Part shown: piece by piece, positions 1 to 64,000 of the stretch | Layout of the letters: every line of letters starts with the position of its first letter | Position numbering within the stretch: the first letter of the stretch is position 1 | Origin: Eledone cirrhosa | Taxonomy: Eukaryota | Assembly: GCA_964016885.1 (NCBI GenBank) | Contig: OZ024758.1 | Location: forward strand, 1,612,001-1,676,000 | Direction: 5' to 3' | DNA: 64,000 bases | The notes under the pieces: model-generated | The model's database searches: none | What the model saw: the letters and a program-made list of their open reading frames with translations, nothing else | Told to the model about the DNA's origin: nothing | Made by a program: the position numbers and the translations under genes

Positions 1-645
1 CAGAGAAGAAACTCTCAGGAGAGCTGGACAGCAGAAAGTCTTTAGAGAAGAAACTCACAGGAGAGCTGGACAGCAGAAGTTCTTCAGAGAAGAAACTCTC
101 AGGAGAACTGGACAGCAGAAAGTCTTTAGAGAAGAAACTCACAGGAGAGCTGGACAGCAGAAGGTCTTTAGAGAAGAAACTCACAGGAGAGCTTGACAGC
201 AAGCAGAAGGTCTTTAGAGAAGAAACTCACAGGAGAGCTGGACAGCAGAAGGTCTTTAGAGAAGAAACTCACAGGAGAGCTGAACAGCAAAAGGTCTTCA
301 GAGAAGAAACTCTCAGGAGAGCTGGACAGCAGAAGGTCTTCAGAAAAGAAACTCACAGGAGAGCTGGACAGCAGAAGGTCTTCAGAGAAGAAACTCTCAG
401 GAGAGCTGAACAGCAAGCAGAAGGTCTTTAGAAAAGAAACTCACAGGAGAGCTGGACAGCAGAAGGTCTTTAGAAAAGAAACTCACAGGAGAGCTGAACA
501 GCAATGGGTCTTCAGAGAAGAAACTCTCAGGAGAGCTGAACAGCAGAAGGTCTTTAGAAAAGAAACTCACAGGAGAGCTGAACAGCAGAAGGTCTTCAGA
601 GAAGAAACTCCCAGGAGAGCTGGACAGGGGGTCTTTAGAGAAGAA
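1..645. repeat. 42-bp minisatellite (AGAGAAGAAACTC(A/T)CAGGAGAGCTG(G/A)ACAGCAGAAGGTCTT(T/C)), about 15 units, runs off the window start
   Basis: Unit recurs every 42 bp (positions 2, 44, ...). Occasional 4-bp GCAA insertions shift the 14-aa repeat ORF. Confidence 0.95.
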
Positions 646-889
646 GCCAGCACCACCACCACACACTCAAGCAAGTGATTCGGCTCTTTCTAACTTGTTA
701 CAAAATACAAAGTTTTGATAATATCATCTTAGGTTCCTTGCCCTTAAAAAAGATGAGATGGTTTTGACTGTAATGTATGATACAACAACTAACGGTGACC
801 ATTTCCTTATAGTGCGAGTTTAATCTACAGTAATACTAACACGGAGAGATGAATATGAATATATATATATATATATATATATACTGTAT

Positions 890-939
<50 letters not shown>

Positions 940-941
<2 letters not shown>

Positions 942-1097
942 CGAAGGAAATGTGGTAAGGAACCAGGTGGACCATAACGCACCAAAGTACTCAATACTTG
1001 AGGTAGTAGAGTGGGTAATAGGAACCAGTAAGACCCCGACAGCTGAGCTCAAGCCGTTTCGACGGCTTGAGCTCAGCTGTCGGGGTCTTACTGGTTC
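940..1097 (-). mobile_element. (TA)n-embedded fold-back hairpin element, copy 1 (reverse orientation)
   Basis: GGAACCAGTAAGACCCCGACAGCTGAGCTCAAGCCGT followed by its reverse complement, plus the ~80-bp tail shared with 8384, 40860, 54320 and 54988. (TA)n on both sides. Confidence 0.85.
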
Positions 1098-1802
1098 ATA
1101 TATATATATATATATATATATAGTATTAATATATAAGGAACAAAGAATCAGTGTTGCAGTATATACATATTTATTACATATTACATATGTTTCACTGTCG
1201 ATAAACCCAAGGAACGATCAATTAATGATCGAACCTGACTCGAAAGCTCCTCAGATATGTTTTAATATGCAAACTCGCGTCTGAGACGTGAGCCTGCATA
1301 TTTTATATATATATATATAAGTTTATCCCGGGTTCAGCCGGGGGGGTAACCACAGTAAGTAAGTTACTCAATACAAAGCAGAGTATAAATATTTAAGATA
1401 GAAAGGCTTCTACAGGACTAGAACTGTTTCAATCTGTATTCTAGTACAATATACTTAATGAATCAACACTAAATATACACACGCATTTATATAAGAAAGA
1501 AAAACACATACATTTCTCTAAACTACTAATACTTATCTCAAGTTGACATAAAACCAAGTTAACAGACAGGTGTAAAAAACAATGTTATTGTGTACGTCTA
1601 CAAATGTTATTAAATTATGTCATAATTCATGTTATAATTTCATTTCATTGTTTTTATATTAAACATATCTAAGGAAAATCTTCTCAGACAAATGCAAAGA
1701 ATGATTTATATTTCTGCTTTGAATTCATCTAAAACGGAGATATGGAAAGTTTTATTGAAAAGAAAATATTATTGAGGAAACAAGTAAAACGTTATCGATC
1801 AG

Positions 1803-1897
1803 GTCTATCTGCTCTCTGAGGTCAAATTCCGCCGAGGTCAACTTTTCCTTTCATCATTTTGCGGTCGATACCAATTCAATACTGGGGTCAATTCTTC

Positions 1898-1967
<70 letters not shown>

Positions 1968-2165
1968 CGGGATATATATATATATATGAGGGAGAGAAAG
2001 AGGAATATATATATATATATATATCCTCTTTCTCTCCCTCAATCCTTCTCGGGAAGAAACCTGCTGTGTTCACATCTGGAGAGGGAGGGGTTCCGCCAAC
2101 CCTAAAATGCCCAAGAAACGCCGTATTCAGCGTCCCTACGACTCCAACTAGAATTACTCAACTAT
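1803..2165 (+). mobile_element. tRNA-derived SINE, long-tail subfamily (5' part missing, internal TC/TA microsatellite)
   Basis: B-box-like GAGGTCAAATTCC, central CCGAGGTCAACTTTTCCTTTCATC motif. Tail similar to 36180-36300, 48525-48650 and 49725-49855. Confidence 0.7.
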
Positions 2166-2489
2166 CATGTCCTCATGTAGTTTCTACCTCGGAAATGTTT
2201 GAAACAAGAACTGATAGAGGCATCAATAGAAGGTTCATTCCGGAAATAATAGGGAACTTATATAGATTTATTATAGAGCATGCTTTGTCTTTTGCAGTTT
2301 TGATAGAATTATTAGAGAGTCTGCAGTTTATGGCAACTTTTAAAACTGCGTCGAATTGAATTACACGGACAGGGTGTAATGAAGGGAATTCTTCTGCTAT
2401 CAGGAATATAATATTTAAAGAGACCGTAATTATGACAGAAGGAATTAGAATTTACATGAAGTGGGTGAAATAGCATCATTGATTCAGAA

Positions 2490-2570
<81 letters not shown>

Positions 2571-2775
2571 CGTGTGTGCGTGTGTGTGTGTGTGTATTCA
2601 TATATACATACATTCATACATGTGTTCATACATACATACACACACACATACATATATTCATCCATACATACATTCATACATACATGCATATATTCATACA
2701 TACATACATACATACATACATACTTACATACCTACCTACATACATACATACATACATACATACATACATACATAA

Positions 2776-3138
2776 ACTGCCACCAAATTAAAGCACAACC
2801 GGCCTGATATTGTAGTTTGGGACCACACATTGAAAACGTGTTCTGTTGTGGAGATCAGCTGCCCACTTGATGTAAACGTTGTCAGAAAAATACAGGAGAA
2901 GGAGGACATCTACGGACCATTGATGAGGTGTTTACAAATCCAGTATCCAAGATACACCTTTAGCTTCATACCCATCATTATTGGTGCTACGGGTTATATA
3001 CCAACCCGCTTGGACCAAAGTATGACTGAACTTGGATTTGCGGACAAAAAGCGCAGCTCCCTAATTCATAGTCTACAAATGGCTGCGATAGCTGGCACCT
3101 TCAAAATTTGCAAAACATTCTTGCGATTCAAGGGATGA
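2776..3138 (+). pseudogene. C-terminal restriction-like endonuclease (RLE) domain of a 5'-truncated R4/R2-superfamily non-LTR retrotransposon
   Basis: Frame from 2776 reads TATKLKHNRPDIVVWDHTLKTCSVVEISCPLD...K.QEK..IY..L...IPIIIGATG, a PD-(D/E) RLE signature. It starts immediately after a (CATA)n tract. Confidence 0.85.
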
Positions 3139-3679
3139 CAATTTCTTTTCTTTTACAACCTTGCCACCAGGAAGGTGGCCGGTCAAAAAAAATATACTCG
3201 AAATTAAGAGAAAGAGAAAATATACATTGGAATGGTGGATTTAGAATTTGGGGAACACTTAAATAAGCATACAATGATTTCCACAACAGTACAAAATGAT
3301 GAAGGATCAAAACATCCTTCAGTATGAAGGGATTGCTTTTCTATAAATGTAAACAGCTGTAACTTCGAGAGTGTTTCTTCCTTTCCTGCCTCTGTTATTC
3401 CCACTAAGGAAATCTCCGCGGCTGGTAAAATCCAAAGTTTCCCTCTGAAACGATCGTATAATACTGATTCGAAGACATTGGTATCTTTGAGATACCAACC
3501 AAGAGGAAAACAGAGGACACACTAATGCGGTAAATAGTGAGACAAACGATTTTGTGTCGGTAGATATTTTGATTCTGGGGTGTCACAGACTAATGCATTC
3601 ATTGCTGTTATTCCATCTGCTACCGACAATCCATATGGGACAGCTGTGTACACACACGCGCGCACACACGCGCACGCAC

Positions 3680-3738
<59 letters not shown>

Positions 3739-3768
3739 TACATATATATATATATATATATATAGACA

Positions 3769-3896
3769 TTTTTTCCAATTCTGGTGAAGGACTAGCGTCC
3801 GAAACGTTAAGACCCTCTTCCTGCTATTTCAAGCGTTAACCTAATATATCCCTTCCATATACTGTACCGATTGTATTGTTATTTCTGTTTACCTTT

Positions 3897-3900
<4 letters not shown>
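3769..3900 (+). mobile_element. Penelope-like pLTR fragment with a degenerate minimal hammerhead core (CTGGTGA variant)
   Basis: CTGGTGA-AGGACTAGCGTCC-GAAACGTTAAGA. About 120 bp is near-identical to the reverse complement of 4783-4906. Flanked by (TA)n. Confidence 0.65.
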
Positions 3901-3938
<38 letters not shown>

Positions 3939-4283
3939 GGTACTAGCATGTGCTTACGCCGTATTTGTTGGACCAATGTGTTACTATTAATGTAATGGTA
4001 ATATATAGGTCCGGCAAACCAATATATATGTGTATGTAAGTGTGTATACATATATATAAGTATATACAGCTACACACACATATGACTCACAAATCAATAG
4101 CTTTTGTCAAGTTTCAATGATCGACTGAAAAAATTTGAAATTTAATATTAGTGATACCCGCTATTAATATTGAATTTCGAAGATTTTCTTTGTCTTCATA
4201 GATATAATTGATTTAAAAAGTATCAAATTTCAAAACGGCATTTTGTAGTTAAAAAATAAAAGAGAGAAGAAAACATAAAATAA

Positions 4284-4637
4284 TAGTTTCTACTTTTGGC
4301 ACAAGGCCAGCAATTATATCAGTGCATTACTGGTACTTTATTTTATCGACCCCGTAAGGATGAAAGGCAAAGTTAACCTCGGTGGGATTTGAACTCAGAA
4401 TGGCAAGGGCCGTAAAATAATGATTTCTGATTTAGGCACAAGGCCAACTATTTCAGGAGAGGGGAAAGTCGATCAAATCGACCCCAGTACGTTACTGGTA
4501 CTTTATTTTATCGACCCCGTAAGGATGAAAAGCAAAGCTACCCTCGGCGGGATTAGAACTTAGAATGTAAAGAGCTGCAACTCTATGCCGTGAAACATGA
4601 TGTCTGACGCTCAGCCGATACTGACAACTTACCACCC
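4284..4637 (-). mobile_element. Two adjacent tRNA-derived SINE copies (4284-4415 truncated; 4421-4637)
   Basis: Reverse complement of the B box (GGGATTTGAACTCAG), core TTTATCGACCCCGTAAGGATGAAAGGCAAAG, tail TTTTGGCACAAGGCCAGC. Confidence 0.85.
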
Positions 4638-4870
4638 TACGAAGAGATAAAATAAGTAAACTATGTTTTATTTACTGCACTGGTTCTGGCTTTCTACCAA
4701 ACTTAAAACTTCTCATAATATAATGCTTCCTGATATCTCACTGACTTCATTTTTTCGAGACAAAATATTCTCTTTATATGTATGTAAAAGGTAAACAGAA
4801 ATAACAACACAATCGGTACAGTATATAGAAGGAATATATTAGGTTAACGCTTGATATAGCAGGAGGAGAG

Positions 4871-4906
4871 TCTTAACGTTTCGGACGCTAGTCCTTCATC
4901 AGAAGA
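4871..4906 (-). ncRNA. Minimal type I hammerhead ribozyme motif of the Penelope-like-element type
   Basis: Minus strand reads TCTT-CTGATGA-A-GGAC(TAGC)GTCC-GAAA-CGTT-AAGA: both conserved core boxes, stem II, palindromic AACGTT stem III and TCTT/AAGA stem I. Confidence 0.75.
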
Positions 4907-5047
4907 AAGAATGAGAAATAAGATAGATTGAAGCGACGGGCGGGTTGGAATTGAAAAAAATTTAGTCTTTAGATAAAAATATCAGGTCCATTCATGTTGA
5001 CATCTCTTTATAATTCTACTTGGGAAGGGGAAAGTAATTCTTAATAT

Positions 5048-5260
5048 GGTTTCTGATTTAGGTATAAGGCCAGCAATTTTGTGGTGGGGAAAGCCAATCA
5101 AATCAACCCGGGTTTGTTACTGGTACCTTATTTTATCGACCCTATAAGGATGAAAGGCAAAGTTAACTTCGACGGGATTTGAACTCAGAACATAAAGGTC
5201 CGTAACTATGTCGCAAACCATGTTGTCTGACGCTCTACCGATACTGCCAATCCACTGCCG
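5048..5260 (-). mobile_element. tRNA-derived SINE, full length
   Basis: A-box-like (GGCAGTGGATTGGCAGTATCGG on the minus strand), B box, core and tail all present. Confidence 0.85.
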
Positions 5261-5689
5261 GTAATTATTAATATAACAGCCAATCCCATTCCTTCTTTTT
5301 CAACCGTCTTTTTTATCATTCTTTTATTCTCCTACCCAGACTGAATTAAGGTTATATATCCCCCTGTGCTAAAGATCCTTTAAGCCCCAATAATATTTTC
5401 AAAAGCAGAGAAAAGGCAAAGAAATATTAAATTAGCTTCTACATGGCTAAACAGAATTCTGATTCAAACAATTGCTTTGCTTAATTTCCTGGAAATAAAT
5501 TTATGGAAAATATCGGTAAATTGTAAGTTCCCGAGAATATCGTTTGAAACTGTCACCAGAGTAAATTGTGTAATCGTTCTTCAGACATTGTTTATCCAGC
5601 TATGAACAATCGAGAGGTATTTTTCCTTCTCCAATCACATCTTTTATTCAATAAAGACAAGTAACTACGTAGTGCAACATGTGTTTAAT

Positions 5690-6000
5690 ATTGGCTGTAT
5701 CGGTGGAGCGTCGGACAACATGCTTTATGGCGTAGAGTCACGTCCCTTTACGATCTGAGTTTAAATCCTGCTGAGGTAAGCTTTGCCTTTCATCCTGACA
5801 GGGGTCGATAAAATAAAGTACCAATCGCTCTTAATCAAAAGATTTTGTACCACATTGTTTAATTGTAACTTTATTTGTTTCTACTTTTGGCACAAGGCCA
5901 GCAATTTGAAGGGAAGGGGAAAGTCGACAAAATCGACCCCAGGGCATTACTGGTACTTTACTTTATCGACCCAGTAAGGATGAAATGCAAAGTTAACCAC
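5690..6000. mobile_element. Two partial SINE copies, tail to tail (5690-5825 plus; 5876-6000 minus)
   Basis: The core GCCTTTCATCCT..GGGGTCGATAAAATAAAGTACC is present in both orientations. Confidence 0.75.
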
Positions 6001-6136
6001 ATACCAATGTAGAAAATAGATATTGAAATGGTAACAGTCTCTGATTCAGGCACAAAGCAAACAATTTTTGGAGAGGGGAAGTCGATTAAATTGTGTTGAC
6101 ATGCGACCTTTCTTCAGCAAGCCATATATATATATA

Positions 6137-6341
6137 CGAAGGTCGCCGAAAAGTTCATAGGCTGAGCAAGATACTCTCATGGAATGACCAAATGAGGTTT
6201 CTTATTTTTCAACATAGTTCCTGGAAAGAAACAATGCAATTATTAATAAGAAGAGTTGAAATTAATGTATTGCATGCCAGATTTCACAGCTCTAACATCA
6301 CTCCTTCATAGTCAGCCAATGAACGTTTCAACTGATCCTCG
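6137..6341. mobile_element. Mariner-type MITE
   Basis: About 30-bp imperfect TIRs (CGAAGGTCGCCGAAAAGTTCATAGGCTGA / TCAGCCAATGAACGTTTCAACTGATCCTCG) with TA on both sides. Further copies near 41514, 52345, 56985, 58920 and 63540. Confidence 0.8.
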
Positions 6342-6772
6342 TAATGTAGTTCATTGTCCTTTTATAGGCTTGCTGTTCAGACCATTCGTTTCCTAATTAT
6401 AAAGATGAGAGCTTTCGTCGAAACACTGAGTCTCCCTGGGGATCGGATATGAACTGTCAAACTCTAAGACAGATCCTTCATTCACGATTCTCACTGCCTG
6501 AAGCTGACCTTTAAATGTTTGTTCTTTGCTAATTATAGGAGTCTACACAGTTTGTTTCTATGGCAACATAAGAAGAATATAAGTTTTCTTGTCAGTCAAA
6601 TCGCATTATAACAATTATTTATTCCACATCCAATTATATCGATTACAATTTTTACCATTCCTCAAATAATTAGTCCCCTATATTCCATTAGTCTATTATA
6701 CACCTTAACTACTTCAAAATCTTCCCCTACACCTTCTACTCTCCACTCTCTCTCTCCATCTCTCTCTCTCTC

Positions 6773-6812
<40 letters not shown>

Positions 6813-7112
6813 CATATGTATATATATATGGACACTCTTTCCTTATCTCTTTTTCCTCTCTCTGGGCATGTGTCTCTTTCCCTATCTCTCTATTCCCATT
6901 TCTCACAGTTTTTCTTTCTCTTACCCATTACAACATACATACCATATGACGTCACACTCTGTTTACTTTCTTTTCCTCCTCTTCCTCCTCCTCTACCTCC
7001 ACCTCCTCTCTTTCTACTCCCCTCTCTCACCTAAGACCCTGTTATCTAGTATACCCTTCTTTTCTAAGACCTCATTCTCTTCAAGAATTCTCATTAGTAT
7101 TTAGCTAAAAGA

Positions 7113-7220
7113 TGGCGGCAGATTAGCAGTGTTGGTAGAGCATCGGACAACATGCGTTGGGGCATATATTTGCGGCCCTTTACGTTCAAATCCCGCCGAG
7201 GTTAGTTTTGCCTTTCATCA
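7113..7220 (+). mobile_element. tRNA-derived SINE, 5' part
   Basis: GGCGGCAGATTAGCAGTGTTGGTAGAGC ... GTTCAAATCCCGCCGAGGTTAGTTTTGCCTTTCATC. Confidence 0.75.
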
Positions 7221-7350
7221 AATCAATCAATGCGCCATTGCTATGGTGTTGCTAATTTCCATTGGAACTTTCTCATCCTGATATCTTTTACAGTTCATCT
7301 ATCTATCTATCTCTCTATCTACTTATCTATCTATCTATCCATCTATCTAT

Positions 7351-7530
7351 TTGAGGGTTGTTCTATCTATGAGGTATAAAACGACCCATTTGTAACGCCT
7401 CCCCTCTATTGGGAATTTCGATTGTTATATTTTCATGTTAACTTTTTTACACGACTGTATGTAAAATCCCCGGCATGTGTCTTTGTATTGTCCCCTTTTC
7501 TTGTGCGCCCTTGTGGCAAATAAAGAAATA
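7351..7530 (+). mobile_element. 5'-truncated Tx1 sister-family copy (3'UTR only) in a (TATC)n tract
   Basis: Highly similar to 7818-8000. Ends GTGGCAAATAAAGAAATA followed by TATC repeats, like the GTGGCAAATAAACAGAAAT end of the full-length elements. Confidence 0.85.
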
Positions 7531-7615
7531 TATCTATTTATCTATCTATCTATATATCTGTCTATCTATCTATTCATCTATCCATCCATATATCTATCTA
7601 TCTATCTATTTATCT

Positions 7616-8000
7616 AACTCATTCCCTTCTTTAGATACCACTTTAGAAGGAGAATCAGAGTGGAGAGAGAGGCACTGCACCCCAGTAAATTTACTGAAAG
7701 GTGGGTGAATGTGGCGAGAATGGCCCGAGTGATTGGGCCTTCTCTGTATATAAACCTGTAGGTTGAAGAAGAGAGCAAAAGGAAGAAAGGAGCACTTGCA
7801 CAACATGCTCCTGAAGTTGAGGGTTGTTCTATCGACGGGGTTTTAAACAACCCATTTGTGGCGCCGCCCCCTATTGGGGATTTCGATTGTTAAATTTGTT
7901 TGTTTTAATAATATTTTTACACGACTGTATGTAAAATCCCCGGCGTGTGTCTTTGTATTGTCCCCTTTTTTTGTGCACTCTTGTGGCAAATAAAGAAATA
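7616..8000 (+). mobile_element. 5'-truncated Tx1 sister-family copy (ORF2 C-terminus plus 3'UTR) in a (TATC)n tract
   Basis: 7627-7761 translates FFRYHFRRRIRVEREALHPSKFTERWVNVARMARVIGPSLYINL*, versus FFRYHFGRRIRMEREVLHSSQFYERWVKVARMARVNGPSLYLSL* in the intact ORF2. Confidence 0.92.
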
Positions 8001-8330
8001 TATCTATCTATTTATCTATCTAAATCAAAAACCATTATTATTGTCCCTCAGCTTGGGACATGCAGTCTTAGGTTAGGTCCAATGTGGTGTGACTTCTCCT
8101 CAGATTACTTATCCTATTACATTACAATGTATAACCTTCATTAGAAATATTGACGCTTTCTCTAGTTTCCTATTATATTATTCACTAATCGAGTTATCGA
8201 TTATTGATTTCATTTTTGCTTCGTTTCCATTCTTCCATTTCTATGTCTTAATAGGCAACTAAAAAGCTTAATTTTTTAATAACACTAATGACACCCAAAC
8301 GTATATATACGTGCGTAGGTGCTTGTATAT

Positions 8331-8383
<53 letters not shown>

Positions 8384-8385
<2 letters not shown>

Positions 8386-8568
8386 AACGAGTAGGACCCC
8401 GATGGCTGAGCTCAAGCCGTTTCGACGGCTAATTCCAGAATTAGCCGTCGAAACGGCTTGAGCTCAGCCGTCGGTGTCCTACTCGTTCCTATTACCCACT
8501 CTACTACCCTAAGTATTGAGTACTTTGGTGCGTTATGGTTCACCTTGTTCCTTACCACATTTCCTTCG

Positions 8569-8570
<2 letters not shown>
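8384..8570 (+). mobile_element. (TA)n-embedded fold-back hairpin element, copy 2
   Basis: About 50-bp inverted arms plus the shared tail ending CCACATTTCCTTCGTT, with (TA)n flanks. Confidence 0.85.
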
Positions 8571-8607
<37 letters not shown>

Positions 8608-8727
8608 AATGAATATATGATAGGGATAAACACTGATACGAGTATACATGTGTTTGTATTGCAAATGACCAAGTTAGCTAGATTCCTTTCTTTGAACTAT
8701 TTAATTGTAAAAGACTATTTGAGTTTA

Positions 8728-8805
<78 letters not shown>

Positions 8806-8851
8806 TATTCAAAATATTAATAAATGAAAACGTTCACATAATCAAAATATG

Positions 8852-8913
8852 TTTTATTATATATATTTCGGAGGTACTGTGCTGTTTTTTCAGTATGTCC
8901 TCATCAGATAAAA
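8852..8913 (-). ncRNA. Candidate hammerhead ribozyme motif (second family)
   Basis: Minus strand reads TTTTAT-CTGATGA-GGA..TACTG(loop)CAGTA..TCC-GAAA-TATATATA-ATAAAA: both core boxes, stem I TTTTAT/ATAAAA and an extended stem II. Confidence 0.55.
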
Positions 8914-8973
8914 TACATGAATTGATATATGACATACCTCAACTGTCTTGAGGGTTCAATTCCAGTCTTGGCA

Positions 8974-9069
<96 letters not shown>

Positions 9070-9405
9070 ATATATATATAATATATGATATAATATAATA
9101 TATAATATATATATATAAATTTGGGCGACTTCCGTCCGTCCGTCACACAATGTGTGTATGTGTGTTTGTGTCAATGTATGTCTGTGAGTGTGTATTTTCC
9201 CTCCATGTTTTAGCTTCCTATCTCTCCAAACTTTGCTCTCTCCTCGTGAAGGCCTTATTTCCTGAATCTCTACATGCTGCAGTGGAACTTGCTGGTTATT
9301 GGATCCATACCCGAAAGAATATAATACAGAAATATTTATCAAATATATATCGTTTAATACGGCTACGGGAATGGTTTTGTGGTTAAGAAGGTCGTTTCGC
9401 ACTAA

Positions 9406-9728
9406 CAGACCTACCAACCTCTAAAAACCCAAACGGGGAGTACCATGAAAAAAAGAGATGAAACTGTTATCTGCTTAAGCTGGTGGACACGGTTATACGT
9501 TGTACATCGAGGACAGTGCCTCTCTGTAGCCATTCCAAACCTGCCAACCTCTAAAAATCCAAACAAGAATACCATGAAAAAAAGACCCCAAAACAGGGAA
9601 AAATGAGGCAAAATGGGGAGATTATACATAATGAAAGCTATACCCATTTTCACAAAAGAAGACATATCTCATCTACCCCAAAGTGGGTGGGAGATCTCCC
9701 CATCGGACGGGGAGGGTTGACAAGTCTG
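9406..9728. mobile_element. MITE-like repeat with CAGAC(C/T)TG(C/T)CAAC termini (partial copy at 9406, fuller copy at 9536-9728)
   Basis: Homologous to 42052-42238. Left CAAACCTGCCAACC, right GGTTGACAAGTCTG. No TSD resolved. Confidence 0.65.
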
Positions 9729-9829
9729 CAATAACGTGTTTTCAAATTCGTTCAGGTGTCTTCTCCTGCAGCTTAAACCAATACCTTGTTCGTGAAATTT
9801 AAAAAGTTGATTATATCTGTATGTATAGA

Positions 9830-10690
9830 TGTGTGGGTGTATATGTGCTTGTGTATATATATGTACGTGTGCGCGTTTGTGTGCGTATGTGTATATGCTT
9901 GTATGTGTGTGTGCTTGTGTGTGTATGTGTCTGTGTGTATGTATACGTGTATATGTATGTATACGTGTATATGTGTGTATACGTGTATATGTGAGTGTAT
10001 GTGTATGTGCTTGTATGTATGTGTGTGCTTGTGTGTATATGTATATGTGTATATGTATGTGTACGTGTATATGTGTGTATATGTGTATATGTATGTGTTC
10101 GTGTATATGTGTGTGTATGTGTATATGTATGTGTACGTGTATATGTGTGTATATATATGTATATGTATGTGTACGTGTATATGTGTGTATATATGTATAT
10201 GTATGTGTACGTGGATATGTGTGTATATGTGTATATATATGTGTACGTGGATATGTGTGTATATGTGTATATGTGTACGTGGATATGTGTGTATATATGT
10301 ATATGTATGTGTACGTGGATATGTGTGTATATATGTATATGTATGTGTACGTGGATATGTGTGTATATATGTATATGTATGTGTACGTGTATATGTGTGT
10401 ATATATGTATATGTGTACGTGTATATGTGTGTATATATGTATAAGTATGTGTACGTGTATATGTGTGTATATATGTATATGTATGTGTACGTGTATATGT
10501 GTGTATATATGTATATGTGTGTGTACGTGTATATGTGTGTATATATGTATATGTATGTGTACGTGTATATGTGTGTATATATGTATATGTGTACGTGTAT
10601 ATGTGTGTATATATGTATATGTATGTGTACGTGTATATGTGTGTATATATGTATATGTGTACGTGGATATGTGTGTATATGTGTATATGT
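9830..10690. repeat. Compound TG/TA microsatellite regularising into a ~30-34-bp unit (GTGTACGTG(T/G)ATATGTGTGTATATATGTATATGTAT)
   Basis: Direct inspection. Confidence 0.9.
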
Positions 10691-10919
10691 TTGTGTTCTT
10701 GTCTTATTTTCTATCAGTGAATATAGATCGATAAAATAAGTACCGGATTAAAGTGTTTAGATCGATATCATTGACTATGACAATAAACCAATTGAATGAC
10801 GAAGGCCACAGCTTTGTTGTTATTTTGTTGTTGTTTTTGCTTATTTTTTATGAATTTCTTTTTACATTAATGGATGTAAATAGCGTTTCTCGTTAATGTG
10901 TTATAAATAGAGAAGAATA

Positions 10920-13259
10920 GACAGACAGGTGGACTGACAGACAGACAGGTGGACTGACAGACAGGTGGACTGACAGACAGGTGGACTGACAGACAGGTGG
11001 ACTGACAGACAGACAGGTGGACTGACAGACAGGTGGACTGACAGACAGGTGGACTGACAGACAGACAGGTGGACTGACAGACAGACAGGTGGACTGACAG
11101 ACAGACAGGTGGACTGACAGACAGGTGGACTGACAGACAGACAGGTGGACTGACAGACAGGTGGACTGACAGACAGACAGGTGGACTGACAGACAGACAG
11201 GTGGACTGACAGACAGACAGGTGGACTGACAGACAGGTGGACTGACAGACAGGTGGACTGACAGACAGGTGGACTGACAGACAGACAGGTGGACTGACAG
11301 ACAGGTGGACTGACAGACAGGTGGACTGACAGACAGACAGGTGGACTGACAGACAGACAGGTGGACTGACAGACAGACAGGTGGACTGACAGACAGGTGG
11401 ACTGACAGACAGGTGGACTGACAGACAGGTGGACTGACAGACAGACAGGTGGACTGACAGACAGGTGGACTGACAGACAGGTGGACTGACAGACAGACAG
11501 GTGGACTGACAGACAGACAGGTGGACTGACAGACAGACAGGTGGACTGACAGACAGGTGGACTGACAGACAGACAGGTGGACTGACAGACAGGTGGACTG
11601 ACAGACAGACAGGTGGACTGACAGACAGACAGGTGGACTGACAGACAGACAGGTGGACTGACAGACAGGTGGACTGACAGACAGACAGGTGGACTGACAG
11701 ACAGGTGGACTGACAGACAGACAGGTGGACTGACAGACAGACAGGTGGACTGACAGACAGACAGGTGGACTGACAGACAGGTGGACTGACAGACAGACAG
11801 GTGGACTGACAGACAGGTGGACTGACAGACAGACAGGTGGACTGACAGACAGACAGGTGGACTGACAGACAGACAGGTGGACTGACAGACAGACAGGTGG
11901 ACTGACAGACAGGTGGACTGACAGACAGATGGACTGACAGACAGGTGGAGTGACAGACAGACAGGTGGACTGACAGACAGACAGATGGACTGACAGACAG
12001 GTGGACTGACAGACAGGTGGACTGACAGACAGGTGGAGTGACAGACAGACAGGTGGACTGACAGACAGACAGATGGACTGACAGACAGGTGGACTGACAG
12101 ACAGACAGGTGGACTGACAGACAGGTGGACTGACAGACAGATGGACTGACAGACAGGTGGACTGACAGACAGATGGACTGACAGACAGGTGGACTGACAG
12201 ACAGATGGACTGACAGACAGGTGGACTGACAGACAGGTGGACTGACAGACAGACAGGTGGACTGACAGACAGGTGAACTGACAGACAGACAGATGGACTG
12301 ACAGACAGGTGGACTGACAGACAGATGGACTGACAGACAGGTGGACTGACAGACAGACAGATGGACTGACAGACAGGTGGACTGACAGACAGATGGACTG
12401 ACAGACAGGTGGACTGACAGACAGGTGGACTGACAGACAGGTGGACTGACAGACAGGTGGACTGACAGACAGACAGGTGGACTGACAGACAGACAGATGG
12501 ACTGACAGACAGACAGGTGGACTGACAGACAGGTGGACTGACAGACAGGTGAACTGACAGACAGGTGGACTGACAGACAGGTGGACTGACAGACAGACAG
12601 GTGGACTGACAGACAGACAGATGGACTGACAGACAGGTGGACTGACATACAGACAGGTGGACTGACAGACAGACAGATGGACTGACAGACAGGTGAACTG
12701 ACAGACAGACAGATGGACTGACAGACAGGTGGACTGACAGACAGATGGACTGACAGACAGGTGGACTGACAGACAGATGGACTGACAGACAGGTGGACTG
12801 ACAGACAGATGGACTGACAGACAGGTGGACTGACAGACAGGTGGACTGACAGACAGGTGGACTGACAGACAGGTGGACTGACAGACAGACAGGTGGACTG
12901 ACAGACAGACAGATGGACTGACAGACAGACAGGTGGACTGACAGACAGGTGGACTGACAGACAGGTGGACTGACAGACAGGTGGACTGACAGACAGGTGG
13001 ACTGACAGACAGACAGGTGGACTGACAGACAGACAGATGGACTGACAGACAGGTGGACTGACAGACAGACAGGTGGACTGACAGACAGACAGATGGACTG
13101 ACAGACAGGTGGACTGACAGACAGACAGGTGGACTGACAGACAGACAGATGGACTGACAGACAGGTGGACTGACAGACAGACAGGTGGACTGACAGACAG
13201 ACAGATGGACTGACAGACAGGTGGACTGACAGACAGACAGGTGGACTGACAGACAGACA
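10920..13259. repeat. GACA satellite array 1, units (GACA)2-3-GGTGGACT with increasing GATGGACT
   Basis: Mixed 16- and 20-bp units; abuts the 3' end of Tx1 copy 1. Confidence 0.98.
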
Positions 13260-13483
13260 AATTTCTGTTTATTTGCCACTAGGGCACAAAAGAAAGGGAC
13301 ATGTACATGGGTGGGGGGAGTTTACATAAAAATCGAGTAAGAAAAATATAACAAACAAAATAATAACAAGAAGGTCCTCAATAGGGAGGGATCGTTTTGG
13401 GGTCACACACACCCCCGAAAAAAAGTGTGCGACCCTTCTCCACGGGAGCACAAAGAGAGGGTGCTCCCTTCTTTCTGTTCCAC

Positions 13484-16400
13484 CTACAGGCTGAGGTAGA
13501 GAGAAGGCCCATTCACACGGGCCATTCTCGCAACTTTCACCCACCTTTCATAAAACTGGCTGGAGTGGAGCACCTCTCTCTCCATCCTGATCCTTCTTCC
13601 GAAATGGTATCGGAAGAAAAGGACCAGTTGTTGGCCGGAGAGAAAGGTGTCCGACCTCAGCCCTTTCAGACGCGTCCACCATATAGCCTCTTTTACCATG
13701 GCTATTACACAGAGGAAGACCGCCTCTCCTTCATTTTTGAAGGGGGGAGGTGGCTTGATCGTTACAATGGACTCGGTGGTCAACCTAATTGGTCCCACCC
13801 GTGACAGCAGTCGTTCGACATAGCCCCACAGATCGGCAACGCCCGGGCAGTGCACCAATGCGTGCGCGACGGTTTCCTCGTCGCGCACGCATCTGGGACA
13901 GATCTTTTTCGAGGGGTCCCTACCCGGGCGCCCGTGTCTGTAGAGCTTATCCCGAACGGGCAGAGCCCCTCGGTAGCACTGCCAGGCCAAGGACTTCTGG
14001 AAGTTGTCCATAGGTCCCGGGCCGAAAGTCCTACCGAATAGACTGGCCAGTTCGTCCTCCTCCATGCCTAGGGCTTCTCCGAGGGCGTCGTCGCACCCGC
14101 TAACCACCAGCCCTCTATAGAATGACGAGGTGGAGTCTCCGTCGATAGCCGGGTCCGCCTGCCAGAGAGCCGTGAGCGCCTGGGCACACTCGGTGTGCCA
14201 GTCGCCCAGTTTTCTCGGTCTTTGCTTCACCCAGGACTGCAGCTCGGTGAGCGAGACGAGCCTCGGGAAGGCTCGCCTCACAAACGGGGCCCACACCGGT
14301 TGACCGGTGAGGAATACGTGGAGGTGCCTTAGCCTCAATGCGTGTTTACGCATTTTTAGCCACGGCATCCCCAGCCCTCCTTTCAAAGGGTGTTGACAGC
14401 AGATGGATCTCCTCACCAGAGGAGACCTCTTCTTCCAAAGGAAATAAAAGAGGGCGCGCTCCATTTTGGCGAGGATCTCACCCGGGCAAGGCACGACAGT
14501 CAAGCGGTAATAGATGACGGACGCTATGTAAGCATTCGCCACCTCCGCCCGACCTTTTAGGGATAGTTTGCACTCGGCCCACTTCTGGGTCAGTGCAAAC
14601 ACCCTATTCGTCACCTCACCCCAGTTTTTCTCCACCTGGAGGTCCGGTCCGAACCAGACCCCAAGCAACTTCACCGGGCCCTCCGTCCACCGTCCGACGA
14701 TACCGTCGCACGACATCGCTTTGCCCCTCCACTCGCCGAGTTGCAAAGCGACTGACTTGTCCCGGTTCAGCTTAGCCCCTGTCAACCTTTCGTACTCCTC
14801 TAGTAAGGTGCCGATTGCCTCGATTTCCGAGGCGGTCGACACCATTACTGTTACGTCATCGGCGTAGGCCGACACCGCTTTGCGCAATCCCGGTTCCAAA
14901 GGGATGCCCTGCAACAACTCCAACTTCCGCAGTAATGGCTCGAGAGTCAACACATACAGAAGGGAGGAGAGAGGGCACCCCTGTCGGATGGAGCGGGTGA
15001 TTTCGAACGGCTCCGAAAGGTAGCCGTTCACCTTGACTCTAGAGCAGATGCGGCTGCTGTGCATGGCAGTGATCCAGCCCCTGAAAACGGGTCCGAACCC
15101 AGCCGCCGCTAGCACCGCATCCAGGTAACCATGGTCCACTCTATCGAACGCTTTAGACTGATCTAAATTTATCAGGGCCCCACCAAAGCCGGGTTCGTTC
15201 CCAACCCTCTCTATGATGTATCGCATGAGGTGGAGGTTGTCGTGGATGGACCTGGACGGGATAGCGCATGTCTGCGCATCTCCCACCAGTCCCCCCACGA
15301 CAAGCGCCAACCTCTTCGCTAACACCTTCGCCAAAATCTTTAACTCTGCATTTAGCAGAGTTATGGGCCTAAAATTACTAATGTCATCCCCCTTGTTCTC
15401 GTCCTTCCTCACTAGCGAGACTACGCCCTTGGTCACAGAACAGGGAATTCTCCCGTTCTGTTGCCAGTTGCAGTAGACCGCCTCGAGGAGATCGGGGAAC
15501 AAGTCCGGCATATTAATATATAGTTCGTAGGGCAGACCATCGAGTCCTGGAGATTTGCGTTTGCCGCATAGGCTCAGCACGTCCCCTATTTCAGCAGCTG
15601 AGATCGGCCCGTCGCAGGACCTCGCCTCCCTGTCCGAAAGACGCGGCAGGCCGTCGAGGTATGGACCGAAATCCACACCTCCAACCGGCTCCCCGCCCCT
15701 CCCGAACAATTGGGCAAAGTGCCTTTGAAAGGCCTCGCACATTTGCTTAGGTTCAAGGATCAGCCGTCCATCCTGGTCTCGCAAAGACCGGATAGTGGAT
15801 TTAATCCCACTTTTCGCTTCTGTCACGCGGGCCCAGCTAACAGCTTTGGTCCCCTCGTTTCCCAGAGCACGTATTTTGCTTCGGACAACGCAGCCTTCGT
15901 GTTTCGCGTCGAAGAACTGGTTCAAGACCGTTCTCGACGCTTGCACTCTGGCCACGTTGCCGCTTCTCATTGCCTCTTCAACATTAACTACCAACTCCCT
16001 TTCCTTCCTATTTCTATCTGAGGCTAACTCCTTACTAACTCCTATTGAAACTACTCTAATCTCTCTTTTTAGAGAGCCCCACCACCTGTTGTTGACGATG
16101 GCGCCCGTCAACTGCTCCTTAACTAAGGTTCTAATCCGGTCCCTGTAAGCTCTACTTGCCGGTAAGGACAAGTTGAGCTTCCAGTAACCGGGCCCCTGCC
16201 TATGCGTTCTATCAAGGTGGACTACGCAGGTCACTAACTTGTGGTCTGAATAGCCCACCATGAGCATTTCTGGACAACTTAAAAAGTCCCTATCCTTAAT
16301 TCTAACTAAGAACCTATCTAGGTACGATCTAGATTGACCACTGTTATTTGACCAGGTCCAGGTTGGTACAGTCGGAAAATCTAGTCGGTATCTATCGGCC

Positions 16401-16921
16401 AGGTCGAATCGACCGATTAACCCCTTAAGGCTGTTACACCCCCCTCTATCGGGACATGCCCCTACATAGTCCCAACGTGCATCTAGGATACCATTCCAGT
16501 CCCCCACTAAAAGCAAGGAGCGGGACGTCCCTAGAAAAGTCTCCAGACGATGGAAGAAGTCCGACCGCATTGCCCCAAAAGGGGCGTATACGGCGACAAG
16601 CCTAAAAGCTTCGCCTTCGCCATTGCCAAGGTCCAGAACCACGAGTCGACCCTCCGGGTCCAAGTGTACCGTCTGTGTAGCGAGACCCAGATGTTTTTGC
16701 AGCAGAACGACAACCCCACCCCCACCTCCGGGCTGACAGAGAGATGCGTGCATCTCAAAGTCATCAAAGGTGGGGGTTAGCTGTCGCATGCTGCTGATCC
16801 GGGCCTCGCAAATAACCATCACATTTACACATTGTGACCTGAAGTCACTTAGAAGTTTAGCTTGCTTCCAAGGTGAGCCCAGGCCACGCGCATTTAGACA
16901 ACCCACTCTTAAGACAGCCAT
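13484..16921 (-). CDS. ORF2p: AP-like endonuclease, reverse transcriptase and C-terminal CCHC zinc finger (1145 aa)
   Basis: APE motifs LNARGL, E, GDWN, LDRF and SDH; Tx1-typical GPGYWKLN; RT motifs KSPGLDG, FRPITLLN, KAFDRV, QGCPLS and YADD; CPRC-x8-H-x4-C. Confidence 0.97.
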   Translation of the reverse strand: MAVLRVGCLNARGLGSPWKQAKLLSDFRSQCVNVMVICEARISSMRQLTPTFDDFEMHASLCQPGGGGGVVVLLQKHLGLATQTVHLDPEGRLVVLDLGNGEGEAFRLVAVYAPFGAMRSDFFHRLETFLGTSRSLLLVGDWNGILDARWDYVGACPDRGGCNSLKGLIGRFDLADRYRLDFPTVPTWTWSNNSGQSRSYLDRFLVRIKDRDFLSCPEMLMVGYSDHKLVTCVVHLDRTHRQGPGYWKLNLSLPASRAYRDRIRTLVKEQLTGAIVNNRWWGSLKREIRVVSIGVSKELASDRNRKERELVVNVEEAMRSGNVARVQASRTVLNQFFDAKHEGCVVRSKIRALGNEGTKAVSWARVTEAKSGIKSTIRSLRDQDGRLILEPKQMCEAFQRHFAQLFGRGGEPVGGVDFGPYLDGLPRLSDREARSCDGPISAAEIGDVLSLCGKRKSPGLDGLPYELYINMPDLFPDLLEAVYCNWQQNGRIPCSVTKGVVSLVRKDENKGDDISNFRPITLLNAELKILAKVLAKRLALVVGGLVGDAQTCAIPSRSIHDNLHLMRYIIERVGNEPGFGGALINLDQSKAFDRVDHGYLDAVLAAAGFGPVFRGWITAMHSSRICSRVKVNGYLSEPFEITRSIRQGCPLSSLLYVLTLEPLLRKLELLQGIPLEPGLRKAVSAYADDVTVMVSTASEIEAIGTLLEEYERLTGAKLNRDKSVALQLGEWRGKAMSCDGIVGRWTEGPVKLLGVWFGPDLQVEKNWGEVTNRVFALTQKWAECKLSLKGRAEVANAYIASVIYYRLTVVPCPGEILAKMERALFYFLWKKRSPLVRRSICCQHPLKGGLGMPWLKMRKHALRLRHLHVFLTGQPVWAPFVRRAFPRLVSLTELQSWVKQRPRKLGDWHTECAQALTALWQADPAIDGDSTSSFYRGLVVSGCDDALGEALGMEEDELASLFGRTFGPGPMDNFQKSLAWQCYRGALPVRDKLYRHGRPGRDPSKKICPRCVRDEETVAHALVHCPGVADLWGYVERLLSRVGPIRLTTESIVTIKPPPPFKNEGEAVFLCVIAMVKEAIWWTRLKGLRSDTFLSGQQLVLFFRYHFGRRIRMEREVLHSSQFYERWVKVARMARVNGPSLYLSL

Positions 16922-16944
16922 GTTGGTGGCAAAGAAAGAGGCAC

Positions 16945-18702
16945 TTACCTCTCTGCGTCCCGGGGTTCGGGTCGCTCAGTTTCCATGGGGCTGGTGGCGG
17001 GGTTGACGGGTGGGGTGGTGGTTTGTGGTGGTGTGGGGGTATTGGTGTGTGGAGGGGTTGGGATCTTTGGAGTTGTGTGGGTGTTTGAGGAGGGGAGGGG
17101 AAAACCTTTCAGGAGGACGCGGTTGAGTGGCCTGGTGCAGGGTGGGCCCACGTCCTCAGGGTACATGTCTTTTAAAGTTTTAAAAATGTCAAGTGGGATT
17201 TTCACCATTTTCAGGTTAGGGAGCCCCATTGCCGTTACGAAATTCGGCCCTTCGGTTTGTATCGAAGGGTTGGTTTCTATTTTTAAAGTTAGGTTTTCAT
17301 TGTTTTTGTTTATGTATGTGTAGAGTTTTTGTGTTGTTGTGTTTGTTTTTGCTTGTTGTTGTTGAGTGAGTTTGCGTTTTATTGTCTGTGTTGTGTTGTC
17401 AGGTGGGGTTATTTTTGTTGTTGTGGTGTGTGTACGTTTTTTTCTTTTCACTTTTTGGAAGGGAGCCCCCTCGTCTTCCGACGATATGAGCTCCTCTTCC
17501 GTATTGGAGGGGAGGGGTATATCTCCGGGTTGTGTATGAACTGTTTTTGTATTTGTGTTCTGTGGGGTGGGGCTGGGTGGGACCGTGTTTTGGGTTGTTT
17601 TCTTGAGCTGTTGTTGATGTTGTTGTTGTTGTGGTGGTGGTGGTGGTGTTGTTGTTGGTTTTTGTTGTTCTGGTGGTGATGGTAGTGTATTTTGTTGTTT
17701 TTGTGATGGTGGTGCTGGTTGTTTTTGTTGTTGTTGTGGTGTTTGTAGCAGTGGTTTTTTTGTTGTTAGTAGAGGGCAGGCCGTCCTCAGGTGACCTCTG
17801 CCAGCGCAGTGGTAACATGAGGGTCTCCTGCCTTCCACTGTGATATTTATGTAGGTTCGCCCATCCAGTAGCACTCGGTCGGGTATTCCGGAGATTCTCT
17901 CAGGTGTCATCTGTAAGAGAACCTCCAGACTTTTCCCCCCGAACAGTCCACTGGTGGACTCCCCTGCTGAAATTAGTATGTCCTTATCTAGGTCGGTAAA
18001 TCCTGTTAGGACGGACCAGATGTTAATTTCTGGCGTAGGGCTCCACATTCTTATCCTTTGTGTTCTTCTTCCTTTATATGTGGGGAAGAAGGTGTATTGT
18101 GGTGACACTATAGGTGCCACCGAATATTTCTGAGCCAGCATTTCGTCCTTCATTCGGACCATAATGCTGGCATACAGCTTTCCTCTTTGAATAAAGAGTA
18201 TGTCATTTTTAATTTCTTTCAGAACCAGCTCGATTTGACTTTCGGTCAATTGCGCTGGCTTTCTCGTTTCGTTGGTTATGGTTCTGAAGCTTACGGTATT
18301 CTTGTAAATCTGTTCACGCACTTCTTCTGGGGAGTTGATCGTAAAAGAACCATCCACCCCAAAAGATACGTATTTTCTAGCCTCTAGCAAATTTTCCTTG
18401 GCGTTCGTGATGTCAATGGCTTTGTACTCCGTGGCTCTCTTGAGTGTTTGGGCAAAAGAAATTTTGTCTTTGTTTGTTGTTGTAATGTTGTTGGTTTCCT
18501 TATTTGTGGTGTTATTTTTTTCTTGAAAATTAATTTTTTCATTTGAATTGAAATTCTTTTTTTCATTGGAGAGGAGGGGTTGTTCAACAGTTTGAACTGT
18601 TGTTCCCTCTTTCCCGCTTGTTTTTTTGGTCGGCGTGGCGTTCGCTTCCAATATGGCGATATCGTTTTCGACGATATCGTTATCAACGATATCGATAAAC
18701 AT
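16945..18702 (-). CDS. ORF1p: gag-like nucleic-acid-binding protein (585 aa)
   Basis: Single CX2CX4HX4C knuckle (CYHCAGRGHLRTAC), Q/P/T-rich disordered region and basic KVKRKKR. Lies upstream of ORF2 and is intact in both copies. Confidence 0.92.
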   Translation of the reverse strand: MFIDIVDNDIVENDIAILEANATPTKKTSGKEGTTVQTVEQPLLSNEKKNFNSNEKINFQEKNNTTNKETNNITTTNKDKISFAQTLKRATEYKAIDITNAKENLLEARKYVSFGVDGSFTINSPEEVREQIYKNTVSFRTITNETRKPAQLTESQIELVLKEIKNDILFIQRGKLYASIMVRMKDEMLAQKYSVAPIVSPQYTFFPTYKGRRTQRIRMWSPTPEINIWSVLTGFTDLDKDILISAGESTSGLFGGKSLEVLLQMTPERISGIPDRVLLDGRTYINITVEGRRPSCYHCAGRGHLRTACPLLTTKKPLLQTPQQQQKQPAPPSQKQQNTLPSPPEQQKPTTTPPPPPQQQQHQQQLKKTTQNTVPPSPTPQNTNTKTVHTQPGDIPLPSNTEEELISSEDEGAPFQKVKRKKRTHTTTTKITPPDNTTQTIKRKLTQQQQAKTNTTTQKLYTYINKNNENLTLKIETNPSIQTEGPNFVTAMGLPNLKMVKIPLDIFKTLKDMYPEDVGPPCTRPLNRVLLKGFPLPSSNTHTTPKIPTPPHTNTPTPPQTTTPPVNPATSPMETERPEPRDAER

Positions 18703-18717
18703 TTCTCAAATATTTAT

Positions 18718-18741
18718 TTTTCACCCCAAAAGGGGTGAAAA
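18718..18741 (-). promoter_or_regulatory. Perfect 10-bp stem-loop in the 5'UTR, about 15 nt before the ORF1 ATG (also at 32625-32648)
   Basis: TTTTCACCCC-AAAA-GGGGTGAAAA. Function is inferred only. Confidence 0.5.
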
Positions 18742-18876
18742 TATATTTACCCGACGTCTAGAGTCCCAGACTAGGGGTTACAGTTAATTATACAAAATAA
18801 TTCAAAAAAATCCACTCACAAAATTAGCAGGTAAAAATCCAAATCACAGAGCGATATGACACACGTCTACTATCCT

Positions 18877-21800
18877 CAGACAGACAGACAGACAGACAGA
18901 TGGACTGACAGACAGATGGACTGACAGACAGATGGACTGACAGACAGGTGGACTGACAGACAGATGGACAGACAGACAGGTGGACTGACAGACAGGTGGA
19001 CAGACAGACAGGTGGACTGACAGACAGGTGGACTGACAGACAGACAGATGGACTGACAGACAGATGGACTGACAGACAGGTGGACAGACAGACAGGTGGA
19101 GTGACAGACAGGTGGACTGACAGACAGGTGGACAGACAGACAGGTGGACTGACAGACAGGTGGACTGACAGACAGGTGGACTGACAGACAGGTGGACTGA
19201 CAGACAGGTGGACAGACAGACAGGTGGACTGACAGACAGGTGGACTGACAGACAGACAGATGGACTGACAGACAGATGGACTGACAGACAGATGGACTGA
19301 CAGACAGGTGGACTGACAGACAGGTGGACTGACAGACAGACAGATGGACTGACAGACAGGTGGACTGACAGACAGACAGGTGGACTGACAGACAGGTGGA
19401 CTGACAGACAGGTGGACTGACAGACAGACAGGTGGACTGACAGACAGGTGGACTGACAGACAGACAGGTGGACTGACAGACAGACAGGTGGACTGACAGA
19501 CAGGTGGACTGACAGACAGACAGATGGACTGACAGACAGGTGGACTGACAGACAGATGGACTGACAGACAGGTGGACTGACAGACAGACAGGTGGACTGA
19601 CAGACAGGTGGACTGACAGACAGGTGGACTGACAGACAGACAGGTGGACTGACAGACAGATGGACTGACAGACAGATGGACTGACAGACAGATGGACTGA
19701 CAGACAGATGGACTGACAGACAGACAGATGGACTGACAGACAGATGGACTGACAGACAGATGGACTGACAGACAGATGGACTGACAGACAGACAGGTGGA
19801 CTGACAGACAGACAGATGGACTGACAGACAGGTGGACTGACATACAGACAGGTGGACTGACAGACAGACAGATGGACTGACAGACAGGTGGACTGACAGA
19901 CAGACAGGTGGACTGACAGACAGACAGATGGACTGACAGACAGGTGAACTGACAGACAGACAGATGGACTGACAGACAGGTGGACTGACAGACAGATGGA
20001 CTGACAGACAGGTGGACTGACAGACAGATGGACTGACAGACAGGTGGACTGACAGACAGATGGACTGACAGACAGGTGGACTGACAGACAGGTGGACTGA
20101 CAGACAGGTGGACTGACAGACAGGTGGACTGACAGACAGACAGGTGGACTGACAGACAGACAGATGGACTGACAGACAGACAGGTGGACTGACAGACAGG
20201 TGGACTGACAGACAGGTGGACTGACAGACAGGTGGACTGACAGACAGGTGGACTGACAGACAGGTGGACTGACAGACAGACAGGTGGACTGACAGACAGA
20301 CAGATGGACTGACAGACAGGTGGACTGACAGACAGACAGGTGGACTGACAGACAGACAGATGGACTGACAGACAGGTGGACTGACAGACAGACAGATGGA
20401 CTGACAGACAGGTGGACTGACAGACAGACAGATGGACTGACAGACAGGTGGACTGACAGACAGGTGGACTGACAGACAGACAGGTGGACTGACAGACAGA
20501 CAGGTGGACTGACAGACAGACAGGTGGACTGACAGACAGACAGGTGGACTGACAGACAGGTGGACTGACAGACAGACAGGTGGACTGACAGACAGGTGGA
20601 CTGACAGACAGACAGGTGGACTGACAGACAGGTGGACTGACAGACAGACAGGTGGACTGACAGACAGACAGATGGACTGACAGACAGGTGGACTGACAGA
20701 CAGGTAGACTGACAGACAGGTGGACCGACAGACAGGTGGACTGACAGACAGGTGGACTGACAGACAGACAGGTGGACTGACAGACAGACAGATGGACTGA
20801 CAGACAGGTGGACTGACAGACAGGTGGACTGACAGACAGGTGGACTGACAGACAGGTGGACTGACAGACAGGTGGACTGACAGACAGACAGGTGGACTGA
20901 CAGACAGACAGATGGACTGACAGACAGGTGGACTGACAGACAGGTGGACTGACAGACAGATGGACTGACAGACAGATGGACTGACAGACAGGTGGACTGA
21001 CAGACAGATGGACTGACAGACAGATGGACTGACAGACAGGTGGACTGACAGACAGGTGGACTGACAGACAGATGGACTGACAGACAGATGGACTGACAGA
21101 CAGGTGGACTGACAGACAGATGGACTAACAGAGAGGTGGACTGACAGACAGGTGAACTGACAGACAGATGGACTGACAGACAGATGGACTGACAGACAGG
21201 TGGACTGACAGACAGATGGACTGACAGACAGATGGACTGACAGACAGATGGACTGACAGACAGATGGACTGACAGACAGATGGACTGACAGACAGGTGGA
21301 CTGACAGACAGATGGACTGACAGACAGATGGACTGACAGACAGGTGGACTGACAGACAGATGGACTGACAGACAGATGGACTGACAGACAGATGGACTGA
21401 CAGACAGGTGGACTGACAGATTGATGGACTGACAGACATATGGACTGACAGACAGATGGACTGACAGACAGATGGACTGACAGACAGGTGGACTGACAGA
21501 CAGATGGACTGACAGACAGATGGACTGACAGACAGGTGGACTGACAGACAGATGGACTGACAGACAGATAGATTGACAGACAGGTGGACTGACAGACAGA
21601 TGGACTGACAGACAGATGGACTGACAGACAGATGGACTGACAGACAGGTGGACTGACAGACAGATGGACTGACAGACAGATGGACTGACAGACAGATGGA
21701 CTGACAGACAGATGGACTGACAGACAGGTGGACTGACAGACAGATGGACTGACAGACAGATGGACTGACAGACAGATGGACTGACAGACAGATGGACTGA

Positions 21801-24800
21801 CAGACAGGTGGACTGACAGACAGGTGGACTGACAGACAGATGGACTGACAGACAGATGGACTGACAGACAGATGGACTGACAGACAGATGGACTGACAGA
21901 CAGATGGACTGACAGACAGATGGACTGACAGACAGGTGGACTGACAGACAGATGGACTGACAGACAGGTGGACTGACAGACAGGTGGACTGACAGACAGA
22001 TGGACTGACAGACAGATGGACTGACAGACAGATGGACTGACAGACAGATGGACTGACAGACAGGTGGACTGACAGACAGACAGATGGACTGACAGACAGA
22101 CAGGTGGACTGACAGACAGGTGGACTGACAGACAGATGGACTGACAGACAGATGGACTGACAGACAGGTGGACTGACAGACAGGTGGACTGACAGACAGG
22201 TGGACTGACAGACAGGTGGACTGACAGACAGGTGGACTGACAGACAGACAGATGGACTGACAGACAGGTGGACTGACAGACAGGTGGACTGTCAGACAGG
22301 TGGCCTGACAGACAGACAGATGGACTGACAGACAGATGGACTGACAGACAGATGGACTGACAGACAGGTGGACTGACAGACAGATGGACAGACAGACAGG
22401 TGGACTGACAGACAGGTGGACAGACAGACAGGTGGACTGACAGACAGGTGGACTGACAGACAGACAGATGGACTGACAGACAGATGGACTGACAGACAGG
22501 TGGACAGACAGACAGGTGGAGTGACAGACAGGTGGACTGACAGACAGGTGGACAGACAGACAGGTGGACTGACAGACAGGTGGACTGACAGACAGGTGGA
22601 CTGACAGACAGGTGGACTGACAGACAGGTGGACAGACAGACAGGTGGACTGACAGACAGGTGGACTGACAGACAGACAGATGGACTGACAGACAGATGGA
22701 CTGACAGACAGATGGACTGACAGACAGGTGGACTGACAGACAGGTGGACTGACAGACAGACAGATGGACTGACAGACAGGTGGACTGACAGACAGACAGG
22801 TGGACTGACAGACAGGTGGACTGACAGACAGGTGGACTGACAGACAGACAGGTGGACTGACAGACAGGTGGACTGACAGACAGACAGGTGGACTGACAGA
22901 CAGACAGGTGGACTGACAGACAGGTGGACTGACAGACAGACAGATGGACTGACAGACAGGTGGACTGACAGACAGATGGACTGACAGACAGGTGGACTGA
23001 CAGACAGACAGGTGGACTGACAGACAGGTGGACTGACAGACAGGTGGACTGACAGACAGACAGGTGGACTGACAGACAGATGGACTGACAGACAGATGGA
23101 CTGACAGACAGATGGACTGACAGACAGATGGACTGACAGACAGACAGATGGACTGACAGACAGATGGACTGACAGACAGATGGACTGACAGACAGATGGA
23201 CTGACAGACAGACAGGTGGACTGACAGACAGATGGACTGACAGACAGATGGACTGACAGACAGACAGATGGACTGACAGACAGATGGACTGACAGACAGA
23301 TGGACTGACAGACAGATGGACTGACAGACAGACAGATGGACTGACATACAGATGGACTGACAGACAGATGGACTGACAGACAGATGGACTGACAGACAGA
23401 TGGACTGACAGACAGATGGGCTGACAGACAGACAGGTGGACTGACAGACAGATGGACTGACAGACAGATGGACTGACAGACAGACAGATGGACTGACAGA
23501 CAGATGGACTGACAGACAGATGGACTGACAGACAGATGGACTGACAGACAGATGGACTGACAGACAGATGGACTGACAGACAGACAGATGGACTGACAGA
23601 CAGATGGACTGACAGACAGATGGACTGACAGACAGACAGATGGACTGACAGACAGATGGACTGACAGACAGATGGACTGACAGACAGATGGACTGACAGA
23701 CAGACAGGTGGACTGACAGACAGATGGACTGACAGACAGATGGACTGACAGACAGACAGATGGACTGACAGACAGATGGACTGACAGACAGATGGACTGA
23801 CAGACAGATGGACTGACAGACAGACAGATGGACTGACAGACAGACAGATGGACTGAGAGACAGATGGACTGACAGACAGACAGATGGACTGACAGACAGA
23901 CAGATGGATTGAGAGACAGACAGATGGACTGAGAGACAGACAGATGGACTGACAGATGGACTGACAGACAGACAGATGGACTGACAGACAGACAGACAGA
24001 CATATGGACTGACAGACAAACAGACAGATGGACTGACAGACAGACAGACAGACAGATGGACTGACAGACAGACAGATGGACTGACAGACAGACAGATGGA
24101 CTGAGAGACAGATGGACTGACAGACAGACAGATGGACTGACAGACAGACATATGGACTGACAGACAGACAGATGGACTGAGAGACAGACAGATGGACTGA
24201 CAGACAGACAGATGGACTGACAGACAGACAGATGGACTGAGAGACAGACAGATGGACTGACAGACAGACAGATGGACTGACAGACAGACAGATGGACTGA
24301 CAGACAGACAGATGGACTGAGAGACAGACAGATGGACTGACAGACAGACAGATGGACTGACAGACAGATGGACTGACAGACAGACAGATGGACTGACAGA
24401 CAGATGGACTGACAGACAGACAGATGGACTGACAGACAGACAGATGGACTGACAGACAGACAGATGGACTGACAGACAGACAGATGGACTGACAGACAGA
24501 CAGATGGACTGACAGACAGATGGACTGAGAGACAGACAGATGGACTGACAGACAGACAGATGGACTGAGAGACAGACAGATGGACTGACAGACAGACAGA
24601 TGGACTGACAGACAGACAGATGGACTGACAGACAGACAGATGGACTGACAGACAGACAGATGGACTGACAGACAGACAGATGGACTGACAGACAGACAGA
24701 CAGATGGACTGACAGACAAACAGACAGATGGACTGACAGACAGACAGACAGACAGATGGACTGACAGACAGATGGACTGACAGACAGACAGATGGACTGA

Positions 24801-27166
24801 CAGACAGACAGATGGACTGAGAGACAGACAGATGGACTGACAGACAGACAGATGGACTGACAGACAGACAGATGGACTGAGAGACAGACAGATGGACTGA
24901 CAGACAGACAGATGGACTGAGAGACAGACAGATGGACTGACAGACAGACAGATGGACTGAGAGACAGACAGATGGACTGACAGACAGACAGATGGACTGA
25001 CAGACAGACAGATGGACTGAGAGACAGACAGATGGACTGACAGACAGACAGATGGACTGAGAGACAGACAGATGGACTGACAGACAGACAGATGGACTGA
25101 CAGACAGACAGATGGACTGAGAGACAGATGGACTGACAGACAGACAGATGGACTGACAGACAGACAGATGGACTGAGAGACAGACAGATGGACTAACAGA
25201 CAGACAGATGGACTGAGAGACAGACAGATTGACTGACAGACAGACAGATGGACTGACAGACAGACAGATGGACTGACAGACAGACAGATGGACTGACAGA
25301 CAGACAGATGGACTGACAGACAGACAGATGGACTGACAGACAGACAGACAGATGGACTGACAGACAAACAGACAGATGGACTGACAGACAGACAGACAGA
25401 CAGATGGACTGACAGACAGACAGATGGACTTACAGACAGACAGATGGACTGACAGACAGACAGATGGACTGACAGACAGATGGACTGACAGACAGACAGA
25501 TGGACTGACAGACAGACAGATGGACTGACAGACAGGTGGACTGACAGACAGGTAGACTGACAGACAGGTGGACCGACAGACAGGTGGACTGACAGACAGG
25601 TGGACTGACAGACAGACAGGTGGACTGACAGACAGACAGATGGACTGACAGACAGGTGGACTGACAGACAGGTGGACTGACAGACAGGTGGACTGACAGA
25701 CAGGTGGACTGACAGACAGGTGGACTGACAGACAGACAGGTGGACTGACAGACAGACAGATGGACTGACAGACAGGTGGACTGACAGACAGGTGGACTGA
25801 CAGACAGATGGACTGACAGACAGATGGACTGACAGACAGGTGGACTGACAGACAGATGGACTGACAGACAGATGGACTGACAGACAGGTGGACTGACAGA
25901 CAGGTGGACTGACAGACAGATGGACTGACAGACAGATGGACTGACAGACAGGTGGACTGACAGACAGATGGACTAACAGAGAGGTGGACTGACAGACAGG
26001 TGAACTGACAGACAGATGGACTGACAGACAGATGGACTGACAGACAGGTGGACTGACAGACAGATGGACTGACAGACAGATGGACTGACAGACAGATGGA
26101 CTGACAGACAGATGGACTGACAGACAGATGGACTGACAGACAGGTGGACTGACAGACAGATGGACTGACAGACAGATGGACTGACAGACAGGTGGACTGA
26201 CAGACAGATGGACTGAGAGACAGATGGACTGACAGACAGATGGACTGACAGACAGGTGGACTGACAGATTGATGGACTGACAGACATATGGACTGACAGA
26301 CAGATGGACTGACAGACAGATGGACTGACAGACAGGTGGACTGACAGACAGATGGACTGACAGACAGATGGACTGACAGACAGGTGGACTGACAGACAGA
26401 TGGACTGACAGACAGATAGATTGACAGACAGGTGGACTGACAGACAGATGGACTGACAGACAGATGGACTGACAGACAGATGGACTGACAGACAGGTGGA
26501 CTGACAGACAGATGGACTGACAGACAGATGGACTGACAGACAGATGGACTGACAGACAGATGGACTGACAGACAGGTGGACTGACAGACAGATGGACTGA
26601 CAGACAGATGGACTGACAGACAGATGGACTGACAGACAGATGGACTGACAGACAGGTGGACTGACAGACAGGTGGACTGACAGACAGATGGACTGACAGA
26701 CAGATGGACTGACAGACAGATGGACTGACAGACAGATGGACTGACAGACAGATGGACTGACAGACAGATGGACTGACAGACAGGTGGACTGACAGACAGA
26801 TGGACTGACAGACAGGTGGACTGACAGACAGGTGGACTGACAGACAGATGGACTGACAGACAGATGGACTGACAGACAGATGGACTGACAGACAGATGGA
26901 CTGACAGACAGGTGGACTGACAGACAGACAGATGGACTGACAGACAGACAGGTGGACTGACAGACAGGTGGACTGACAGACAGATGGACTGACAGACAGA
27001 TGGACTGACAGACAGGTGGACTGACAGACAGGTGGACTGACAGACAGGTGGACTGACAGACAGGTGGACTGACAGACAGGTGGACTGACAGACAGACAGA
27101 TGGACTGACAGACAGGTGGACTGACAGACAGGTGGACTGACAGACAGGTGGCCTGACAGACAGACA
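18877..27166. repeat. GACA satellite array 2 (8.3 kb) with kb-scale higher-order repeats
   Basis: Rare variants recur at fixed offsets: GGCCTG at 22304/27152 and the GGACTAACAGAGAG block at 21125/25973 (offset 4848); block 18996/22416 (offset 3420). Confidence 0.98.
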
Positions 27167-27390
27167 AATTTCTGTTTATTTGCCACTAGGGCACAAAAGA
27201 AAGGGACATGTACATGGGTGGGGGGAGTTTACATAAAAATCGAGTAAGAAAAATATAACAAACAAAATAATAACAAGAAGGTCCTCAATAGGGAGGGATC
27301 GTTTTGGGGTCACACACACCCCCGAAAAAAAGTGTGCGACCCTTCTCCACGGGAGCACAAAGAGAGGGTGCTCCCTTCTTTCTGTTCCAC

Positions 27391-30300
27391 CTACAGGCTG
27401 AGGTAGAGAGAAGGCCCATTCACACGGGCCATTCTCGCAACTTTCACCCACCTTTCATAAAACTGGCTGGAGTGGAGCACCTCTCTCTCCATCCTGATCC
27501 TTCTTCCGAAATGGTATCGGAAGAAAAGGACCAGTTGTTGGCCGGAGAGAAAGGTGTCCGACCTCAGCCCTTTCAGACGCGTCCACCATATAGCCTCTTT
27601 TACCATGGCTATTACACAGAGGAAGACCGCCTCTCCTTCATTTTTGAAGGGGGGAGGTGGCTTGATCGTTACAATGGACTCGGTGGTCAACCTAATTGGT
27701 CCCACCCGTGACAGCAGTCGTTCGACATAGCCCCACAGATCGGCAACGCCCGGGCAGTGCACCAATGCGTGCGCGACGGTTTCCTCGTCGCGCACGCATC
27801 TGGGACAGATCTTTTTCGAGGGGTCCCTACCCGGGCGCCCGTGTCTGTAGAGCTTATCCCGAACGGGCAGAGCCCCTCGGTAGCACTGCCAGGCCAAGGA
27901 CTTCTGGAAGTTGTCCATAGGTCCCGGGCCGAAAGTCCTACCGAATAGACTGGCCAGTTCGTCCTCCTCCATGCCTAGGGCTTCTCCGAGGGCGTCGTCG
28001 CACCCGCTAACCACCAGCCCTCTATAGAATGACGAGGTGGAGTCTCCGTCGATAGCCGGGTCCGCCTGCCAGAGAGCCGTGAGCGCCTGGGCACACTCGG
28101 TGTGCCAGTCGCCCAGTTTTCTCGGTCTTTGCTTCACCCAGGACTGCAGCTCGGTGAGCGAGACGAGCCTCGGGAAGGCTCGCCTCACAAACGGGGCCCA
28201 CACCGGTTGACCGGTGAGGAATACGTGGAGGTGCCTTAGCCTCAATGCGTGTTTACGCATTTTTAGCCACGGCATCCCCAGCCCTCCTTTCAAAGGGTGT
28301 TGACAGCAGATGGATCTCCTCACCAGAGGAGACCTCTTCTTCCAAAGGAAATAAAAGAGGGCGCGCTCCATTTTGGCGAGGATCTCACCCGGGCAAGGCA
28401 CGACAGTCAAGCGGTAATAGATGACGGACGCTATGTAAGCATTCGCCACCTCCGCCCGACCTTTTAGGGATAGTTTGCACTCGGCCCACTTCTGGGTCAG
28501 TGCAAACACCCTATTCGTCACCTCACCCCAGTTTTTCTCCACCTGGAGGTCCGGTCCGAACCAGACCCCAAGCAACTTCACCGGGCCCTCCGTCCACCGT
28601 CCGACGATACCGTCGCACGACATCGCTTTGCCCCTCCACTCGCCGAGTTGCAAAGCGACTGACTTGTCCCGGTTCAGCTTAGCCCCTGTCAACCTTTCGT
28701 ACTCCTCTAGTAAGGTGCCGATTGCCTCGATTTCCGAGGCGGTCGACACCATTACTGTTACGTCATCGGCGTAGGCCGACACCGCTTTGCGCAATCCCGG
28801 TTCCAAAGGGATGCCCTGCAACAACTCCAACTTCCGCAGTAATGGCTCGAGAGTCAACACATACAGAAGGGAGGAGAGAGGGCACCCCTGTCGGATGGAG
28901 CGGGTGATTTCGAACGGCTCCGAAAGGTAGCCGTTCACCTTGACTCTAGAGCAGATGCGGCTGCTGTGCATGGCAGTGATCCAGCCCCTGAAAACGGGTC
29001 CGAACCCAGCCGCCGCTAGCACCGCATCCAGGTAACCATGGTCCACTCTATCGAACGCTTTAGACTGATCTAAATTTATCAGGGCCCCACCAAAGCCGGG
29101 TTCGTTCCCAACCCTCTCTATGATGTATCGCATGAGGTGGAGGTTGTCGTGGATGGACCTGGACGGGATAGCGCATGTCTGCGCATCTCCCACCAGTCCC
29201 CCCACGACAAGCGCCAACCTCTTCGCTAACACCTTCGCCAAAATCTTTAACTCTGCATTTAGCAGAGTTATGGGCCTAAAATTACTAATGTCATCCCCCT
29301 TGTTCTCGTCCTTCCTCACTAGCGAGACTACGCCCTTGGTCACAGAACAGGGAATTCTCCCGTTCTGTTGCCAGTTGCAGTAGACCGCCTCGAGGAGATC
29401 GGGGAACAAGTCCGGCATATTAATATATAGTTCGTAGGGCAGACCATCGAGTCCTGGAGATTTGCGTTTGCCGCATAGGCTCAGCACGTCCCCTATTTCA
29501 GCAGCTGAGATCGGCCCGTCGCAGGACCTCGCCTCCCTGTCCGAAAGACGCGGCAGGCCGTCGAGGTATGGACCGAAATCCACATTTCCAACCGGCTCCC
29601 CGCCCCTCCCGAACAATTCGGCAAAGTGCCTTTGAAAGGCCTCGCACATTTGCTTAGGTTCAAGGATCAGCCGTCCATCCTGGTCTCGCAAAGACCGGAT
29701 AGTGGATTTAATCCCACTTTTCGCTTCTGTCACGCGGGCCCAGCTAACAGCTTTGGTCCCCTCGTTTCCCAGAGCACGTATTTTGCTTCGGACAACGCAG
29801 CCTTCGTGTTTCGCGTCGAAGAACTGGTTCAAGACCGTTCTCGACGCTTGCACTCTGGCCACGTTGCCGCTTCTCATTGCCTCTTCAACATTAACTACCA
29901 ACTCCCTTTCCTTCCTATTTCTATCTGAGGCTAACTCCTTACTAACTCCTATTGAAACTACTCTAATCTCTCTTTTTAGAGAGCCCCACCACCTGTTGTT
30001 GACGATGGCGCCCGTCAACTGCTCCTTAACTAAGGTTCTAATCCGGTCCCTGTAAGCTCTACTTGCCGGTAAGGACAAGTTGAGCTTCCAGTAACCGGGC
30101 CCCTGCCTATGCGTTCTATCAAGGTGGACTACGCAGGTCACTAACTTGTGGTCTGAATAGCCCACCATGAGCATTTCTGGACAACTTAAAAAGTCCCTAT
30201 CCTTAATTCTAACTAAGAACCTATCTAGGTACGATCTAGATTGACCACTGTTATTTGACCAGGTCCAGGTTGGTACAGTCGGAAAATCTAGTCGGTATCT

Positions 30301-30828
30301 ATCGGCCAGGTCGAATCGGCCGATTAACCCCTTAAGGCTGTTACACCCCCCTCTATCGGGACATGCCCCTACATAGTCCCAACGTGCATCTAGGATACCA
30401 TTCCAGTCCCCCACTAAAAGCAAGGAGCGGGACGTCCCTAGAAAAGTCTCCAGACGATGGAAGAAGTCCGACCGCATTGCCCCAAAAGGGGCGTATACGG
30501 CGACAAGCCTAAAAGCTTCGCCTTCGCCATTGCCAAGGTCCAGAACCACGAGTCGACCCTCCGGGTCCAAGTGTACCGTCTGTGTAGCGAGACCCAGATG
30601 TTTTTGCAGCAGAACGACAACCCCACCCCCACCTCCGGGCTGACAGAGAGATGCGTGCATCTCAAAGTCATCAAAGGTGGGGGTTAGCTGTCGCATGCTG
30701 CTGATCCGGGCCTCGCAAATAACCATCACATTTACACATTGTGACCTGAGGTCACTTAGAAGTTTAGCTTGCTTCCAAGGTGAGCCCAGGCCACGCGCAT
30801 TTAGACAACCCACTCTTAAGACAGCCAT
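27391..30828 (-). CDS. ORF2p (APE-RT-zinc finger), copy 2, 1145 aa
   Basis: Same motifs as copy 1. Differs at SD(F/L)R, FA(Q/E)L and VG(G/N)V. Confidence 0.97.
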   Translation of the reverse strand: MAVLRVGCLNARGLGSPWKQAKLLSDLRSQCVNVMVICEARISSMRQLTPTFDDFEMHASLCQPGGGGGVVVLLQKHLGLATQTVHLDPEGRLVVLDLGNGEGEAFRLVAVYAPFGAMRSDFFHRLETFLGTSRSLLLVGDWNGILDARWDYVGACPDRGGCNSLKGLIGRFDLADRYRLDFPTVPTWTWSNNSGQSRSYLDRFLVRIKDRDFLSCPEMLMVGYSDHKLVTCVVHLDRTHRQGPGYWKLNLSLPASRAYRDRIRTLVKEQLTGAIVNNRWWGSLKREIRVVSIGVSKELASDRNRKERELVVNVEEAMRSGNVARVQASRTVLNQFFDAKHEGCVVRSKIRALGNEGTKAVSWARVTEAKSGIKSTIRSLRDQDGRLILEPKQMCEAFQRHFAELFGRGGEPVGNVDFGPYLDGLPRLSDREARSCDGPISAAEIGDVLSLCGKRKSPGLDGLPYELYINMPDLFPDLLEAVYCNWQQNGRIPCSVTKGVVSLVRKDENKGDDISNFRPITLLNAELKILAKVLAKRLALVVGGLVGDAQTCAIPSRSIHDNLHLMRYIIERVGNEPGFGGALINLDQSKAFDRVDHGYLDAVLAAAGFGPVFRGWITAMHSSRICSRVKVNGYLSEPFEITRSIRQGCPLSSLLYVLTLEPLLRKLELLQGIPLEPGLRKAVSAYADDVTVMVSTASEIEAIGTLLEEYERLTGAKLNRDKSVALQLGEWRGKAMSCDGIVGRWTEGPVKLLGVWFGPDLQVEKNWGEVTNRVFALTQKWAECKLSLKGRAEVANAYIASVIYYRLTVVPCPGEILAKMERALFYFLWKKRSPLVRRSICCQHPLKGGLGMPWLKMRKHALRLRHLHVFLTGQPVWAPFVRRAFPRLVSLTELQSWVKQRPRKLGDWHTECAQALTALWQADPAIDGDSTSSFYRGLVVSGCDDALGEALGMEEDELASLFGRTFGPGPMDNFQKSLAWQCYRGALPVRDKLYRHGRPGRDPSKKICPRCVRDEETVAHALVHCPGVADLWGYVERLLSRVGPIRLTTESIVTIKPPPPFKNEGEAVFLCVIAMVKEAIWWTRLKGLRSDTFLSGQQLVLFFRYHFGRRIRMEREVLHSSQFYERWVKVARMARVNGPSLYLSL

Positions 30829-30851
30829 GTTGGTGGCAAAGAAAGAGGCAC

Positions 30852-32609
30852 TTACCTCTCTGCGTCCCGGGGTTCGGGTCGCTCAGTTTCCATGGGGCTG
30901 GTGGCGGGGTTGATGGGTGGGGTGGTGGTTTGTGGTGGTGTGGGGGTATTGGTGTGTGGAGGGGTTGGGATCTTTGGAGTTGTGTGGGTGTTTGAGGAGG
31001 GGAGGGGAAAACCTTTCAGGAGGACGCGGTTGAGTGGCCTGGTGCAGGGTGGGCCCACGTCCTCAGGGTACATGTCTTTTAAAGTTTTAAAAATGTCAAG
31101 TGGGATTTTCACCATTTTCAGGTTAGGGAGCCCCATTGCCGTTACGAAATTCGGCCCTTCGGTTTGTATCGAAGGGTTGGTTTCTATTTTTAAAGTTAGG
31201 TTTTCATTGTTTTTGTTTATGTATGTGTAGAGTTTTTGTGTTGTTGTGTTTGTTTTTGCTTGTTGTTGTTGAGTGAGTTTGCGTTTTATTGTCTGTGTTG
31301 TGTTGTCAGGTGGGGTTATTTTTGTTGTTGTGGTGTGTGTACGTTTTTTTCTTTTCACTTTTTGGAAGGGAGCCCCCTCGTCTTCCGACGATATGAGCTC
31401 CTCTTCCGTATTGGAGGGGAGGGGTATATCTCCGGGTTGTGTATGAACTGTTTTTGTATTTGTGTTCTGTGGGGTGGGGCTGGGTGGGACCGTGTTTTGG
31501 GTTGTTTTCTTGAGCTGTTGTTGATGTTGTTGTTGTTGTGGTGGTGGTGGTGGTGTTGTTGTTGGTTTTTGTTGTTCTGGTGGTGATGGTAGTGTATTTT
31601 GTTGTTTTTGTGATGGTGGTGCTGGTTGTTTTTGTTGTTGTTGTGGTGTTTGTAGCAGTGGTTTTTTTGTTGTTAGTAGAGGGCAGGCCGTCCTCAGGTG
31701 ACCTCTGCCAGCGCAGTGGTAACATGAGGGTCTCCTGCCTTCCACTGTGATATTTATGTAGGTTCGCCCATCCAGTAGCACTCGGTCGGGTATTCCGGAG
31801 ATTCTCTCAGGTGTCATCTGTAAGAGAACCTCCAGACTTTTCCCCCCGAACAGTCCACTGGTGGACTCCCCTGCTGAAATTAGTATGTCCTTATCTAGGT
31901 CGGTAAATCCTGTTAGGACGGACCAGATGTTAATTTCTGGCGTAGGGCTCCACATTCTTATCCTTTGTGTTCTTCTTCCTTTATATGTGGGGAAGAAGGT
32001 GTATTGTGGTGACACTATAGGTGCCACCGAATATTTCTGAGCCAGCATTTCGTCCTTCATTCGGACCATAATGCTGGCATACAGCTTTCCTCTTTGAATA
32101 AAGAGTATGTCATTTTTAATTTCTTTCAGAACCAGCTCGATTTGACTTTCGGTCAATTGCGCTGGCTTTCTCGTTTCGTTGGTTATGGTTCTGAAGCTTA
32201 CGGTATTCTTGTAAATCTGTTCACGCACTTCTTCTGGGGAGTTGATCGTAAAAGAACCATCCACCCCAAAAGATACGTATTTTCTAGCCTCTAGCAAATT
32301 TTCCTTGGCGTTCGTGATGTCAATGGCTTTGTACTCCGTGGCTCTCTTGAGTGTTTGGGCAAAAGAAATTTTGTCTTTGTTTGTTGTTGTAATGTTGTTG
32401 GTTTCCTTATTTGTGGTGTTATTTTTTTCTTGAAAATTAATTTTTTCATTTGAATTGAAATTCTTTTTTTCATTGGAGAGGAGGGGTTGTTCAACAGTTT
32501 GAACTGTTGTTCCCTCTTTCCCGCTTGTTTTTTTGGTCGGCGTGGCGTTCGCTTCCAATATGGCGATATCGTTTTCGACGATATCGTTATCAACGATATC
32601 GATAAACAT
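30852..32609 (-). CDS. ORF1p (CCHC knuckle), copy 2, 585 aa
   Basis: Identical to copy 1 apart from PP(V/I)NP. Confidence 0.92.
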   Translation of the reverse strand: MFIDIVDNDIVENDIAILEANATPTKKTSGKEGTTVQTVEQPLLSNEKKNFNSNEKINFQEKNNTTNKETNNITTTNKDKISFAQTLKRATEYKAIDITNAKENLLEARKYVSFGVDGSFTINSPEEVREQIYKNTVSFRTITNETRKPAQLTESQIELVLKEIKNDILFIQRGKLYASIMVRMKDEMLAQKYSVAPIVSPQYTFFPTYKGRRTQRIRMWSPTPEINIWSVLTGFTDLDKDILISAGESTSGLFGGKSLEVLLQMTPERISGIPDRVLLDGRTYINITVEGRRPSCYHCAGRGHLRTACPLLTTKKPLLQTPQQQQKQPAPPSQKQQNTLPSPPEQQKPTTTPPPPPQQQQHQQQLKKTTQNTVPPSPTPQNTNTKTVHTQPGDIPLPSNTEEELISSEDEGAPFQKVKRKKRTHTTTTKITPPDNTTQTIKRKLTQQQQAKTNTTTQKLYTYINKNNENLTLKIETNPSIQTEGPNFVTAMGLPNLKMVKIPLDIFKTLKDMYPEDVGPPCTRPLNRVLLKGFPLPSSNTHTTPKIPTPPHTNTPTPPQTTTPPINPATSPMETERPEPRDAER

Positions 32610-32783
32610 TTCTCAAATATTTATTTTTCACCCCAAAAGGGGTGAAAATATATTTACCCGACGTCTAGAGTCCCAGACTAGGGGTTACAGTTAATTATAC
32701 AAAATAATTCAAAAAAATCCACTCACAAAATTAGCAGGTAAAAATCCAAATCACAGAGCGATATGACACACGTCTACTATCCT

Positions 32784-35700
32784 CAGACAGACAGACAGAC
32801 AGACAGATGGACTGACAGACAGATGGACTGACAGACAGATGGACTGACAGACAGGTGGACTGACAGACAGATGGACAGACAGACAGGTGGACTGACAGAC
32901 AGGTGGACAGACAGACAGGTGGACTGACAGACAGGTGGACTGACAGACAGACAGATGGACTGACAGACAGATGGACTGACAGACAGGTGGACAGACAGAC
33001 AGGTGGAGTGACAGACAGGTGGACTGACAGACAGGTGGACAGACAGACAGGTGGACTGACAGACAGGTGGACTGACAGACAGGTGGACTGACAGACAGGT
33101 GGACTGACAGACAGGTGGACAGACAGACAGGTGGACTGACAGACAGGTGGACTGACAGACAGACAGATGGACTGACAGACAGATGGACTGACAGACAGAT
33201 GGACTGACAGACAGGTGGACTGACAGACAGGTGGACTGACAGACAGACAGATGGACTGACAGACAGGTGGACTGACAGACAGACAGGTGGACTGACAGAC
33301 AGGTGGACTGACAGACAGGTGGACTGACAGACAGACAGGTGGACTGACAGACAGGTGGACTGACAGACAGACAGGTGGACTGACAGACAGACAGGTGGAC
33401 TGACAGACAGGTGGACTGACAGACAGACAGATGGACTGACAGACAGGTGGACTGACAGACAGATGGACTGACAGACAGGTGGACTGACAGACAGACAGGT
33501 GGACTGACAGACAGGTGGACTGACAGACAGGTGGACTGACAGACAGACAGGTGGACTGACAGACAGATGGACTGACAGACAGATGGACTGACAGACAGAT
33601 GGACTGACAGACAGATGGACTGACAGACAGACAGATGGACTGACAGACAGATGGACTGACAGACAGATGGACTGACAGACAGATGGACTGACAGACAGAC
33701 AGGTGGACTGACAGACAGATGGACTGACAGACAGATGGACTGACAGACAGACAGATGGACTGACAGACAGATGGACTGACAGACAGATGGACTGACAGAC
33801 AGATGGACTGACAGACAGACAGATGGACTGACATACAGATGGACTGACAGACAGATGGACTGACAGACAGATGGACTGACAGACAGATGGACTGACAGAC
33901 AGATGGGCTGACAGACAGACAGGTGGACTGACAGACAGATGGACTGACAGACAGATGGACTGACAGACAGACAGATGGACTGACAGACAGATGGACTGAC
34001 AGACAGATGGACTGACAGACAGATGGACTGACAGACAGATGGACTGACAGACAGATGGACTGACAGACAGACAGATGGACTGACAGACAGATGGACTGAC
34101 AGACAGATGGACTGACAGACAGACAGATGGACTGACAGACAGATGGACTGACAGACAGATGGACTGACAGACAGATGGACTGACAGACAGACAGGTGGAC
34201 TGACAGACAGATGGACTGACAGACAGATGGACTGACAGACAGACAGATGGACTGACAGACAGATGGACTGACAGACAGATGGACTGACAGACAGATGGAC
34301 TGACAGACAGACAGATGGACTGACAGACAGACAGATGGACTGAGAGACAGATGGACTGACAGACAGACAGATGGACTGACAGACAGACAGATGGATTGAG
34401 AGACAGACAGATGGACTGAGAGACAGACAGATGGACTGACAGATGGACTGACAGACAGACAGATGGACTGACAGACAGACAGACAGACATATGGACTGAC
34501 AGACAAACAGACAGATGGACTGACAGACAGACAGACAGACAGATGGACTGACAGACAGACAGATGGACTGACAGACAGACAGATGGACTGAGAGACAGAT
34601 GGACTGACAGACAGACAGATGGACTGACAGACAGACATATGGACTGACAGACAGACAGATGGACTGAGAGACAGACAGATGGACTGACAGACAGACAGAT
34701 GGACTGACAGACAGACAGATGGACTGAGAGACAGACAGATGGACTGACAGACAGACAGATGGACTGACAGACAGACAGATGGACTGACAGACAGACAGAT
34801 GGACTGAGAGACAGACAGATGGACTGACAGACAGACAGATGGACTGACAGACAGATGGACTGACAGACAGACAGATGGACTGACAGACAGATGGACTGAC
34901 AGACAGACAGATGGACTGACAGACAGACAGATGGACTGACAGACAGACAGATGGACTGACAGACAGACAGATGGACTGACAGACAGACAGATGGACTGAC
35001 AGACAGATGGACTGAGAGACAGACAGATGGACTGACAGACAGACAGATGGACTGAGAGACAGACAGATGGACTGACAGACAGACAGATGGACTGACAGAC
35101 AGACAGATGGACTGACAGACAGACAGATGGACTGACAGACAGACAGATGGACTGACAGACAGACAGACAGATGGACTGACAGACAAACAGACAGATGGAC
35201 TGACAGACAGACAGACAGACAGATGGACTGACAGACAGATGGACTGACAGACAGACAGATGGACTGACAGACAGACAGATGGACTGAGAGACAGACAGAT
35301 GGACTGACAGACAGACAGATGGACTGACAGACAGACAGATGGACTGAGAGACAGACAGATGGACTGACAGACAGACAGATGGACTGAGAGACAGACAGAT
35401 GGACTGACAGACAGACAGATGGACTGAGAGACAGACAGATGGACTGACAGACAGACAGATGGACTGACAGACAGACAGATGGACTGAGAGACAGACAGAT
35501 GGACTGACAGACAGACAGATGGACTGAGAGACAGACAGATGGACTGACAGACAGACAGATGGACTGACAGACAGACAGATGGACTGAGAGACAGATGGAC
35601 TGACAGACAGACAGATGGACTGACAGACAGACAGATGGACTGAGAGACAGACAGATGGACTAACAGACAGACAGATGGACTGAGAGACAGACAGATTGAC

Positions 35701-36116
35701 TGACAGACAGACAGATGGACTGACAGACAGACAGATGGACTGACAGACAGACAGATGGACTGACAGACAGACAGATGGACTGACAGACAGACAGATGGAC
35801 TGACAGACAGACAGACAGATGGACTGACAGACAAACAGACAGATGGACTGACAGACAGACAGACAGACAGATGGACTGACAGACAGACAGATGGACTTAC
35901 AGACAGACAGATGGACTGACAGACAGACAGATGGACTGACAGACAGATGGACTGACAGACAGACAGATGGACTGACAGACAGACAGATGGACTGAGAGAC
36001 AGACAGATGGACTGACAGACAGACAGATGGACTGACAGACAGACAGATGGACTGACAGACAGACAGATGGACTGAGAGACAGACAGATGGACTGACAGAC
36101 AGATGGACTGACAGAG
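32784..36116. repeat. GACA satellite array 3, ending in mostly 20-bp GA(C/G)A-GACA-GACA-GATGGACT units
   Basis: About 32790-35950 is a near copy of about 22310-25480 (shared CATACA, GGGCTG, GGATTGAG, ACAAAC and GGACTTAC variants). Confidence 0.98.
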
Positions 36117-36179
36117 AGATAAAAAGGGAGAACGGGGGATCAATAGAGAGAAAGATGAATAAGAGGTCATCTAAAATAG

Positions 36180-36450
36180 AAACCTTTCTCTGCTGTTTCT
36201 CTTCAAGTTGGTGGAACCCATCTCTCCAGGTCTGAATACAGCAGATTTATTCCAGAGAAGGATAGAGAGTGTGAGAGAATAGCAGGGAGAAAGAGATAAA
36301 GAGGAAAAATCAACCCAGTATATGACTGGTACTTTTTTTATCGACCTCAAAAGGACGAAAAGCAAAGTAGGATTTGAACTCAGAAAGCAGAGAGTCCGAA
36401 CAAATACTGCAAAGTATTCTATCTGAAGTTCTAATGACCTACAATACGCC
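36180..36450 (-). mobile_element. tRNA-derived SINE, long-tail subfamily
   Basis: GGATTTGAACTCAG B box, TTTATCGACC core, tail like 2040-2100. Confidence 0.75.
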
Positions 36451-36469
36451 ATTTTCTGTCACACTGAAA

Positions 36470-36660
36470 GGGCGGTGGATTAGCAGTATCGGTAGAGGGT
36501 CTGACGCCATGCTTTGCAGCAAAGAGTTACGGCCCTTTATGGTCTGAGTTCAAATCCCGTCGAGGTTAACTTTGCCTTTCATCCTTACGGGGTCGATAAA
36601 ATAAAGTACCAGTAATATACTGGAACAATTGCTAACCCTGTGTCAAAAGTAGAAACAATA
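36470..36660 (+). mobile_element. tRNA-derived SINE, full length
   Basis: GGCGGTGGATTAGCAGTATCGG ... GAGTTCAAATCCC ... GCCTTTCATCCTTACGGGGTCGATAAAATAAAGTACCAG ... AAAAGTAGAAACAATA. Confidence 0.88.
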
Positions 36661-37173
36661 TTATATTAAAGGTGCAAATACACCTTTCATTGATTAGATA
36701 AACAACTGATTGATTAAACAACTGGAATACTCATCGTCGAAACCGGTGAAAAACCCATTTGTATTTATTTTTAAACCCAAAACCTCCTGCCAGTAATATA
36801 TTGCTGAAGGGTCATAGCATAAGGACAACTGATCTAAATGATTAACCCTTTGTCGATTTTGTTTTATGTTAATTATATATGACTAATTATAGTTTCTTAA
36901 TCTAATGTTGCTAGTCTTAATTGCGTATTCTTAATTACACATACATTTCACATGATATTACCAAGCTTTCTTAATTACATAAATTTCTATAATCTTACAT
37001 CTGCCATTAACTTTCCTTATGTCAAACTTTTCAAAGCAATTTCGGAATTGTATTCTTGGTGAATTCCATTTCTGGTGTATAGCAATGAGATAACATCATT
37101 TACCACTTTCTAATTTTACTCATTTATAAATATAGCAAGTACATTACTTTTGTTGGTAATTAATATTAATTAA

Positions 37174-37335
37174 GGCAGCGAATTGGTAGAGTCATTAGAA
37201 CATCGGATAGAATGCTTTGTATATTCATTTCCACTCTCAGCTCTCTGAGTTCAAATCCCGACGAGGTCAACTTTGCCTTTCATCCATTCATGATCGATAT
37301 AAAAGTACCAGTCACGTACTGGGGTCGACTCTTCT
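37174..37335 (+). mobile_element. tRNA-derived SINE, long-tail subfamily head and core
   Basis: GGCAGCGAATTGGTAGAGTCATTAGAACATCGGATAGAATG ... GAGTTCAAATCCCG ... GCCTTTCATCC. Confidence 0.82.
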
Positions 37336-38787
37336 TCTATATCTTTTTCTCACTTATTTTCTGTCACTCTCTAGAGAGAGAGAGAGAGATGGAGAGATAT
37401 AGGGGAATTGTAAGAGAGAGAGTGTGTGTGTTTGTGTGTGTGCGTGTGTGCGTGTGTGTAATGAATGAAATGATACTTTTACATAGTGTATATTATTATA
37501 AGAAATAGATATACTGTCGCAGATAAGAAGTAAGCAGACTTTATGAAAATCTCTCATTTACGAGATATGCAAATATTTCTTATTCGGCACCAAGTCTAAA
37601 AGAAAGAAAGTCCGTTGAGCAAGGCCCTCCGACTGATAATACGAAAATGTACTGCAATTTTTAATGTTTATTGATCGTAAGATCATTCTAGAATAAGTTG
37701 ATGACTAGTGAAAGGAAGTGAAAACTAGTGATATGACCGGAAAATTGGATTCCTGTATATGTCGAGTTAGTACAATGAAGATGTGTTGTGCCAGCTCTGC
37801 AACTTGTTAATGGAACAAAAGAAGTTAGATCTATTAACTACTTCTATAGAAACAGAATGACGAAGACATTTATAAGCAGTAAAACATGTTATAGCATTTA
37901 TGGCGTAAAACGCAGTTAGATATTATTTTATGAAAAGATAACTTGAAATAGAATTGTTATTTTATCATTTAGATATTTCTAAAAGATGAAGGAGTGGGAT
38001 TTGGAGAGGATTTGGGGGGGATTTTGTGGGGATTTTTTTTTTTCAAAAAATTAAAAAAGATCAATTTGATAAAAGGAATATAATAATTGACAATAAAACG
38101 TTCTTGTCGACCCCTCCCCCTTATCATGTATCAGGAACATTCATAATAATCATTCAATACTGCTGTCTGTACCATATCACACATTATTTTCCTTTCTCGC
38201 TTTCTTTTTCGTTATTTGCCTCTTTCATTCTCATTCACTAATTTCTTTCTTTCTTTCTTCACTGTTTTCTTTTTTTTCTTTTTCGTTTTCTTTTTTTTTT
38301 CTTTTTTTTTCTTTCTTGCTGCAGAAACTGCAACAATTTTTATTATCGAAATAATTCATAACCGCCATTTTATTTATTTATTTTTTTACTAGATAAGCTT
38401 AACAATCTCGTTTGTTCTCGTGTCACATGAGAATCGAGAATGATTTAGCAGCTTCTTAACCATCATCAGATAAGCAAAATAAGGAAAAAAAGTAAAACAT
38501 ACGTTGGATAATAGATAGAATAGTGTGGAAAATGTGGAATAATCATCGCTGGAACATCTTTCGTCACACGCATCTTAGATTAGAACTGACCTGAGGGTTA
38601 ATCAAAAGCAACTACAATAGTTGGGGAGTGTTGTGAAGATTGATGTTTAGATAATAAAACAATGATGAGTTGAAGACACGTCTTCTACACAGCTTCTGTT
38701 CTTACAGAAGATGTCTTTAAGAGAATAATTCAAATTCTTTGAAACGGTCATTGATTCAGTGACAAGCTGTACGGCTTACAATTCTGT

Positions 38788-39476
38788 TATAGTTGCTCCA
38801 GATGTGATACAACATGGATGGCAATCACCAGATGTGATCCAACATGGATGGCAATAGTTGCTCCAGATGTGATCCAACATGGGTGGCAATCTCCTGATGT
38901 GATCCAACATGGATGACAATAGTTGCTCCAGATGTGTTCCAGCATGGATGACAATAGTTGCTCCAGATGTGTTCCAGTATGGGTGACAATAGTTTCTCCA
39001 GGTGTGATCCAACATGAATGACAATCTCCAGATGTGATCCAACATGAATGACAATAGTTGCTCCAGATGTGTTCCAGCATGGATGACAATAGTTGCTCCA
39101 GATGTGTTCCAGTATGGGTGACAATAGTTGCTCCAGGTGTGATCCAACATGAATGACAATCTCCAGATGTGATCCAACATGAATGACAATAGTTGCTCCA
39201 GATGTGTTCCAGCATGGATGACAATAGTTGCTCCAGATGTGTTCCAGTATGGGTGACAATAGTTGCTCCAGGTGTGATCCAACATGAATGACAATCTCCA
39301 GATGTGATCCAACATGAATGACAATAGTTGCTCCAGATGTGTTCCAGCATGGATGACAATAGTTGCTCCAGATGTGTTCCAGTATGGGTGACAATAGTTG
39401 CTCCAGGTGTGATCCAACATGAATGACAATCTCCAGATGTGATCCAACATGAATGACAATAGTTGCTCCAGATGTG
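38788..39476. repeat. Minisatellite with 30/35-bp monomers in a 135-bp higher-order unit
   Basis: GGTGTGATCCAAC recurs at 39001, 39136, 39271 and 39406 (30+35+35+35 bp). Confidence 0.95.
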
Positions 39477-39927
39477 TATTATATATACGAGAACAAACAC
39501 CGCCCAGACCGTAATTTGGAGGAATAGATTTGATTGATGTGGAACTTTTCCTACAACACCACACAATTATTAAGATAGCTGGCACGTGTGTGTGTATATG
39601 TGGGTGTGTGTGAGCGCGTGTGTGTGTGTATGCCTCTGTGTGTGTCTGTGTCTGTGTGTGTGTGTGTGTGTGTGTGTCTGTGTCTGTGTCTGTGTCTGTG
39701 TCTGTGTCTGTGTCTGTGTATGCGAGCGCATTTGTGTGTGTGTTTATGGTATCAGCAATAGATATTAGATAACATCAGTAATAGAAAGAACAATGGAAAT
39801 ATGATTTCATTGATCAGATCCGACGAGCGGCTCTTTCCTTTCTATATACATATAAAAATACACTCGCATATCTGTGTGTATATATATATATATAAACATA
39901 CACGTACACATGCATATCTGTATATAC

Positions 39928-39990
<63 letters not shown>

Positions 39991-40046
39991 TATCGAGAGA
40001 GAGAGAGTGAGATAGATATATATAGATATAGATATATAGATATATA

Positions 40047-40162
<116 letters not shown>

Positions 40163-40508
40163 AGTGTTCGTACGTCTGCATACGGTGGTGGACCTTGGCA
40201 GATAATATCTTTGTATATTTAGAATTCACAAATATATTATAGATTGAGGAAGACGGATGACAATGATAAGTTCTGATAGCGTCTATGTATGGTAATGTGG
40301 CTGCCAAGAATACTTAAATATATAAACACATGTACGCATGCTTAACACATACACATGTAGTCACACATGTGTATGTGTGTGTGGTTGTATTGTGTAGCTT
40401 CAGAATGTGTATGTGTATCATTGATTCCAAGGATATGTGTATACAAGAATAATACATGTGTACATATGTCACACATAGAAGTATAGATCAACTTATATAT
40501 ATTTAAGA

Positions 40509-40579
<71 letters not shown>

Positions 40580-40826
40580 TATATATATATATGTGTGTGT
40601 ATATATATAAGTGAGTGTATGTGTATATATATATACATATATGTATGCATCTGTAACCCTAATCCTAACCCTAACCCTAACCTCCTACACCCGGATATGT
40701 CTCCGTAAACAATAACTCTCTGCTCGAGTGGGCCATGGTGCCCAAACACTGATTTGTAAGACTTCGCCAGGTGGTGTTATTAAGTTAGACATGGCCTGGG
40801 CCAATACTGGCCGAAACCTATCAAAG

Positions 40827-40859
<33 letters not shown>

Positions 40860-40861
<2 letters not shown>

Positions 40862-40974
40862 AACAAGTAAGACCCCTGGGGCCTTACTTGTTACTATTAC
40901 CCACTCTACTACCCTAAGTATTGAGTACTTTGGTGCGTTATGGTCCATCTGGTTCCTTACCACATTTCCTTCGT

Positions 40975-40975
<1 letters not shown>
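40860..40975 (+). mobile_element. (TA)n-embedded fold-back hairpin element, copy 3 (short arms, about 17 bp)
   Basis: GGAACAAGTAAGACCCC-T-GGGGCCTTACTTGTTAC plus the shared tail. Confidence 0.8.
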
Positions 40976-41005
<30 letters not shown>

Positions 41006-41513
41006 TATGAAGAGAGAAGAAACATTTAGATATAATTAGTAATAAAATGTATCATACCTAAACTGTTCCTAAATTCCTCGACTACGTAGTTTCGTGGCAT
41101 AAACAAAAACAATATATCAAAGATATAGAGTCCTTGCGAGGTCTGCCGACTTATCAAGAGGATACCTCATTTTACTAGTCTCAAGAACGCGTCTACACGA
41201 CGTGAGAAAGAATCCCAAAAGGCGGAGGGGGAGATAGTCACGCGATATAACGGTCGAGAAACAGAGCTAAGCCTCTTATAACCACGAAGAAAATACCACG
41301 GAGGCGGAGGGGGTATTCATATCGAGGCCGCAGAAGAGGTAGTGAAGAAGGCGAGAAGTATGAGTAATGGAAGCTTTCCAGTTGTCCCCACACTTCAAAG
41401 ATTGCTCGACCAGAGGGAGTTAATATATTTAGAATCACACAGATACATGCGGACACACACATATATACATAAATGCATCCGCACCCAACTGTGAGTTATA
41501 TATATATATATAA

Positions 41514-41855
41514 ACAAGGGTCGCCCAAACGTTCATATGGTGACCAAGATACTCTCATGGAATGACCAAATGAGGTTTATTTTTCAACATATTCCCTGGA
41601 AAGTAAGAATGCAGTTATTAATAAGGGGAATTGACATTAATACATGCAATATTTCACAGCGAGACCCACGAAGTTCCAGCCCGTCTCCTTCGCCATCTTC
41701 CGAAGTGATATCTTCTCATAGTTACGTCCCTTTACGGTCTCAGTTCAAATCCCACCGAGGTTAACTTTGCCTTTCATCCTTACCGGGTCGATAATATAAA
41801 ATACCAGTAATGCACTGGGTATTTACTGACATTGTGCCAAATGTAGAAACAATTA
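41514..41855 (+). mobile_element. Partial mariner MITE (41514-41660) followed by a 5'-truncated SINE (41717-41855)
   Basis: Similarity to 6137-6290 and to the SINE core and tail. Confidence 0.7.
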
Positions 41856-42051
41856 TATAGAAATAAGTAATATGACAGCTGCAGCTTGAGGACGTCTGTC
41901 TTCCCCCATTAGATGGCTGCCGAGGTCCGGTTATATATGCCGAGTTTGGGAAGATGGGTGGTCCGCGTTTGGTTTGCCGAATTTGGATGATGAGTACGGT
42001 TTGGGTTTGCAGGAGTCATGAGTACAGGTTAGAGTTTGGTTTAGGTTGTAT

Positions 42052-42238
42052 CAGACCTGCCAACCTCTAAAATCCAAAACGGGAAGTACCATGAAAAAAA
42101 GGGCCCCAAAACGTGGAGAAATAAAGCAAAAGAGGTGATAATTAAAGCTATACCCATTTTCACAAGAGAAGACATCTCTCACCCACCCCAAAGTGAGTGG
42201 AAGATCTCTCCGTCGGACGGGGACAGTTGACAAGTCTG
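42052..42238. mobile_element. MITE with about 13-bp TIRs (CAGACCTGCCAAC / GTTGACAAGTCTG)
   Basis: Homologous to 9536-9728. Confidence 0.7.
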
Positions 42239-42747
42239 GTGTTTGCTGAGTTTTAGTAGACTGGTTGGAGTAATAAGGGTTTATTTACGTACACATAAAA
42301 ACTTGTATTCAATATATCTGTAACAAAATAACATATGTAATCTATATAGGTAATTAAACTACTCTGGCGGTGGGAGCATATAAACAATAATTAATGAAAT
42401 TCCATTAAAAATAAATAAACGAAGAATGTTTAACTGTTGAAACAACGTTTGATGAGTCGAACACGTATAATAGAATAAAATTTAATTAATAAAATTTAAT
42501 TAAGTGTTATTAAACAGTCCTTACCGCCACCCAATGCTCGCCACCTCTACTCTATCATCTCTCCACCACATACACAACTACAACATAGAAATGACACTGA
42601 ATTACCTCCCAAAATTGTTTAAACAACAATTTCATTTCATGCCCTTGTTTAATCAAGTATTCTAACAACCATTTAATACCCTTCATTAAAAAACTAAACT
42701 TCAGTCTGACTGTTAATCCTTCCATATCTTATTAGTTGGCGAGATAA

Positions 42748-42948
42748 GGGCGGTGGATTGGCAGACTCGGTAGAGCGTTGGACACCATGCTTCGTGGCAT
42801 AGAGTTACGTCTCTTTCAAGTCCTGAGTTCAAATCCCACCGAGGTTAACTTTACCTTTCATCCTTACAGGGTCGATAAAATAAAGTACCAGTAATACACT
42901 GGAACCGATTTAATCGACTTTCCCCTCCCCCCAAATTGAAACCATTAT
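42748..42948 (+). mobile_element. tRNA-derived SINE, full length
   Basis: A-box-like head, GAGTTCAAATCCC, core and tail. Confidence 0.85.
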
Positions 42949-43336
42949 TTGGTGTATGTGTACCATGCATGTTTGTGTGTGAGTGTGTGTGTGTGTGTGT
43001 ATGTGTGTATGTATATGTACCATGCATGCTTGTGTGTGTGTGCACGCTGTTGAAGTGTGCGTGTGCATACGATTAGGGCGAATGTGTGTGTGCTCATGTG
43101 TGTGTGGGGGCATATGTGCAGTTTCATATATGTATAAACACATACACATGCATACATATACGCATACACATACATACATATACACACACGCATACAGAAA
43201 CATACATATATATACACACACACATACACAAACACACACACACACACATGCATACAGAAACATACATATATATATATATGCATACACATACAGGATCACG
43301 AATATACACGCACACTCACACACATATACATACAGA

Positions 43337-43441
<105 letters not shown>

Positions 43442-43451
43442 ACATACAGAA

Positions 43452-43482
<31 letters not shown>

Positions 43483-43655
43483 CCTATAATGCTGTGAATG
43501 TTTAAAACTACAATGGCATCTCATTAAGGTGATATGTAAAATGTTTCTATACTTACCGTTACTAGGGAGATAATATATCTTCACAATCTACATTCATCTC
43601 TTTCACTCTCTCTCTCTTACTCTGTCTCTCTCTCACTAGCTCTCTCTCTCTCTCA

Positions 43656-43713
<58 letters not shown>

Positions 43714-43750
43714 CTTTATTTAATTTTCTATCAATCTATCTATTTATGTA

Positions 43751-43844
<94 letters not shown>

Positions 43845-43982
43845 TCTCTCTCTCTCAGACAGCCTTACTTATAGAAGTAAATCTTCAGAAAAATGGGTCA
43901 ATACCACAGCTATGTATTGCTGTGGTATTGTTTTTTTTATTTGGACTCAGAGAGCAGAGAGTCGAATTGGATACAACAATGG

Positions 43983-45230
43983 ATTCTACCCGACGTTCTA
44001 ACCACTCTACCATTCTATCTGACGTTCTAACCCTTCTACCATTCTATCTGACGTTCTAACCATTCTACCATTCTATCTGACGTTCTAACCCTTCTACCAT
44101 TCTATCTGACGTTCTAACCATTCTACCATTCTATCTGACGTTCTAACCACTCTACCATTCTATCTGACGTTCTAACCACTCTACCATTCTATCTGACGTT
44201 CTAACCACTCTACCATTCTATCTGACGTTCTAACCATTCTACCATTCTATCTGACGTTCTAACCACTCTACCATTCTATCTGACGTTCTAACCACTCTAC
44301 CATTCTATCTGACGTTCTAACCATTCTACCATTCTATCTGACGTTCTAACCACTCTACCATTCTATCTGACGTTCTAACCACTCTACCATTCTATCTGAC
44401 GTTCTAACCACTCTACCATTCTATCTGACGTTCTAACCATTCTACCATTCTATCTGACGTTCTAACCACTCTACCATTCTATCTGACGTTCTAACCACTC
44501 TACCATTCTATCTGACGTTCTAACCACTCTACCATTCTATCTGACGTTCTAACCATTCTACCATTCTATCTGACGTTCTAACCATTCTACCATTCTATCT
44601 GACGTTCTAACCACTCTACCATTCTATCTGACGTTCTAACCATTCTACCATTCTATCTGACGTTCTAACCACTCTACCATTCTATCTGACGTTCTAACCA
44701 TTCTACCATTCTATCTGACGTTCTAACCACTCTACCATTCTATCTGACGTTCTAACCACTCTACCATTCTATCTGACGTTCTAACCATTCTACCATTCTA
44801 TCTGACGTTCTAACCATTCTACCATTCTATCTGACGTTCTAACCACTCTACCATTCTATCTGACGTTCTAACCATTCTACCATTCTATCTGACGTTCTAA
44901 CGACTCTACCATTCTATCTGACGTTCTAACCACTCTACCATTCTATCTGACGTTCTAACCACTCTACCATTCTATCTGACGTTCTAACCCTTCTACCATT
45001 CTATCTGACGTTCTAACAACTCTACCATTCTATCTGACGTTCTAACAACTCTACCATTCTATCTGACGTTCTAACCACTCTACCATTCTCTCTGACGTTC
45101 TAACCACTCTACCATTCTATCTGACGTTCTAACAACTCTACCATTCTATCTGACGTTCTAACCACTCTACCATTCTATCTGATGTTCTAACCACTCTACC
45201 ATTCTATCTGACGATATAACGACTCTGCCA
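43983..45230 (-). repeat. 29-bp minisatellite (CATTCTATCTGACGTTCTAACCA(C/T)TCTAC, about 43 copies) expanded inside a SINE head
   Basis: The unit is the reverse complement of the SINE head segment seen at 37185-37214. The left flank 43939-43980 is the SINE B-box region. Confidence 0.92.
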
Positions 45231-45499
45231 CTTCCCAGCCTGGGCAGGGATATGGTCGAGATTTAAAGCACACTAGAGTAATGGAATGTGAAGTAGCGGC
45301 GTGTGGGTGGAACTCATCAGCACACATGTGATACAACTATCTGACAGGAAACCTCTTATCTAACAGATTAGATTTGATGGAGCTGTGAGGATAGAAACTT
45401 AGCTTGAAGATTGTATACCCTACACTGTTGAGGGCTTTGTTTATGGCATGAGATGTAATGTGGCCTTCGCTCTAGTTCTTGAAGAAGATTGGTCTCGTT

Positions 45500-45855
45500 G
45501 GAGGATGTGACGCGACCTTGGAAGGTGTTACAACGAGATCTCGGAGGATGTGACAACGTTACCTTGGAGGAGGTTAGAACGAGGTCTTGGCGGATGTGAC
45601 GAGAATTTGGAGGATGTGACAACGAGATCTTGGAAGATGTGACGAGACCATCATGGTTGTGACAACGAGACCTTGGAAGATGTGGCAACGAAACCTTGGA
45701 AGATGTGACAACGAGAAATTGGTGGTTGTGACAATGAGAAATTGATGGTTGTGACAATGAGCCCTTGGTGGTTGTGACGAGACCTTGAAAGATATGACAA
45801 CGAAACTTTGGAAGATGTGACAACGAGAAATTGATGGTTGTGACAATGAGACCTA
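45500..45855. repeat. Degenerate ~20-bp tandem repeat (GG(A/T)(A/G)GATGTGACAACGAGACCTT-like)
   Basis: TGTGACAACGAGA recurs throughout. Confidence 0.8.
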
Positions 45856-46633
45856 GCAATTTCCAGTGGTTTGGTGATATTTGTCAGCTACACTTATATT
45901 CCTATCTCTCTGTGTTGTGCTGTGTTGAAATAACTCTGTAGAAGGTTGTTCCCTTAGTCTTACATTTCTAGAAACAACCTAGAATGTTAACCGAGGTGTT
46001 AGTCTATTTCTGGTGAACATAAAATATTCTTTCTCTTCATATTTTTATTAAAACCTTCCTTTCAAAGACATACGTAGTTGTTACATTGGGTTATTTAGGT
46101 TGTGTTGTTACAACAGTGATTAGCTTTCAATTGAATATTTGCAAGGGGCATCATCAGCATCATCATCATTATCATCATCATCAACATCATCACCATCACC
46201 ATCAGCATCAGCATCACCATCATCACCACCATCAACAACATCATCATCATCATCAATAAAATCATTTTTTTTTTATAGTTTAAATTTTCCAGTTCGTTTT
46301 AATTATATTTTATATATTTCTATTTTTCTTTTCATCATCATTTATTTTATTTATTTTATTTTATTATATTTATTATTTTTTAGGTCTTTTCATCAGAGTT
46401 GTCTGTTGTAATCGGTTATTAATCGATAATATGATTATCTGACATCTACAAATACGTATTGAGTTCACTGCAGTTTCAAACCTATTGACGCATTAACAGA
46501 AATATCATTTCAGTTTTATGATTGTTGATTTTCATTCAAATTTGTTCTCGTATTTGTTTCTTTATCTATGAAGGTTTATATATATATATATATATATATA
46601 ATTTTATTTATATATATATATATATATAATATA

Positions 46634-46747
<114 letters not shown>

Positions 46748-46754
46748 ATATAAA

Positions 46755-46820
<66 letters not shown>

Positions 46821-46878
46821 GTTATATATATATATATATTATATATATATATATATATATTATATATAATTTTATATT

Positions 46879-46909
<31 letters not shown>

Positions 46910-46913
46910 AATT

Positions 46914-46965
<52 letters not shown>

Positions 46966-47074
46966 ATTTTATATATATATATATATTTATTTATATTTAT
47001 CATTAGTGTTGCTATATATGTATATATGTATATATGTTTGTGTGTATATATATGTATATATGTGTGTGTGTATG

Positions 47075-47182
<108 letters not shown>

Positions 47183-47369
47183 TACATATATATATATATG
47201 TGTTATGTGTATGTGTATGTGTATGTGTATGTGTGGGGGGGGGTGTATACATACATCTGTTTTTAATATATATTTTATTTTAGTTTTAATTTCTGTTTGG
47301 CACTTTCACCCAACCATTCATTGCTGCTGATTTCAAATTAAATTGCAGACGATAGTAGAACAAGATAGA

Positions 47370-47761
47370 GAGGGGCGTAGGGGTAAAGAGGGAGCGAGGG
47401 TGGAAAGGAGAGAGTGAGAGAGATAGAGAGGGACGGGGATAGAGAGAGAAAGGGAGATAGAGAGGAAGGAGATAGAGGGAGACAGAGATAGAGAGGGGGG
47501 GACAGAGAGAGAAAGGGAGATAGAGAGAAAGGAGATAGAGGGAGACAGAGATAGAGAGTGAGAGAGATAGGGAGGAAGGAGATAGAGGGAGAGAGAGAGT
47601 GTGTGAGAGAGATAGACATGAAAAGAGATAGGGAGGAAGAGGAAAAGAGAGGAAGAGGTAGAGAGAGCGAGAGGTAGAGAGAGAAAGAGGGTGAGAGAGG
47701 AAGAGGTAAAGAGAGAGAGGGATAGAGAGAGAGAGAGTGAGGGCGAGAGGGGGAGGAAGAG

Positions 47762-47798
<37 letters not shown>

Positions 47799-47845
47799 GA
47801 GTGAGGAAGAGGTAGAGAGAGTGAGGGCGACAGGGGGAGGAAGAG

Positions 47846-47892
<47 letters not shown>

Positions 47893-47945
47893 GAGTGAGG
47901 AAGAGGTAGAGAGAGAGTGAGGGTGACAGGGGGAGGAAGAGGTAT
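47370..47945. repeat. Polypurine (GA-rich) low-complexity tract
   Basis: Direct inspection. Confidence 0.9.
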
Positions 47946-48108
47946 AAAGAAGTTGTTTCCATAATTACATATCTGCAATTTTTCCATTAAAAATCTTTAA
48001 TCTCTTCTAAGGTGATTAAATTCTTAAATATATAAAAAATATAGATACATAAATAATCGATTTTTGAGCTTGTAATATGTGTTACCTGTGTGGGTACGTG
48101 TGTGTTTC

Positions 48109-48144
<36 letters not shown>

Positions 48145-48192
48145 TGTGTGTGTGAGTGTGTATGTGTTTAGAGTGAGTGTGTATGTATGTAT

Positions 48193-48267
<75 letters not shown>

Positions 48268-48784
48268 CTGTGGCGCCGGTGGTGGTGGTGGTGGTAATGG
48301 TGGTGGTGATGTTGGCGGTGGTGGTGTTGGTAGTGATGGCGGTGGCGGCGGTGTTGGTAGTGATGGAAGGGAGGGTGTCCCGAAGTAATGATGTCAGAGA
48401 TAAACGCGGATGCTTTCCTTTACTGTTTTATACGATATATTTGAAGCTATTTTATTCTTCACCAATTAGAAAATAAACATTTACCTGTAGGAGTAGGAAA
48501 TATATCCCAATTATATTTATATGTATTATGGTCCCGTAACTCCTGATAGAGTTGTAGGGGTGACGTATTGACATACAGCATTTCTTGGATATTTTAAGCC
48601 TGGCAGAGCCCATCCCTCTCCAGGTCTGAGTACAGCAAATTTCTTCCAAAGAAAGAGGCCACTAATGGTAGTATTCAATGTATGTGGAGATGCAGAGCAG
48701 GTATAAAAATATGTAAAATCCTGACCGATTGCTAAACACACAAACCGAACCCTTGGAGCCACGGTCGGAATTTATATCTCTCTC

Positions 48785-48888
<104 letters not shown>

Positions 48889-49521
48889 TGCGTGGTGAGT
48901 TTTCTCCTCTTGTATTAAGTTTTTCAAAAAACACTTTTAATATTTTTGATACCGAGCCGCTTGCAGCCGTTTGTTTTAAAGTGTTTATATGTTTATATTT
49001 ATCTAAAAACCTGCCATCATAATTGTATGTAAGAACCTTTGTTAGGTTCCAAAAGTCGCCTTAACAATGAAGAAGTTGGTTATATTACTAAATCTCTCCA
49101 AACTCTTAATCATCTTTAAAATTATTTAAATATTATAATCAGAAAACATCGTGTATACGTAGCTTCTCTCTTGGACGTTTACGAAGCGCTGAGAAGATAA
49201 GTGGCCGATAGCAACTTCTTTTTCCGTCTTTAAGGGTCTTCACTCTATTTTATAGCATCTCTGAATATGAGCTCACTAATCTTTATATTTTCATAATCAG
49301 TGTTTTTCATTTGAAACGTGGTAAGGAACGGATTTATAAGCCAGTGTGTTTAACTGTAAAAATACCATAATTCCCAGCGGACATTTCCTGCTAACTAAGC
49401 CGTCTACATACATTAGTTGTAATTAATATTGAAATTTTATATAGTCGCACAATATGTCATATAATATATTTTGACTTTAGTCATGAACTCAACTTTTCTT
49501 TTTCTTTTGTATTTGCAGGTA

Positions 49522-49855
49522 TAGGCAATGAATTGTCAGAGTTGTTAGAAGGTCAGATAGAAGGCTTTATGGTTTTCGTTCCGTCTCTCTGTTCCCTGAG
49601 TTCAAATCTCACCAAGGTCAACTTTGCCTTTCATCCATTCGAGGTTGATAAAATGTACCAGTCTAGTACTGGAGTCAATTCTTCCTCTATATCTCTTTCT
49701 CACTTCCGTTCTCTCACTTTCTCTCTATCCTTCACTGGAAAAAAATCTACTGTACTCAAACCTGGAGATGAGATGGACTCCACCAGGTTTTAAATGACCT
49801 ACAAACGACGTATGTAGCGCCCCTCAGATTCCCTCAGGAGTAATGGGACCATACA
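49522..49855 (+). mobile_element. tRNA-derived SINE, long-tail subfamily
   Basis: Head TTGTCAGAGTTGTTAGAAGGTCAGATAGAA, B box GAGTTCAAATCTC, core, and a tail homologous to 2040-2160 and 48525-48650. Confidence 0.8.
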
Positions 49856-51752
49856 TACATTTTCAAGTATGACTGAGTGCTTTAGGAGTTCGCTTCCCAG
49901 CCATGTGGTTTCTAGTTCAGTCCCCTTATGTGTACCTTGGGCAAGTGTCTTTTATTACAGACTCAGGTTTATCTGTGCTTTGAAATTAAATGCTGCGTAA
50001 CATGGTACTTAAGAGGCAGTCCTTCGATTTCTGGTTATTTAACTACGAGAAGACTTGAAACTGCGAATCAAAATTACATAATCACACATTCTATATACCT
50101 GCAGCTGTTCATATATAAACACAGGTAATTAATGTACGAAGGAAACTACAATGGATAGAAAACTTAATAAAACACATTACTTTCCAAACACCTCTATAAC
50201 TAAAATAGATAAAAAAATTTAATAAAATACATTAGTATCGAAACAGCTGTATAAGTAGCATGTAGATATTCTAGAATCACTAATGTATATATTACAAATA
50301 CTCATAAAGTAAATAGAGTTGTTAGATCATTGTATAGAACGTCTGGTGATCTCCATTCCTGCTCTCAACACTTTTAGTTCAAATCCTACTTGTCGTAGAT
50401 ATTGCCACGTGATTTCACGCAACCAGTGGCATGAACTCATCAGACAGCGTCATTATGTAATACGATTACGTTCTCGGAGCAATCCAAACTAATGGAGCAA
50501 GGAAACGGACCAAATTAATGTTTTTGAAGCCTTCATCCGGTCCTTTCAACCTATATTAACTAGTCTATGTACAATTATTATATAATGCTGCAGCAGTAAA
50601 AGAACCCTTATAGCCTACAGCGGACCAAAAAGTATCACCCAGGGAGGTTGCCCGCCTCACCCCTCTAGCTACGCTAGTGATTACCAGATCAATCGATTCA
50701 ATTTATTGAAAATATAGTCAATTGATGAGATATTTCTTTTAAGTATTAATGAATCGGAGGAAGGCGAAGTAAGGCTGTAAATATTATAGGTGACTTGGTT
50801 GAGAGAAGATCCAAGTGGATGTATCAAATCATAGAAAGATTGGAATACTGGAACGAAAGTGAATATATGGATCGATAAGTTTCGATCAATTATCTTATGC
50901 AATCGTTTCATTAGTTTCTCTCTTGGAAATAATATAATTTATTTTATGTTTTCAGTCGTAAAAATATTTTCCCCTTTTTTTCTCTCGTATTCCCCACAGG
51001 GAAATCGCCATTTTAATGGTGTTCTTCTCAATAGTTAAAACTAATATCGAAAAGGGGAGAATATTGAAGCAATGTATCTATGAATGCTTTACAAAATATA
51101 ATTTATATATATAGAGAGAGAGAGGGATATATATGTATATTTATATATATCTATATGCATGTATATATATATATTTATTTATATGTATATGTGTATATTG
51201 ATATATATATATATACACACATATATATGTGTATATATATATATATATACACACACATACACACACACATATGTATATATATTAACGTACAGTAACAGAG
51301 AGAAGAAAAAACCTACATAGATCCTTCTCTACCTCAATACATTTACACATACTTTTCTTTCAGAGAAAATTTAATTAAAAAGAACGTTGAGTTTTTTTAT
51401 TACTCCATGTTGTTGGGGGTAAAGTGTGAAAAACATAAAACAAAGTTTTGGTAAAATCAATCTCAGAAGAATTAAGATTATTTTTTTCACCACTTTACAT
51501 AATAAGAGAGAATTTTACGTCCAACAAGTCGTTAAAATTCAATTAACTTTTTAGGAAAAATTCATTCTTCTGACTGGTTTAAATCAAATAGAGTCGCCTC
51601 AGTCACGTTTTGCCTTGACAAACACATCCGACAGTCCCCCTCCTTTTATTTGTTTGTTTATTTATTTATTTATTTATTTATTTCTCTCTTTCTTTCTTTC
51701 TTTTTCTTCTTCTTCTCCTTGTCCTCTCTTCTTCTTTGTCGTTGTCGTCCTC

Positions 51753-51754
<2 letters not shown>

Positions 51755-51784
<30 letters not shown>

Positions 51785-51915
51785 CTTCTTCTTCTTCTTC
51801 TTCTTCTTCTTCTTCTTCTTCTTCTTCTTCTCCTTCTTCTTCTCCTTCTTCTTCTTCTTCTTCTTCTTTCTTCTTCTTCTTCTTCTTCTTCTTCTTCTCC
51901 TCCTCCTCCTCCTCC
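51755..51915. repeat. (CTT)n microsatellite
   Basis: Direct inspection. Confidence 0.95.
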
Positions 51916-52838
51916 CCCTTCTTGTTGCTGTCTTTTCTAACTACCACTGCTGCCATTAGTGGTGGTTTTGGTGTCGTTTATCTTTTCTTTGTATCAGGGT
52001 GACATATTCTGGAGTAGAAAACACAGGTAGATTATTACCTGAACCTAATTGATACATTAGTCCCCAATATAAGGTAGGTTATTACCTGTACCTACCTGAA
52101 TACAAAGATCACCAATATAAGCTCTCCTAAATATATTATCACCGTTTTTTTTGGCAAATTTCTTCAGATTTCTGCCATTCTCCTCTACCGTTATATTTCA
52201 TAAAGAACCAATGTAATACATATTCAAGTCCTGGGAAATTACACGGTTTTGGGCGAGCTTTTTACTTTCGTTTTATTTAGTTTTTAATGTACTTCCATTG
52301 AAAATGGAAGCAGATGTGCTCAAAAACATGGTATTCCTGTTTCTACGAGAGGTTGGCTGAAAAGTAGATAAGCTGAGAAGTTCATAGGCTGACCAAGATA
52401 CTCTCTCATGGAATGATCAAATGAGGTTAAACCCCCCAGCTATTGCTGGTACTCATTTTCAGTTGAGTATACTGGAGCAATGTGAAATGAAGTATTGAGC
52501 TGAAGGATTCAACACAAAACTCGAACCGACGACATTATAATCGTAAGTCAAACACCCTTACCACTAGGCCACGCGCCTCCGTGTATTACTCTGCCCCAAC
52601 CGTACCTCCAGACAGGTGTGTGTAAGGAGCTAGCATAACCAACTTTTTTCACCTCGTTTTCATATTCTTTATAGTATTCACATAGTTCCACAGACTTTGT
52701 CCCTGTCGATGGAGGAGATACTGTTATACACATCAGCTAAGACTACCTCCAGTTGTTCTTTCAAGGGTATTAGAAGGCTCGTCAATTTATAGAAGCACAA
52801 AGATATGTCTCTGACCTCCTTACCACTTTCTCAATATA

Positions 52839-53253
52839 CAGTGTGTTCGCTTTTTATGCGAAGATGCGTTCGTGAAAGCGGCGCGTAATTCAAGTCTAAT
52901 ATTTCTGATAAATAAAAATAATTGTTTCTACTTTTGGCACAAGGCCAGCAAATTACCCAGTACATTACTGGTACTTTATTTTATCGACTCCGTAAGGATG
53001 AAAAGCAAAGTTAACCTCGACGGGATTTGAACTCAGACCGTAAAGGAACGTAACTATGCTAGAAAGCATGGCGTCTAGCCCTCTACCGATACTGCCAATT
53101 CACCACCCTGATAAATAAAAATAATAAAAACCACACGCGTTATAGCGAGTTATTCGTGCAAAGGAAATATTTAATAATTTTTAATAATATTTTTTCAAGA
53201 CGCATTAAAGCGAATTCGCGTACTTCAAGTTCGCGTAAGAAGCGAACAGACTG
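52839..53253. mobile_element. Tc1/pogo-like MITE with 24-bp TIRs, interrupted by a SINE
   Basis: CAGTGTGTTCGCTTTTTATGCGAA versus the reverse complement of TTCGCGTAAGAAGCGAACAGACTG (21/24 match). TA on the left only. Confidence 0.7.
52923..53108 (-). mobile_element. tRNA-derived SINE with a ~17-bp target site duplication
   Basis: TGATAAATAAAAATAAT at 52906-52922 and 53109-53125. Confidence 0.9.
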
Positions 53254-54266
53254 TTTTCCTAAGGAAAGGAGACTTTGTCCTTGGTAACATATGTTTTCTA
53301 TCGTATTTTATTTTCCAAGAGTCGGTCTATATCAAACGATTTCCTTTCGTGTGTAATGCTAATAATACTATGAACAATAATAATACTATAAACAATATTG
53401 TTTTTTTGTATTTTTGCTTGCTAAAATATCAATATTTGTGGTGTCAGATTTTTCAGTGCAGCTAATTTTCTGGTTGTTAATTTTCTGTGTGTCTTTTTAA
53501 CTTAATTCTCTGTTGATATTTTATCCACAACTCTTTTATGTTGAAGGCGCAAATAATACTGTCACGTCTGCGGCTGTTAACCCCATAAAAGGGAAATACC
53601 TTTGTCGGTTAGAAAATAAACATATGTTATTGAATATCGAGAAAAGACAGGCTGTTTTTCTACATCTACACTGAGAGCGAAGCACGTCTGGCCAGAGAGG
53701 AGGAGGAGGAGAAGAAGAAGAAGAAGAAGAAGAAGAAGAAGAAGAAGAAGAAGAAGAAGAAGAAGAAGAAGAAGAACGCCTATAAAGAAATATTCTAGAT
53801 AAAAACCAAAGAACTTAACTAAGATATATATTTTATATATGGCTTGTCTTTAACATAAATTCCTTTGTTGATATCGGAAACACATGCAAAAAATGCGACC
53901 AATTGCAAAATTAATATAATAGGTGACATTGTTTCTGAGAAATACGGTGAGATGGTTCTATGATATCGTGACTAGAAATAGGTCAATATATCGATTTATC
54001 ATGACCAAACAACACTCTGAAACGATCGTAAAACAATGAACTAATTAAAAATCTATCTTCGCTTTTGTTTTATTTTCGTTTCAAAACACACACATATATA
54101 TAAGATGACATTAAATCATCTTCGATCACTGGACCCTGTTGAAGCATGTGAAGCAATGAAACAAGTTCCAACATGTACCAAAATCTAATTACTTTATACA
54201 AAACAATCTTTCCCCCGCCCCCACACGTAACGTACTCGCTGTATCTTTACACAAAATGAAATCTCC

Positions 54267-54319
<53 letters not shown>

Positions 54320-54321
<2 letters not shown>

Positions 54322-54531
54322 AACCAGTAAGACCCCGACAGCTGAGCTCAAGCCGTTTCGACGGCTAATTCTGGACTAAAAAAACTTTTTTTTTAGTCCA
54401 GAATTATCCGTCGAAACGGCTTGAGCTCAGCTGTCGGGGTCTTACTGGTTCCTATTACCCACTCTACTACCTCAAGTATTGAGTACTTTGGTGCGTTATG
54501 GTCCACCTGATTCCTTACCACATTTCCTTCG

Positions 54532-54533
<2 letters not shown>
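54320..54533 (+). mobile_element. (TA)n-embedded fold-back hairpin element, copy 4 (longest arms, about 65 bp)
   Basis: Near-perfect palindrome centred on AAAAAAACTTTTTTTTT, plus the shared tail. Confidence 0.88.
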
Positions 54534-54582
<49 letters not shown>

Positions 54583-54911
54583 TGTATGTTTACGTATATG
54601 TCTATATATGTCTATATATATATATATTAGTAAAAAGGAAAAGAAAATGCTGACAAATATTTCCCAGTGAGGATGAATTTCCAAAAGTGATCAGATTAGA
54701 GCAAAAATCACGAGCACTCTATCTCAAAATTATTTTTGAAAACCATAAGAAATGCGCAACCGGTAAAAACTTACAACTAAAACTGAATACTAACTAATAC
54801 TTATTACTAATTTATACTTATTCCTAATTAAACTATTGGGAAAAATTTGTCACCATTTTCTTTTCCTTTTTACTAATATATCACAACTCGTGTGTCACAC
54901 CTCTATTTTTT

Positions 54912-54987
<76 letters not shown>

Positions 54988-54989
<2 letters not shown>

Positions 54990-55189
54990 AACGAGTAGGA
55001 CCCCGACGGCTGAGCTCAAGCCGTTTCGACGGCTAATTCTGGACTAATTGAGTCCAGAATTAGCCGTCAAAACGGCTTGAGCTCAGCCGTCGGGGTCCTA
55101 CTCGGTCCTATTACCCACTCTACTACCCTAAGTATTGAGTACTTTGGTGCGTTATGGTCCACCTGGTTCCTTACCACATTTCCTTCGTT
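54988..55189 (+). mobile_element. (TA)n-embedded fold-back hairpin element, copy 5 (arms about 58 bp)
   Basis: Palindrome centred on GGACT-AATTG-AGTCC, plus the shared tail. Confidence 0.88.
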
Positions 55190-55567
55190 ATATATATATA
55201 TATATATCACAGAAAAGAAGAGGATCAGTGTTGTGACGAATGGAATTTATTGGACATATTACAATCGTTTCTCTGGCGACCAGCTCGAGGCACGATCGAT
55301 GTGATGATCGAACCTGATTCTGAAAATCGCAAGGTCCTCAGATACGTCTTGATTCTACGAAGCATCGAGTGCTCAAACGGCCTACCGTATACGGACGCTT
55401 TAAGCCTCCAACACCAATTATATATATATATAATATGTATATATAATATGTATATATAATATGTATATATAATATGTATATATAATATGTATATATAGTA
55501 AGAAGAAAGTGGAGATGTTACATAGGCGATTTATTGCTTAATCCTGGTTACAAATGTTTGTGTTGTA

Positions 55568-55619
55568 GTGTTGCTGTTGCTGTTATTGTTGCTATTGCTG
55601 TTGCTGCTGTTGCTGTTAT

Positions 55620-55650
<31 letters not shown>

Positions 55651-55751
55651 ATTGTTGCTGTTACTGTTGCTGCTGTTGCTGTTATTGTTGCTGTTACTGT
55701 TGCTGCTGTTGCTGTTATTGTTGCTGTTACTGTTGCTGCTGTTGCTGTTAT

Positions 55752-55782
<31 letters not shown>

Positions 55783-55817
55783 ATTGTTGCTGTTGCTGTT
55801 GCTGCTGTTGTTGTTAT

Positions 55818-55848
<31 letters not shown>

Positions 55849-56340
55849 ATTGTTGCTGTTACTGTTGCTGCTGTTGCTGTTATTGTTGCTGTTACTGTTG
55901 CTGCTGTTGCTGTTATTGTTGCTGTTACTGTTGCTGCTGTTGCTGTTATTGTTGCTGTTACTGTTGCTGTTGTTGTTGTTATTGTTATTATTATAGTATG
56001 TTGTTGTGGTGGTGGTGGTGGTGGTGGTAGTGGTGATGCGTTGTAGTGTGTTGTAGAGTGTTGTTATTGTTGTTATTGATGCTGTTGCTGTTGTTATTGT
56101 TATTATTATAGTATGTTGTTGTTGTTGTTGTTGTGGTGGTGGTGGTGGTGGTGGTGGTGGTGATGTGTTGTAGTGTGTTGTAGAGTGTTGCTATTGCTGT
56201 TATTGTTGCTGCTGCTGTTGTTGTTATTGTTGCTGCTGTTGTGGTGGTGGTGCTGGTGGTGTGTTGTAGAGTGTTGTAGTGTATTGCTGTTGTTGTTGTT
56301 GTTGTTATTGCTGCTGTTGTTGTTGCTGTTGTTGTATTGT
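55568..56340. repeat. Compound trinucleotide repeat (TGT/TGC/TAT/TGG)
   Basis: Direct inspection; gives spurious poly-L and VA ORFs. Confidence 0.93.
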
Positions 56341-56752
56341 ATATGTTTTCATAACAGATTACTAATCACAATTTGTGAAAAGTTCAAATATTTAGTTAAA
56401 CCCTGTCCCGCAATTAACAATTTTAATTATATAACGAATTGGAATTGTCAAAGTGTCAGTTAAGTCTTTTTTCTTTGCAATCTACTGAAAGCAATTGAAA
56501 TGTCTACTAAATGTAATTAGTCTAACTACTGCCATCTATCGTCAAACTAATTAATAGAATCATTTTAACAGATGAAAGAAAACAATTTAGAAGTATTTTC
56601 TAATGCCTGCCAGCTACTTTCTGTCGTCTCAAAGCAATTGATATGGTAAATTACCTGTGTAGGCAGGTATGCTATGTAGTGACGGGTTCGATTTGAAAAC
56701 ATGTCGTTCTAGGTTTGATTCCATTCTGTGCTACATTATTGTCTCCAATAAT

Positions 56753-56940
56753 GGCGGTGGATTGGCAGTATCGGTAGAGGGTCGGACGTCATGCTTTGAC
56801 GCATAGAGTTACGGCCCTTGCCATTCTGAGTTCAAATCCCGCCGAGGTTAACTTTGGCTTTCATCCTTACGGGATCGATAAAATAAAGTACCAGTAATAA
56901 ACTGTGTTAATTGCTGGCCTTGTGCCAAAAGTAGAAGCAA
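56753..56940 (+). mobile_element. tRNA-derived SINE with flanking direct repeat
   Basis: ATTATTGTCTCCAA at 56735-56748 and 56940-56953. Confidence 0.9.
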
Positions 56941-56984
56941 TTATTGTCTCCAACTTTCCAATATCTTGTAGGATTAATTTCCTA

Positions 56985-57328
56985 GGGTCGGCTGAAATGT
57001 TTATAGTCTGACCAAAATCCTCTCATGGAATGACCAAATGAGGTTTATTTTTCAACATAATTCCTGGAAAGAAACAATGCAGTTATAAATAAGAAGATTT
57101 GAAATTAATTTATGCAAGATTTCACAGCTCTAGCATCACTCCTTCATAGTCTGACAAAGATACTCTCATGGAATTACCAAATGGCGCTTATTTTTCAACA
57201 TAGTCCCTGGAAAGAAACAATGAAATTATTACGAATCATAAGAAGAGTTTAAATTAATTCATGCAAGATTTCACAGCTCTAGCATCACTCCTTCATAGCC
57301 AGACTATGTACTTTTCAGCCGATGCTTG
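56985..57328. mobile_element. Mariner-type MITE with an internal tandem duplication
   Basis: The body of the 6137-6341 family is present twice between degenerate TIRs. Confidence 0.75.
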
Positions 57329-57480
57329 TATATGCAAATGGCTTTTCGTATGTAAATTACAATATTATTTTAATAAGGTGGCTCCACATATCGTAAAAGA
57401 GGAAACAGAACGAGATGGTGTCGATTTTCACTTGAAAGTATTTCACATATTTTACGCTAACATTACCTAGACCCTCAAAA

Positions 57481-57850
57481 TAATTGTTTCTACTTTTGGT
57501 ACTTTATTTTATGGACCCCGTAAGGATGAAAGGCAGGATTTGAACTCAGAACATAAAGGGACGTAACTCTATGCTGCAAAGCATGACGTCCAACTCTCTG
57601 CCGATACTGCCAATCTACCGTCAAGGGTTAATAATTGTTTCTTATATAGGCACAAGGCCAGCAATTTTGGGGAAGGGGAAAGTCGATTAAATCGACTCCA
57701 GTGTGTGACTGGTACTTTATTTTATCGACCCCGTAAGTATGAAGGAGAAAGCTAACCTCGGCGGGATTTGAACTCATACCGTTAAGGGCCGTAACTCTAT
57801 GCTGCAAACATAGCGTCAGACTCTCTACCGATACTGCCAATACACCGCCA
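57481..57850 (-). mobile_element. Two tandem SINE copies
   Basis: B boxes and cores near 57540 and 57770; direct repeat CAAGGGTTAATAAT at 57622 and 57849. Confidence 0.85.
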
Positions 57851-58984
57851 AGGGTTAATAATGCTGACACAACACACTCTTACTTCTGACTCAACCTGTA
57901 TTTCTCATTCGATGTTGTATTCTTTCCAAACGAGTCAGGGAAAATGTCTTCGCCGGGGGCAATGTCTTTTCCATCCTGTCGGGCGGGACGACGAAGCAGA
58001 CGACATATTAGGGTAGGAGTAAGGTCATAAAACGCACTTACACGTCCCGATTACTTCTGACTCACCCTGCATTTCTCATTCGATGTTGTAATATTTACAA
58101 ACATATCAGGGGCAATGTCCTCTCCATCCTGCCTACCGGGACCTCAAGGGCAATGTCTTCTCCATCCTGCCTGCCGGGACCTCAGGGACATTGTCCTCTC
58201 CATCCTGCTTGCCCGAACCACGAAGCAGACGACATTTTAGGGTAGGAGTAGAGCGGCAGCCGTCAGACTCTGATCTTCACTACAGGATATCAATAACACA
58301 GAGATATATTACACTAAAGTCTCTACATTCATGGCTACATTAGCATCATTTTAGTTGGTTTTACTTCTTTTATCGCCTTCTTTCCGTGAGAACTCTCTAG
58401 TGACACAACATCTAATAAACATTCTATTTTAATCAATCTATCTGTCAAACACTCCTCCATATTTTTAGATGGACAAGCAGACGCCGATACATACTTTTAT
58501 CTGTTTGCTTATCTCTAGCCCTTCCATCTATCTATCTCTTTTCTCTCTCTCTCTACCTATCTATCTCCATCTCTATCTATCTTTCTCTCCATCTCTCTTT
58601 CTTTCTCTTTCTCTCTCTCTCTCTCTCTCTCTTAAATCTAACCAATGTAATGTAATTTATACTCAATTCTTGTACATATTCTAGAAGCCAGTATCTAAAA
58701 GATATAAACATATAATTCTCATGTTATGTGAGATGTTTGGATATCTTCCACAATATGGCTGTGAATTGGCAGAAACTTAACAACGTTGAGAAGAATTCTT
58801 TGTGGAATTCGTTCCGATTCTCTTCACTCTGTGTCCAAATCTCGTAGATATTAACTTTACCTTTCATTCTATCGAGATCGATAAAGCACCAGACCATTAT
58901 TGTGATCGAATCTTCTACTATGAGGGCCGGCTGAAAAGTTCATAGGCTAACTATGAAAGCGTGATGCTAGAGCTGTGAAACTGT

Positions 58985-59580
58985 CAGAAGCAACCGTCTC
59001 CAACTGATCCGGCTGGATCCCCAAGAGAGACCCCAGCCAAGCTCATGGATCTTATCCAACCATCTTCCTTGGGGTCTACCCCTGGATCTTCTGACGGTTG
59101 GTTTTGCCCGTAAGATCTGTCCAGCGATTCTTTCCTGAGAAATTCTAACCAAATGTCCATAGTATCGGAGCTGTGATCTCTCAATTCGGAGAAGTAGCAG
59201 CTCTACCTGGAATGATTCTCTGGTCTCCAAGCTACAAATCTGTCCAGTGATTCTCTCCTGAGACATTCTAACCACATGTCTATAGTATCGGAGCTGTGAT
59301 CTCTCAATTTGGAGAAGTAGCAGCTCTACCTGGAGTGAATCTCTGGTCTCCAAGCTACGCACTTTATCGAGTAACCTTACTCCAAAGATACTTCGGAGGA
59401 ACCCCCATTTCATCCACTTGTATTCCCGATCATATTCTTTCGGTCGTTACGCAAGATTCAGAACCATAGGTAAGAGTTGGCATGAATACTGAATTGAAGA
59501 TAGCGAGTTTGGCTTTTACACCTACCAACCGAATGCTTAAACTGGAGCATTACTGCACCAGCTACTGCAATTATTGCACT
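58985..59580 (-). pseudogene. Degenerate RTE-clade LINE ORF C-terminus
   Basis: KAKLAIFNSVFMPTLTYGSE...*...EMGFLRSIFGV...QLRYYGHLVR...RSRGRPQGRWLD. Contains an in-frame stop and a ~120-bp internal duplication. Confidence 0.82.
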
Positions 59581-60152
59581 TAATTTATTCTCCTGCCTTT
59601 TATCACTTTACAAATCATAAAAAGTATATAATTTAATACATACTATTTGCTAAATAAAGAAAACATGCAATTTACAGATTTATCGAAGCGAATATTCAGC
59701 CAAAGTTAGTGCTATGTATATTGGTGTTTTGGTAAATAATCCGATATCCACAATGACTGGGGCCCTCACAAGTTTATACTTGTTTGTTTACAGTCCTCTG
59801 ATGTTTGTTATAAAATATTTGCTGATTTGGTTATATTTGACCTTCTCCAAATATAGAGTTTCAACATTCATTGCTGTGTCGTAATTTTATTCCTTTATCT
59901 GTCTATCATATCTCTTCCGGGGAGGGTCTCTCTTGAGACACAACATGCTAAACACATTCTATTTTCGCCAACGTATTTATAATACACTGCTTTAGATTTG
60001 TAGATAGAGAAGCGGAAACAAATACAAATATTCCCCTCTCTCTCTCACTCGTTTTTTTCCTCTTTCACTCGTATGTTGACCTAAGTCTGAGACTAGTTTT
60101 AAAAATTATAAATAAAGACTTATAGATGAGAATTTATGTACACGTCAGCGCG

Positions 60153-60223
<71 letters not shown>

Positions 60224-60411
60224 AGTAAGAATGTTTCGAAACAGCGAGCGTGTTTGAAATTAGAAATATAAGCTATCGCTGTATTTTGACTAAAGAAATT
60301 ATTTAGCCTGATAGTGGGGTTAAGAACCCTCGGAGAAATGGAAAAAGATGAGTATTGACGTACATGTATTGGCCTTGTGCCTAAATCAGAAACCATTATA
60401 GTATGTTGTGT

Positions 60412-60790
60412 GGGCGTTGGATTGGCTGAATCGGTAGAGCGTCGGACAACATTCTTTGTGGCATAAAGTTATGTCCCTTTACGTTATGAGTTCAAAACCC
60501 GCCGAAGGTAGCTTTGTCTTTTATCTTTACGTACCAGTAACGCACTGGGGTCGATTTAATCGACTTTTCCCTCCCCAAAAAATTGTTGGTCATGTGCATA
60601 AATCAGAATGCCAGTATCGGTAGAGGGTCGGACGCCATTCTTTGTAGCATAGAGTTACGTCCCTTTACGTTCTGAGTTCAAATTCCGCCGAGGTTAACTT
60701 TGCCTTTCATCCTTACGAGGTCGATAAAATAAAGTACCAGTAATGCACTGGGGCCTTTGCTGGCATTGTGCCAAATGTAGAAACAATGAT
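60412..60790 (+). mobile_element. Two tandem tRNA-derived SINE copies
   Basis: B boxes near 60488 and 60674, with cores and tails. Confidence 0.85.
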
Positions 60791-61090
60791 TCAGAAATGT
60801 GTGTTAACCCTGTTATAGCCTAAACATGAGAGAGTTTTCAGTACAACTGAATACGTTAGTTAATGGTGATGCGTACCATGAGAAAGAAGTTCCGATGCCC
60901 AAGAAGTTCTGATTGATGACGTAAAAGAGGAGAAACTGTATGGCAAGGGGGGAGGGGATATTCTCTCCAATTTCCGGTACCATGTTTATTTTAATGGTTT
61001 GTGTGAGGGGGGGGGCAGTAGCTATTTTCTTTAAAGAATAGCTGATTGTTACTTCTTATATGAGTTAGCAGCACCGTCCAAAATATAAAG

Positions 61091-61412
61091 CAGGCATGGG
61101 CAACCTTTTTCCCAGAATCCGGCCACATGAGATATGGCTCATCATCAGGCAGGCCACATGAGATATGGCTCATCGTCAGACGGGCCATAAGCGGTAATTT
61201 ACATTCGTGCCCACATTAAAAAAAAGGGAGGTAACTCAGGTTGTTTTGATTTGTTTCTTCAGAATTCGTACACGTTCTTTTCCTCGATCGTAAAAATGAT
61301 AGAAAGATAAATTACGACTGAAACGATGGGGTAAAAAAATCAGAAAGATTTCACTTAGGTGACTTAGGCGAGCCATTCAGAAAGCTTCGCGGCCGCCGGT
61401 TACCCATGACTG
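61091..61412. mobile_element. Non-autonomous hAT element (MITE)
   Basis: 15-bp TIRs CAGGCATGGGCAACC / GGTTACCCATGACTG and a perfect 8-bp TSD ATATAAAG (61083-61090 and 61413-61420). Confidence 0.9.
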
Positions 61413-62781
61413 ATATAAAGCTTCTTATCAATTTCTGACTAGATTCTTTGCTCCTCCGTCTTGTTAATGTTGGGTTCGTGCTGAGTCTTATTGCTGTCTA
61501 TTTTCTTGGTTTTAATTTTGATTGATGCTGATTTTTATTTTGGTTTTTGTGCTTTTTTTCTTTGTTGTTTTGTTTCGCTTTGTTTTTATTTGTGTTCTTT
61601 TTTGTTGCTGTTCTTTTAAGGGCCAATGTATTCTGTCCTAATCTGATTATAACTTATAAAACTTTAAAAATTAAATTACTGAAACGTTAATGGAAAGGAA
61701 ATAGAATTTTGGCAAATTTTGCACTTTCTTTGTATGAGAGGACAGATTCTATTTCAGCCGCTTACGTCAGTGACAACATATTTACACTTACCATATCTCA
61801 TTTGGGTGACACACAATGGTGCATACATACATATATATACATAACATACATACATGCATACATATAACATACATACATACACACATGCATACACATAACA
61901 TAAATACATACACACACGCATACATACTCATACATACACACACGCATACATACTCACTCATACACATGCATACATACATACACACACGCATACATACTCA
62001 CTCATACACATACATACATACACACACGCATACATACTCACTCATACACATACATACATACACACACGCATACATACTCACTCATACACATACATACATA
62101 CATACATACACACATGCATACATACTCACTCATACATACATACATACACACACGCATACATACTCACTCATACACATATACACATACATACATGCACCAA
62201 GTTGTCGCCTTGAAATTATACACTTGTCTCCACTGTTAGTCACGAAGAGAACTTGTCTCACACTTTCTTCCAAAATGATGTTTGTACTATGACCCACACA
62301 ACCACCAAACATATACTATGACCCACATACTATACTAGGGGTTTTTTCAACACGCTGAGTTGTATGTATATATAAGTGTGTACGTGTGGATATGTGCATA
62401 TACATACATTTCCATGTATGAGTATATAAATATAAACGTGCAAACACAGACACACTTACAAAAATACACACTCAGACACACACTCAGACATACATTCACA
62501 CAAACACACACAAACACTCACATAAACAGCATAGCAAATGGAACGCCAGCTCCTATTTTGCTATAGTTTTTTCACCATCCCCTTCCTTCCTTTTACACAC
62601 ACATACATTCATGCAGGTAGCAGACGTAAGGAGAAAGGAGTAGTATGAGGTAGTCAAACTACTCCTTTCTCTTTACGTGTTGTGACAGAATCACAGAAAT
62701 TTATATATAGATGCCAGCACACCTAAATTGCACATGCACAAAACACATCACAAACGCACAAAATATTCTTCACTACAGATG

Positions 62782-63262
62782 TCATCATCATCATTTTACG
62801 TCCATTTTTCCACGCTAGCATGGGTTAGACGAGTTGTCCTGTTGTAGGCAATGTTAGGTCAGGTGACCATGTCTTGCTCCTACAGAACTGATTTTGGCTT
62901 CGTTTCTACAGCTGGATGCCCTTCCTAACACCAACCTCATTTACAGTGAGTGCTGTGTGTGTGTATAAATATATATATTTCATCATCATCATCTTCTGCT
63001 CTGGTCACAACACTGTAAAGAGTTTGTGTAAGAGTCACAATAAAAAGCACCCAACCCACACTGTAAAGTGGTCGTGTAGGTCACAACAGAAAACAGCCAG
63101 TACTCACTGTAAATGTAGTTGGCGTTAAGAAGGGCATCCAGCCGTAGAAACTGAGCCAGAAACAGTCCTAAAGATACGGTCACCTGACCCAACTTGCCTC
63201 AAATGGGACGACCCATCTAACCCATGCTCACATAGAAAATGGACATTAAATGATGATGATGA
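62782..63262. mobile_element. Two oppositely oriented retroposon 3' ends with (GAT)n tails
   Basis: AGGGCATCCAGC(C/T)GTAGAAAC and CCCATGCT...GAAAATGGAC.T.AAATGATGATGA occur on both strands. Confidence 0.65.
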
Positions 63263-63539
63263 ATGTCTGATGGTGAATAAGTGTGATTTTTTTCTTGTTT
63301 CTTTTAAAATTATAACTATTGTACAAATTTCATTTTATGAAATTTTATTTAAATCAACATTCTAACAAAATAAAAGACAAAAAAAACTCAGTTTTAGAGT
63401 TGTTAATCTCTCAATGTCTTCAGTTTACCAAAGGTATCATTTGTGAGTGCTGGAAATAATTTAGGCACAAGACCAGCAATTAGAGGGGAAAGTCAATTAG
63501 ATGAACCAAAATACTTGAGTGCTATTTTATTTTATCTAC

Positions 63540-63735
63540 AAGGGCCAACTATAATTTGCATAGGCTGACTGTGAAGTAGTGATGTTAGAGCTTTGAAATC
63601 TTACATGCATCAATTTCAACTCTGCTTCTTAATGACAGCATCATTTTTTTCCAGGGACTATGTTGAAAAATAAACCTCTTTGGTCATTCCCTGATAGTAT
63701 CTTGGTCAACATATAAACTTTTCAGCCGGCCCTCA
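63540..63735. mobile_element. Mariner-type MITE (reverse orientation)
   Basis: Reverse-complement similarity to 6137-6341. Confidence 0.7.
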
Positions 63736-64000
63736 TACCTTATAAGGATGAAAGGCAGAGATGAGAATGATGATGATTATCGAGGTTGAACTGATAAACC
63801 ACTGAATTGATATATTGCAAGGAATCAATGTCTTTTAACAGATCAATAGATCAATCAGCTGGAACAAATATAAGAGTATGAGACACTCATGGCCTCTCCT
63901 TGTCTTACTGTCTATCTCTCTCTCACTCAGTCTCTCTCTTTCTCTCCCTCCCTCTCCTTGTCTTACTGTCTATCTCTCTCTCACTCAGTCGCTCTCTTTC

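Follow-up and report, generated by a model that had tools for sequence, protein, structure and literature searches.

Two 5'-truncated copies of one LINE family were found stacked in a single (TATC)n tract of Eledone cirrhosa. The locus is probably the outcome of endonuclease-guided TPRT into existing TATC tracts, in which synthesis stops early, some 18 bp of target are duplicated, and the tract is used again. The copies lie in a window of 64,000 nucleotides, which is the whole stretch of DNA analyzed here. Between positions 7297 and 8022, the order is TATC tract, copy 1, TATC tract, copy 2, and TATC tract (Table 1). The initial annotation had described two truncated copies of differing length with TATC repeats on both sides of each, and both copies were located where it had placed them, between three TATC tracts. 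The limits given for copy 1 stand, and copy 2 may begin at either 7616 or 7617 (one ambiguous A).

Table 1. Positions in the window of the stacked copies, the two full-length elements, and their surrounding repeats.
Feature	Positions	Strand	Details
TATC tract 1, 5' of copy 1	7297..7350	+	13.5 units; variants TCTC, TACT, CATC
Copy 1, 180-nt 5'-truncated LINE	7351..7530	+	Comprises 3' UTR alone; 3' end AATAAA-GAAATA, no poly(A)
TATC tract 2, between the copies	7531..7616	+	21.5 units; variants in 8 of 21 whole units, one of them TGTC
Upstream repeat of the 18-bp target-site duplication flanking copy 2	7599..7616	+	Identical to 8001-8018; holds a TATT variant
Copy 2, 384-nt 5'-truncated LINE	7617..8000	+	End of ORF2 and 3' UTR
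Final 47 ORF2 codons and stop, copy 2	7618..7761	+	35/47 aa identical to the end of the big ORF2
TATC tract 3	8001..8022	+	8001-8018 is the downstream repeat of the duplication
Compound satellite 3' of A	10920..13259	-	(TGTC)2-3 AGTC CA(C/T)C
Full-length LINE A	13260..18876	-	ORF1 18702-16945 (zinc-knuckle motif); ORF2 16921-13484 (APE, RT, CCHC); ends AATAAA-CAGAAATT, then TGTC
Compound satellite between B and A	18877..27166	-	Variant patterns repeated internally
Full-length LINE B	27167..32783	-	Duplicate of A: 6 substitutions, 5' flank identical over 935 nt
Compound satellite 5' of B	32784..36120	-	3.3 kb of satellite

Both copies end in GTGGCAAATAAAGAAATA followed by TATCTAT, as had been claimed. 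In the alignment of copy 1 with positions 7817-8000 of copy 2, 159 of 185 columns are identical (86%), which assigns both copies to one LINE family. The polarity is also as annotated: TATC stands on the sense strand of the copies, and TGTC on the sense strand of the big minus-strand elements A and B. Outside the locus, only one TATC-type run of three units was found in the whole window in any phase or strand (58526-58537), so the setting of the copies is not background, and the stacked arrangement is real rather than a chance one. Short-read contigs match positions 7040-7202 and 7993-8300 with zero differences, although the matching runs may come from the assembly's own sample and no listed contig covers the entire locus. 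The second of these matches confirms the 3' junction of copy 2. Read depth over the copies is thousands-fold that of the unique flanks, a ratio not usable as a copy number.

The immediate surroundings contain other repeats. Just upstream of tract 1, at 7109-7220, lies the degraded remnant of a very abundant repeat, which has the top read depth and may resemble tRNA-derived octopus SINEs. Right after tract 3, positions 8020-8042 have raised depth and are joined to this SINE-like repeat in other contigs; thus, this sequence is itself a low-copy repeat. All Rfam matches over 6600-8800 fell under the gathering score and were taken as chance, as was a 13-nt match at 43709-43721.

The C-terminus of ORF2 reported for the longer copy was recovered at 7618-7758. 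The encoded peptide shares 74% of its 47 residues with the last 47 of the big ORF2, and its stop is at the same place (tblastn E 8e-16). The 3' UTR of the big elements matches those of copies 1 and 2 at 71-73%. The proposed relatedness to the big elements was borne out as well: when the copy-2 peptide was compared with 447 collected proteins and the big ORF2, the latter was the closest, and the next-best protein matched at 31 of 47 residues. The two group in a tree at support 84/81, on 47 columns only, so that 'sister' may be a fair label for the TATC family in this thin sample. No full-length ORF2 or APE of the TATC family was found among the 447 proteins, and a search with the 47-aa peptide found no longer matching proteins. 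The short copies are without APE and RT and are tied to the big element through their C-terminal homology.

In the big ORF2 (1145 aa), an APE endonuclease and an RT are followed by a CCHC finger at the C-terminus. Its Exo_endo_phos (E 1.6e-6) and RVT_1 (E 1.3e-26) domains are above the cut-off; zf-RVT (E 1.2e-5) falls just under it, and CxxC-x8-H-x4-C is visible in the translation. Among solved structures, the best match is human L1 ORF2p (E 5e-50, residues 7-858), followed by R2 proteins at E 4e-18 or weaker, in a comparison whose 10 matches represent only the L1 and R2 clades. With its APE and RT, L1 as nearest structure, the CCHC finger, and an upstream ORF1, the big element belongs to the L1 group of APE-type non-LTR retrotransposons. 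ORF1 encodes 585 aa and has a single CX2CX4HX4C motif, whose zf-CCHC match (E 0.067) does not reach the cut-off. An ORF1 with a zinc knuckle is a feature of the Tx1 clade. The Tx1 label is a putative one that fits the anatomy of the elements, on which it rests, the protein searches having returned and the tree containing no labelled Tx1 reference.

The nearest named relatives of the big ORF2 are Argonauta hians proteins (GAB1606090.1, GAB1601854.1, and GAB1599396.1; 59-63% identical), which are annotated only as hypothetical proteins, and a cuttlefish protein (47%). In a quick version of the whole-ORF2 tree, the big ORF2 and three such proteins, GAB1606090.1 among them, form a fully supported clade of four rows. 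Viral and bacterial contigs yielded no relatives of the big ORF2, metagenome contigs had 0 matches to the 21-base motif of the 3' end, and a protein atlas search returned only generic RT/endonuclease clusters. An alignment scan gave 71 loci, none with TATC or TGTC runs of at least 4 units, and these loci are too distant to bear on targeting. Folding of four 3' UTR segments gave z values from -0.43 to -2.91, with no structure established as common to both families. Loose read ends were found at 7695 and 7731-7746, where related sequences from two organisms keep the conserved ORF2 end and differ on both sides of it. The loose ends at 7695 and 7746 demonstrate further related LINE families in the same organism.

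The question of whether the repeat at the 3' end is target or tail is addressed by copy 2. Positions 7599-7616 and 8001-8018 are exactly the same, forming an 18-bp duplication around the copy with the TATT variant in register. When whole units were shuffled in 200,000 trials, a repeat of at least 18 bp arose in 0.9-1.1% and one of any length in 4.0-5.8%, in a test designed after the repeat had been seen. At position 8012, where copy 2 has T, a C is carried by 2379 of 2704 reads in X21 (a further sample from this organism), by 117,066 of 127,907 summed depth in X18 (92%), and by 8832 of 8975 in X1, a second organism (98%), with the reservation that clipping may cut reads with a different 3' flank short of this position. 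Because the duplication bears the variant and most of the family has C at 8012, the repeat 3' of copy 2 most plausibly represents duplicated host DNA and not a tail of the family. For copy 1, the duplication is either a 7-nt pure repeat or 19 nt with 2 mismatches and is not diagnostic; neither is that of the big element. Copies 1 and 2 share their 3' end and differ in their 5' ends, which are marks of TPRT. Poly(A) is absent at three distinct 3' junctions, with AATAAA 6-8 nt before the end. The ends read AATAAA-GAAATA and then TATC in the copies, and AATAAA-CAGAAATT and then TGTC in the big element, the repeat restarting in the same phase after GAAAT(A/T) in both families.

Reads contain further insertions of the family. 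Among the 12 of 82 junction rows listed, TATC is joined directly to an internal position of the family in at least 5, and these rows hold four distinct junctions, at 7657, at 7688, at 7799, and, within a variant 3' UTR, near 7930-7960. Together with the two in the window, six truncation points have TATC upstream. In two of the read junctions, only 10-11 tract letters precede the joint; we infer that these are probably stacked copies too, and that stacking therefore recurs. Two of the extra read-derived 5' flanks hold TGTC units. TATC flanks accompany 2/2 copies in the window and most 3' ends that reach 8012, counts that are biased towards the examined stretch. A junction row requires both of its sides to lie within this stretch, so TGTC-flanked or unique-flanked 5' ends cannot appear; from the 12 of 82 junctions and 24 of 1274 loose ends listed, no on-target fraction is derivable. 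X18 and X19 are one sample, perhaps the source of the assembly; runs X2-X17, with small word shares, were left out of the read comparison, and tracts 1 and 2 were skipped in it, so that an empty site could not show. One multi-copy contig joins 7804 to 8001, leaving the family 43 nt after the stop and entering TATC after 12 other letters; it represents either a short-tailed variant or an internal deletion. The suggestion that TATC is a real target is thus backed by the 18-bp duplication with its diagnostic variant and by the extra 5' junctions.

With nicking, TPRT, and the choice of site by the endonuclease taken from LINE biology, these observations may be arranged as follows. The family would consist of high-copy APE-type, L1-group (Tx1-like) non-LTR retrotransposons preferring (TATC)n. 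The endonuclease would nick the GATA strand of an existing tract, and the RT would prime from the nick, often halting early and leaving a 5'-truncated copy. A second nick about 18 bp off would duplicate the site. With the repeat persisting on both sides, the tract would stay a target and gather more copies, and copies 1 and 2 would be separate hits on one old tract. The related family, present in TGTC-rich satellite with the same polarity and phase, would probably prefer TGTC.

Several other accounts, not all of them mutually exclusive, have to be weighed against such targeted insertion. Elements inserting without any target might carry their own repeat tails, as RTE-type LINEs do, with the 5' tract being a tail remnant. 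TATC does follow the 3' end family-wide, and a microsatellite 3' end was reported for an octopus RTE (PMC9115989), but the variant-bearing duplication at copy 2, the TATC upstream of six different truncation points, and the 3.3 kb of satellite that precede the full-length element on its 5' side make a tails-only reading disfavoured and highly improbable. The repeat might also act through RNA. The UAUC or UGUC end of a read-through transcript would anneal to the nicked strand, the target being inherited from the founder site and the endonuclease little changed. Other LINEs are known to prime through terminal repeats, and both the lack of poly(A) at three distinct 3' ends despite their AATAAA and the common phase in which the repeat starts would suit such pairing. 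However, the TATT variant of the site appears at unit 3 of the repeat 3' of copy 2, which leaves no more than two units that could come from RNA; the hairpin loop of the endonuclease varies among octopod-type sister proteins, as diverging enzymes predict; and the target is mainly determined by the endonuclease according to Kojima (2015; PMC4494074). Pairing as the setter of the target is accordingly rather unlikely.

It is likewise conceivable, if somewhat unlikely, that specificity is relaxed, with both families taking T(A/G)TC or TNTC and the contrast between TATC and TGTC due to sampling. The TGTC side amounts to one event, TGTC units are present in tract 2 and in the two read-derived 5' flanks, and the families are close, at 35/47 aa. 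Additionally, a Tx1L hairpin loop grafted onto the L1 endonuclease altered nicking only partly (PMC1950540), and one-base specificity is therefore not a given. On the other side, the unit beside the 5' ends of the TATC family is TATC-like in the junctions seen, and most 3' ends reaching 8012 run on as TATC in two organisms, albeit in biased counts. Furthermore, the big element adjoins pure (TGTC)5, a class that holds only 25 of 453 TGTC units.

Under the preferred reading, copies 1 and 2 are separate insertions, as the initial annotation had proposed. Besides indels, 20 of 179 aligned bases distinguish the copies. At 11 sites, 75% or more of the X18 depth disagrees with one of the copies; its partner agrees with the majority at 9 of these, has a gap at 1, and shows the same departure at 1. 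These sites were drawn, over the shared stretch, from 40 differences listed (310 more were not), with two rows below 75% omitted. Since only 1 of 11 departures is common to the copies, the insertions are probably independent, and 9 of the 11 listed departures being private to one copy agrees with the annotated claim. Such a pattern is expected of two insertions, made in either order, that decayed separately. The competing account, in which unequal exchange within the tract made a second local copy of one insertion and copy 1 later lost its 5' part, is improbable. A duplication of this kind did befall the big element, and one departure is common to both copies, at 7895/7430. This shared departure lies in a poorly aligned part, though, and it stands against the 9 private ones. 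Moreover, plain tandem copying of the 3' part would place the short copy downstream and not upstream. A duplication soon after insertion would still be compatible with the differences.

The TGTC side of the comparison depends on elements A and B. These show 6 differences over about 5,600 bases; in the 5' flanks, they agree fully over 935 nt and at 3053 of 3140 aligned positions. Given the 6 differences and the identical flank pattern, A and B represent a single insertion that was copied along with a 13.9-kb unit, either in the genome or in the assembly, and the reading as two separate insertions is rejected. The surrounding sequence had been described as a GACA array; TGTC units are present, but as part of a compound satellite and not of a plain microsatellite. 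About 14 kb of this satellite occupies 10920-36120, where long variant patterns recur within and between arrays; the pattern could be due to unequal exchange or to an assembly effect. The 5' junction of the big element adjoins a pure (TGTC)5 run, a class to which 25 of the 453 TGTC units in the 5' array belong, a hint that it is pure TGTC that counts, or that insertion itself added units. Both ORF1 and ORF2 are open in A (13260-18876) and B (27167-32783), and, judging from these open frames, the family of the big element may have been recently active.

A partitioning of TATC and TGTC between paralogous families had also been proposed. Support for it is weak, as its TGTC half depends on one event in the 13.9-kb duplicated unit, and a single insertion cannot establish the specificity of a family. 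The further proposal of a switch from GACA to GATA found no support in its direction, since no outgroup target was recovered. The hairpin loop corresponding to the L1 beta-B6/beta-B5 loop differs among octopod-type proteins, a variation that would fit diversified targets without demonstrating them. It is possible, although doubtful, that octopod genomes harbor a recent radiation of LINE families with about 60-75% ORF2 identity that divide TATC and TGTC among themselves. If so, this division would extend a T-N-T-C series that includes TCTC (Kibi) and TTTC (crocodilians), and would provide a natural panel in which the endonuclease loop and the RNA repeat end could be compared as setters of one-base specificity. 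Such families might also help to shape microsatellite-rich octopod genomes.

The strategy itself is known, both for Tx1 families diverging onto different microsatellites and for tandem stacking (PMC4494074). In the survey of Kojima (2015), Tx1 families were considered target-specific when the target repeat was present in >20% of flanks; Kibi was assigned to (TC)n, Koshi to (TTC)n, and crocodilian Tx1 to (TTCC)n or (TTTC)n (PMC4494074). The crocodilian families Tx1-1_Crp, Tx1-5_Crp, Tx1-6_Crp, Tx1-1_Gav, and Tx1-2/3/5/8_AMi likewise represent several related APE-type families per genome on differing tetranucleotides (PMC4494074), although their units are TTCC and TTTC instead of TATC and TGTC, and the host lineage differs. 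The teleost Kibi and Koshi are also related Tx1 families that diverged in microsatellite unit (Kojima and Fujiwara 2004, cited in PMC4494074 and PMC3812793); their di- and trinucleotide units are purely pyrimidine, whereas the units found here have a purine at position 2. TATC and TGTC are not among the targets listed for the Kibi/Koshi branch in that survey (PMC4494074). Purine-containing microsatellites are used by the APE-type elements Waldo, (ACAY)n, which tolerates a two-base ambiguity, and Mino, (AC)n (PMC3812793); however, both belong to the R1 clade, and the ORF2 described here is nearest to human L1 among solved structures. Dong is also among the microsatellite cases of the same source (PMC3812793). 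Tandem stacking at one site by sequential insertion was described for SINEU-3 and Utopia, which target not a microsatellite but a Mariner transposon and U2 snRNA genes (PMC4494074; PMC4640811).

In cephalopods, the 2026 annotation of Octopus vulgaris includes 13 recently active L1-Tx1 families (PMC13282606). In the literature, no report was found of TATC- or TGTC-targeting Tx1 elements or of Tx1 targets in cephalopods; Repbase and Dfam, which were outside this search, may list such elements. As it stands, what is new here is the cephalopod lineage and two candidate target units for a known strategy. Microsatellite recognition by APE-type LINEs has been described as poorly understood (PMC3812793), and it could be tested by domain swaps between close paralogues whose targets differ in a single base, given that one paralogue has kept both ORFs open.

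The window also contains repeats of other kinds. In (TA)n tracts at 893-1065, 8384-8490, 54408-54580, and 55062-55207 lies a dispersed element, about 100-170 nt in length, that contains a long palindrome. Several of its copies are near-identical, and it is possibly a TA-targeting MITE. Minisatellites were found at 2-645, 38789-39477, 43983-45230, 45498-45854, and 55572-55986, with units of 42, 35, 29, 23/43, and 33 nt, respectively.

What the first reader, a model, noticed from the sequence alone, without database searches (positions are those of the whole stretch)
10920..36116. Intact twin Tx1 retrotransposons living inside a GACA satellite: candidate new sequence-specific family
Seen: two full-length elements with both ORFs open, in the same orientation, with all four junctions inside (GACA)n runs. 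There is no poly(A); the sense strand goes AATAAACAGAAATT straight into TGTCTGTC. Known: Tx1-group APE retrotransposons include target-specific families (Kibi in (TC)n, Koshi in (TTC)n, Keno in U2 genes, Dewa in tRNA arrays). Inference: this is a potentially active family targeting (TGTC)n/(GACA)n. I do not recognise that target as described for Tx1, but I cannot confirm novelty without a database search.
Basis: partly seen in the sequence, partly recalled or inferred. Interest (0 to 1): 0.9.

Follow-up and report, generated by a model that had tools for sequence, protein, structure and literature searches.

The report
Retrotransposon newly aimed at GACA repeats
This is a young jumping-gene family whose roughly 200 copies sit almost only in GACA-type repeats, while its close relatives in the same genome sit in GATA repeats, so it likely changed its DNA target by one letter recently and offers a natural test of how such enzymes choose where to cut.

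Summary
Confirmed. Two 5,618-bp L1/Tx1-group LINEs (6 differences, both ORFs open, no poly(A)) lie in a compound GACA minisatellite. The target claim holds genome-wide: 197 of 209 exact 3' ends are followed by NN-RTCT (about 2 expected). Flanking TGTC repeats extend far beyond the junction in 35 of 55 copies (0 of 3,960 background windows), and 11-19 bp target duplications are visible.

Corrections: the four junctions are not four independent observations. The two 5' flanks are one 935-nt sequence, and full-length copies carry extra (TGTC)n heads, likely inherited from the donor.

New here: larger sister lineages (9,876 and 662 end-motif matches; ORF2 76-89% identical) sit mostly in (TATC)n. 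The TGTC family is a supported clade nested inside them, which implies a recent one-base target switch. It has 19 near-fixed endonuclease differences, one in the DNA-probing hairpin loop.

Microsatellite-specific Tx1 elements are known (Kibi, Koshi, crocodilian TTCC/TTTC). Ten literature searches found no GACA or GATA target, but Repbase and Dfam could not be checked. Tx1 membership in the strict sense and current activity are inferred, not shown. Verdict: new variant of a known kind.

The parts
10920..13259 (.). Satellite block S1, compound (GACA)2-3 + GGTGGACT/GATGGACT minisatellite; 3' flank of element A
13260..18877 (-). Element A, full-length L1/Tx1-group LINE, 5,618 bp, no poly(A)
13260..13483 (-). 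3' UTR of A, ending AATAAACAGAAATT
13484..16921 (-). ORF2 of A (1,145 aa): APE endonuclease, RT with YADD, C-terminal zinc knuckle
16325..16357 (-). Codons 189-199 of ORF2: hairpin loop equivalent to L1-EN T192-S202; N193 is R or H in all 14 TATC-lineage copies compared
16945..18702 (-). ORF1 of A (585 aa), CCHC knuckle, low-complexity C-terminal half
18703..18877 (-). 5' UTR of A, starting GAGGATAGTAG
18878..27166 (.). Satellite block S2 between the elements, with internal higher-order duplications
18878..19812 (.). 5' flank of A, identical (935 nt) to the 5' flank of B at 32785-33719
22299..22326 (.). Empty paralogue of B's insertion site (GGTGGCCT, GACA x3, GATGGACT); the 2,354 nt after it equal 32814-35167
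27167..32784 (-). Element B, full-length, 5,618 bp
27391..30828 (-). ORF2 of B (1,145 aa), open
30852..32609 (-). ORF1 of B (585 aa), open
32785..36120 (.). Satellite block S3, 5' flank of B

Best explanation
The two elements belong to a young family of endonuclease-type LINE retrotransposons whose copies sit almost only at GTCT in TGTC/GACA repeats, and which likely arose from GATA-targeting relatives by a one-base change in what its endonuclease cuts. Shown: anatomy, genome-wide junction bias, pre-existing repeats on both sides, target-site duplications, and nesting of the TGTC clade inside TATC lineages. Inferred mechanism: the APE domain nicks the GACA strand within about 2 nt of 5'-AGAC-3'; reverse transcription primes there on an RNA ending ...AAAT(T/C)T without poly(A); a second nick 11-19 nt away gives the duplication. 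Full-length RNAs likely start inside the upstream repeat, so daughters inherit a (TGTC)n head from the donor, which would help anneal the 5' junction. Each insertion re-creates targets, which would explain the tandem arrays. In the window, A and B are likely two insertions (different 3' sites) whose 5' flanks later came to share one origin.
For: 197 of 209 exact 3' ends are followed by NN-RTCT; background frequency of RTCT is 0.008 per position; of the 100 rows listed, 90 read GTCT and 10 ATCT (counted by eye). In 60 fetched copies: 56 GTCT, 3 GTAT, 1 ATCT. TGTC density was at least 0.25 at +22..+72 in 35 of 55 (5 with a tandem neighbour set aside) against 0 of 3,960 background windows. 41 of 41 full-length starts follow a TGTC-type pentamer, and 32 of 41 have dense TGTC beyond 22 nt on at least one side. 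Five 5'-truncated copies, which cannot carry a head, have TGTC-type repeats upstream. Duplications containing non-repeat letters: L091 11, L093 12, L115 15, L122 15, L124 17, L117 18, L147 19 nt. Empty-site comparison for B: duplication of at most 12 nt plus at least 9 extra repeat bases at the 5' side. L033 (C22) and L059 (C1) share a rare 16-nt head and one SNP found in no other aligned copy. Sisters: 25 of 30 and 28 of 28 sampled ends lie in TATC; 8 of 8 sister 5' starts follow TATCT. The TGTC clade has support 100/96 and is nested in TATC lineages. L237 has a TGTC-family terminus but a TATC-lineage body, and sits in TATC.
Against: 6 of 12 truncated copies have no TGTC upstream and no duplication found (L097, L102, L104, L109, L116, L143). 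Some copies sit at very short sites (L119, L137) or in another repeat (L136), so the requirement may be a short motif rather than a microsatellite. 12 of 209 lack RTCT. Many of the 209 lie in tandem arrays and are not independent events. ORF1 differs far more than ORF2 between TGTC and TATC sisters (about 41% vs 84%), so the endonuclease need not be the cause of the switch. The 19 endonuclease differences all map to one branch and cannot be ranked from sequence. In L1-EN, loop flexibility may matter more than loop sequence (PMC1950540, passages). Only 6 of 41 full-length copies have both ORFs open.
Confidence: 0.8

Rival explanations
1. Target choice is set mainly by the RNA: transcripts read through into the donor's repeat, and the (UGUC)n tail pairs with nicked (GACA)n, so the switch was inherited through RNA-DNA pairing rather than a changed endonuclease.
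For: No poly(A). The terminal TT or CT is kept even where the local repeat has other letters (L107, L133, L134). Donor-derived 5' heads show that transcripts include flanking repeat.
Against: 10 of 100 listed ends read ATCT and L136 reproduces its off-target site at both ends, so the first flank letters come from the target. L237 follows its body, not its terminus (one case).
Confidence: 0.2
2. The repeats are element-made tails and heads (as in L2/CR1 tails), inserted at near-random sites and expanded afterwards; there is no true target.
For: Heads of up to about 16 nt are inherited; a few copies have little repeat in unique DNA (L119, L137).
Against: Locus-specific repeat variants continue on both sides (L107, L139, L146, L150), truncated copies lie in TGTC, and an empty site exists in the window.
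Confidence: 0.05
3. On the twin only: A is not a separate insertion but a copy of B made by DNA-level duplication, by a local retrotransposition carrying 0.9 kb of B's flank, or by mis-assembly of the 25-kb array.
For: 935-nt identical 5' flanks; 2,354-nt exact duplication inside the array. Removing A plus 0.9 kb restores a regular higher-order repeat with a 12-nt duplication, which fits a 5' transduction.
Against: The 3' flanks differ after 14 nt. At element position 3166, B shares G with three other young copies while A has the majority C, which argues for different donors.
Confidence: 0.4
4. The family and its target are already catalogued (for example in Repbase or Dfam), so only the instance is new.
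For: 80 L1-Tx1 families are annotated in an octopus repeat library (PMC13282606 supplement table). The target-labelled tree in PMC4494074 Fig. 3 and its supplements could not be seen.
Against: No GACA or GATA target for such elements surfaced in ten searches; 'target' occurs 0 times in the octopus annotation paper's main text.
Confidence: 0.35

Closest known systems
Kibi ((TC)n) and Koshi ((TTC)n), teleost Tx1 elements; crocodilian Tx1 group in (TTCC)n/(TTTC)n (PMC4494074, passages; PMC3812793, passages)
   Same: APE-type LINE inserted in a pyrimidine-rich microsatellite on the sense strand; tandem insertions; tetranucleotide targets exist in the crocodilian group.
   Different: The target here is (TGTC)n, with sisters in (TATC)n and one in (TTA)n. 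The host is likely an octopod (closest named protein: Argonauta hians, 68%). Relationship to Kibi/Koshi was not testable. Both sides of a one-base switch are present in one genome.
Tx1L of Xenopus laevis
   Same: Sequence-specific APE LINE; its endonuclease nicks almost only its target in vitro (PMC1950540, passages).
   Different: Tx1L targets a transposon (Tx1D), not a repeat; its hairpin loop has 11 residues with an RDGH tip, whereas this one has 9 between the T and S anchors, like L1.
Human LINE-1 ORF2p
   Same: Best solved-structure match by sequence (E 5e-50) and fold (endonuclease TM about 0.75); same catalytic residues.
   Different: No poly(A), no TTTT/AA site, CCHC-type ORF1 with no Transposase_22 hit, strict repeat target.
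Waldo (ACAY) and Mino (AC) elements (PMC3812793, passage)
   Same: APE LINEs in CA-rich microsatellites.
   Different: R1-clade insect elements by the cited title; different repeat unit. This ORF2 is L1-like.

Membership tests
L1-group (L1/Tx1) non-LTR retrotransposon | ORF2 with N-terminal APE endonuclease, RT and C-terminal CCHC, closer to L1 than to R2 | tested here: met
   Pfam Exo_endo_phos, RVT_1, zf-RVT; L1 ORF2p E 5e-50 vs R2 E 4e-18; fold match to L1-EN
L1-group (L1/Tx1) non-LTR retrotransposon | Target-site duplications and 5' truncation from target-primed reverse transcription | tested here: met
   Duplications of 11-19 nt in 7 informative copies; 12 of 60 truncated
Tx1 clade | RT groups with reference Tx1 elements (Tx1L, Kibi, Koshi, Keno) in a phylogeny | not testable with these tools
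   No labelled Tx1 reference was returned; the tree holds unnamed relatives only
Tx1 clade | ORF1 of RRM/zf-CCHC type rather than Transposase_22 (PMC5203782, passage) | tested here: inconclusive
   CCHC motif is present but below the Pfam cut-off (E 0.07); Atlas look-alikes carry zf-CCHC at 0.90-0.91 and ZCCHC3 RNA-binding domains at 0.89 (lead only); no Transposase_22; no RRM hit in Pfam
Tx1 clade | Target preference: one sequence type in more than 20% of flanks (criterion of PMC4494074) | tested here: met
   56 of 60 GTCT; 35 of 55 with dense TGTC beyond 22 nt
Kibi / Koshi / crocodilian TTCC-TTTC group | Target (TC)n, (TTC)n, (TTCC)n or (TTTC)n | tested here: not met
   Junction is GTCT or ATCT in 197 of 209
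Mammalian-type L1 | Poly(A) tail and TTTT/AA insertion site | tested here: not met
   No poly(A) after any of 60 ends
Currently active family | Transcription and new or polymorphic insertions | not testable with these tools
   Indirect only: 6 of 41 full-length copies plus A and B have both ORFs open; copies on other contigs are 100% identical over 1,721 nt

The most novel reading that the evidence does not exclude
One genome preserves a LINE caught in the act of retargeting: a (GATA)n-specific Tx1-like lineage gave rise to a (GACA)n-specific clade through a few endonuclease substitutions, among them hairpin R/H193N, with open ORF2s on both sides. These elements are transcribed from within the microsatellite and use a donor-derived repeat head, up to 0.9 kb in this window, to form the 5' junction. 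Neither target is described for Tx1.
Probability: 0.4. Interest if true: 0.75.

Novelty: new variant of a known kind. Interest (0 to 1): 0.6.

Why it matters
How APE-type LINE endonucleases read a target is poorly understood, and loop grafts between distant enzymes gave mixed results (PMC1950540, passages). Here two natural enzymes about 80-83% identical in the endonuclease domain go with targets one base apart, leaving 19 candidate residues. That makes the specificity question directly testable and bears on engineering site-specific integrases. It also shows that a large share of young L1/Tx1-type copies in this repeat-rich genome is aimed at GATA/GACA microsatellites, which affects how those repeats grow and how they behave as markers.

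Tried and rejected
Pure (GACA)n satellite: rejected, it is a compound minisatellite. Four independent junctions: rejected. Simple tandem duplication of B with both flanks: rejected, because the 3' flanks differ. Expression: no RNA holder listed; the four runs laid were contigs of one study and told nothing about transcripts or the twin. Naming the clade through protein databases: no Tx1-labelled hit. Head-type tree: mostly unresolved apart from the L033/L059 pair, support 84 on one SNP. 5'-end counts (122 and 112) use non-nested patterns, so no ratio was drawn. Looking 9 kb further upstream of six broken copies found element sequence only for L105. No earlier scan findings were returned. PMC85248 is not held; the supplements of PMC4494074 could not be read and may list further Tx1 targets. 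My early note gave the hairpin residue as N192; the correct number is N193. L230's ORF2 is not fully open (1,061 codons).
Full report
Observation. The window holds two elements on the minus strand, A (13260-18877) and B (27167-32784), each 5,618 bp, differing at 6 positions. Both have an open ORF1 (585 aa, CCHC knuckle) and an open ORF2 (1,145 aa) with APE, RT and zf-RVT domains. The catalytic residues and YADD are intact. A model of the endonuclease (pLDDT 91) matches human L1-EN best (TM about 0.75). The 3' end runs AATAAACAGAAATT into TGTC with no poly(A). The surrounding array is a compound minisatellite of (GACA)2-3 plus GGTGGACT/GATGGACT units; no (GACA)3 occurs elsewhere in the window.

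Genome-wide target test. The terminal 25-mer occurs 209 times, control 0. 197 of 209 are followed by NN-RTCT, against 0.008 per position in 20 arbitrary 5-kb stretches. Of the 100 rows listed, I count 90 GTCT and 10 ATCT. Many copies lie in tandem arrays, so these are not 209 independent events. I fetched 60 of the first 100 listed places, mostly one per cluster: 56 GTCT, 3 GTAT, 1 ATCT. TGTC density at +22..+72 was at least 0.25 in 35 of 55 (5 with a tandem neighbour set aside), against 0 of 3,960 background windows. 46 of 60 keep the 5' end (41, 5 more with internal deletions). All 41 follow a TGTC-type pentamer, and 6 of 41 have both ORFs open.

Target or tail. Of the other 14 copies, one ends at a gap and one is interrupted. 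Five truncated copies have TGTC-type repeats upstream, one (L136) lies in another repeat with a 17-nt duplication with one mismatch, and six have no TGTC upstream and no duplication found; these six count against a clean picture. Duplications holding non-repeat letters measure 11-19 nt in seven copies; in periodic arrays the length is ambiguous. An empty paralogue of B's site lies at 22299-22326, followed by 2,354 nt identical to B's flank. Comparing the two gives a duplication of at most 12 nt plus at least 9 extra repeat bases at the 5' side. L033 (C22) and L059 (C1) share a rare 16-nt head and one private SNP, so heads are likely inherited from the donor; this rests on one pair. The repeats are therefore mostly pre-existing targets, with a short element-borne head on full-length copies.

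The twin. The 5' flanks of A and B are identical for 935 nt; the 3' flanks differ after 14 nt. Removing A plus that segment restores a regular higher-order repeat. B shares one allele with three other young copies while A has the majority letter. The likeliest reading is two insertions followed by transfer of B's flank to A; a local retrotransposition with 0.9-kb 5' transduction or a mis-assembly is not excluded.

Sister lineages. Related ends appeared in the flanks. One end motif has 9,876 matches; in 30 loci the ORF2 matches are mostly 76-89% identical (frameshifted pieces lower), 25 have TATC flanks, and one more distant copy lies in (TTA)n. A closer motif has 662 matches: 28 of 28 TAGAAAT ends lie in TATC and 2 of 2 CAGAAAT ends in TGTC. 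Of six CAGAAAT copies fetched, five lie in TGTC; L237 has a TATC-lineage body and lies in TATC. An RT tree of 52 rows (window A, 9 of 20 TGTC loci, 20 of 23 TATC loci, 1 TTA, 21 of 22 database proteins; rows without an unbroken segment dropped) puts TGTC copies in one clade (100/96) nested within TATC lineages. Labels went by end family; L187 and L195 do not themselves have TATC flanks. Nineteen endonuclease columns are near-fixed between the groups (11-18 vs 14-15 copies), including N193 (R or H in 14 of 14), which aligns to the L1-EN T192-S202 hairpin. ORF1 is only about 41% identical between sisters, so the cause of the switch is not pinned to the endonuclease.

Mechanism. Inferred from established target-primed reverse transcription: the APE domain nicks the GACA strand next to AGAC, RT primes on the non-polyadenylated end, and a staggered second nick duplicates 11-19 nt. 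Transcripts likely begin in the upstream repeat. None of the biochemical steps was tested.

Comparison and novelty. PMC4494074 (passages; figure and supplements not seen) lists Tx1 targets (TC)n, (TTC)n, (TTCC)n, (TTTC)n, U2 genes and transposons. PMC3812793 (passages) adds ACAY, AC and TAA for other LINEs. PMC5203782 (passages) links RRM/zf-CCHC ORF1 to Tx1. PMC1950540 (passages) covers the hairpin. PMC13282606 (passages and one supplement table) lists 80 L1-Tx1 families in an octopus with no mention of targets. PMC5753468 and PMC3747384 (passages) added nothing on targets. Kojima and Fujiwara 2004 was not read. Ten searches surfaced no GACA or GATA target for such elements; most results were seen as listings only. 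Repbase and Dfam were not available. The closest named protein is from Argonauta hians (68%), so the host is likely an octopod. It works like Kibi/Koshi; membership of the L1/Tx1 group is met, and strict Tx1 membership is probable but untested.

Verdict. A real, young, target-specific LINE family: new variant of a known kind, interest 0.6. The added value lies in the recent TATC-to-TGTC switch among close relatives more than in the twin itself.

Noticed in passing
G000 genome-wide; L151-L241: Large sister lineages in (TATC)n/(GATA)n: 9,876 and 662 end-motif matches; L194 has an open full-length ORF2 at 83.6% identity; tandem full-length arrays occur.
   Followed up: partly
L169 / L186 (G000:C1:17005800-17012100): More distant relative (ORF2 60-68%) whose 3' flank is (TTA)n: a possible third target; one copy only.
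   Followed up: partly
L136 (C4:62.83 Mb) and L151 (C1:2.56 Mb): A TGTC-family copy and a TATC-family copy both inserted at the same TATCTG position of another repeat family, which suggests a shared short-motif preference.
   Followed up: no
G000:C3:358.73-358.78 Mb, C2:402.74-402.76 Mb, C2:103.44-103.47 Mb: Tandem arrays of 4-9 full-length copies with repeat spacers from about 16 bases to several kilobases.
   Followed up: partly
L091-L150: 46 of 60 sampled copies keep their 5' end, a high full-length share for a LINE; three 5' start variants (GAGG, CAGG, TTG) mark subfamilies.
   Followed up: partly
L114 5' flank: A different, more distant 3' end (also seen before TATC in L170) followed by TGTC; either an independent TGTC insertion or the head of the next element.
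   Followed up: no
window 2-645, 38789-39477, 43983-45230, 55572-55986: Other well-conserved minisatellites (42-, 35-, 29- and 33-bp units) unrelated to the GACA array.
   Followed up: no
window 16843, 16412, 17007, 15678: Four letters of A are absent or nearly absent in other copies (one gives L27F in the endonuclease); private mutations or assembly errors.
   Followed up: partly

Follow-up and report, generated by a model that had tools for sequence, protein, structure and literature searches.

The window analysed here (64,000 bp from Eledone cirrhosa, the whole stretch of DNA under study) carries two full-length copies of a non-LTR retrotransposon, E1 and E2, and alignment of the copies of a 936-bp satellite block, X, directly shows E1 to have acquired this block, together with the junction of E2, from E2. 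The direction and extent of this one transfer are readable base by base because the donor, the recipient and the empty site of the donor all lie within 25 kb. The locus shows one case of satellite moving with a young LINE element, the carrier being either RNA or DNA repair. All of the components are known, namely microsatellite-targeted Tx1 elements and 5' transduction, and the locus is one well-resolved event for which the direction of transfer is fixed. The passage of satellite variants from array to array is usually credited to recombination or circular DNA. If RNA carried X, then a satellite-targeting LINE can move kilobase blocks of satellite; with DNA repair as the carrier, the locus would be a clear-cut though ordinary case of inserted elements seeding satellite rearrangement.

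The region 10920-36115 is a single satellite built from 16/20-bp monomers of the form GACT(GACA)2-3G[G/A]TG, and the two elements cut it into three arrays. The features of the locus, in order, are:

10920-13259, no strand: satellite array 1, the 3' flank of E1, with the 16/20-bp monomers
13260-18876, minus strand: E1, a full-length, intact L1-superfamily (Tx1-like) non-LTR retrotransposon of 5,617 bp, the derived copy
13484-16921, minus strand: ORF2 of E1, 1145 aa, with an AP-type endonuclease, a reverse transcriptase (YADD at 686) and a C-terminal zinc-binding domain
15678-17007, no strand: 1.33-kb stretch holding all six differences between E1 and E2
16945-18702, minus strand: ORF1 of E1, 585 aa, carrying a single CCHC knuckle (Pfam E 0.067, weak)
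18877-19812, no strand: block X, the captured copy at E1, 936 bp identical to the 5' flank of E2 and including the junction CA(GACA)5GATG
19777-19814, no strand: 38-bp direct repeat of the end of E1's left flank, which sets an upper limit for the target-site duplication; the donor, too, matches it over 36 bp
19815-20650, no strand: array-1-type sequence again after X, comprising the end of W2 and then W3 from about 19947
20653-25500, no strand: R-X-Y, the first unit of a 4,848-bp tandem duplication, without an element
22303-22322, no strand: empty site of E2, GCCT(GACA)3GATG, continuing into the element-free X (22307-23232)
25501-27166, no strand: R', the 3' flank of E2, ending in GGCCT(GACA)3, with two substitutions relative to R
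27167-32783, minus strand: E2, a full-length, intact element of 5,617 bp at the GGCCT site, the donor of X
32784-36115, no strand: array 3, the native 5' flank of E2, with X' to 33719 and then Y'; one 20-bp indel relative to the empty-site unit

Array 1 ends with the repeat units W1 (from 12276) and W2 (from 12696), followed by a 56-bp triplet run. Array 2 holds the 4,848-bp tandem duplication, which reads R-X-Y and then R'-[E2]-X'-Y', with the two units contiguous head to tail and overlapping by 28 bp at their junction; such contiguity is absent for the element plus X. The units differ by two substitutions (R/R') and a single 20-bp indel (XY/X'Y'), and their divergence must predate E2. The echo of array 1 after X that had been pointed out in the original prediction is present as a 364-bp exact match (12649-13012 = 19900-20263). 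At least two monomer indels in about 0.5 kb separate W2 from W3, against one indel in about 4.9 kb for the 4.85-kb duplication, which suggests that W3 is older than the E1 event; W3 is best read as an older repeat copy and not as a product of that event. Nested duplications of 56, 112, 416-432, 492, 648 and 4,848 bp occur across 10920-36115, and the satellite is polar over the same interval, with GGTG monomers prevailing on the left and GATG monomers and a GAGA variant on the right. The long ORFs that run across the satellite were rejected as genes; they are a by-product of a satellite that lacks stop codons.

Both elements retain an intact ORF1 (585 aa) and ORF2 (1145 aa). The ORF2 product matches the Pfam families Exo_endo_phos (1.6e-6), RVT_1 (1.3e-26) and zf-RVT (1.2e-5, slightly below the curated cut-off), and this combination of AP endonuclease, reverse transcriptase and zinc-binding domain is the one by which the L1 superfamily is recognised. 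The endonuclease of R2 is of another type than that of E1 and E2. Among ten PDB matches, a set that offers a limited contrast as few other clades have been solved, the L1 ORF2 protein aligned over aa 7-858 with an E value of 5e-50, compared with 4e-18 for the best R2 match. The reverse transcriptase of the element thus appears nearer to L1 than to R2 among solved structures, which supports membership of the L1 superfamily. The knuckle of ORF1 lies at aa 295-310 (E 0.067, weak), and its look-alikes in the Atlas score 0.89-0.92, several of them being zf-CCHC clusters; an ORF1 with a CCHC zinc knuckle is a feature of the Tx1 clade. No match among the protein homologues of the element carried the name Tx1. 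A protein of Argonauta hians (61% identity) was the top match in the search with the shorter protein and the sole close relative bearing a species name, which makes an octopod host probable; the protein searches returned no relatives above 69% identity to the element proteins, and none of the four E1/E2 proteins is present in the protein collection searched. In Octopus vulgaris, the repeat annotation includes 13 recently active L1-Tx1 families with 421 insertions, according to the available part of PMC13282606. A hairpin-forming inverted repeat at 18708-18750 lies at the end of the AT-rich 5' UTR (about 174 bp), directly before ORF1, and gives sub-threshold Rfam matches only.

Remnants of a related family also lie in the window:

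about 7352-7530 and 7618-8000, plus strand: two sister-family 3' ends, 5'-truncated, each flanked by (TATC)n runs

The two are arranged in tandem and are 86% alike over 210 bp, and the longer one encodes an ORF2 C-terminus that is 74% identical to that of E1. E1 and E2 end in (TGTC)n and the sister-family 3' ends in (TATC)n, which fits tetranucleotide targeting; with E1 and E2 at (GACA)3 ends and both sister fragments (2/2) in (TATC)n, this preference is seen at four sites in total. On its domains and target sites, the E1/E2 family is putatively assigned as Tx1-like. It resembles the microsatellite-targeted Tx1 families Kibi, Koshi and the crocodilian Tx1, which insert into (TC)n, (TTC)n and (TTCC)n/(TTTC)n respectively, in its L1-type ORF2 with AP endonuclease and reverse transcriptase, in its insertion into a short pyrimidine-rich repeat and in a 3' end that passes straight into the repeat, as these families are described in the available part of PMC4494074. 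It differs from them in targeting (TGTC)n embedded in a composite 16/20-bp satellite, and its sister family occupies (TATC)n.

The evidence for the transfer comes from three copies of X. The sequence behind the 5' end of E1 is identical to that behind E2 over 936 bp (18877-19812 = 32784-33719), or 54 monomers in the same order, and then diverges, so that the identical 5' satellite flank of about 0.93 kb claimed in the original prediction is confirmed unit for unit, also when the monomers are encoded and compared. The longest shared monomer run in simulation was 13, 17 and 37 for Markov orders 1, 2 and 3 (150 runs each), and as 37 was the maximum against the 54 observed, the match is no chance result. 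The 3' flanks differ, as had also been claimed, and share 14 bp only (13246-13259 = 27153-27166). The rare marker GGCCT precedes E2 and not E1, as had been noted, but it is not confined to that copy, as a second occurrence lies at about 22302-22306. Directly behind this second GGCCT is the third copy of X, which is free of any element and exact over 926 bp (22307-23232 = 18887-19812); it escaped the original prediction, and together with the empty site it fixes the direction as E2 to E1. The filled site of E2 reads (GACA)3 to the left of the element and CA(GACA)5GATG to its right, so that the target duplication cannot exceed 12 bp and a further 10 repeat bases lie at the 5' end. The empty-site unit matches the flanks of E2 on both sides, and 22303-22322 with the X that follows is the empty site of E2, preserved by the 4.85-kb tandem duplication. 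The X of E1 begins with the filled junction of E2, including the same 10 extra bases. Because X stands element-free at the empty site and the copy at E1 carries the filled junction, X is native to the E2 site and was transferred from E2 to E1. At E1, X is extra 5' sequence derived from the upstream flank of the source element, which is one of the marks of a 5' transduction.

The junctions of E1 carry signs of an insertion. The arrays contain 296 (GACA)3 ends, of which 294 have 12-14 bp in common with the flank of E2, so that the 3' junction of E1 looks like any new target site. The direct repeat enclosing E1 and X is up to 38 bp long, and such matches are common in the satellite; the 36-bp junction homology is equalled at 14% of donor positions. 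Junction microhomology was rejected as a discriminator on account of this figure and of the 28-bp overlap in the DNA-level 4.85-kb duplication. When position 13259 is joined to 19815, the 56-bp triplet period runs on for 132 bp and the flanks are in phase, a continuation reached by 5 of 103 W-type resume points and 5 of 775 in total, the observed one included; this measure was picked after inspection of the data and is discounted accordingly. E1 and X together act as a 6.55-kb insertion with one end at the exact 3' end of the element, as would be seen in target-primed reverse transcription with an over-long 5' end.

E1 and E2 differ at exactly six nucleotides (15678, 15679, 15712, 16412, 16843 and 17007) and by no indels, in agreement with the earlier count of at least six. 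Five of the six differing bases sit in codons with an amino acid change. Beyond the last of them, 17008-19812 matches 30915-33719 with zero mismatches over 2,805 bases on the 13,907-bp diagonal, reaching through X. Clustering of the differences in 1.33 kb has a P value of 0.007 when they are counted as five events and 0.028 as four; for a hybrid carrying the 3' part of a sibling element the values are 0.016 and 0.045, only slightly better than for a plain copy of E2. The sole informative site for polarity is aa 27, which is L in 30 of the 32 non-gap rows among 45 homologues, and the F of E1 at this position is predicted to be derived; at aa 404 the nearest relatives are split between three Q and two E, and aa 415 is variable. 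Three of the six differences (15678, 15679 and 17007, two of them adjacent) have A in E2 and G in E1 on the sense strand. A-to-I editing is extensive in cephalopods, and it was considered as a trace of an RNA stage and dropped, as the differences amount to two of five events, are not significant, and one of them also fits CpG decay in E2.

The preferred reading, to which an even chance is assigned, is that E1 arose by target-primed reverse transcription with a 5' end templated from E2 and overshooting into X. E2 first entered a GGCCT(GACA)3 site of which a 4.85-kb unequal exchange saved an empty copy upstream, a step displayed by the empty site itself. A second round of target-primed reverse transcription may then have started from a nick at an unexceptional (GACA)3 site of array 1, giving the 3' junction of E1. 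The 5' part of the new copy would have been templated from E2 and continued 936 bp past its 5' end into the satellite, the donor of this step being evident and its route putative. Lastly, the new strand would have joined the upstream target end through in-phase satellite microhomology, leaving a short duplication of the target and no apparent loss. The empty site, the 3' junction, the in-phase rejoining, the intact ORFs and the tetranucleotide targeting all fit this insertion model; against it, clustering of the differences in 1.33 kb is not expected from a simple RNA copy of E2, and the array demonstrably recombines at the DNA level. The weights given to this and all other scenarios are a matter of judgement and were not computed.

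Two templates can be considered within the insertion model. Tentatively, the template may have been a read-through RNA begun in or beyond the satellite upstream of E2, which would make X a true 5' transduction; a somewhat fainter possibility is the DNA of E2, invaded by the cDNA of a sibling transcript. The 5' transduction put forward in the original prediction therefore fits, but so does DNA-templated copying from E2, which was not among its options. A sibling cDNA completed on the DNA of E2, or later recombination, would account for the local donor and the clean 2.8 kb at the 5' end. RNA copies seldom land 14 kb from their donor, which counts against the RNA route. No upstream promoter, host exon or ribozyme for a read-through transcript was identified within the window. 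Stop-to-stop ORFs with a minimum of 70 aa number 106 across 36100-64000, overlaps included, and look like repeats, as judged by eye, with no host exon among them, and the eight weak Rfam matches in 18500-19100 include none at the gathering score and no ribozyme. Pol III read-through from a minus-strand SINE remnant near 36300-36450 is unlikely because 36121-36361 contains five runs of at least four T on the sense strand.

Upstream target or flank sequence at 5' ends has precedent in R2 (PMC3774820), SINEU (PMC4494074) and SVA (PMC12593883). As set out in the available parts of these sources, SVA 5' transduction (PMC12593883) and the 5' extensions of SINEU-2 (PMC4494074) are alike to E1 in that the upstream flank of the donor appears on the new 5' end and can be traced to its source. 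The cargo here differs from that of SVA in being satellite, moved by an at most putative RNA route, from a source 13.9 kb away in the same array, and its 936 bp are far above the SVA median of 124 bp (PMC12593883), which also counts against the RNA route. The 5' junctions of R2, where upstream 28S sequence is duplicated from co-transcripts, likewise place upstream target-type sequence at the 5' end and illustrate that cDNA can pair with the upstream target (PMC3774820). In the available text most R2 duplications span 13-28 nt, with about 113 nt more in one case, and they are set by a ribozyme, whereas no Rfam ribozyme match is found here. Within its scope of titles and the starts of abstracts, with subscription journals mostly outside it, the literature search showed no report of kilobase satellite at Tx1 5' ends among the papers listed. 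It is doubtful that the Tx1-like family is routinely transcribed from host satellite, with new copies carrying kilobases of donor satellite at the 5' end and splicing it out of register into other arrays. Were this so, the element would mix satellite variants and disperse them by way of RNA, and each satellite head would record its source element.

The strongest alternative, though an unlikely one, is that E1 inserted independently with its own 5' flank and that E2, lying 13.9 kb from it, later passed on its 5' part and X through ectopic conversion or a pair of unequal exchanges. Every difference lies 3' of 17008 with 2,805 identical bases adjoining X, E1 and E2 are the longest homology at the locus, and the array holds DNA-level duplications (offsets of 4,848, 648, 492 and 432 bp), all of which speaks for such recombination. 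It should, however, have replaced about 0.9 kb of native flank or landed at random, while the join is in phase (5 of 103), and the zero differences in 13260-15677 are poorly explained by it (P 0.016-0.045).

A single-step DNA copy is decidedly unlikely; here array 1 would have been broken and mended with the E2 locus as template, through synthesis-dependent strand annealing or template switching, and E2 plus X inserted without reverse transcription. It would yield a seamless insertion and explain the nearness of donor and copy without a second insertion in the same array, but the start of the tract must fall within 14 bp of the 3' end of the element among hundreds of equal monomers (about 0.3-2% by hand estimate), and the clustered differences need a separate source. 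Repair-mediated capture of nearby DNA is documented in PMC2671141, where duplications attributed to synthesis-dependent strand annealing resemble the present one in that nearby DNA was copied into a site with microhomology at the junctions. The proximal events in the available part of that source measure at most 619 bp and lie no further than 5 kb away (PMC2671141). The corresponding figures here are 6.6 kb and 13.9 kb, and one boundary here is the 3' end of an element.

An assembly artefact, with a graph mis-join or polishing having placed the flank of E2 on E1, is improbable. The locus is rich in repeats and has long identical runs, and polishing can cluster differences, but the window contains no N and E1 and E2 show no indel relative to each other. 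Of the junctions, W2|E, R'|E, L|X and X|W3 are single and E|X is present in two places, and by reasoning every arrangement of the units that respects them retains two elements followed by X and one empty site. The repeat formed by the element plus X is 6.6 kb, a length that typical long reads exceed.

Two explanations from the original prediction, repeated insertion at the same higher-order-repeat position (two independent hits on the same monomer after X was duplicated) and a single unequal crossover copying element plus flank, are very improbable: the array does hold a duplicated X and a tandem duplication, but E1 has neither GGCCT nor R to its left and shares the exact 5' junction of E2 with its 10 extra bases, and the contiguous 13.9-kb tandem repeat expected from a crossover is absent, as the identical stretch reaches only 14 bp beyond the element on the left and 936 bp on the right.

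Several other repeats occur in the window. A 29-bp satellite of 43 copies at 43880-45230 appears to be the 5' head of a minus-strand SINE amplified in tandem; the reverse monomer matches the start of a SINE at about 37185, and the array runs into the remaining SINE body at about 43880-43980. Members of a (TA)n-flanked repeat family are found at 853-1135, 8326-8619, 40878-41005, 54272-54627 and 54930-55207, some with a long near-perfect palindrome, and are possibly MITE-like. The sole window-wide Rfam match, Plastid-psbJ-2 at 1024-1140, coincides with a palindrome and (TA)n in one copy of this family and is probably spurious. At 58967-59446, a minus-strand frame with a 123-bp tandem duplication resembles, by eye, the C-terminus of another LINE ORF, presumably of an RTE-like family. 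Further minisatellites, with units of 42, 35/135 and 23/43 bp, and a short telomere-like (TAACCC)n run are located at 2-645, 38789-39477, 45498-45854 and 40654-40682.

Follow-up and report, generated by a model that had tools for sequence, protein, structure and literature searches.

Introduction

Several families of Tx1 retrotransposons target microsatellites: Kibi is found in (TC)n, Koshi in (TTC)n and crocodilian Tx1 elements in (TTCC)n/(TTTC)n, a target preference being called when more than 20% of the flanks are of one repeat type (PMC4494074). The legend of Fig. 3 of the same paper also lists satellites among the targets of Tx1. Tx1 and R1 are both target-specific APE clades (PMC4640811). 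In the Drosophila melanogaster group, R1A insertions carry a normal target duplication together with 16-27 bp of extra target-derived sequence at the 5' junction, which is explained by target sequence that the RNA carries at its 5' end, and annealing leads to precise junctions (PMC2718515). Insertion with target duplication preserves the target while making a new one, so that tandem copies become possible (10.1101/158386). Flanking DNA can also be carried along: the transduction of satellite monomers by LINE-1 has been proposed in a review (PMC6947457), and 5' extensions of 31-42 nt have been described for SINEU-2 (PMC4494074). Neither an L1 or Tx1 family targeting (TGTC)n/(TATC)n nor a worked case of 5' satellite transduction turned up in the literature that we covered; both results are weak, as subscription papers and Repbase lay outside its scope, together with, for the former, the supplement and Fig. 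3 of PMC4494074.

Here we describe a satellite array that holds two nearly identical LINEs, one of which has an empty twin of its insertion site in the same array. That insertion has a junction of a type already described. What most deserves pursuit is a 936-nt block of satellite that seems to have moved with the other copy.

Results

Two copies of a probable Tx1-like LINE interrupt a satellite array

The window, by which we mean the whole stretch of 64,000 nt analysed here, is eukaryotic DNA rich in simple repeats. Positions 10920-36120 are a satellite of 16- and 20-bp units broken up by two 5617-bp elements on the minus strand (Table 1), and the satellite between these elements consists of 8.3 kb of short repeats. 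Other minisatellites occur at 2-645, 38789-39477, 43983-45230 and 55572-55986, with periods of 42, 35/135, 29 and 33 bp, respectively, and a short interstitial (TAACCC)n tract of about five copies lies at 40654-40682. A 159-aa frame at 58967-59446 on the minus strand is presumably, by its look, the C-terminal part of another LINE ORF2, of RTE-like type.

Table 1. Features of the satellite locus and its insertions, with positions given in the window
Feature	Position	Strand	Description
Two older 5'-truncated relatives, in tandem in (TATC)n	7297..8022 (about 7351-7530, 7617-8000)	+	
Satellite array left of element 1	10920..13259		Units G(A/G)TGGACT(GACA)2-3; final unit GGTGGACT(GACA)3, without GGCCT marker
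Element 1	13260..18876	-	5611/5617 identical to element 2; ORF1 (585 aa, CCHC knuckle) and ORF2 (1145 aa, same domains as in element 2) open
Block beside element 1	18877..19812		936 nt (54 units) identical to the 5' junction and flank of element 2; putative 5'-transduced satellite
Native array continuation beyond the 936-nt block	19795..20652		Rare marker units, elsewhere only at 12272-12712
Block L, left duplication arm, empty copy	20653..22318		2 mismatches to 25501-27166
Empty target unit GGTGGCCT(GACA)3	22299..22318	+	Uninterrupted twin of the insertion site
Block R, right duplication arm, empty copy	22319..25528		Overlaps the beginning of L' by its final 28 nt
Block L', left flank of element 2	25501..27166		Terminates in GGTGGCCT(GACA)3
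Element 2, full-length 5617-bp L1-group LINE (probable class)	27167..32783	-	No poly(A); 3' end AATAAA-CAGAAATT immediately adjoining (TGTC)3
Element 2 ORF2, 1145 aa	27391..30828	-	APE endonuclease, reverse transcriptase, zf-RVT (Pfam)
Element 2 ORF1, 585 aa	30852..32609	-	CX2CX4HX4C knuckle, read from the translation
Element 2 5' junction run CA(GACA)5	32784..32805	+	Target duplication of at most 12 nt, and 10 nt or more of additional sequence
Block R' and natural satellite end	32806..36120		

The domains of ORF2 were matched by PF03372 (E = 1.5e-6), PF00078 (E = 1.3e-26) and PF13966 (E = 1.2e-5, below its curated cut-off). Its best PDB match is human L1 ORF2p (E = 1.9e-50, residues 7-858), while R2 proteins scored 3.8e-18 or weaker in what is a small comparison set of 10 matched PDB sequences. 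ORF2 thus joins an APE endonuclease, a reverse transcriptase nearer to L1 than to the R2 type and a C-terminal zinc-binding region, in an element with two ORFs, no LTRs and frequent 5' truncation, as in the L1 group. A Pfam search of ORF1 returned no family and detected no RRM domains; a CCHC knuckle such as that of ORF1 is typical of Tx1. The searches brought up no named Tx1 protein, 10 of the 92 matches having been looked up in one of them. The endonuclease loop has 9 residues between T189 and S199 and aligns without gaps to the loop of L1; it differs in this from Tx1L, whose B6-B5 hairpin loop has 11 residues, a Tx1L feature that is not known to define the clade (PMC1950540). From these sequence features the element is probably a Tx1-like LINE of the L1 group.

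The read runs examined (4 of the 15 listed) show a large family with a strong 3' bias. In run X1 the depth, which as contig depth is not a copy number, is several hundred times lower at the 5' end of the element than at its 3' end. Its 3' end (27167-27190 and relatives) has a short GTGCC...AATAAA motif and no poly(A) tail, and this is common to the old copies and to a relative of 40% identity described below. A short hairpin precedes AATAAA, with mostly weak folding z-scores. Folding of the termini gave z between -0.7 and -1.3 for four of the five sequences and -2.5 for one old copy, from which we claim no structure. A search of the 5' end of the element against Rfam gave seven matches, all far below the gathering score, and no ribozyme; the exact 3'-end pattern had no match in viral contigs.

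An empty twin of the element 2 insertion site

The satellite contains a duplication of 4848 bp, of which one arm holds element 2 and the other is empty at 22307-22318, so that the window reads L-R-L'-element 2-R'. The variant GGTGGCCT, reported in an earlier note as marking both arms, does occur exactly twice in the window, at 22299-22306 and 27147-27154. The empty site reads CCT-(GACA)3-GATGGACT (22304-22326) and the filled one, as had been claimed, CCT-(GACA)3-[27167..32783]-CA(GACA)5-GATGGACT. Beyond them the same block of about 3.2 kb follows: R (22319-25528) and R' (32806-35995) are identical at 3190/3190 aligned positions and differ by one indel of a whole 20-bp unit. On the other side, L and L' are unlike at 2 of 1666 positions. 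The alignment proposed in the earlier note, of the empty site with the joined flanks of element 2, continues across the junction and shows a single mismatch and a single gap, of 22 nt.

As a control, 788 unit boundaries from three arrays were scored against both 1-kb flanks of element 2. Only the boundary at 22319 matched both (left 0.998, right 1.000). For the two boundaries next to it the poorer of the two flank scores was 0.89 and 0.82, and unrelated boundaries reached 0.76 at best. The empty site is a true empty paralogue of the site into which element 2 inserted.

Element 1 probably entered the array together with 54 satellite units

Elements 1 and 2 share 936 nt of 5' flank, and only 14 nt on the 3' side, where element 1 lacks the GGCCT marker; one breakpoint therefore falls within one unit of the 3' end of the element. 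The longest exact matches of the 18877-19812 block to arrays outside R are 117 and 101 nt. Element 1 carries the same CA(GACA)5 junction as element 2, and since the identity continues for 936 nt into the satellite, this is no independent confirmation of the junction at element 2.

Marker units show what lies around the block. The marker 'a4G' occurs at 12620 and 19815 and '2aga' at 12272, 12692 and 19943, that is, only to the left of element 1 and to the right of the 936-nt block, and never in L, R or R'. When element 1 and the block were excised in silico, the array rejoined to (GGa)n-4Ga, as found in the neighbouring higher-order unit, with 2-38 nt duplicated. Since the markers flank the block and its removal restores an intact repeat, element 1 and the 54 units seem to have entered as one block. 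The duplication of 2-38 nt, whose exact length cannot be fixed within the repeat, fits a single target duplication, and the outer junction is a normal (GACA)3 unit. A simple tandem duplication of 13.9 kb, comprising the element and its flank, is ruled out by the end of the identity at 19812.

The entry of element 1 with 54 units as one block, with one end at the 3' terminus of the element, is what 5' transduction from element 2 predicts. We consider such a transduction of satellite, by an RNA route, to be the likeliest cause of the block, at slightly better than even confidence. A possible but doubtful alternative accepts the empty site as genuine and moves the flank of element 1 at the DNA level, either by later gene conversion of an independent insertion from element 2, with a tract reaching 936 nt into the satellite, or by a break repair that copied element 2 whole. 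Homology between satellite units is available everywhere, and the arrays contain many duplications made at the DNA level. The differences between the elements also speak for this route. All six of them (five events) lie within 1.33 kb (15678-17007 in element 1, 29585-30914 in element 2), a clustering with P of about 0.007-0.013 under uniformity in a post hoc test; the copies are thus mosaic, and DNA-level exchange among copies occurs here, although the cluster could reflect either conversion from a third copy or a mosaic in the assembly. Each copy has retained the residue of the outgroup at one position (L27 for element 2, Q404 for element 1), so that element 1 is no clean copy of the present-day element 2. 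Against a DNA-level transfer, L' comprises about 100 units and strand invasion would have to begin in the final one, given that only 14 nt are shared, and the version with gene conversion needs two events and a native flank left intact.

Relatives of the element and a possible repeat preference

Elsewhere in the window, two older relatives with 86% identity over 184 nt lie in tandem within (TATC)n and in the same orientation relative to the repeat. Both share the terminal motif GGCAAATAAA, with (TATC)n after it. The one at 7617-8000 is bounded by an 18-bp target duplication (7599-7616 and 8001-8018), which includes a variant unit and no extra bases; this 18-mer is present only at 7599 and 8001. 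The family has four 3' ends in the window, at loci that are few and clustered, and each of them adjoins (TGTC)n or (TATC)n in one and the same orientation. Among the raw reads of run X13 there is a joint, seen in 102 reads that may come from one locus, in which a GATA/GACA spacer connects a truncated relative with a further 3' end. The two young and the two old sites, taken with this joint, suggest that the family may prefer (GAYA)n/(TRTC)n.

A relative of 40% identity forms head-to-tail arrays in what is presumed to be host DNA in a metagenome-assembled genome (MAG). Its main subfamily, to which the count was restricted, offered 22 distinct junctions, and tandem copies are not independent: 17 have a spacer of 16-18 nt, two a spacer of 24-26 nt and three precede 5'-truncated copies. 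The target of this relative is the non-repetitive 16-18-mer of the spacer and not a microsatellite, which means that repeat targeting is not clade-wide. In the MAG, titled Arenicella sp., the arrays (loci L072-L115) are made of intact L1-group LINEs with a period of 6.4-6.9 kb. They terminate in AATAAA and short spacers that differ between arrays, and presumably belong to a eukaryotic host. LINE ORF2 matches of 26-31% identity in four other prokaryotic MAGs (L110, L111, L114 and L116) are likely eukaryotic contamination. The metagenome loci L001-L071 are distant, their best segments having mostly 21-47% identity. In 12 loci inspected (11 of L001-L071 and L110) no repeat of the GACA/GATA type came after ORF2, the only runs seen there being short ones of AT, TC or CA.

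Length balance at the element 2 insertion

Compared with the 12-nt run of the empty site, the filled site has 12 nt on the left of the element and 22 nt on the right, and hence 22 nt more of GACA-phase sequence. None of the remaining 274 units in these arms differs in its GACA count, and the gain is therefore part of the insertion itself. The earlier reading of this balance as a 12-bp duplication plus about 10 nt of extra repeat holds for the two runs themselves, but not for the length of the duplication: each of the 13 possible splits between 0 and 12 nt is compatible with the sequence and those of 13-15 nt are not, which makes 12 bp an upper limit and '12 + 10' one of 13 readings. The 10 nt of that reading may partly be the 5' end of the element itself. 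Plain slippage as their source is rejected, as 10 cannot be divided by the 4-nt unit length and no other unit changed, although R and R' do contain (GACA)4-5 runs at 12 places.

Where the duplication can be read, in the older copy of the window and in the relative of 40% identity, it measures 16-18 nt. Had 18 nt been duplicated at element 2, the GGCCT marker would be present twice, and it is not, which indicates a shorter stagger or a rebuilt 5' join. Only a varying stagger or trimming of the overhang would account for the missing second GGCCT, which counts against the account preferred in the Discussion.

It had also been proposed that each insertion may lengthen its own target. Polymerase addition or slippage of GACA units at every 5' junction would make targets grow with each round of insertion, and both the tie between the extra bases and the insertion and the 7-9 extra nt at 2 of the 19 full-length junctions of the 40% relative could be read in this way. 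We judge it unlikely. A single event stands behind the gain, the junctions of elements 1 and 2 being shared by descent, and there is none at two others, the outer junction of element 1 and the 18-bp duplication of the older copy. Moreover, 17 of those 19 junctions, which as tandem copies are not independent, keep to 16-18 nt, and the 10 nt may be a fixed 5' end. A gain at each insertion beyond that of any target duplication is thus not borne out.

The empty arm as a record of the site before insertion

The empty arm very probably retains the pre-insertion sequence, and the before-and-after view that the earlier note had drawn from it survives closer inspection: the arms are 99.9-100% identical and the boundary at 22319 is unique. 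The pattern is expected from a duplication followed by insertion into one arm, or from unequal exchange between an empty and a filled allele. Each arm has one private substitution, as expected if the two copies are real.

It is quite improbable, in our view, that the tandem arose in the assembly by joining an empty to a filled haplotype. The near identity of the arms and the length of short-repeat array between the elements would favour such a join, and no spanning read was seen in the read runs examined; yet the arms are unlike at two bases and one unit, and they join in register within a unit, a configuration that fits real unequal exchange equally well. If two haplotypes were mis-joined, the empty site would be a real empty allele, which still does not refute the comparison of empty and filled sites. 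That the empty site is secondary, the filled block having been duplicated and the element then lost, is highly unlikely: recombination between (GACA)3 and (GACA)5 could leave (GACA)3, but this needs a crossover in one 12-nt run among hundreds of equally homologous units, and an additional event.

Discussion

The account towards which we lean is a target-primed LINE insertion into one arm of the satellite, followed by 5' transduction to the site of element 1. An active Tx1-like LINE of the L1 group would have entered one arm of a recently duplicated block of about 4.85 kb through target-primed reverse transcription. The (GACA)n strand would have been nicked at or within the 12-nt run, the nick positions being presumed, and would have primed cDNA synthesis from the 3' end of the RNA. 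At the 5' junction, cDNA ending in target-like repeat from an RNA leader may have been joined out of register to the duplicated run, leaving 12 + 10 nt, much as in R1A. A transcript of element 2 begun upstream in the satellite (R) could then have produced element 1 with 936 nt of satellite at its 5' end. At this second site the satellite end of the cDNA would anneal to the cut target by homology, which would leave a duplication of 2-38 nt and no extra bases. Both the satellite-containing leader and the order of events are suppositions of this scheme.

More tentatively, the element might routinely be transcribed from within the satellite that it targets and carry blocks at its 5' end. Retrotransposition would then regenerate the target and amplify and reshuffle the satellite, by 54 units in a single event and inside one array in the present case, and the 10 extra nt beside element 2 would represent a shortened version of that process.

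Empty and filled pairs can rarely be resolved in tandem repeats, and this one gives the exact net balance, +22 nt, of a microsatellite-targeted LINE insertion. Taken alone, the balance refines a known mechanism. If the 936-nt block did travel by RNA, it would exemplify the amplification of a satellite by the LINE that targets it, by a route proposed in PMC6947457. If transcription from the satellite were routine, part of its higher-order structure would have been made by reverse transcription and not by unequal exchange. Since the ORFs are open in both copies, the specificity of the endonuclease for (GAYA)n can be assayed.

The element resembles Kibi, Koshi and the crocodilian Tx1 families as an APE-type element of the L1 group with a fixed orientation in simple repeats, and differs from them in its target, here (TGTC)n/(TATC)n together with a 16/20-bp satellite that is made from it. 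With R1A it has in common a duplication accompanied by extra target-like bases at the 5' junction, as seen at element 2. R1A, however, belongs to the R1 clade and inserts into 28S rDNA, whereas the target here is a satellite and the flank that was presumably carried measures about 10 nt at element 2 and 936 nt at element 1. The double insertions treated in 10.1101/158386 have their likeness in the tandem copies at 7297-8022 and in the arrays of the 40% relative; in the system described there the element seeds the satellite, whereas here it entered, and may have copied, a satellite that already existed. Finally, as in the proposed transduction of satellite monomers and in SINEU-2, flanking DNA would travel with a retroelement, and in contrast to both the present locus offers a candidate resolved to the base, with 54 units carried on the 5' side.
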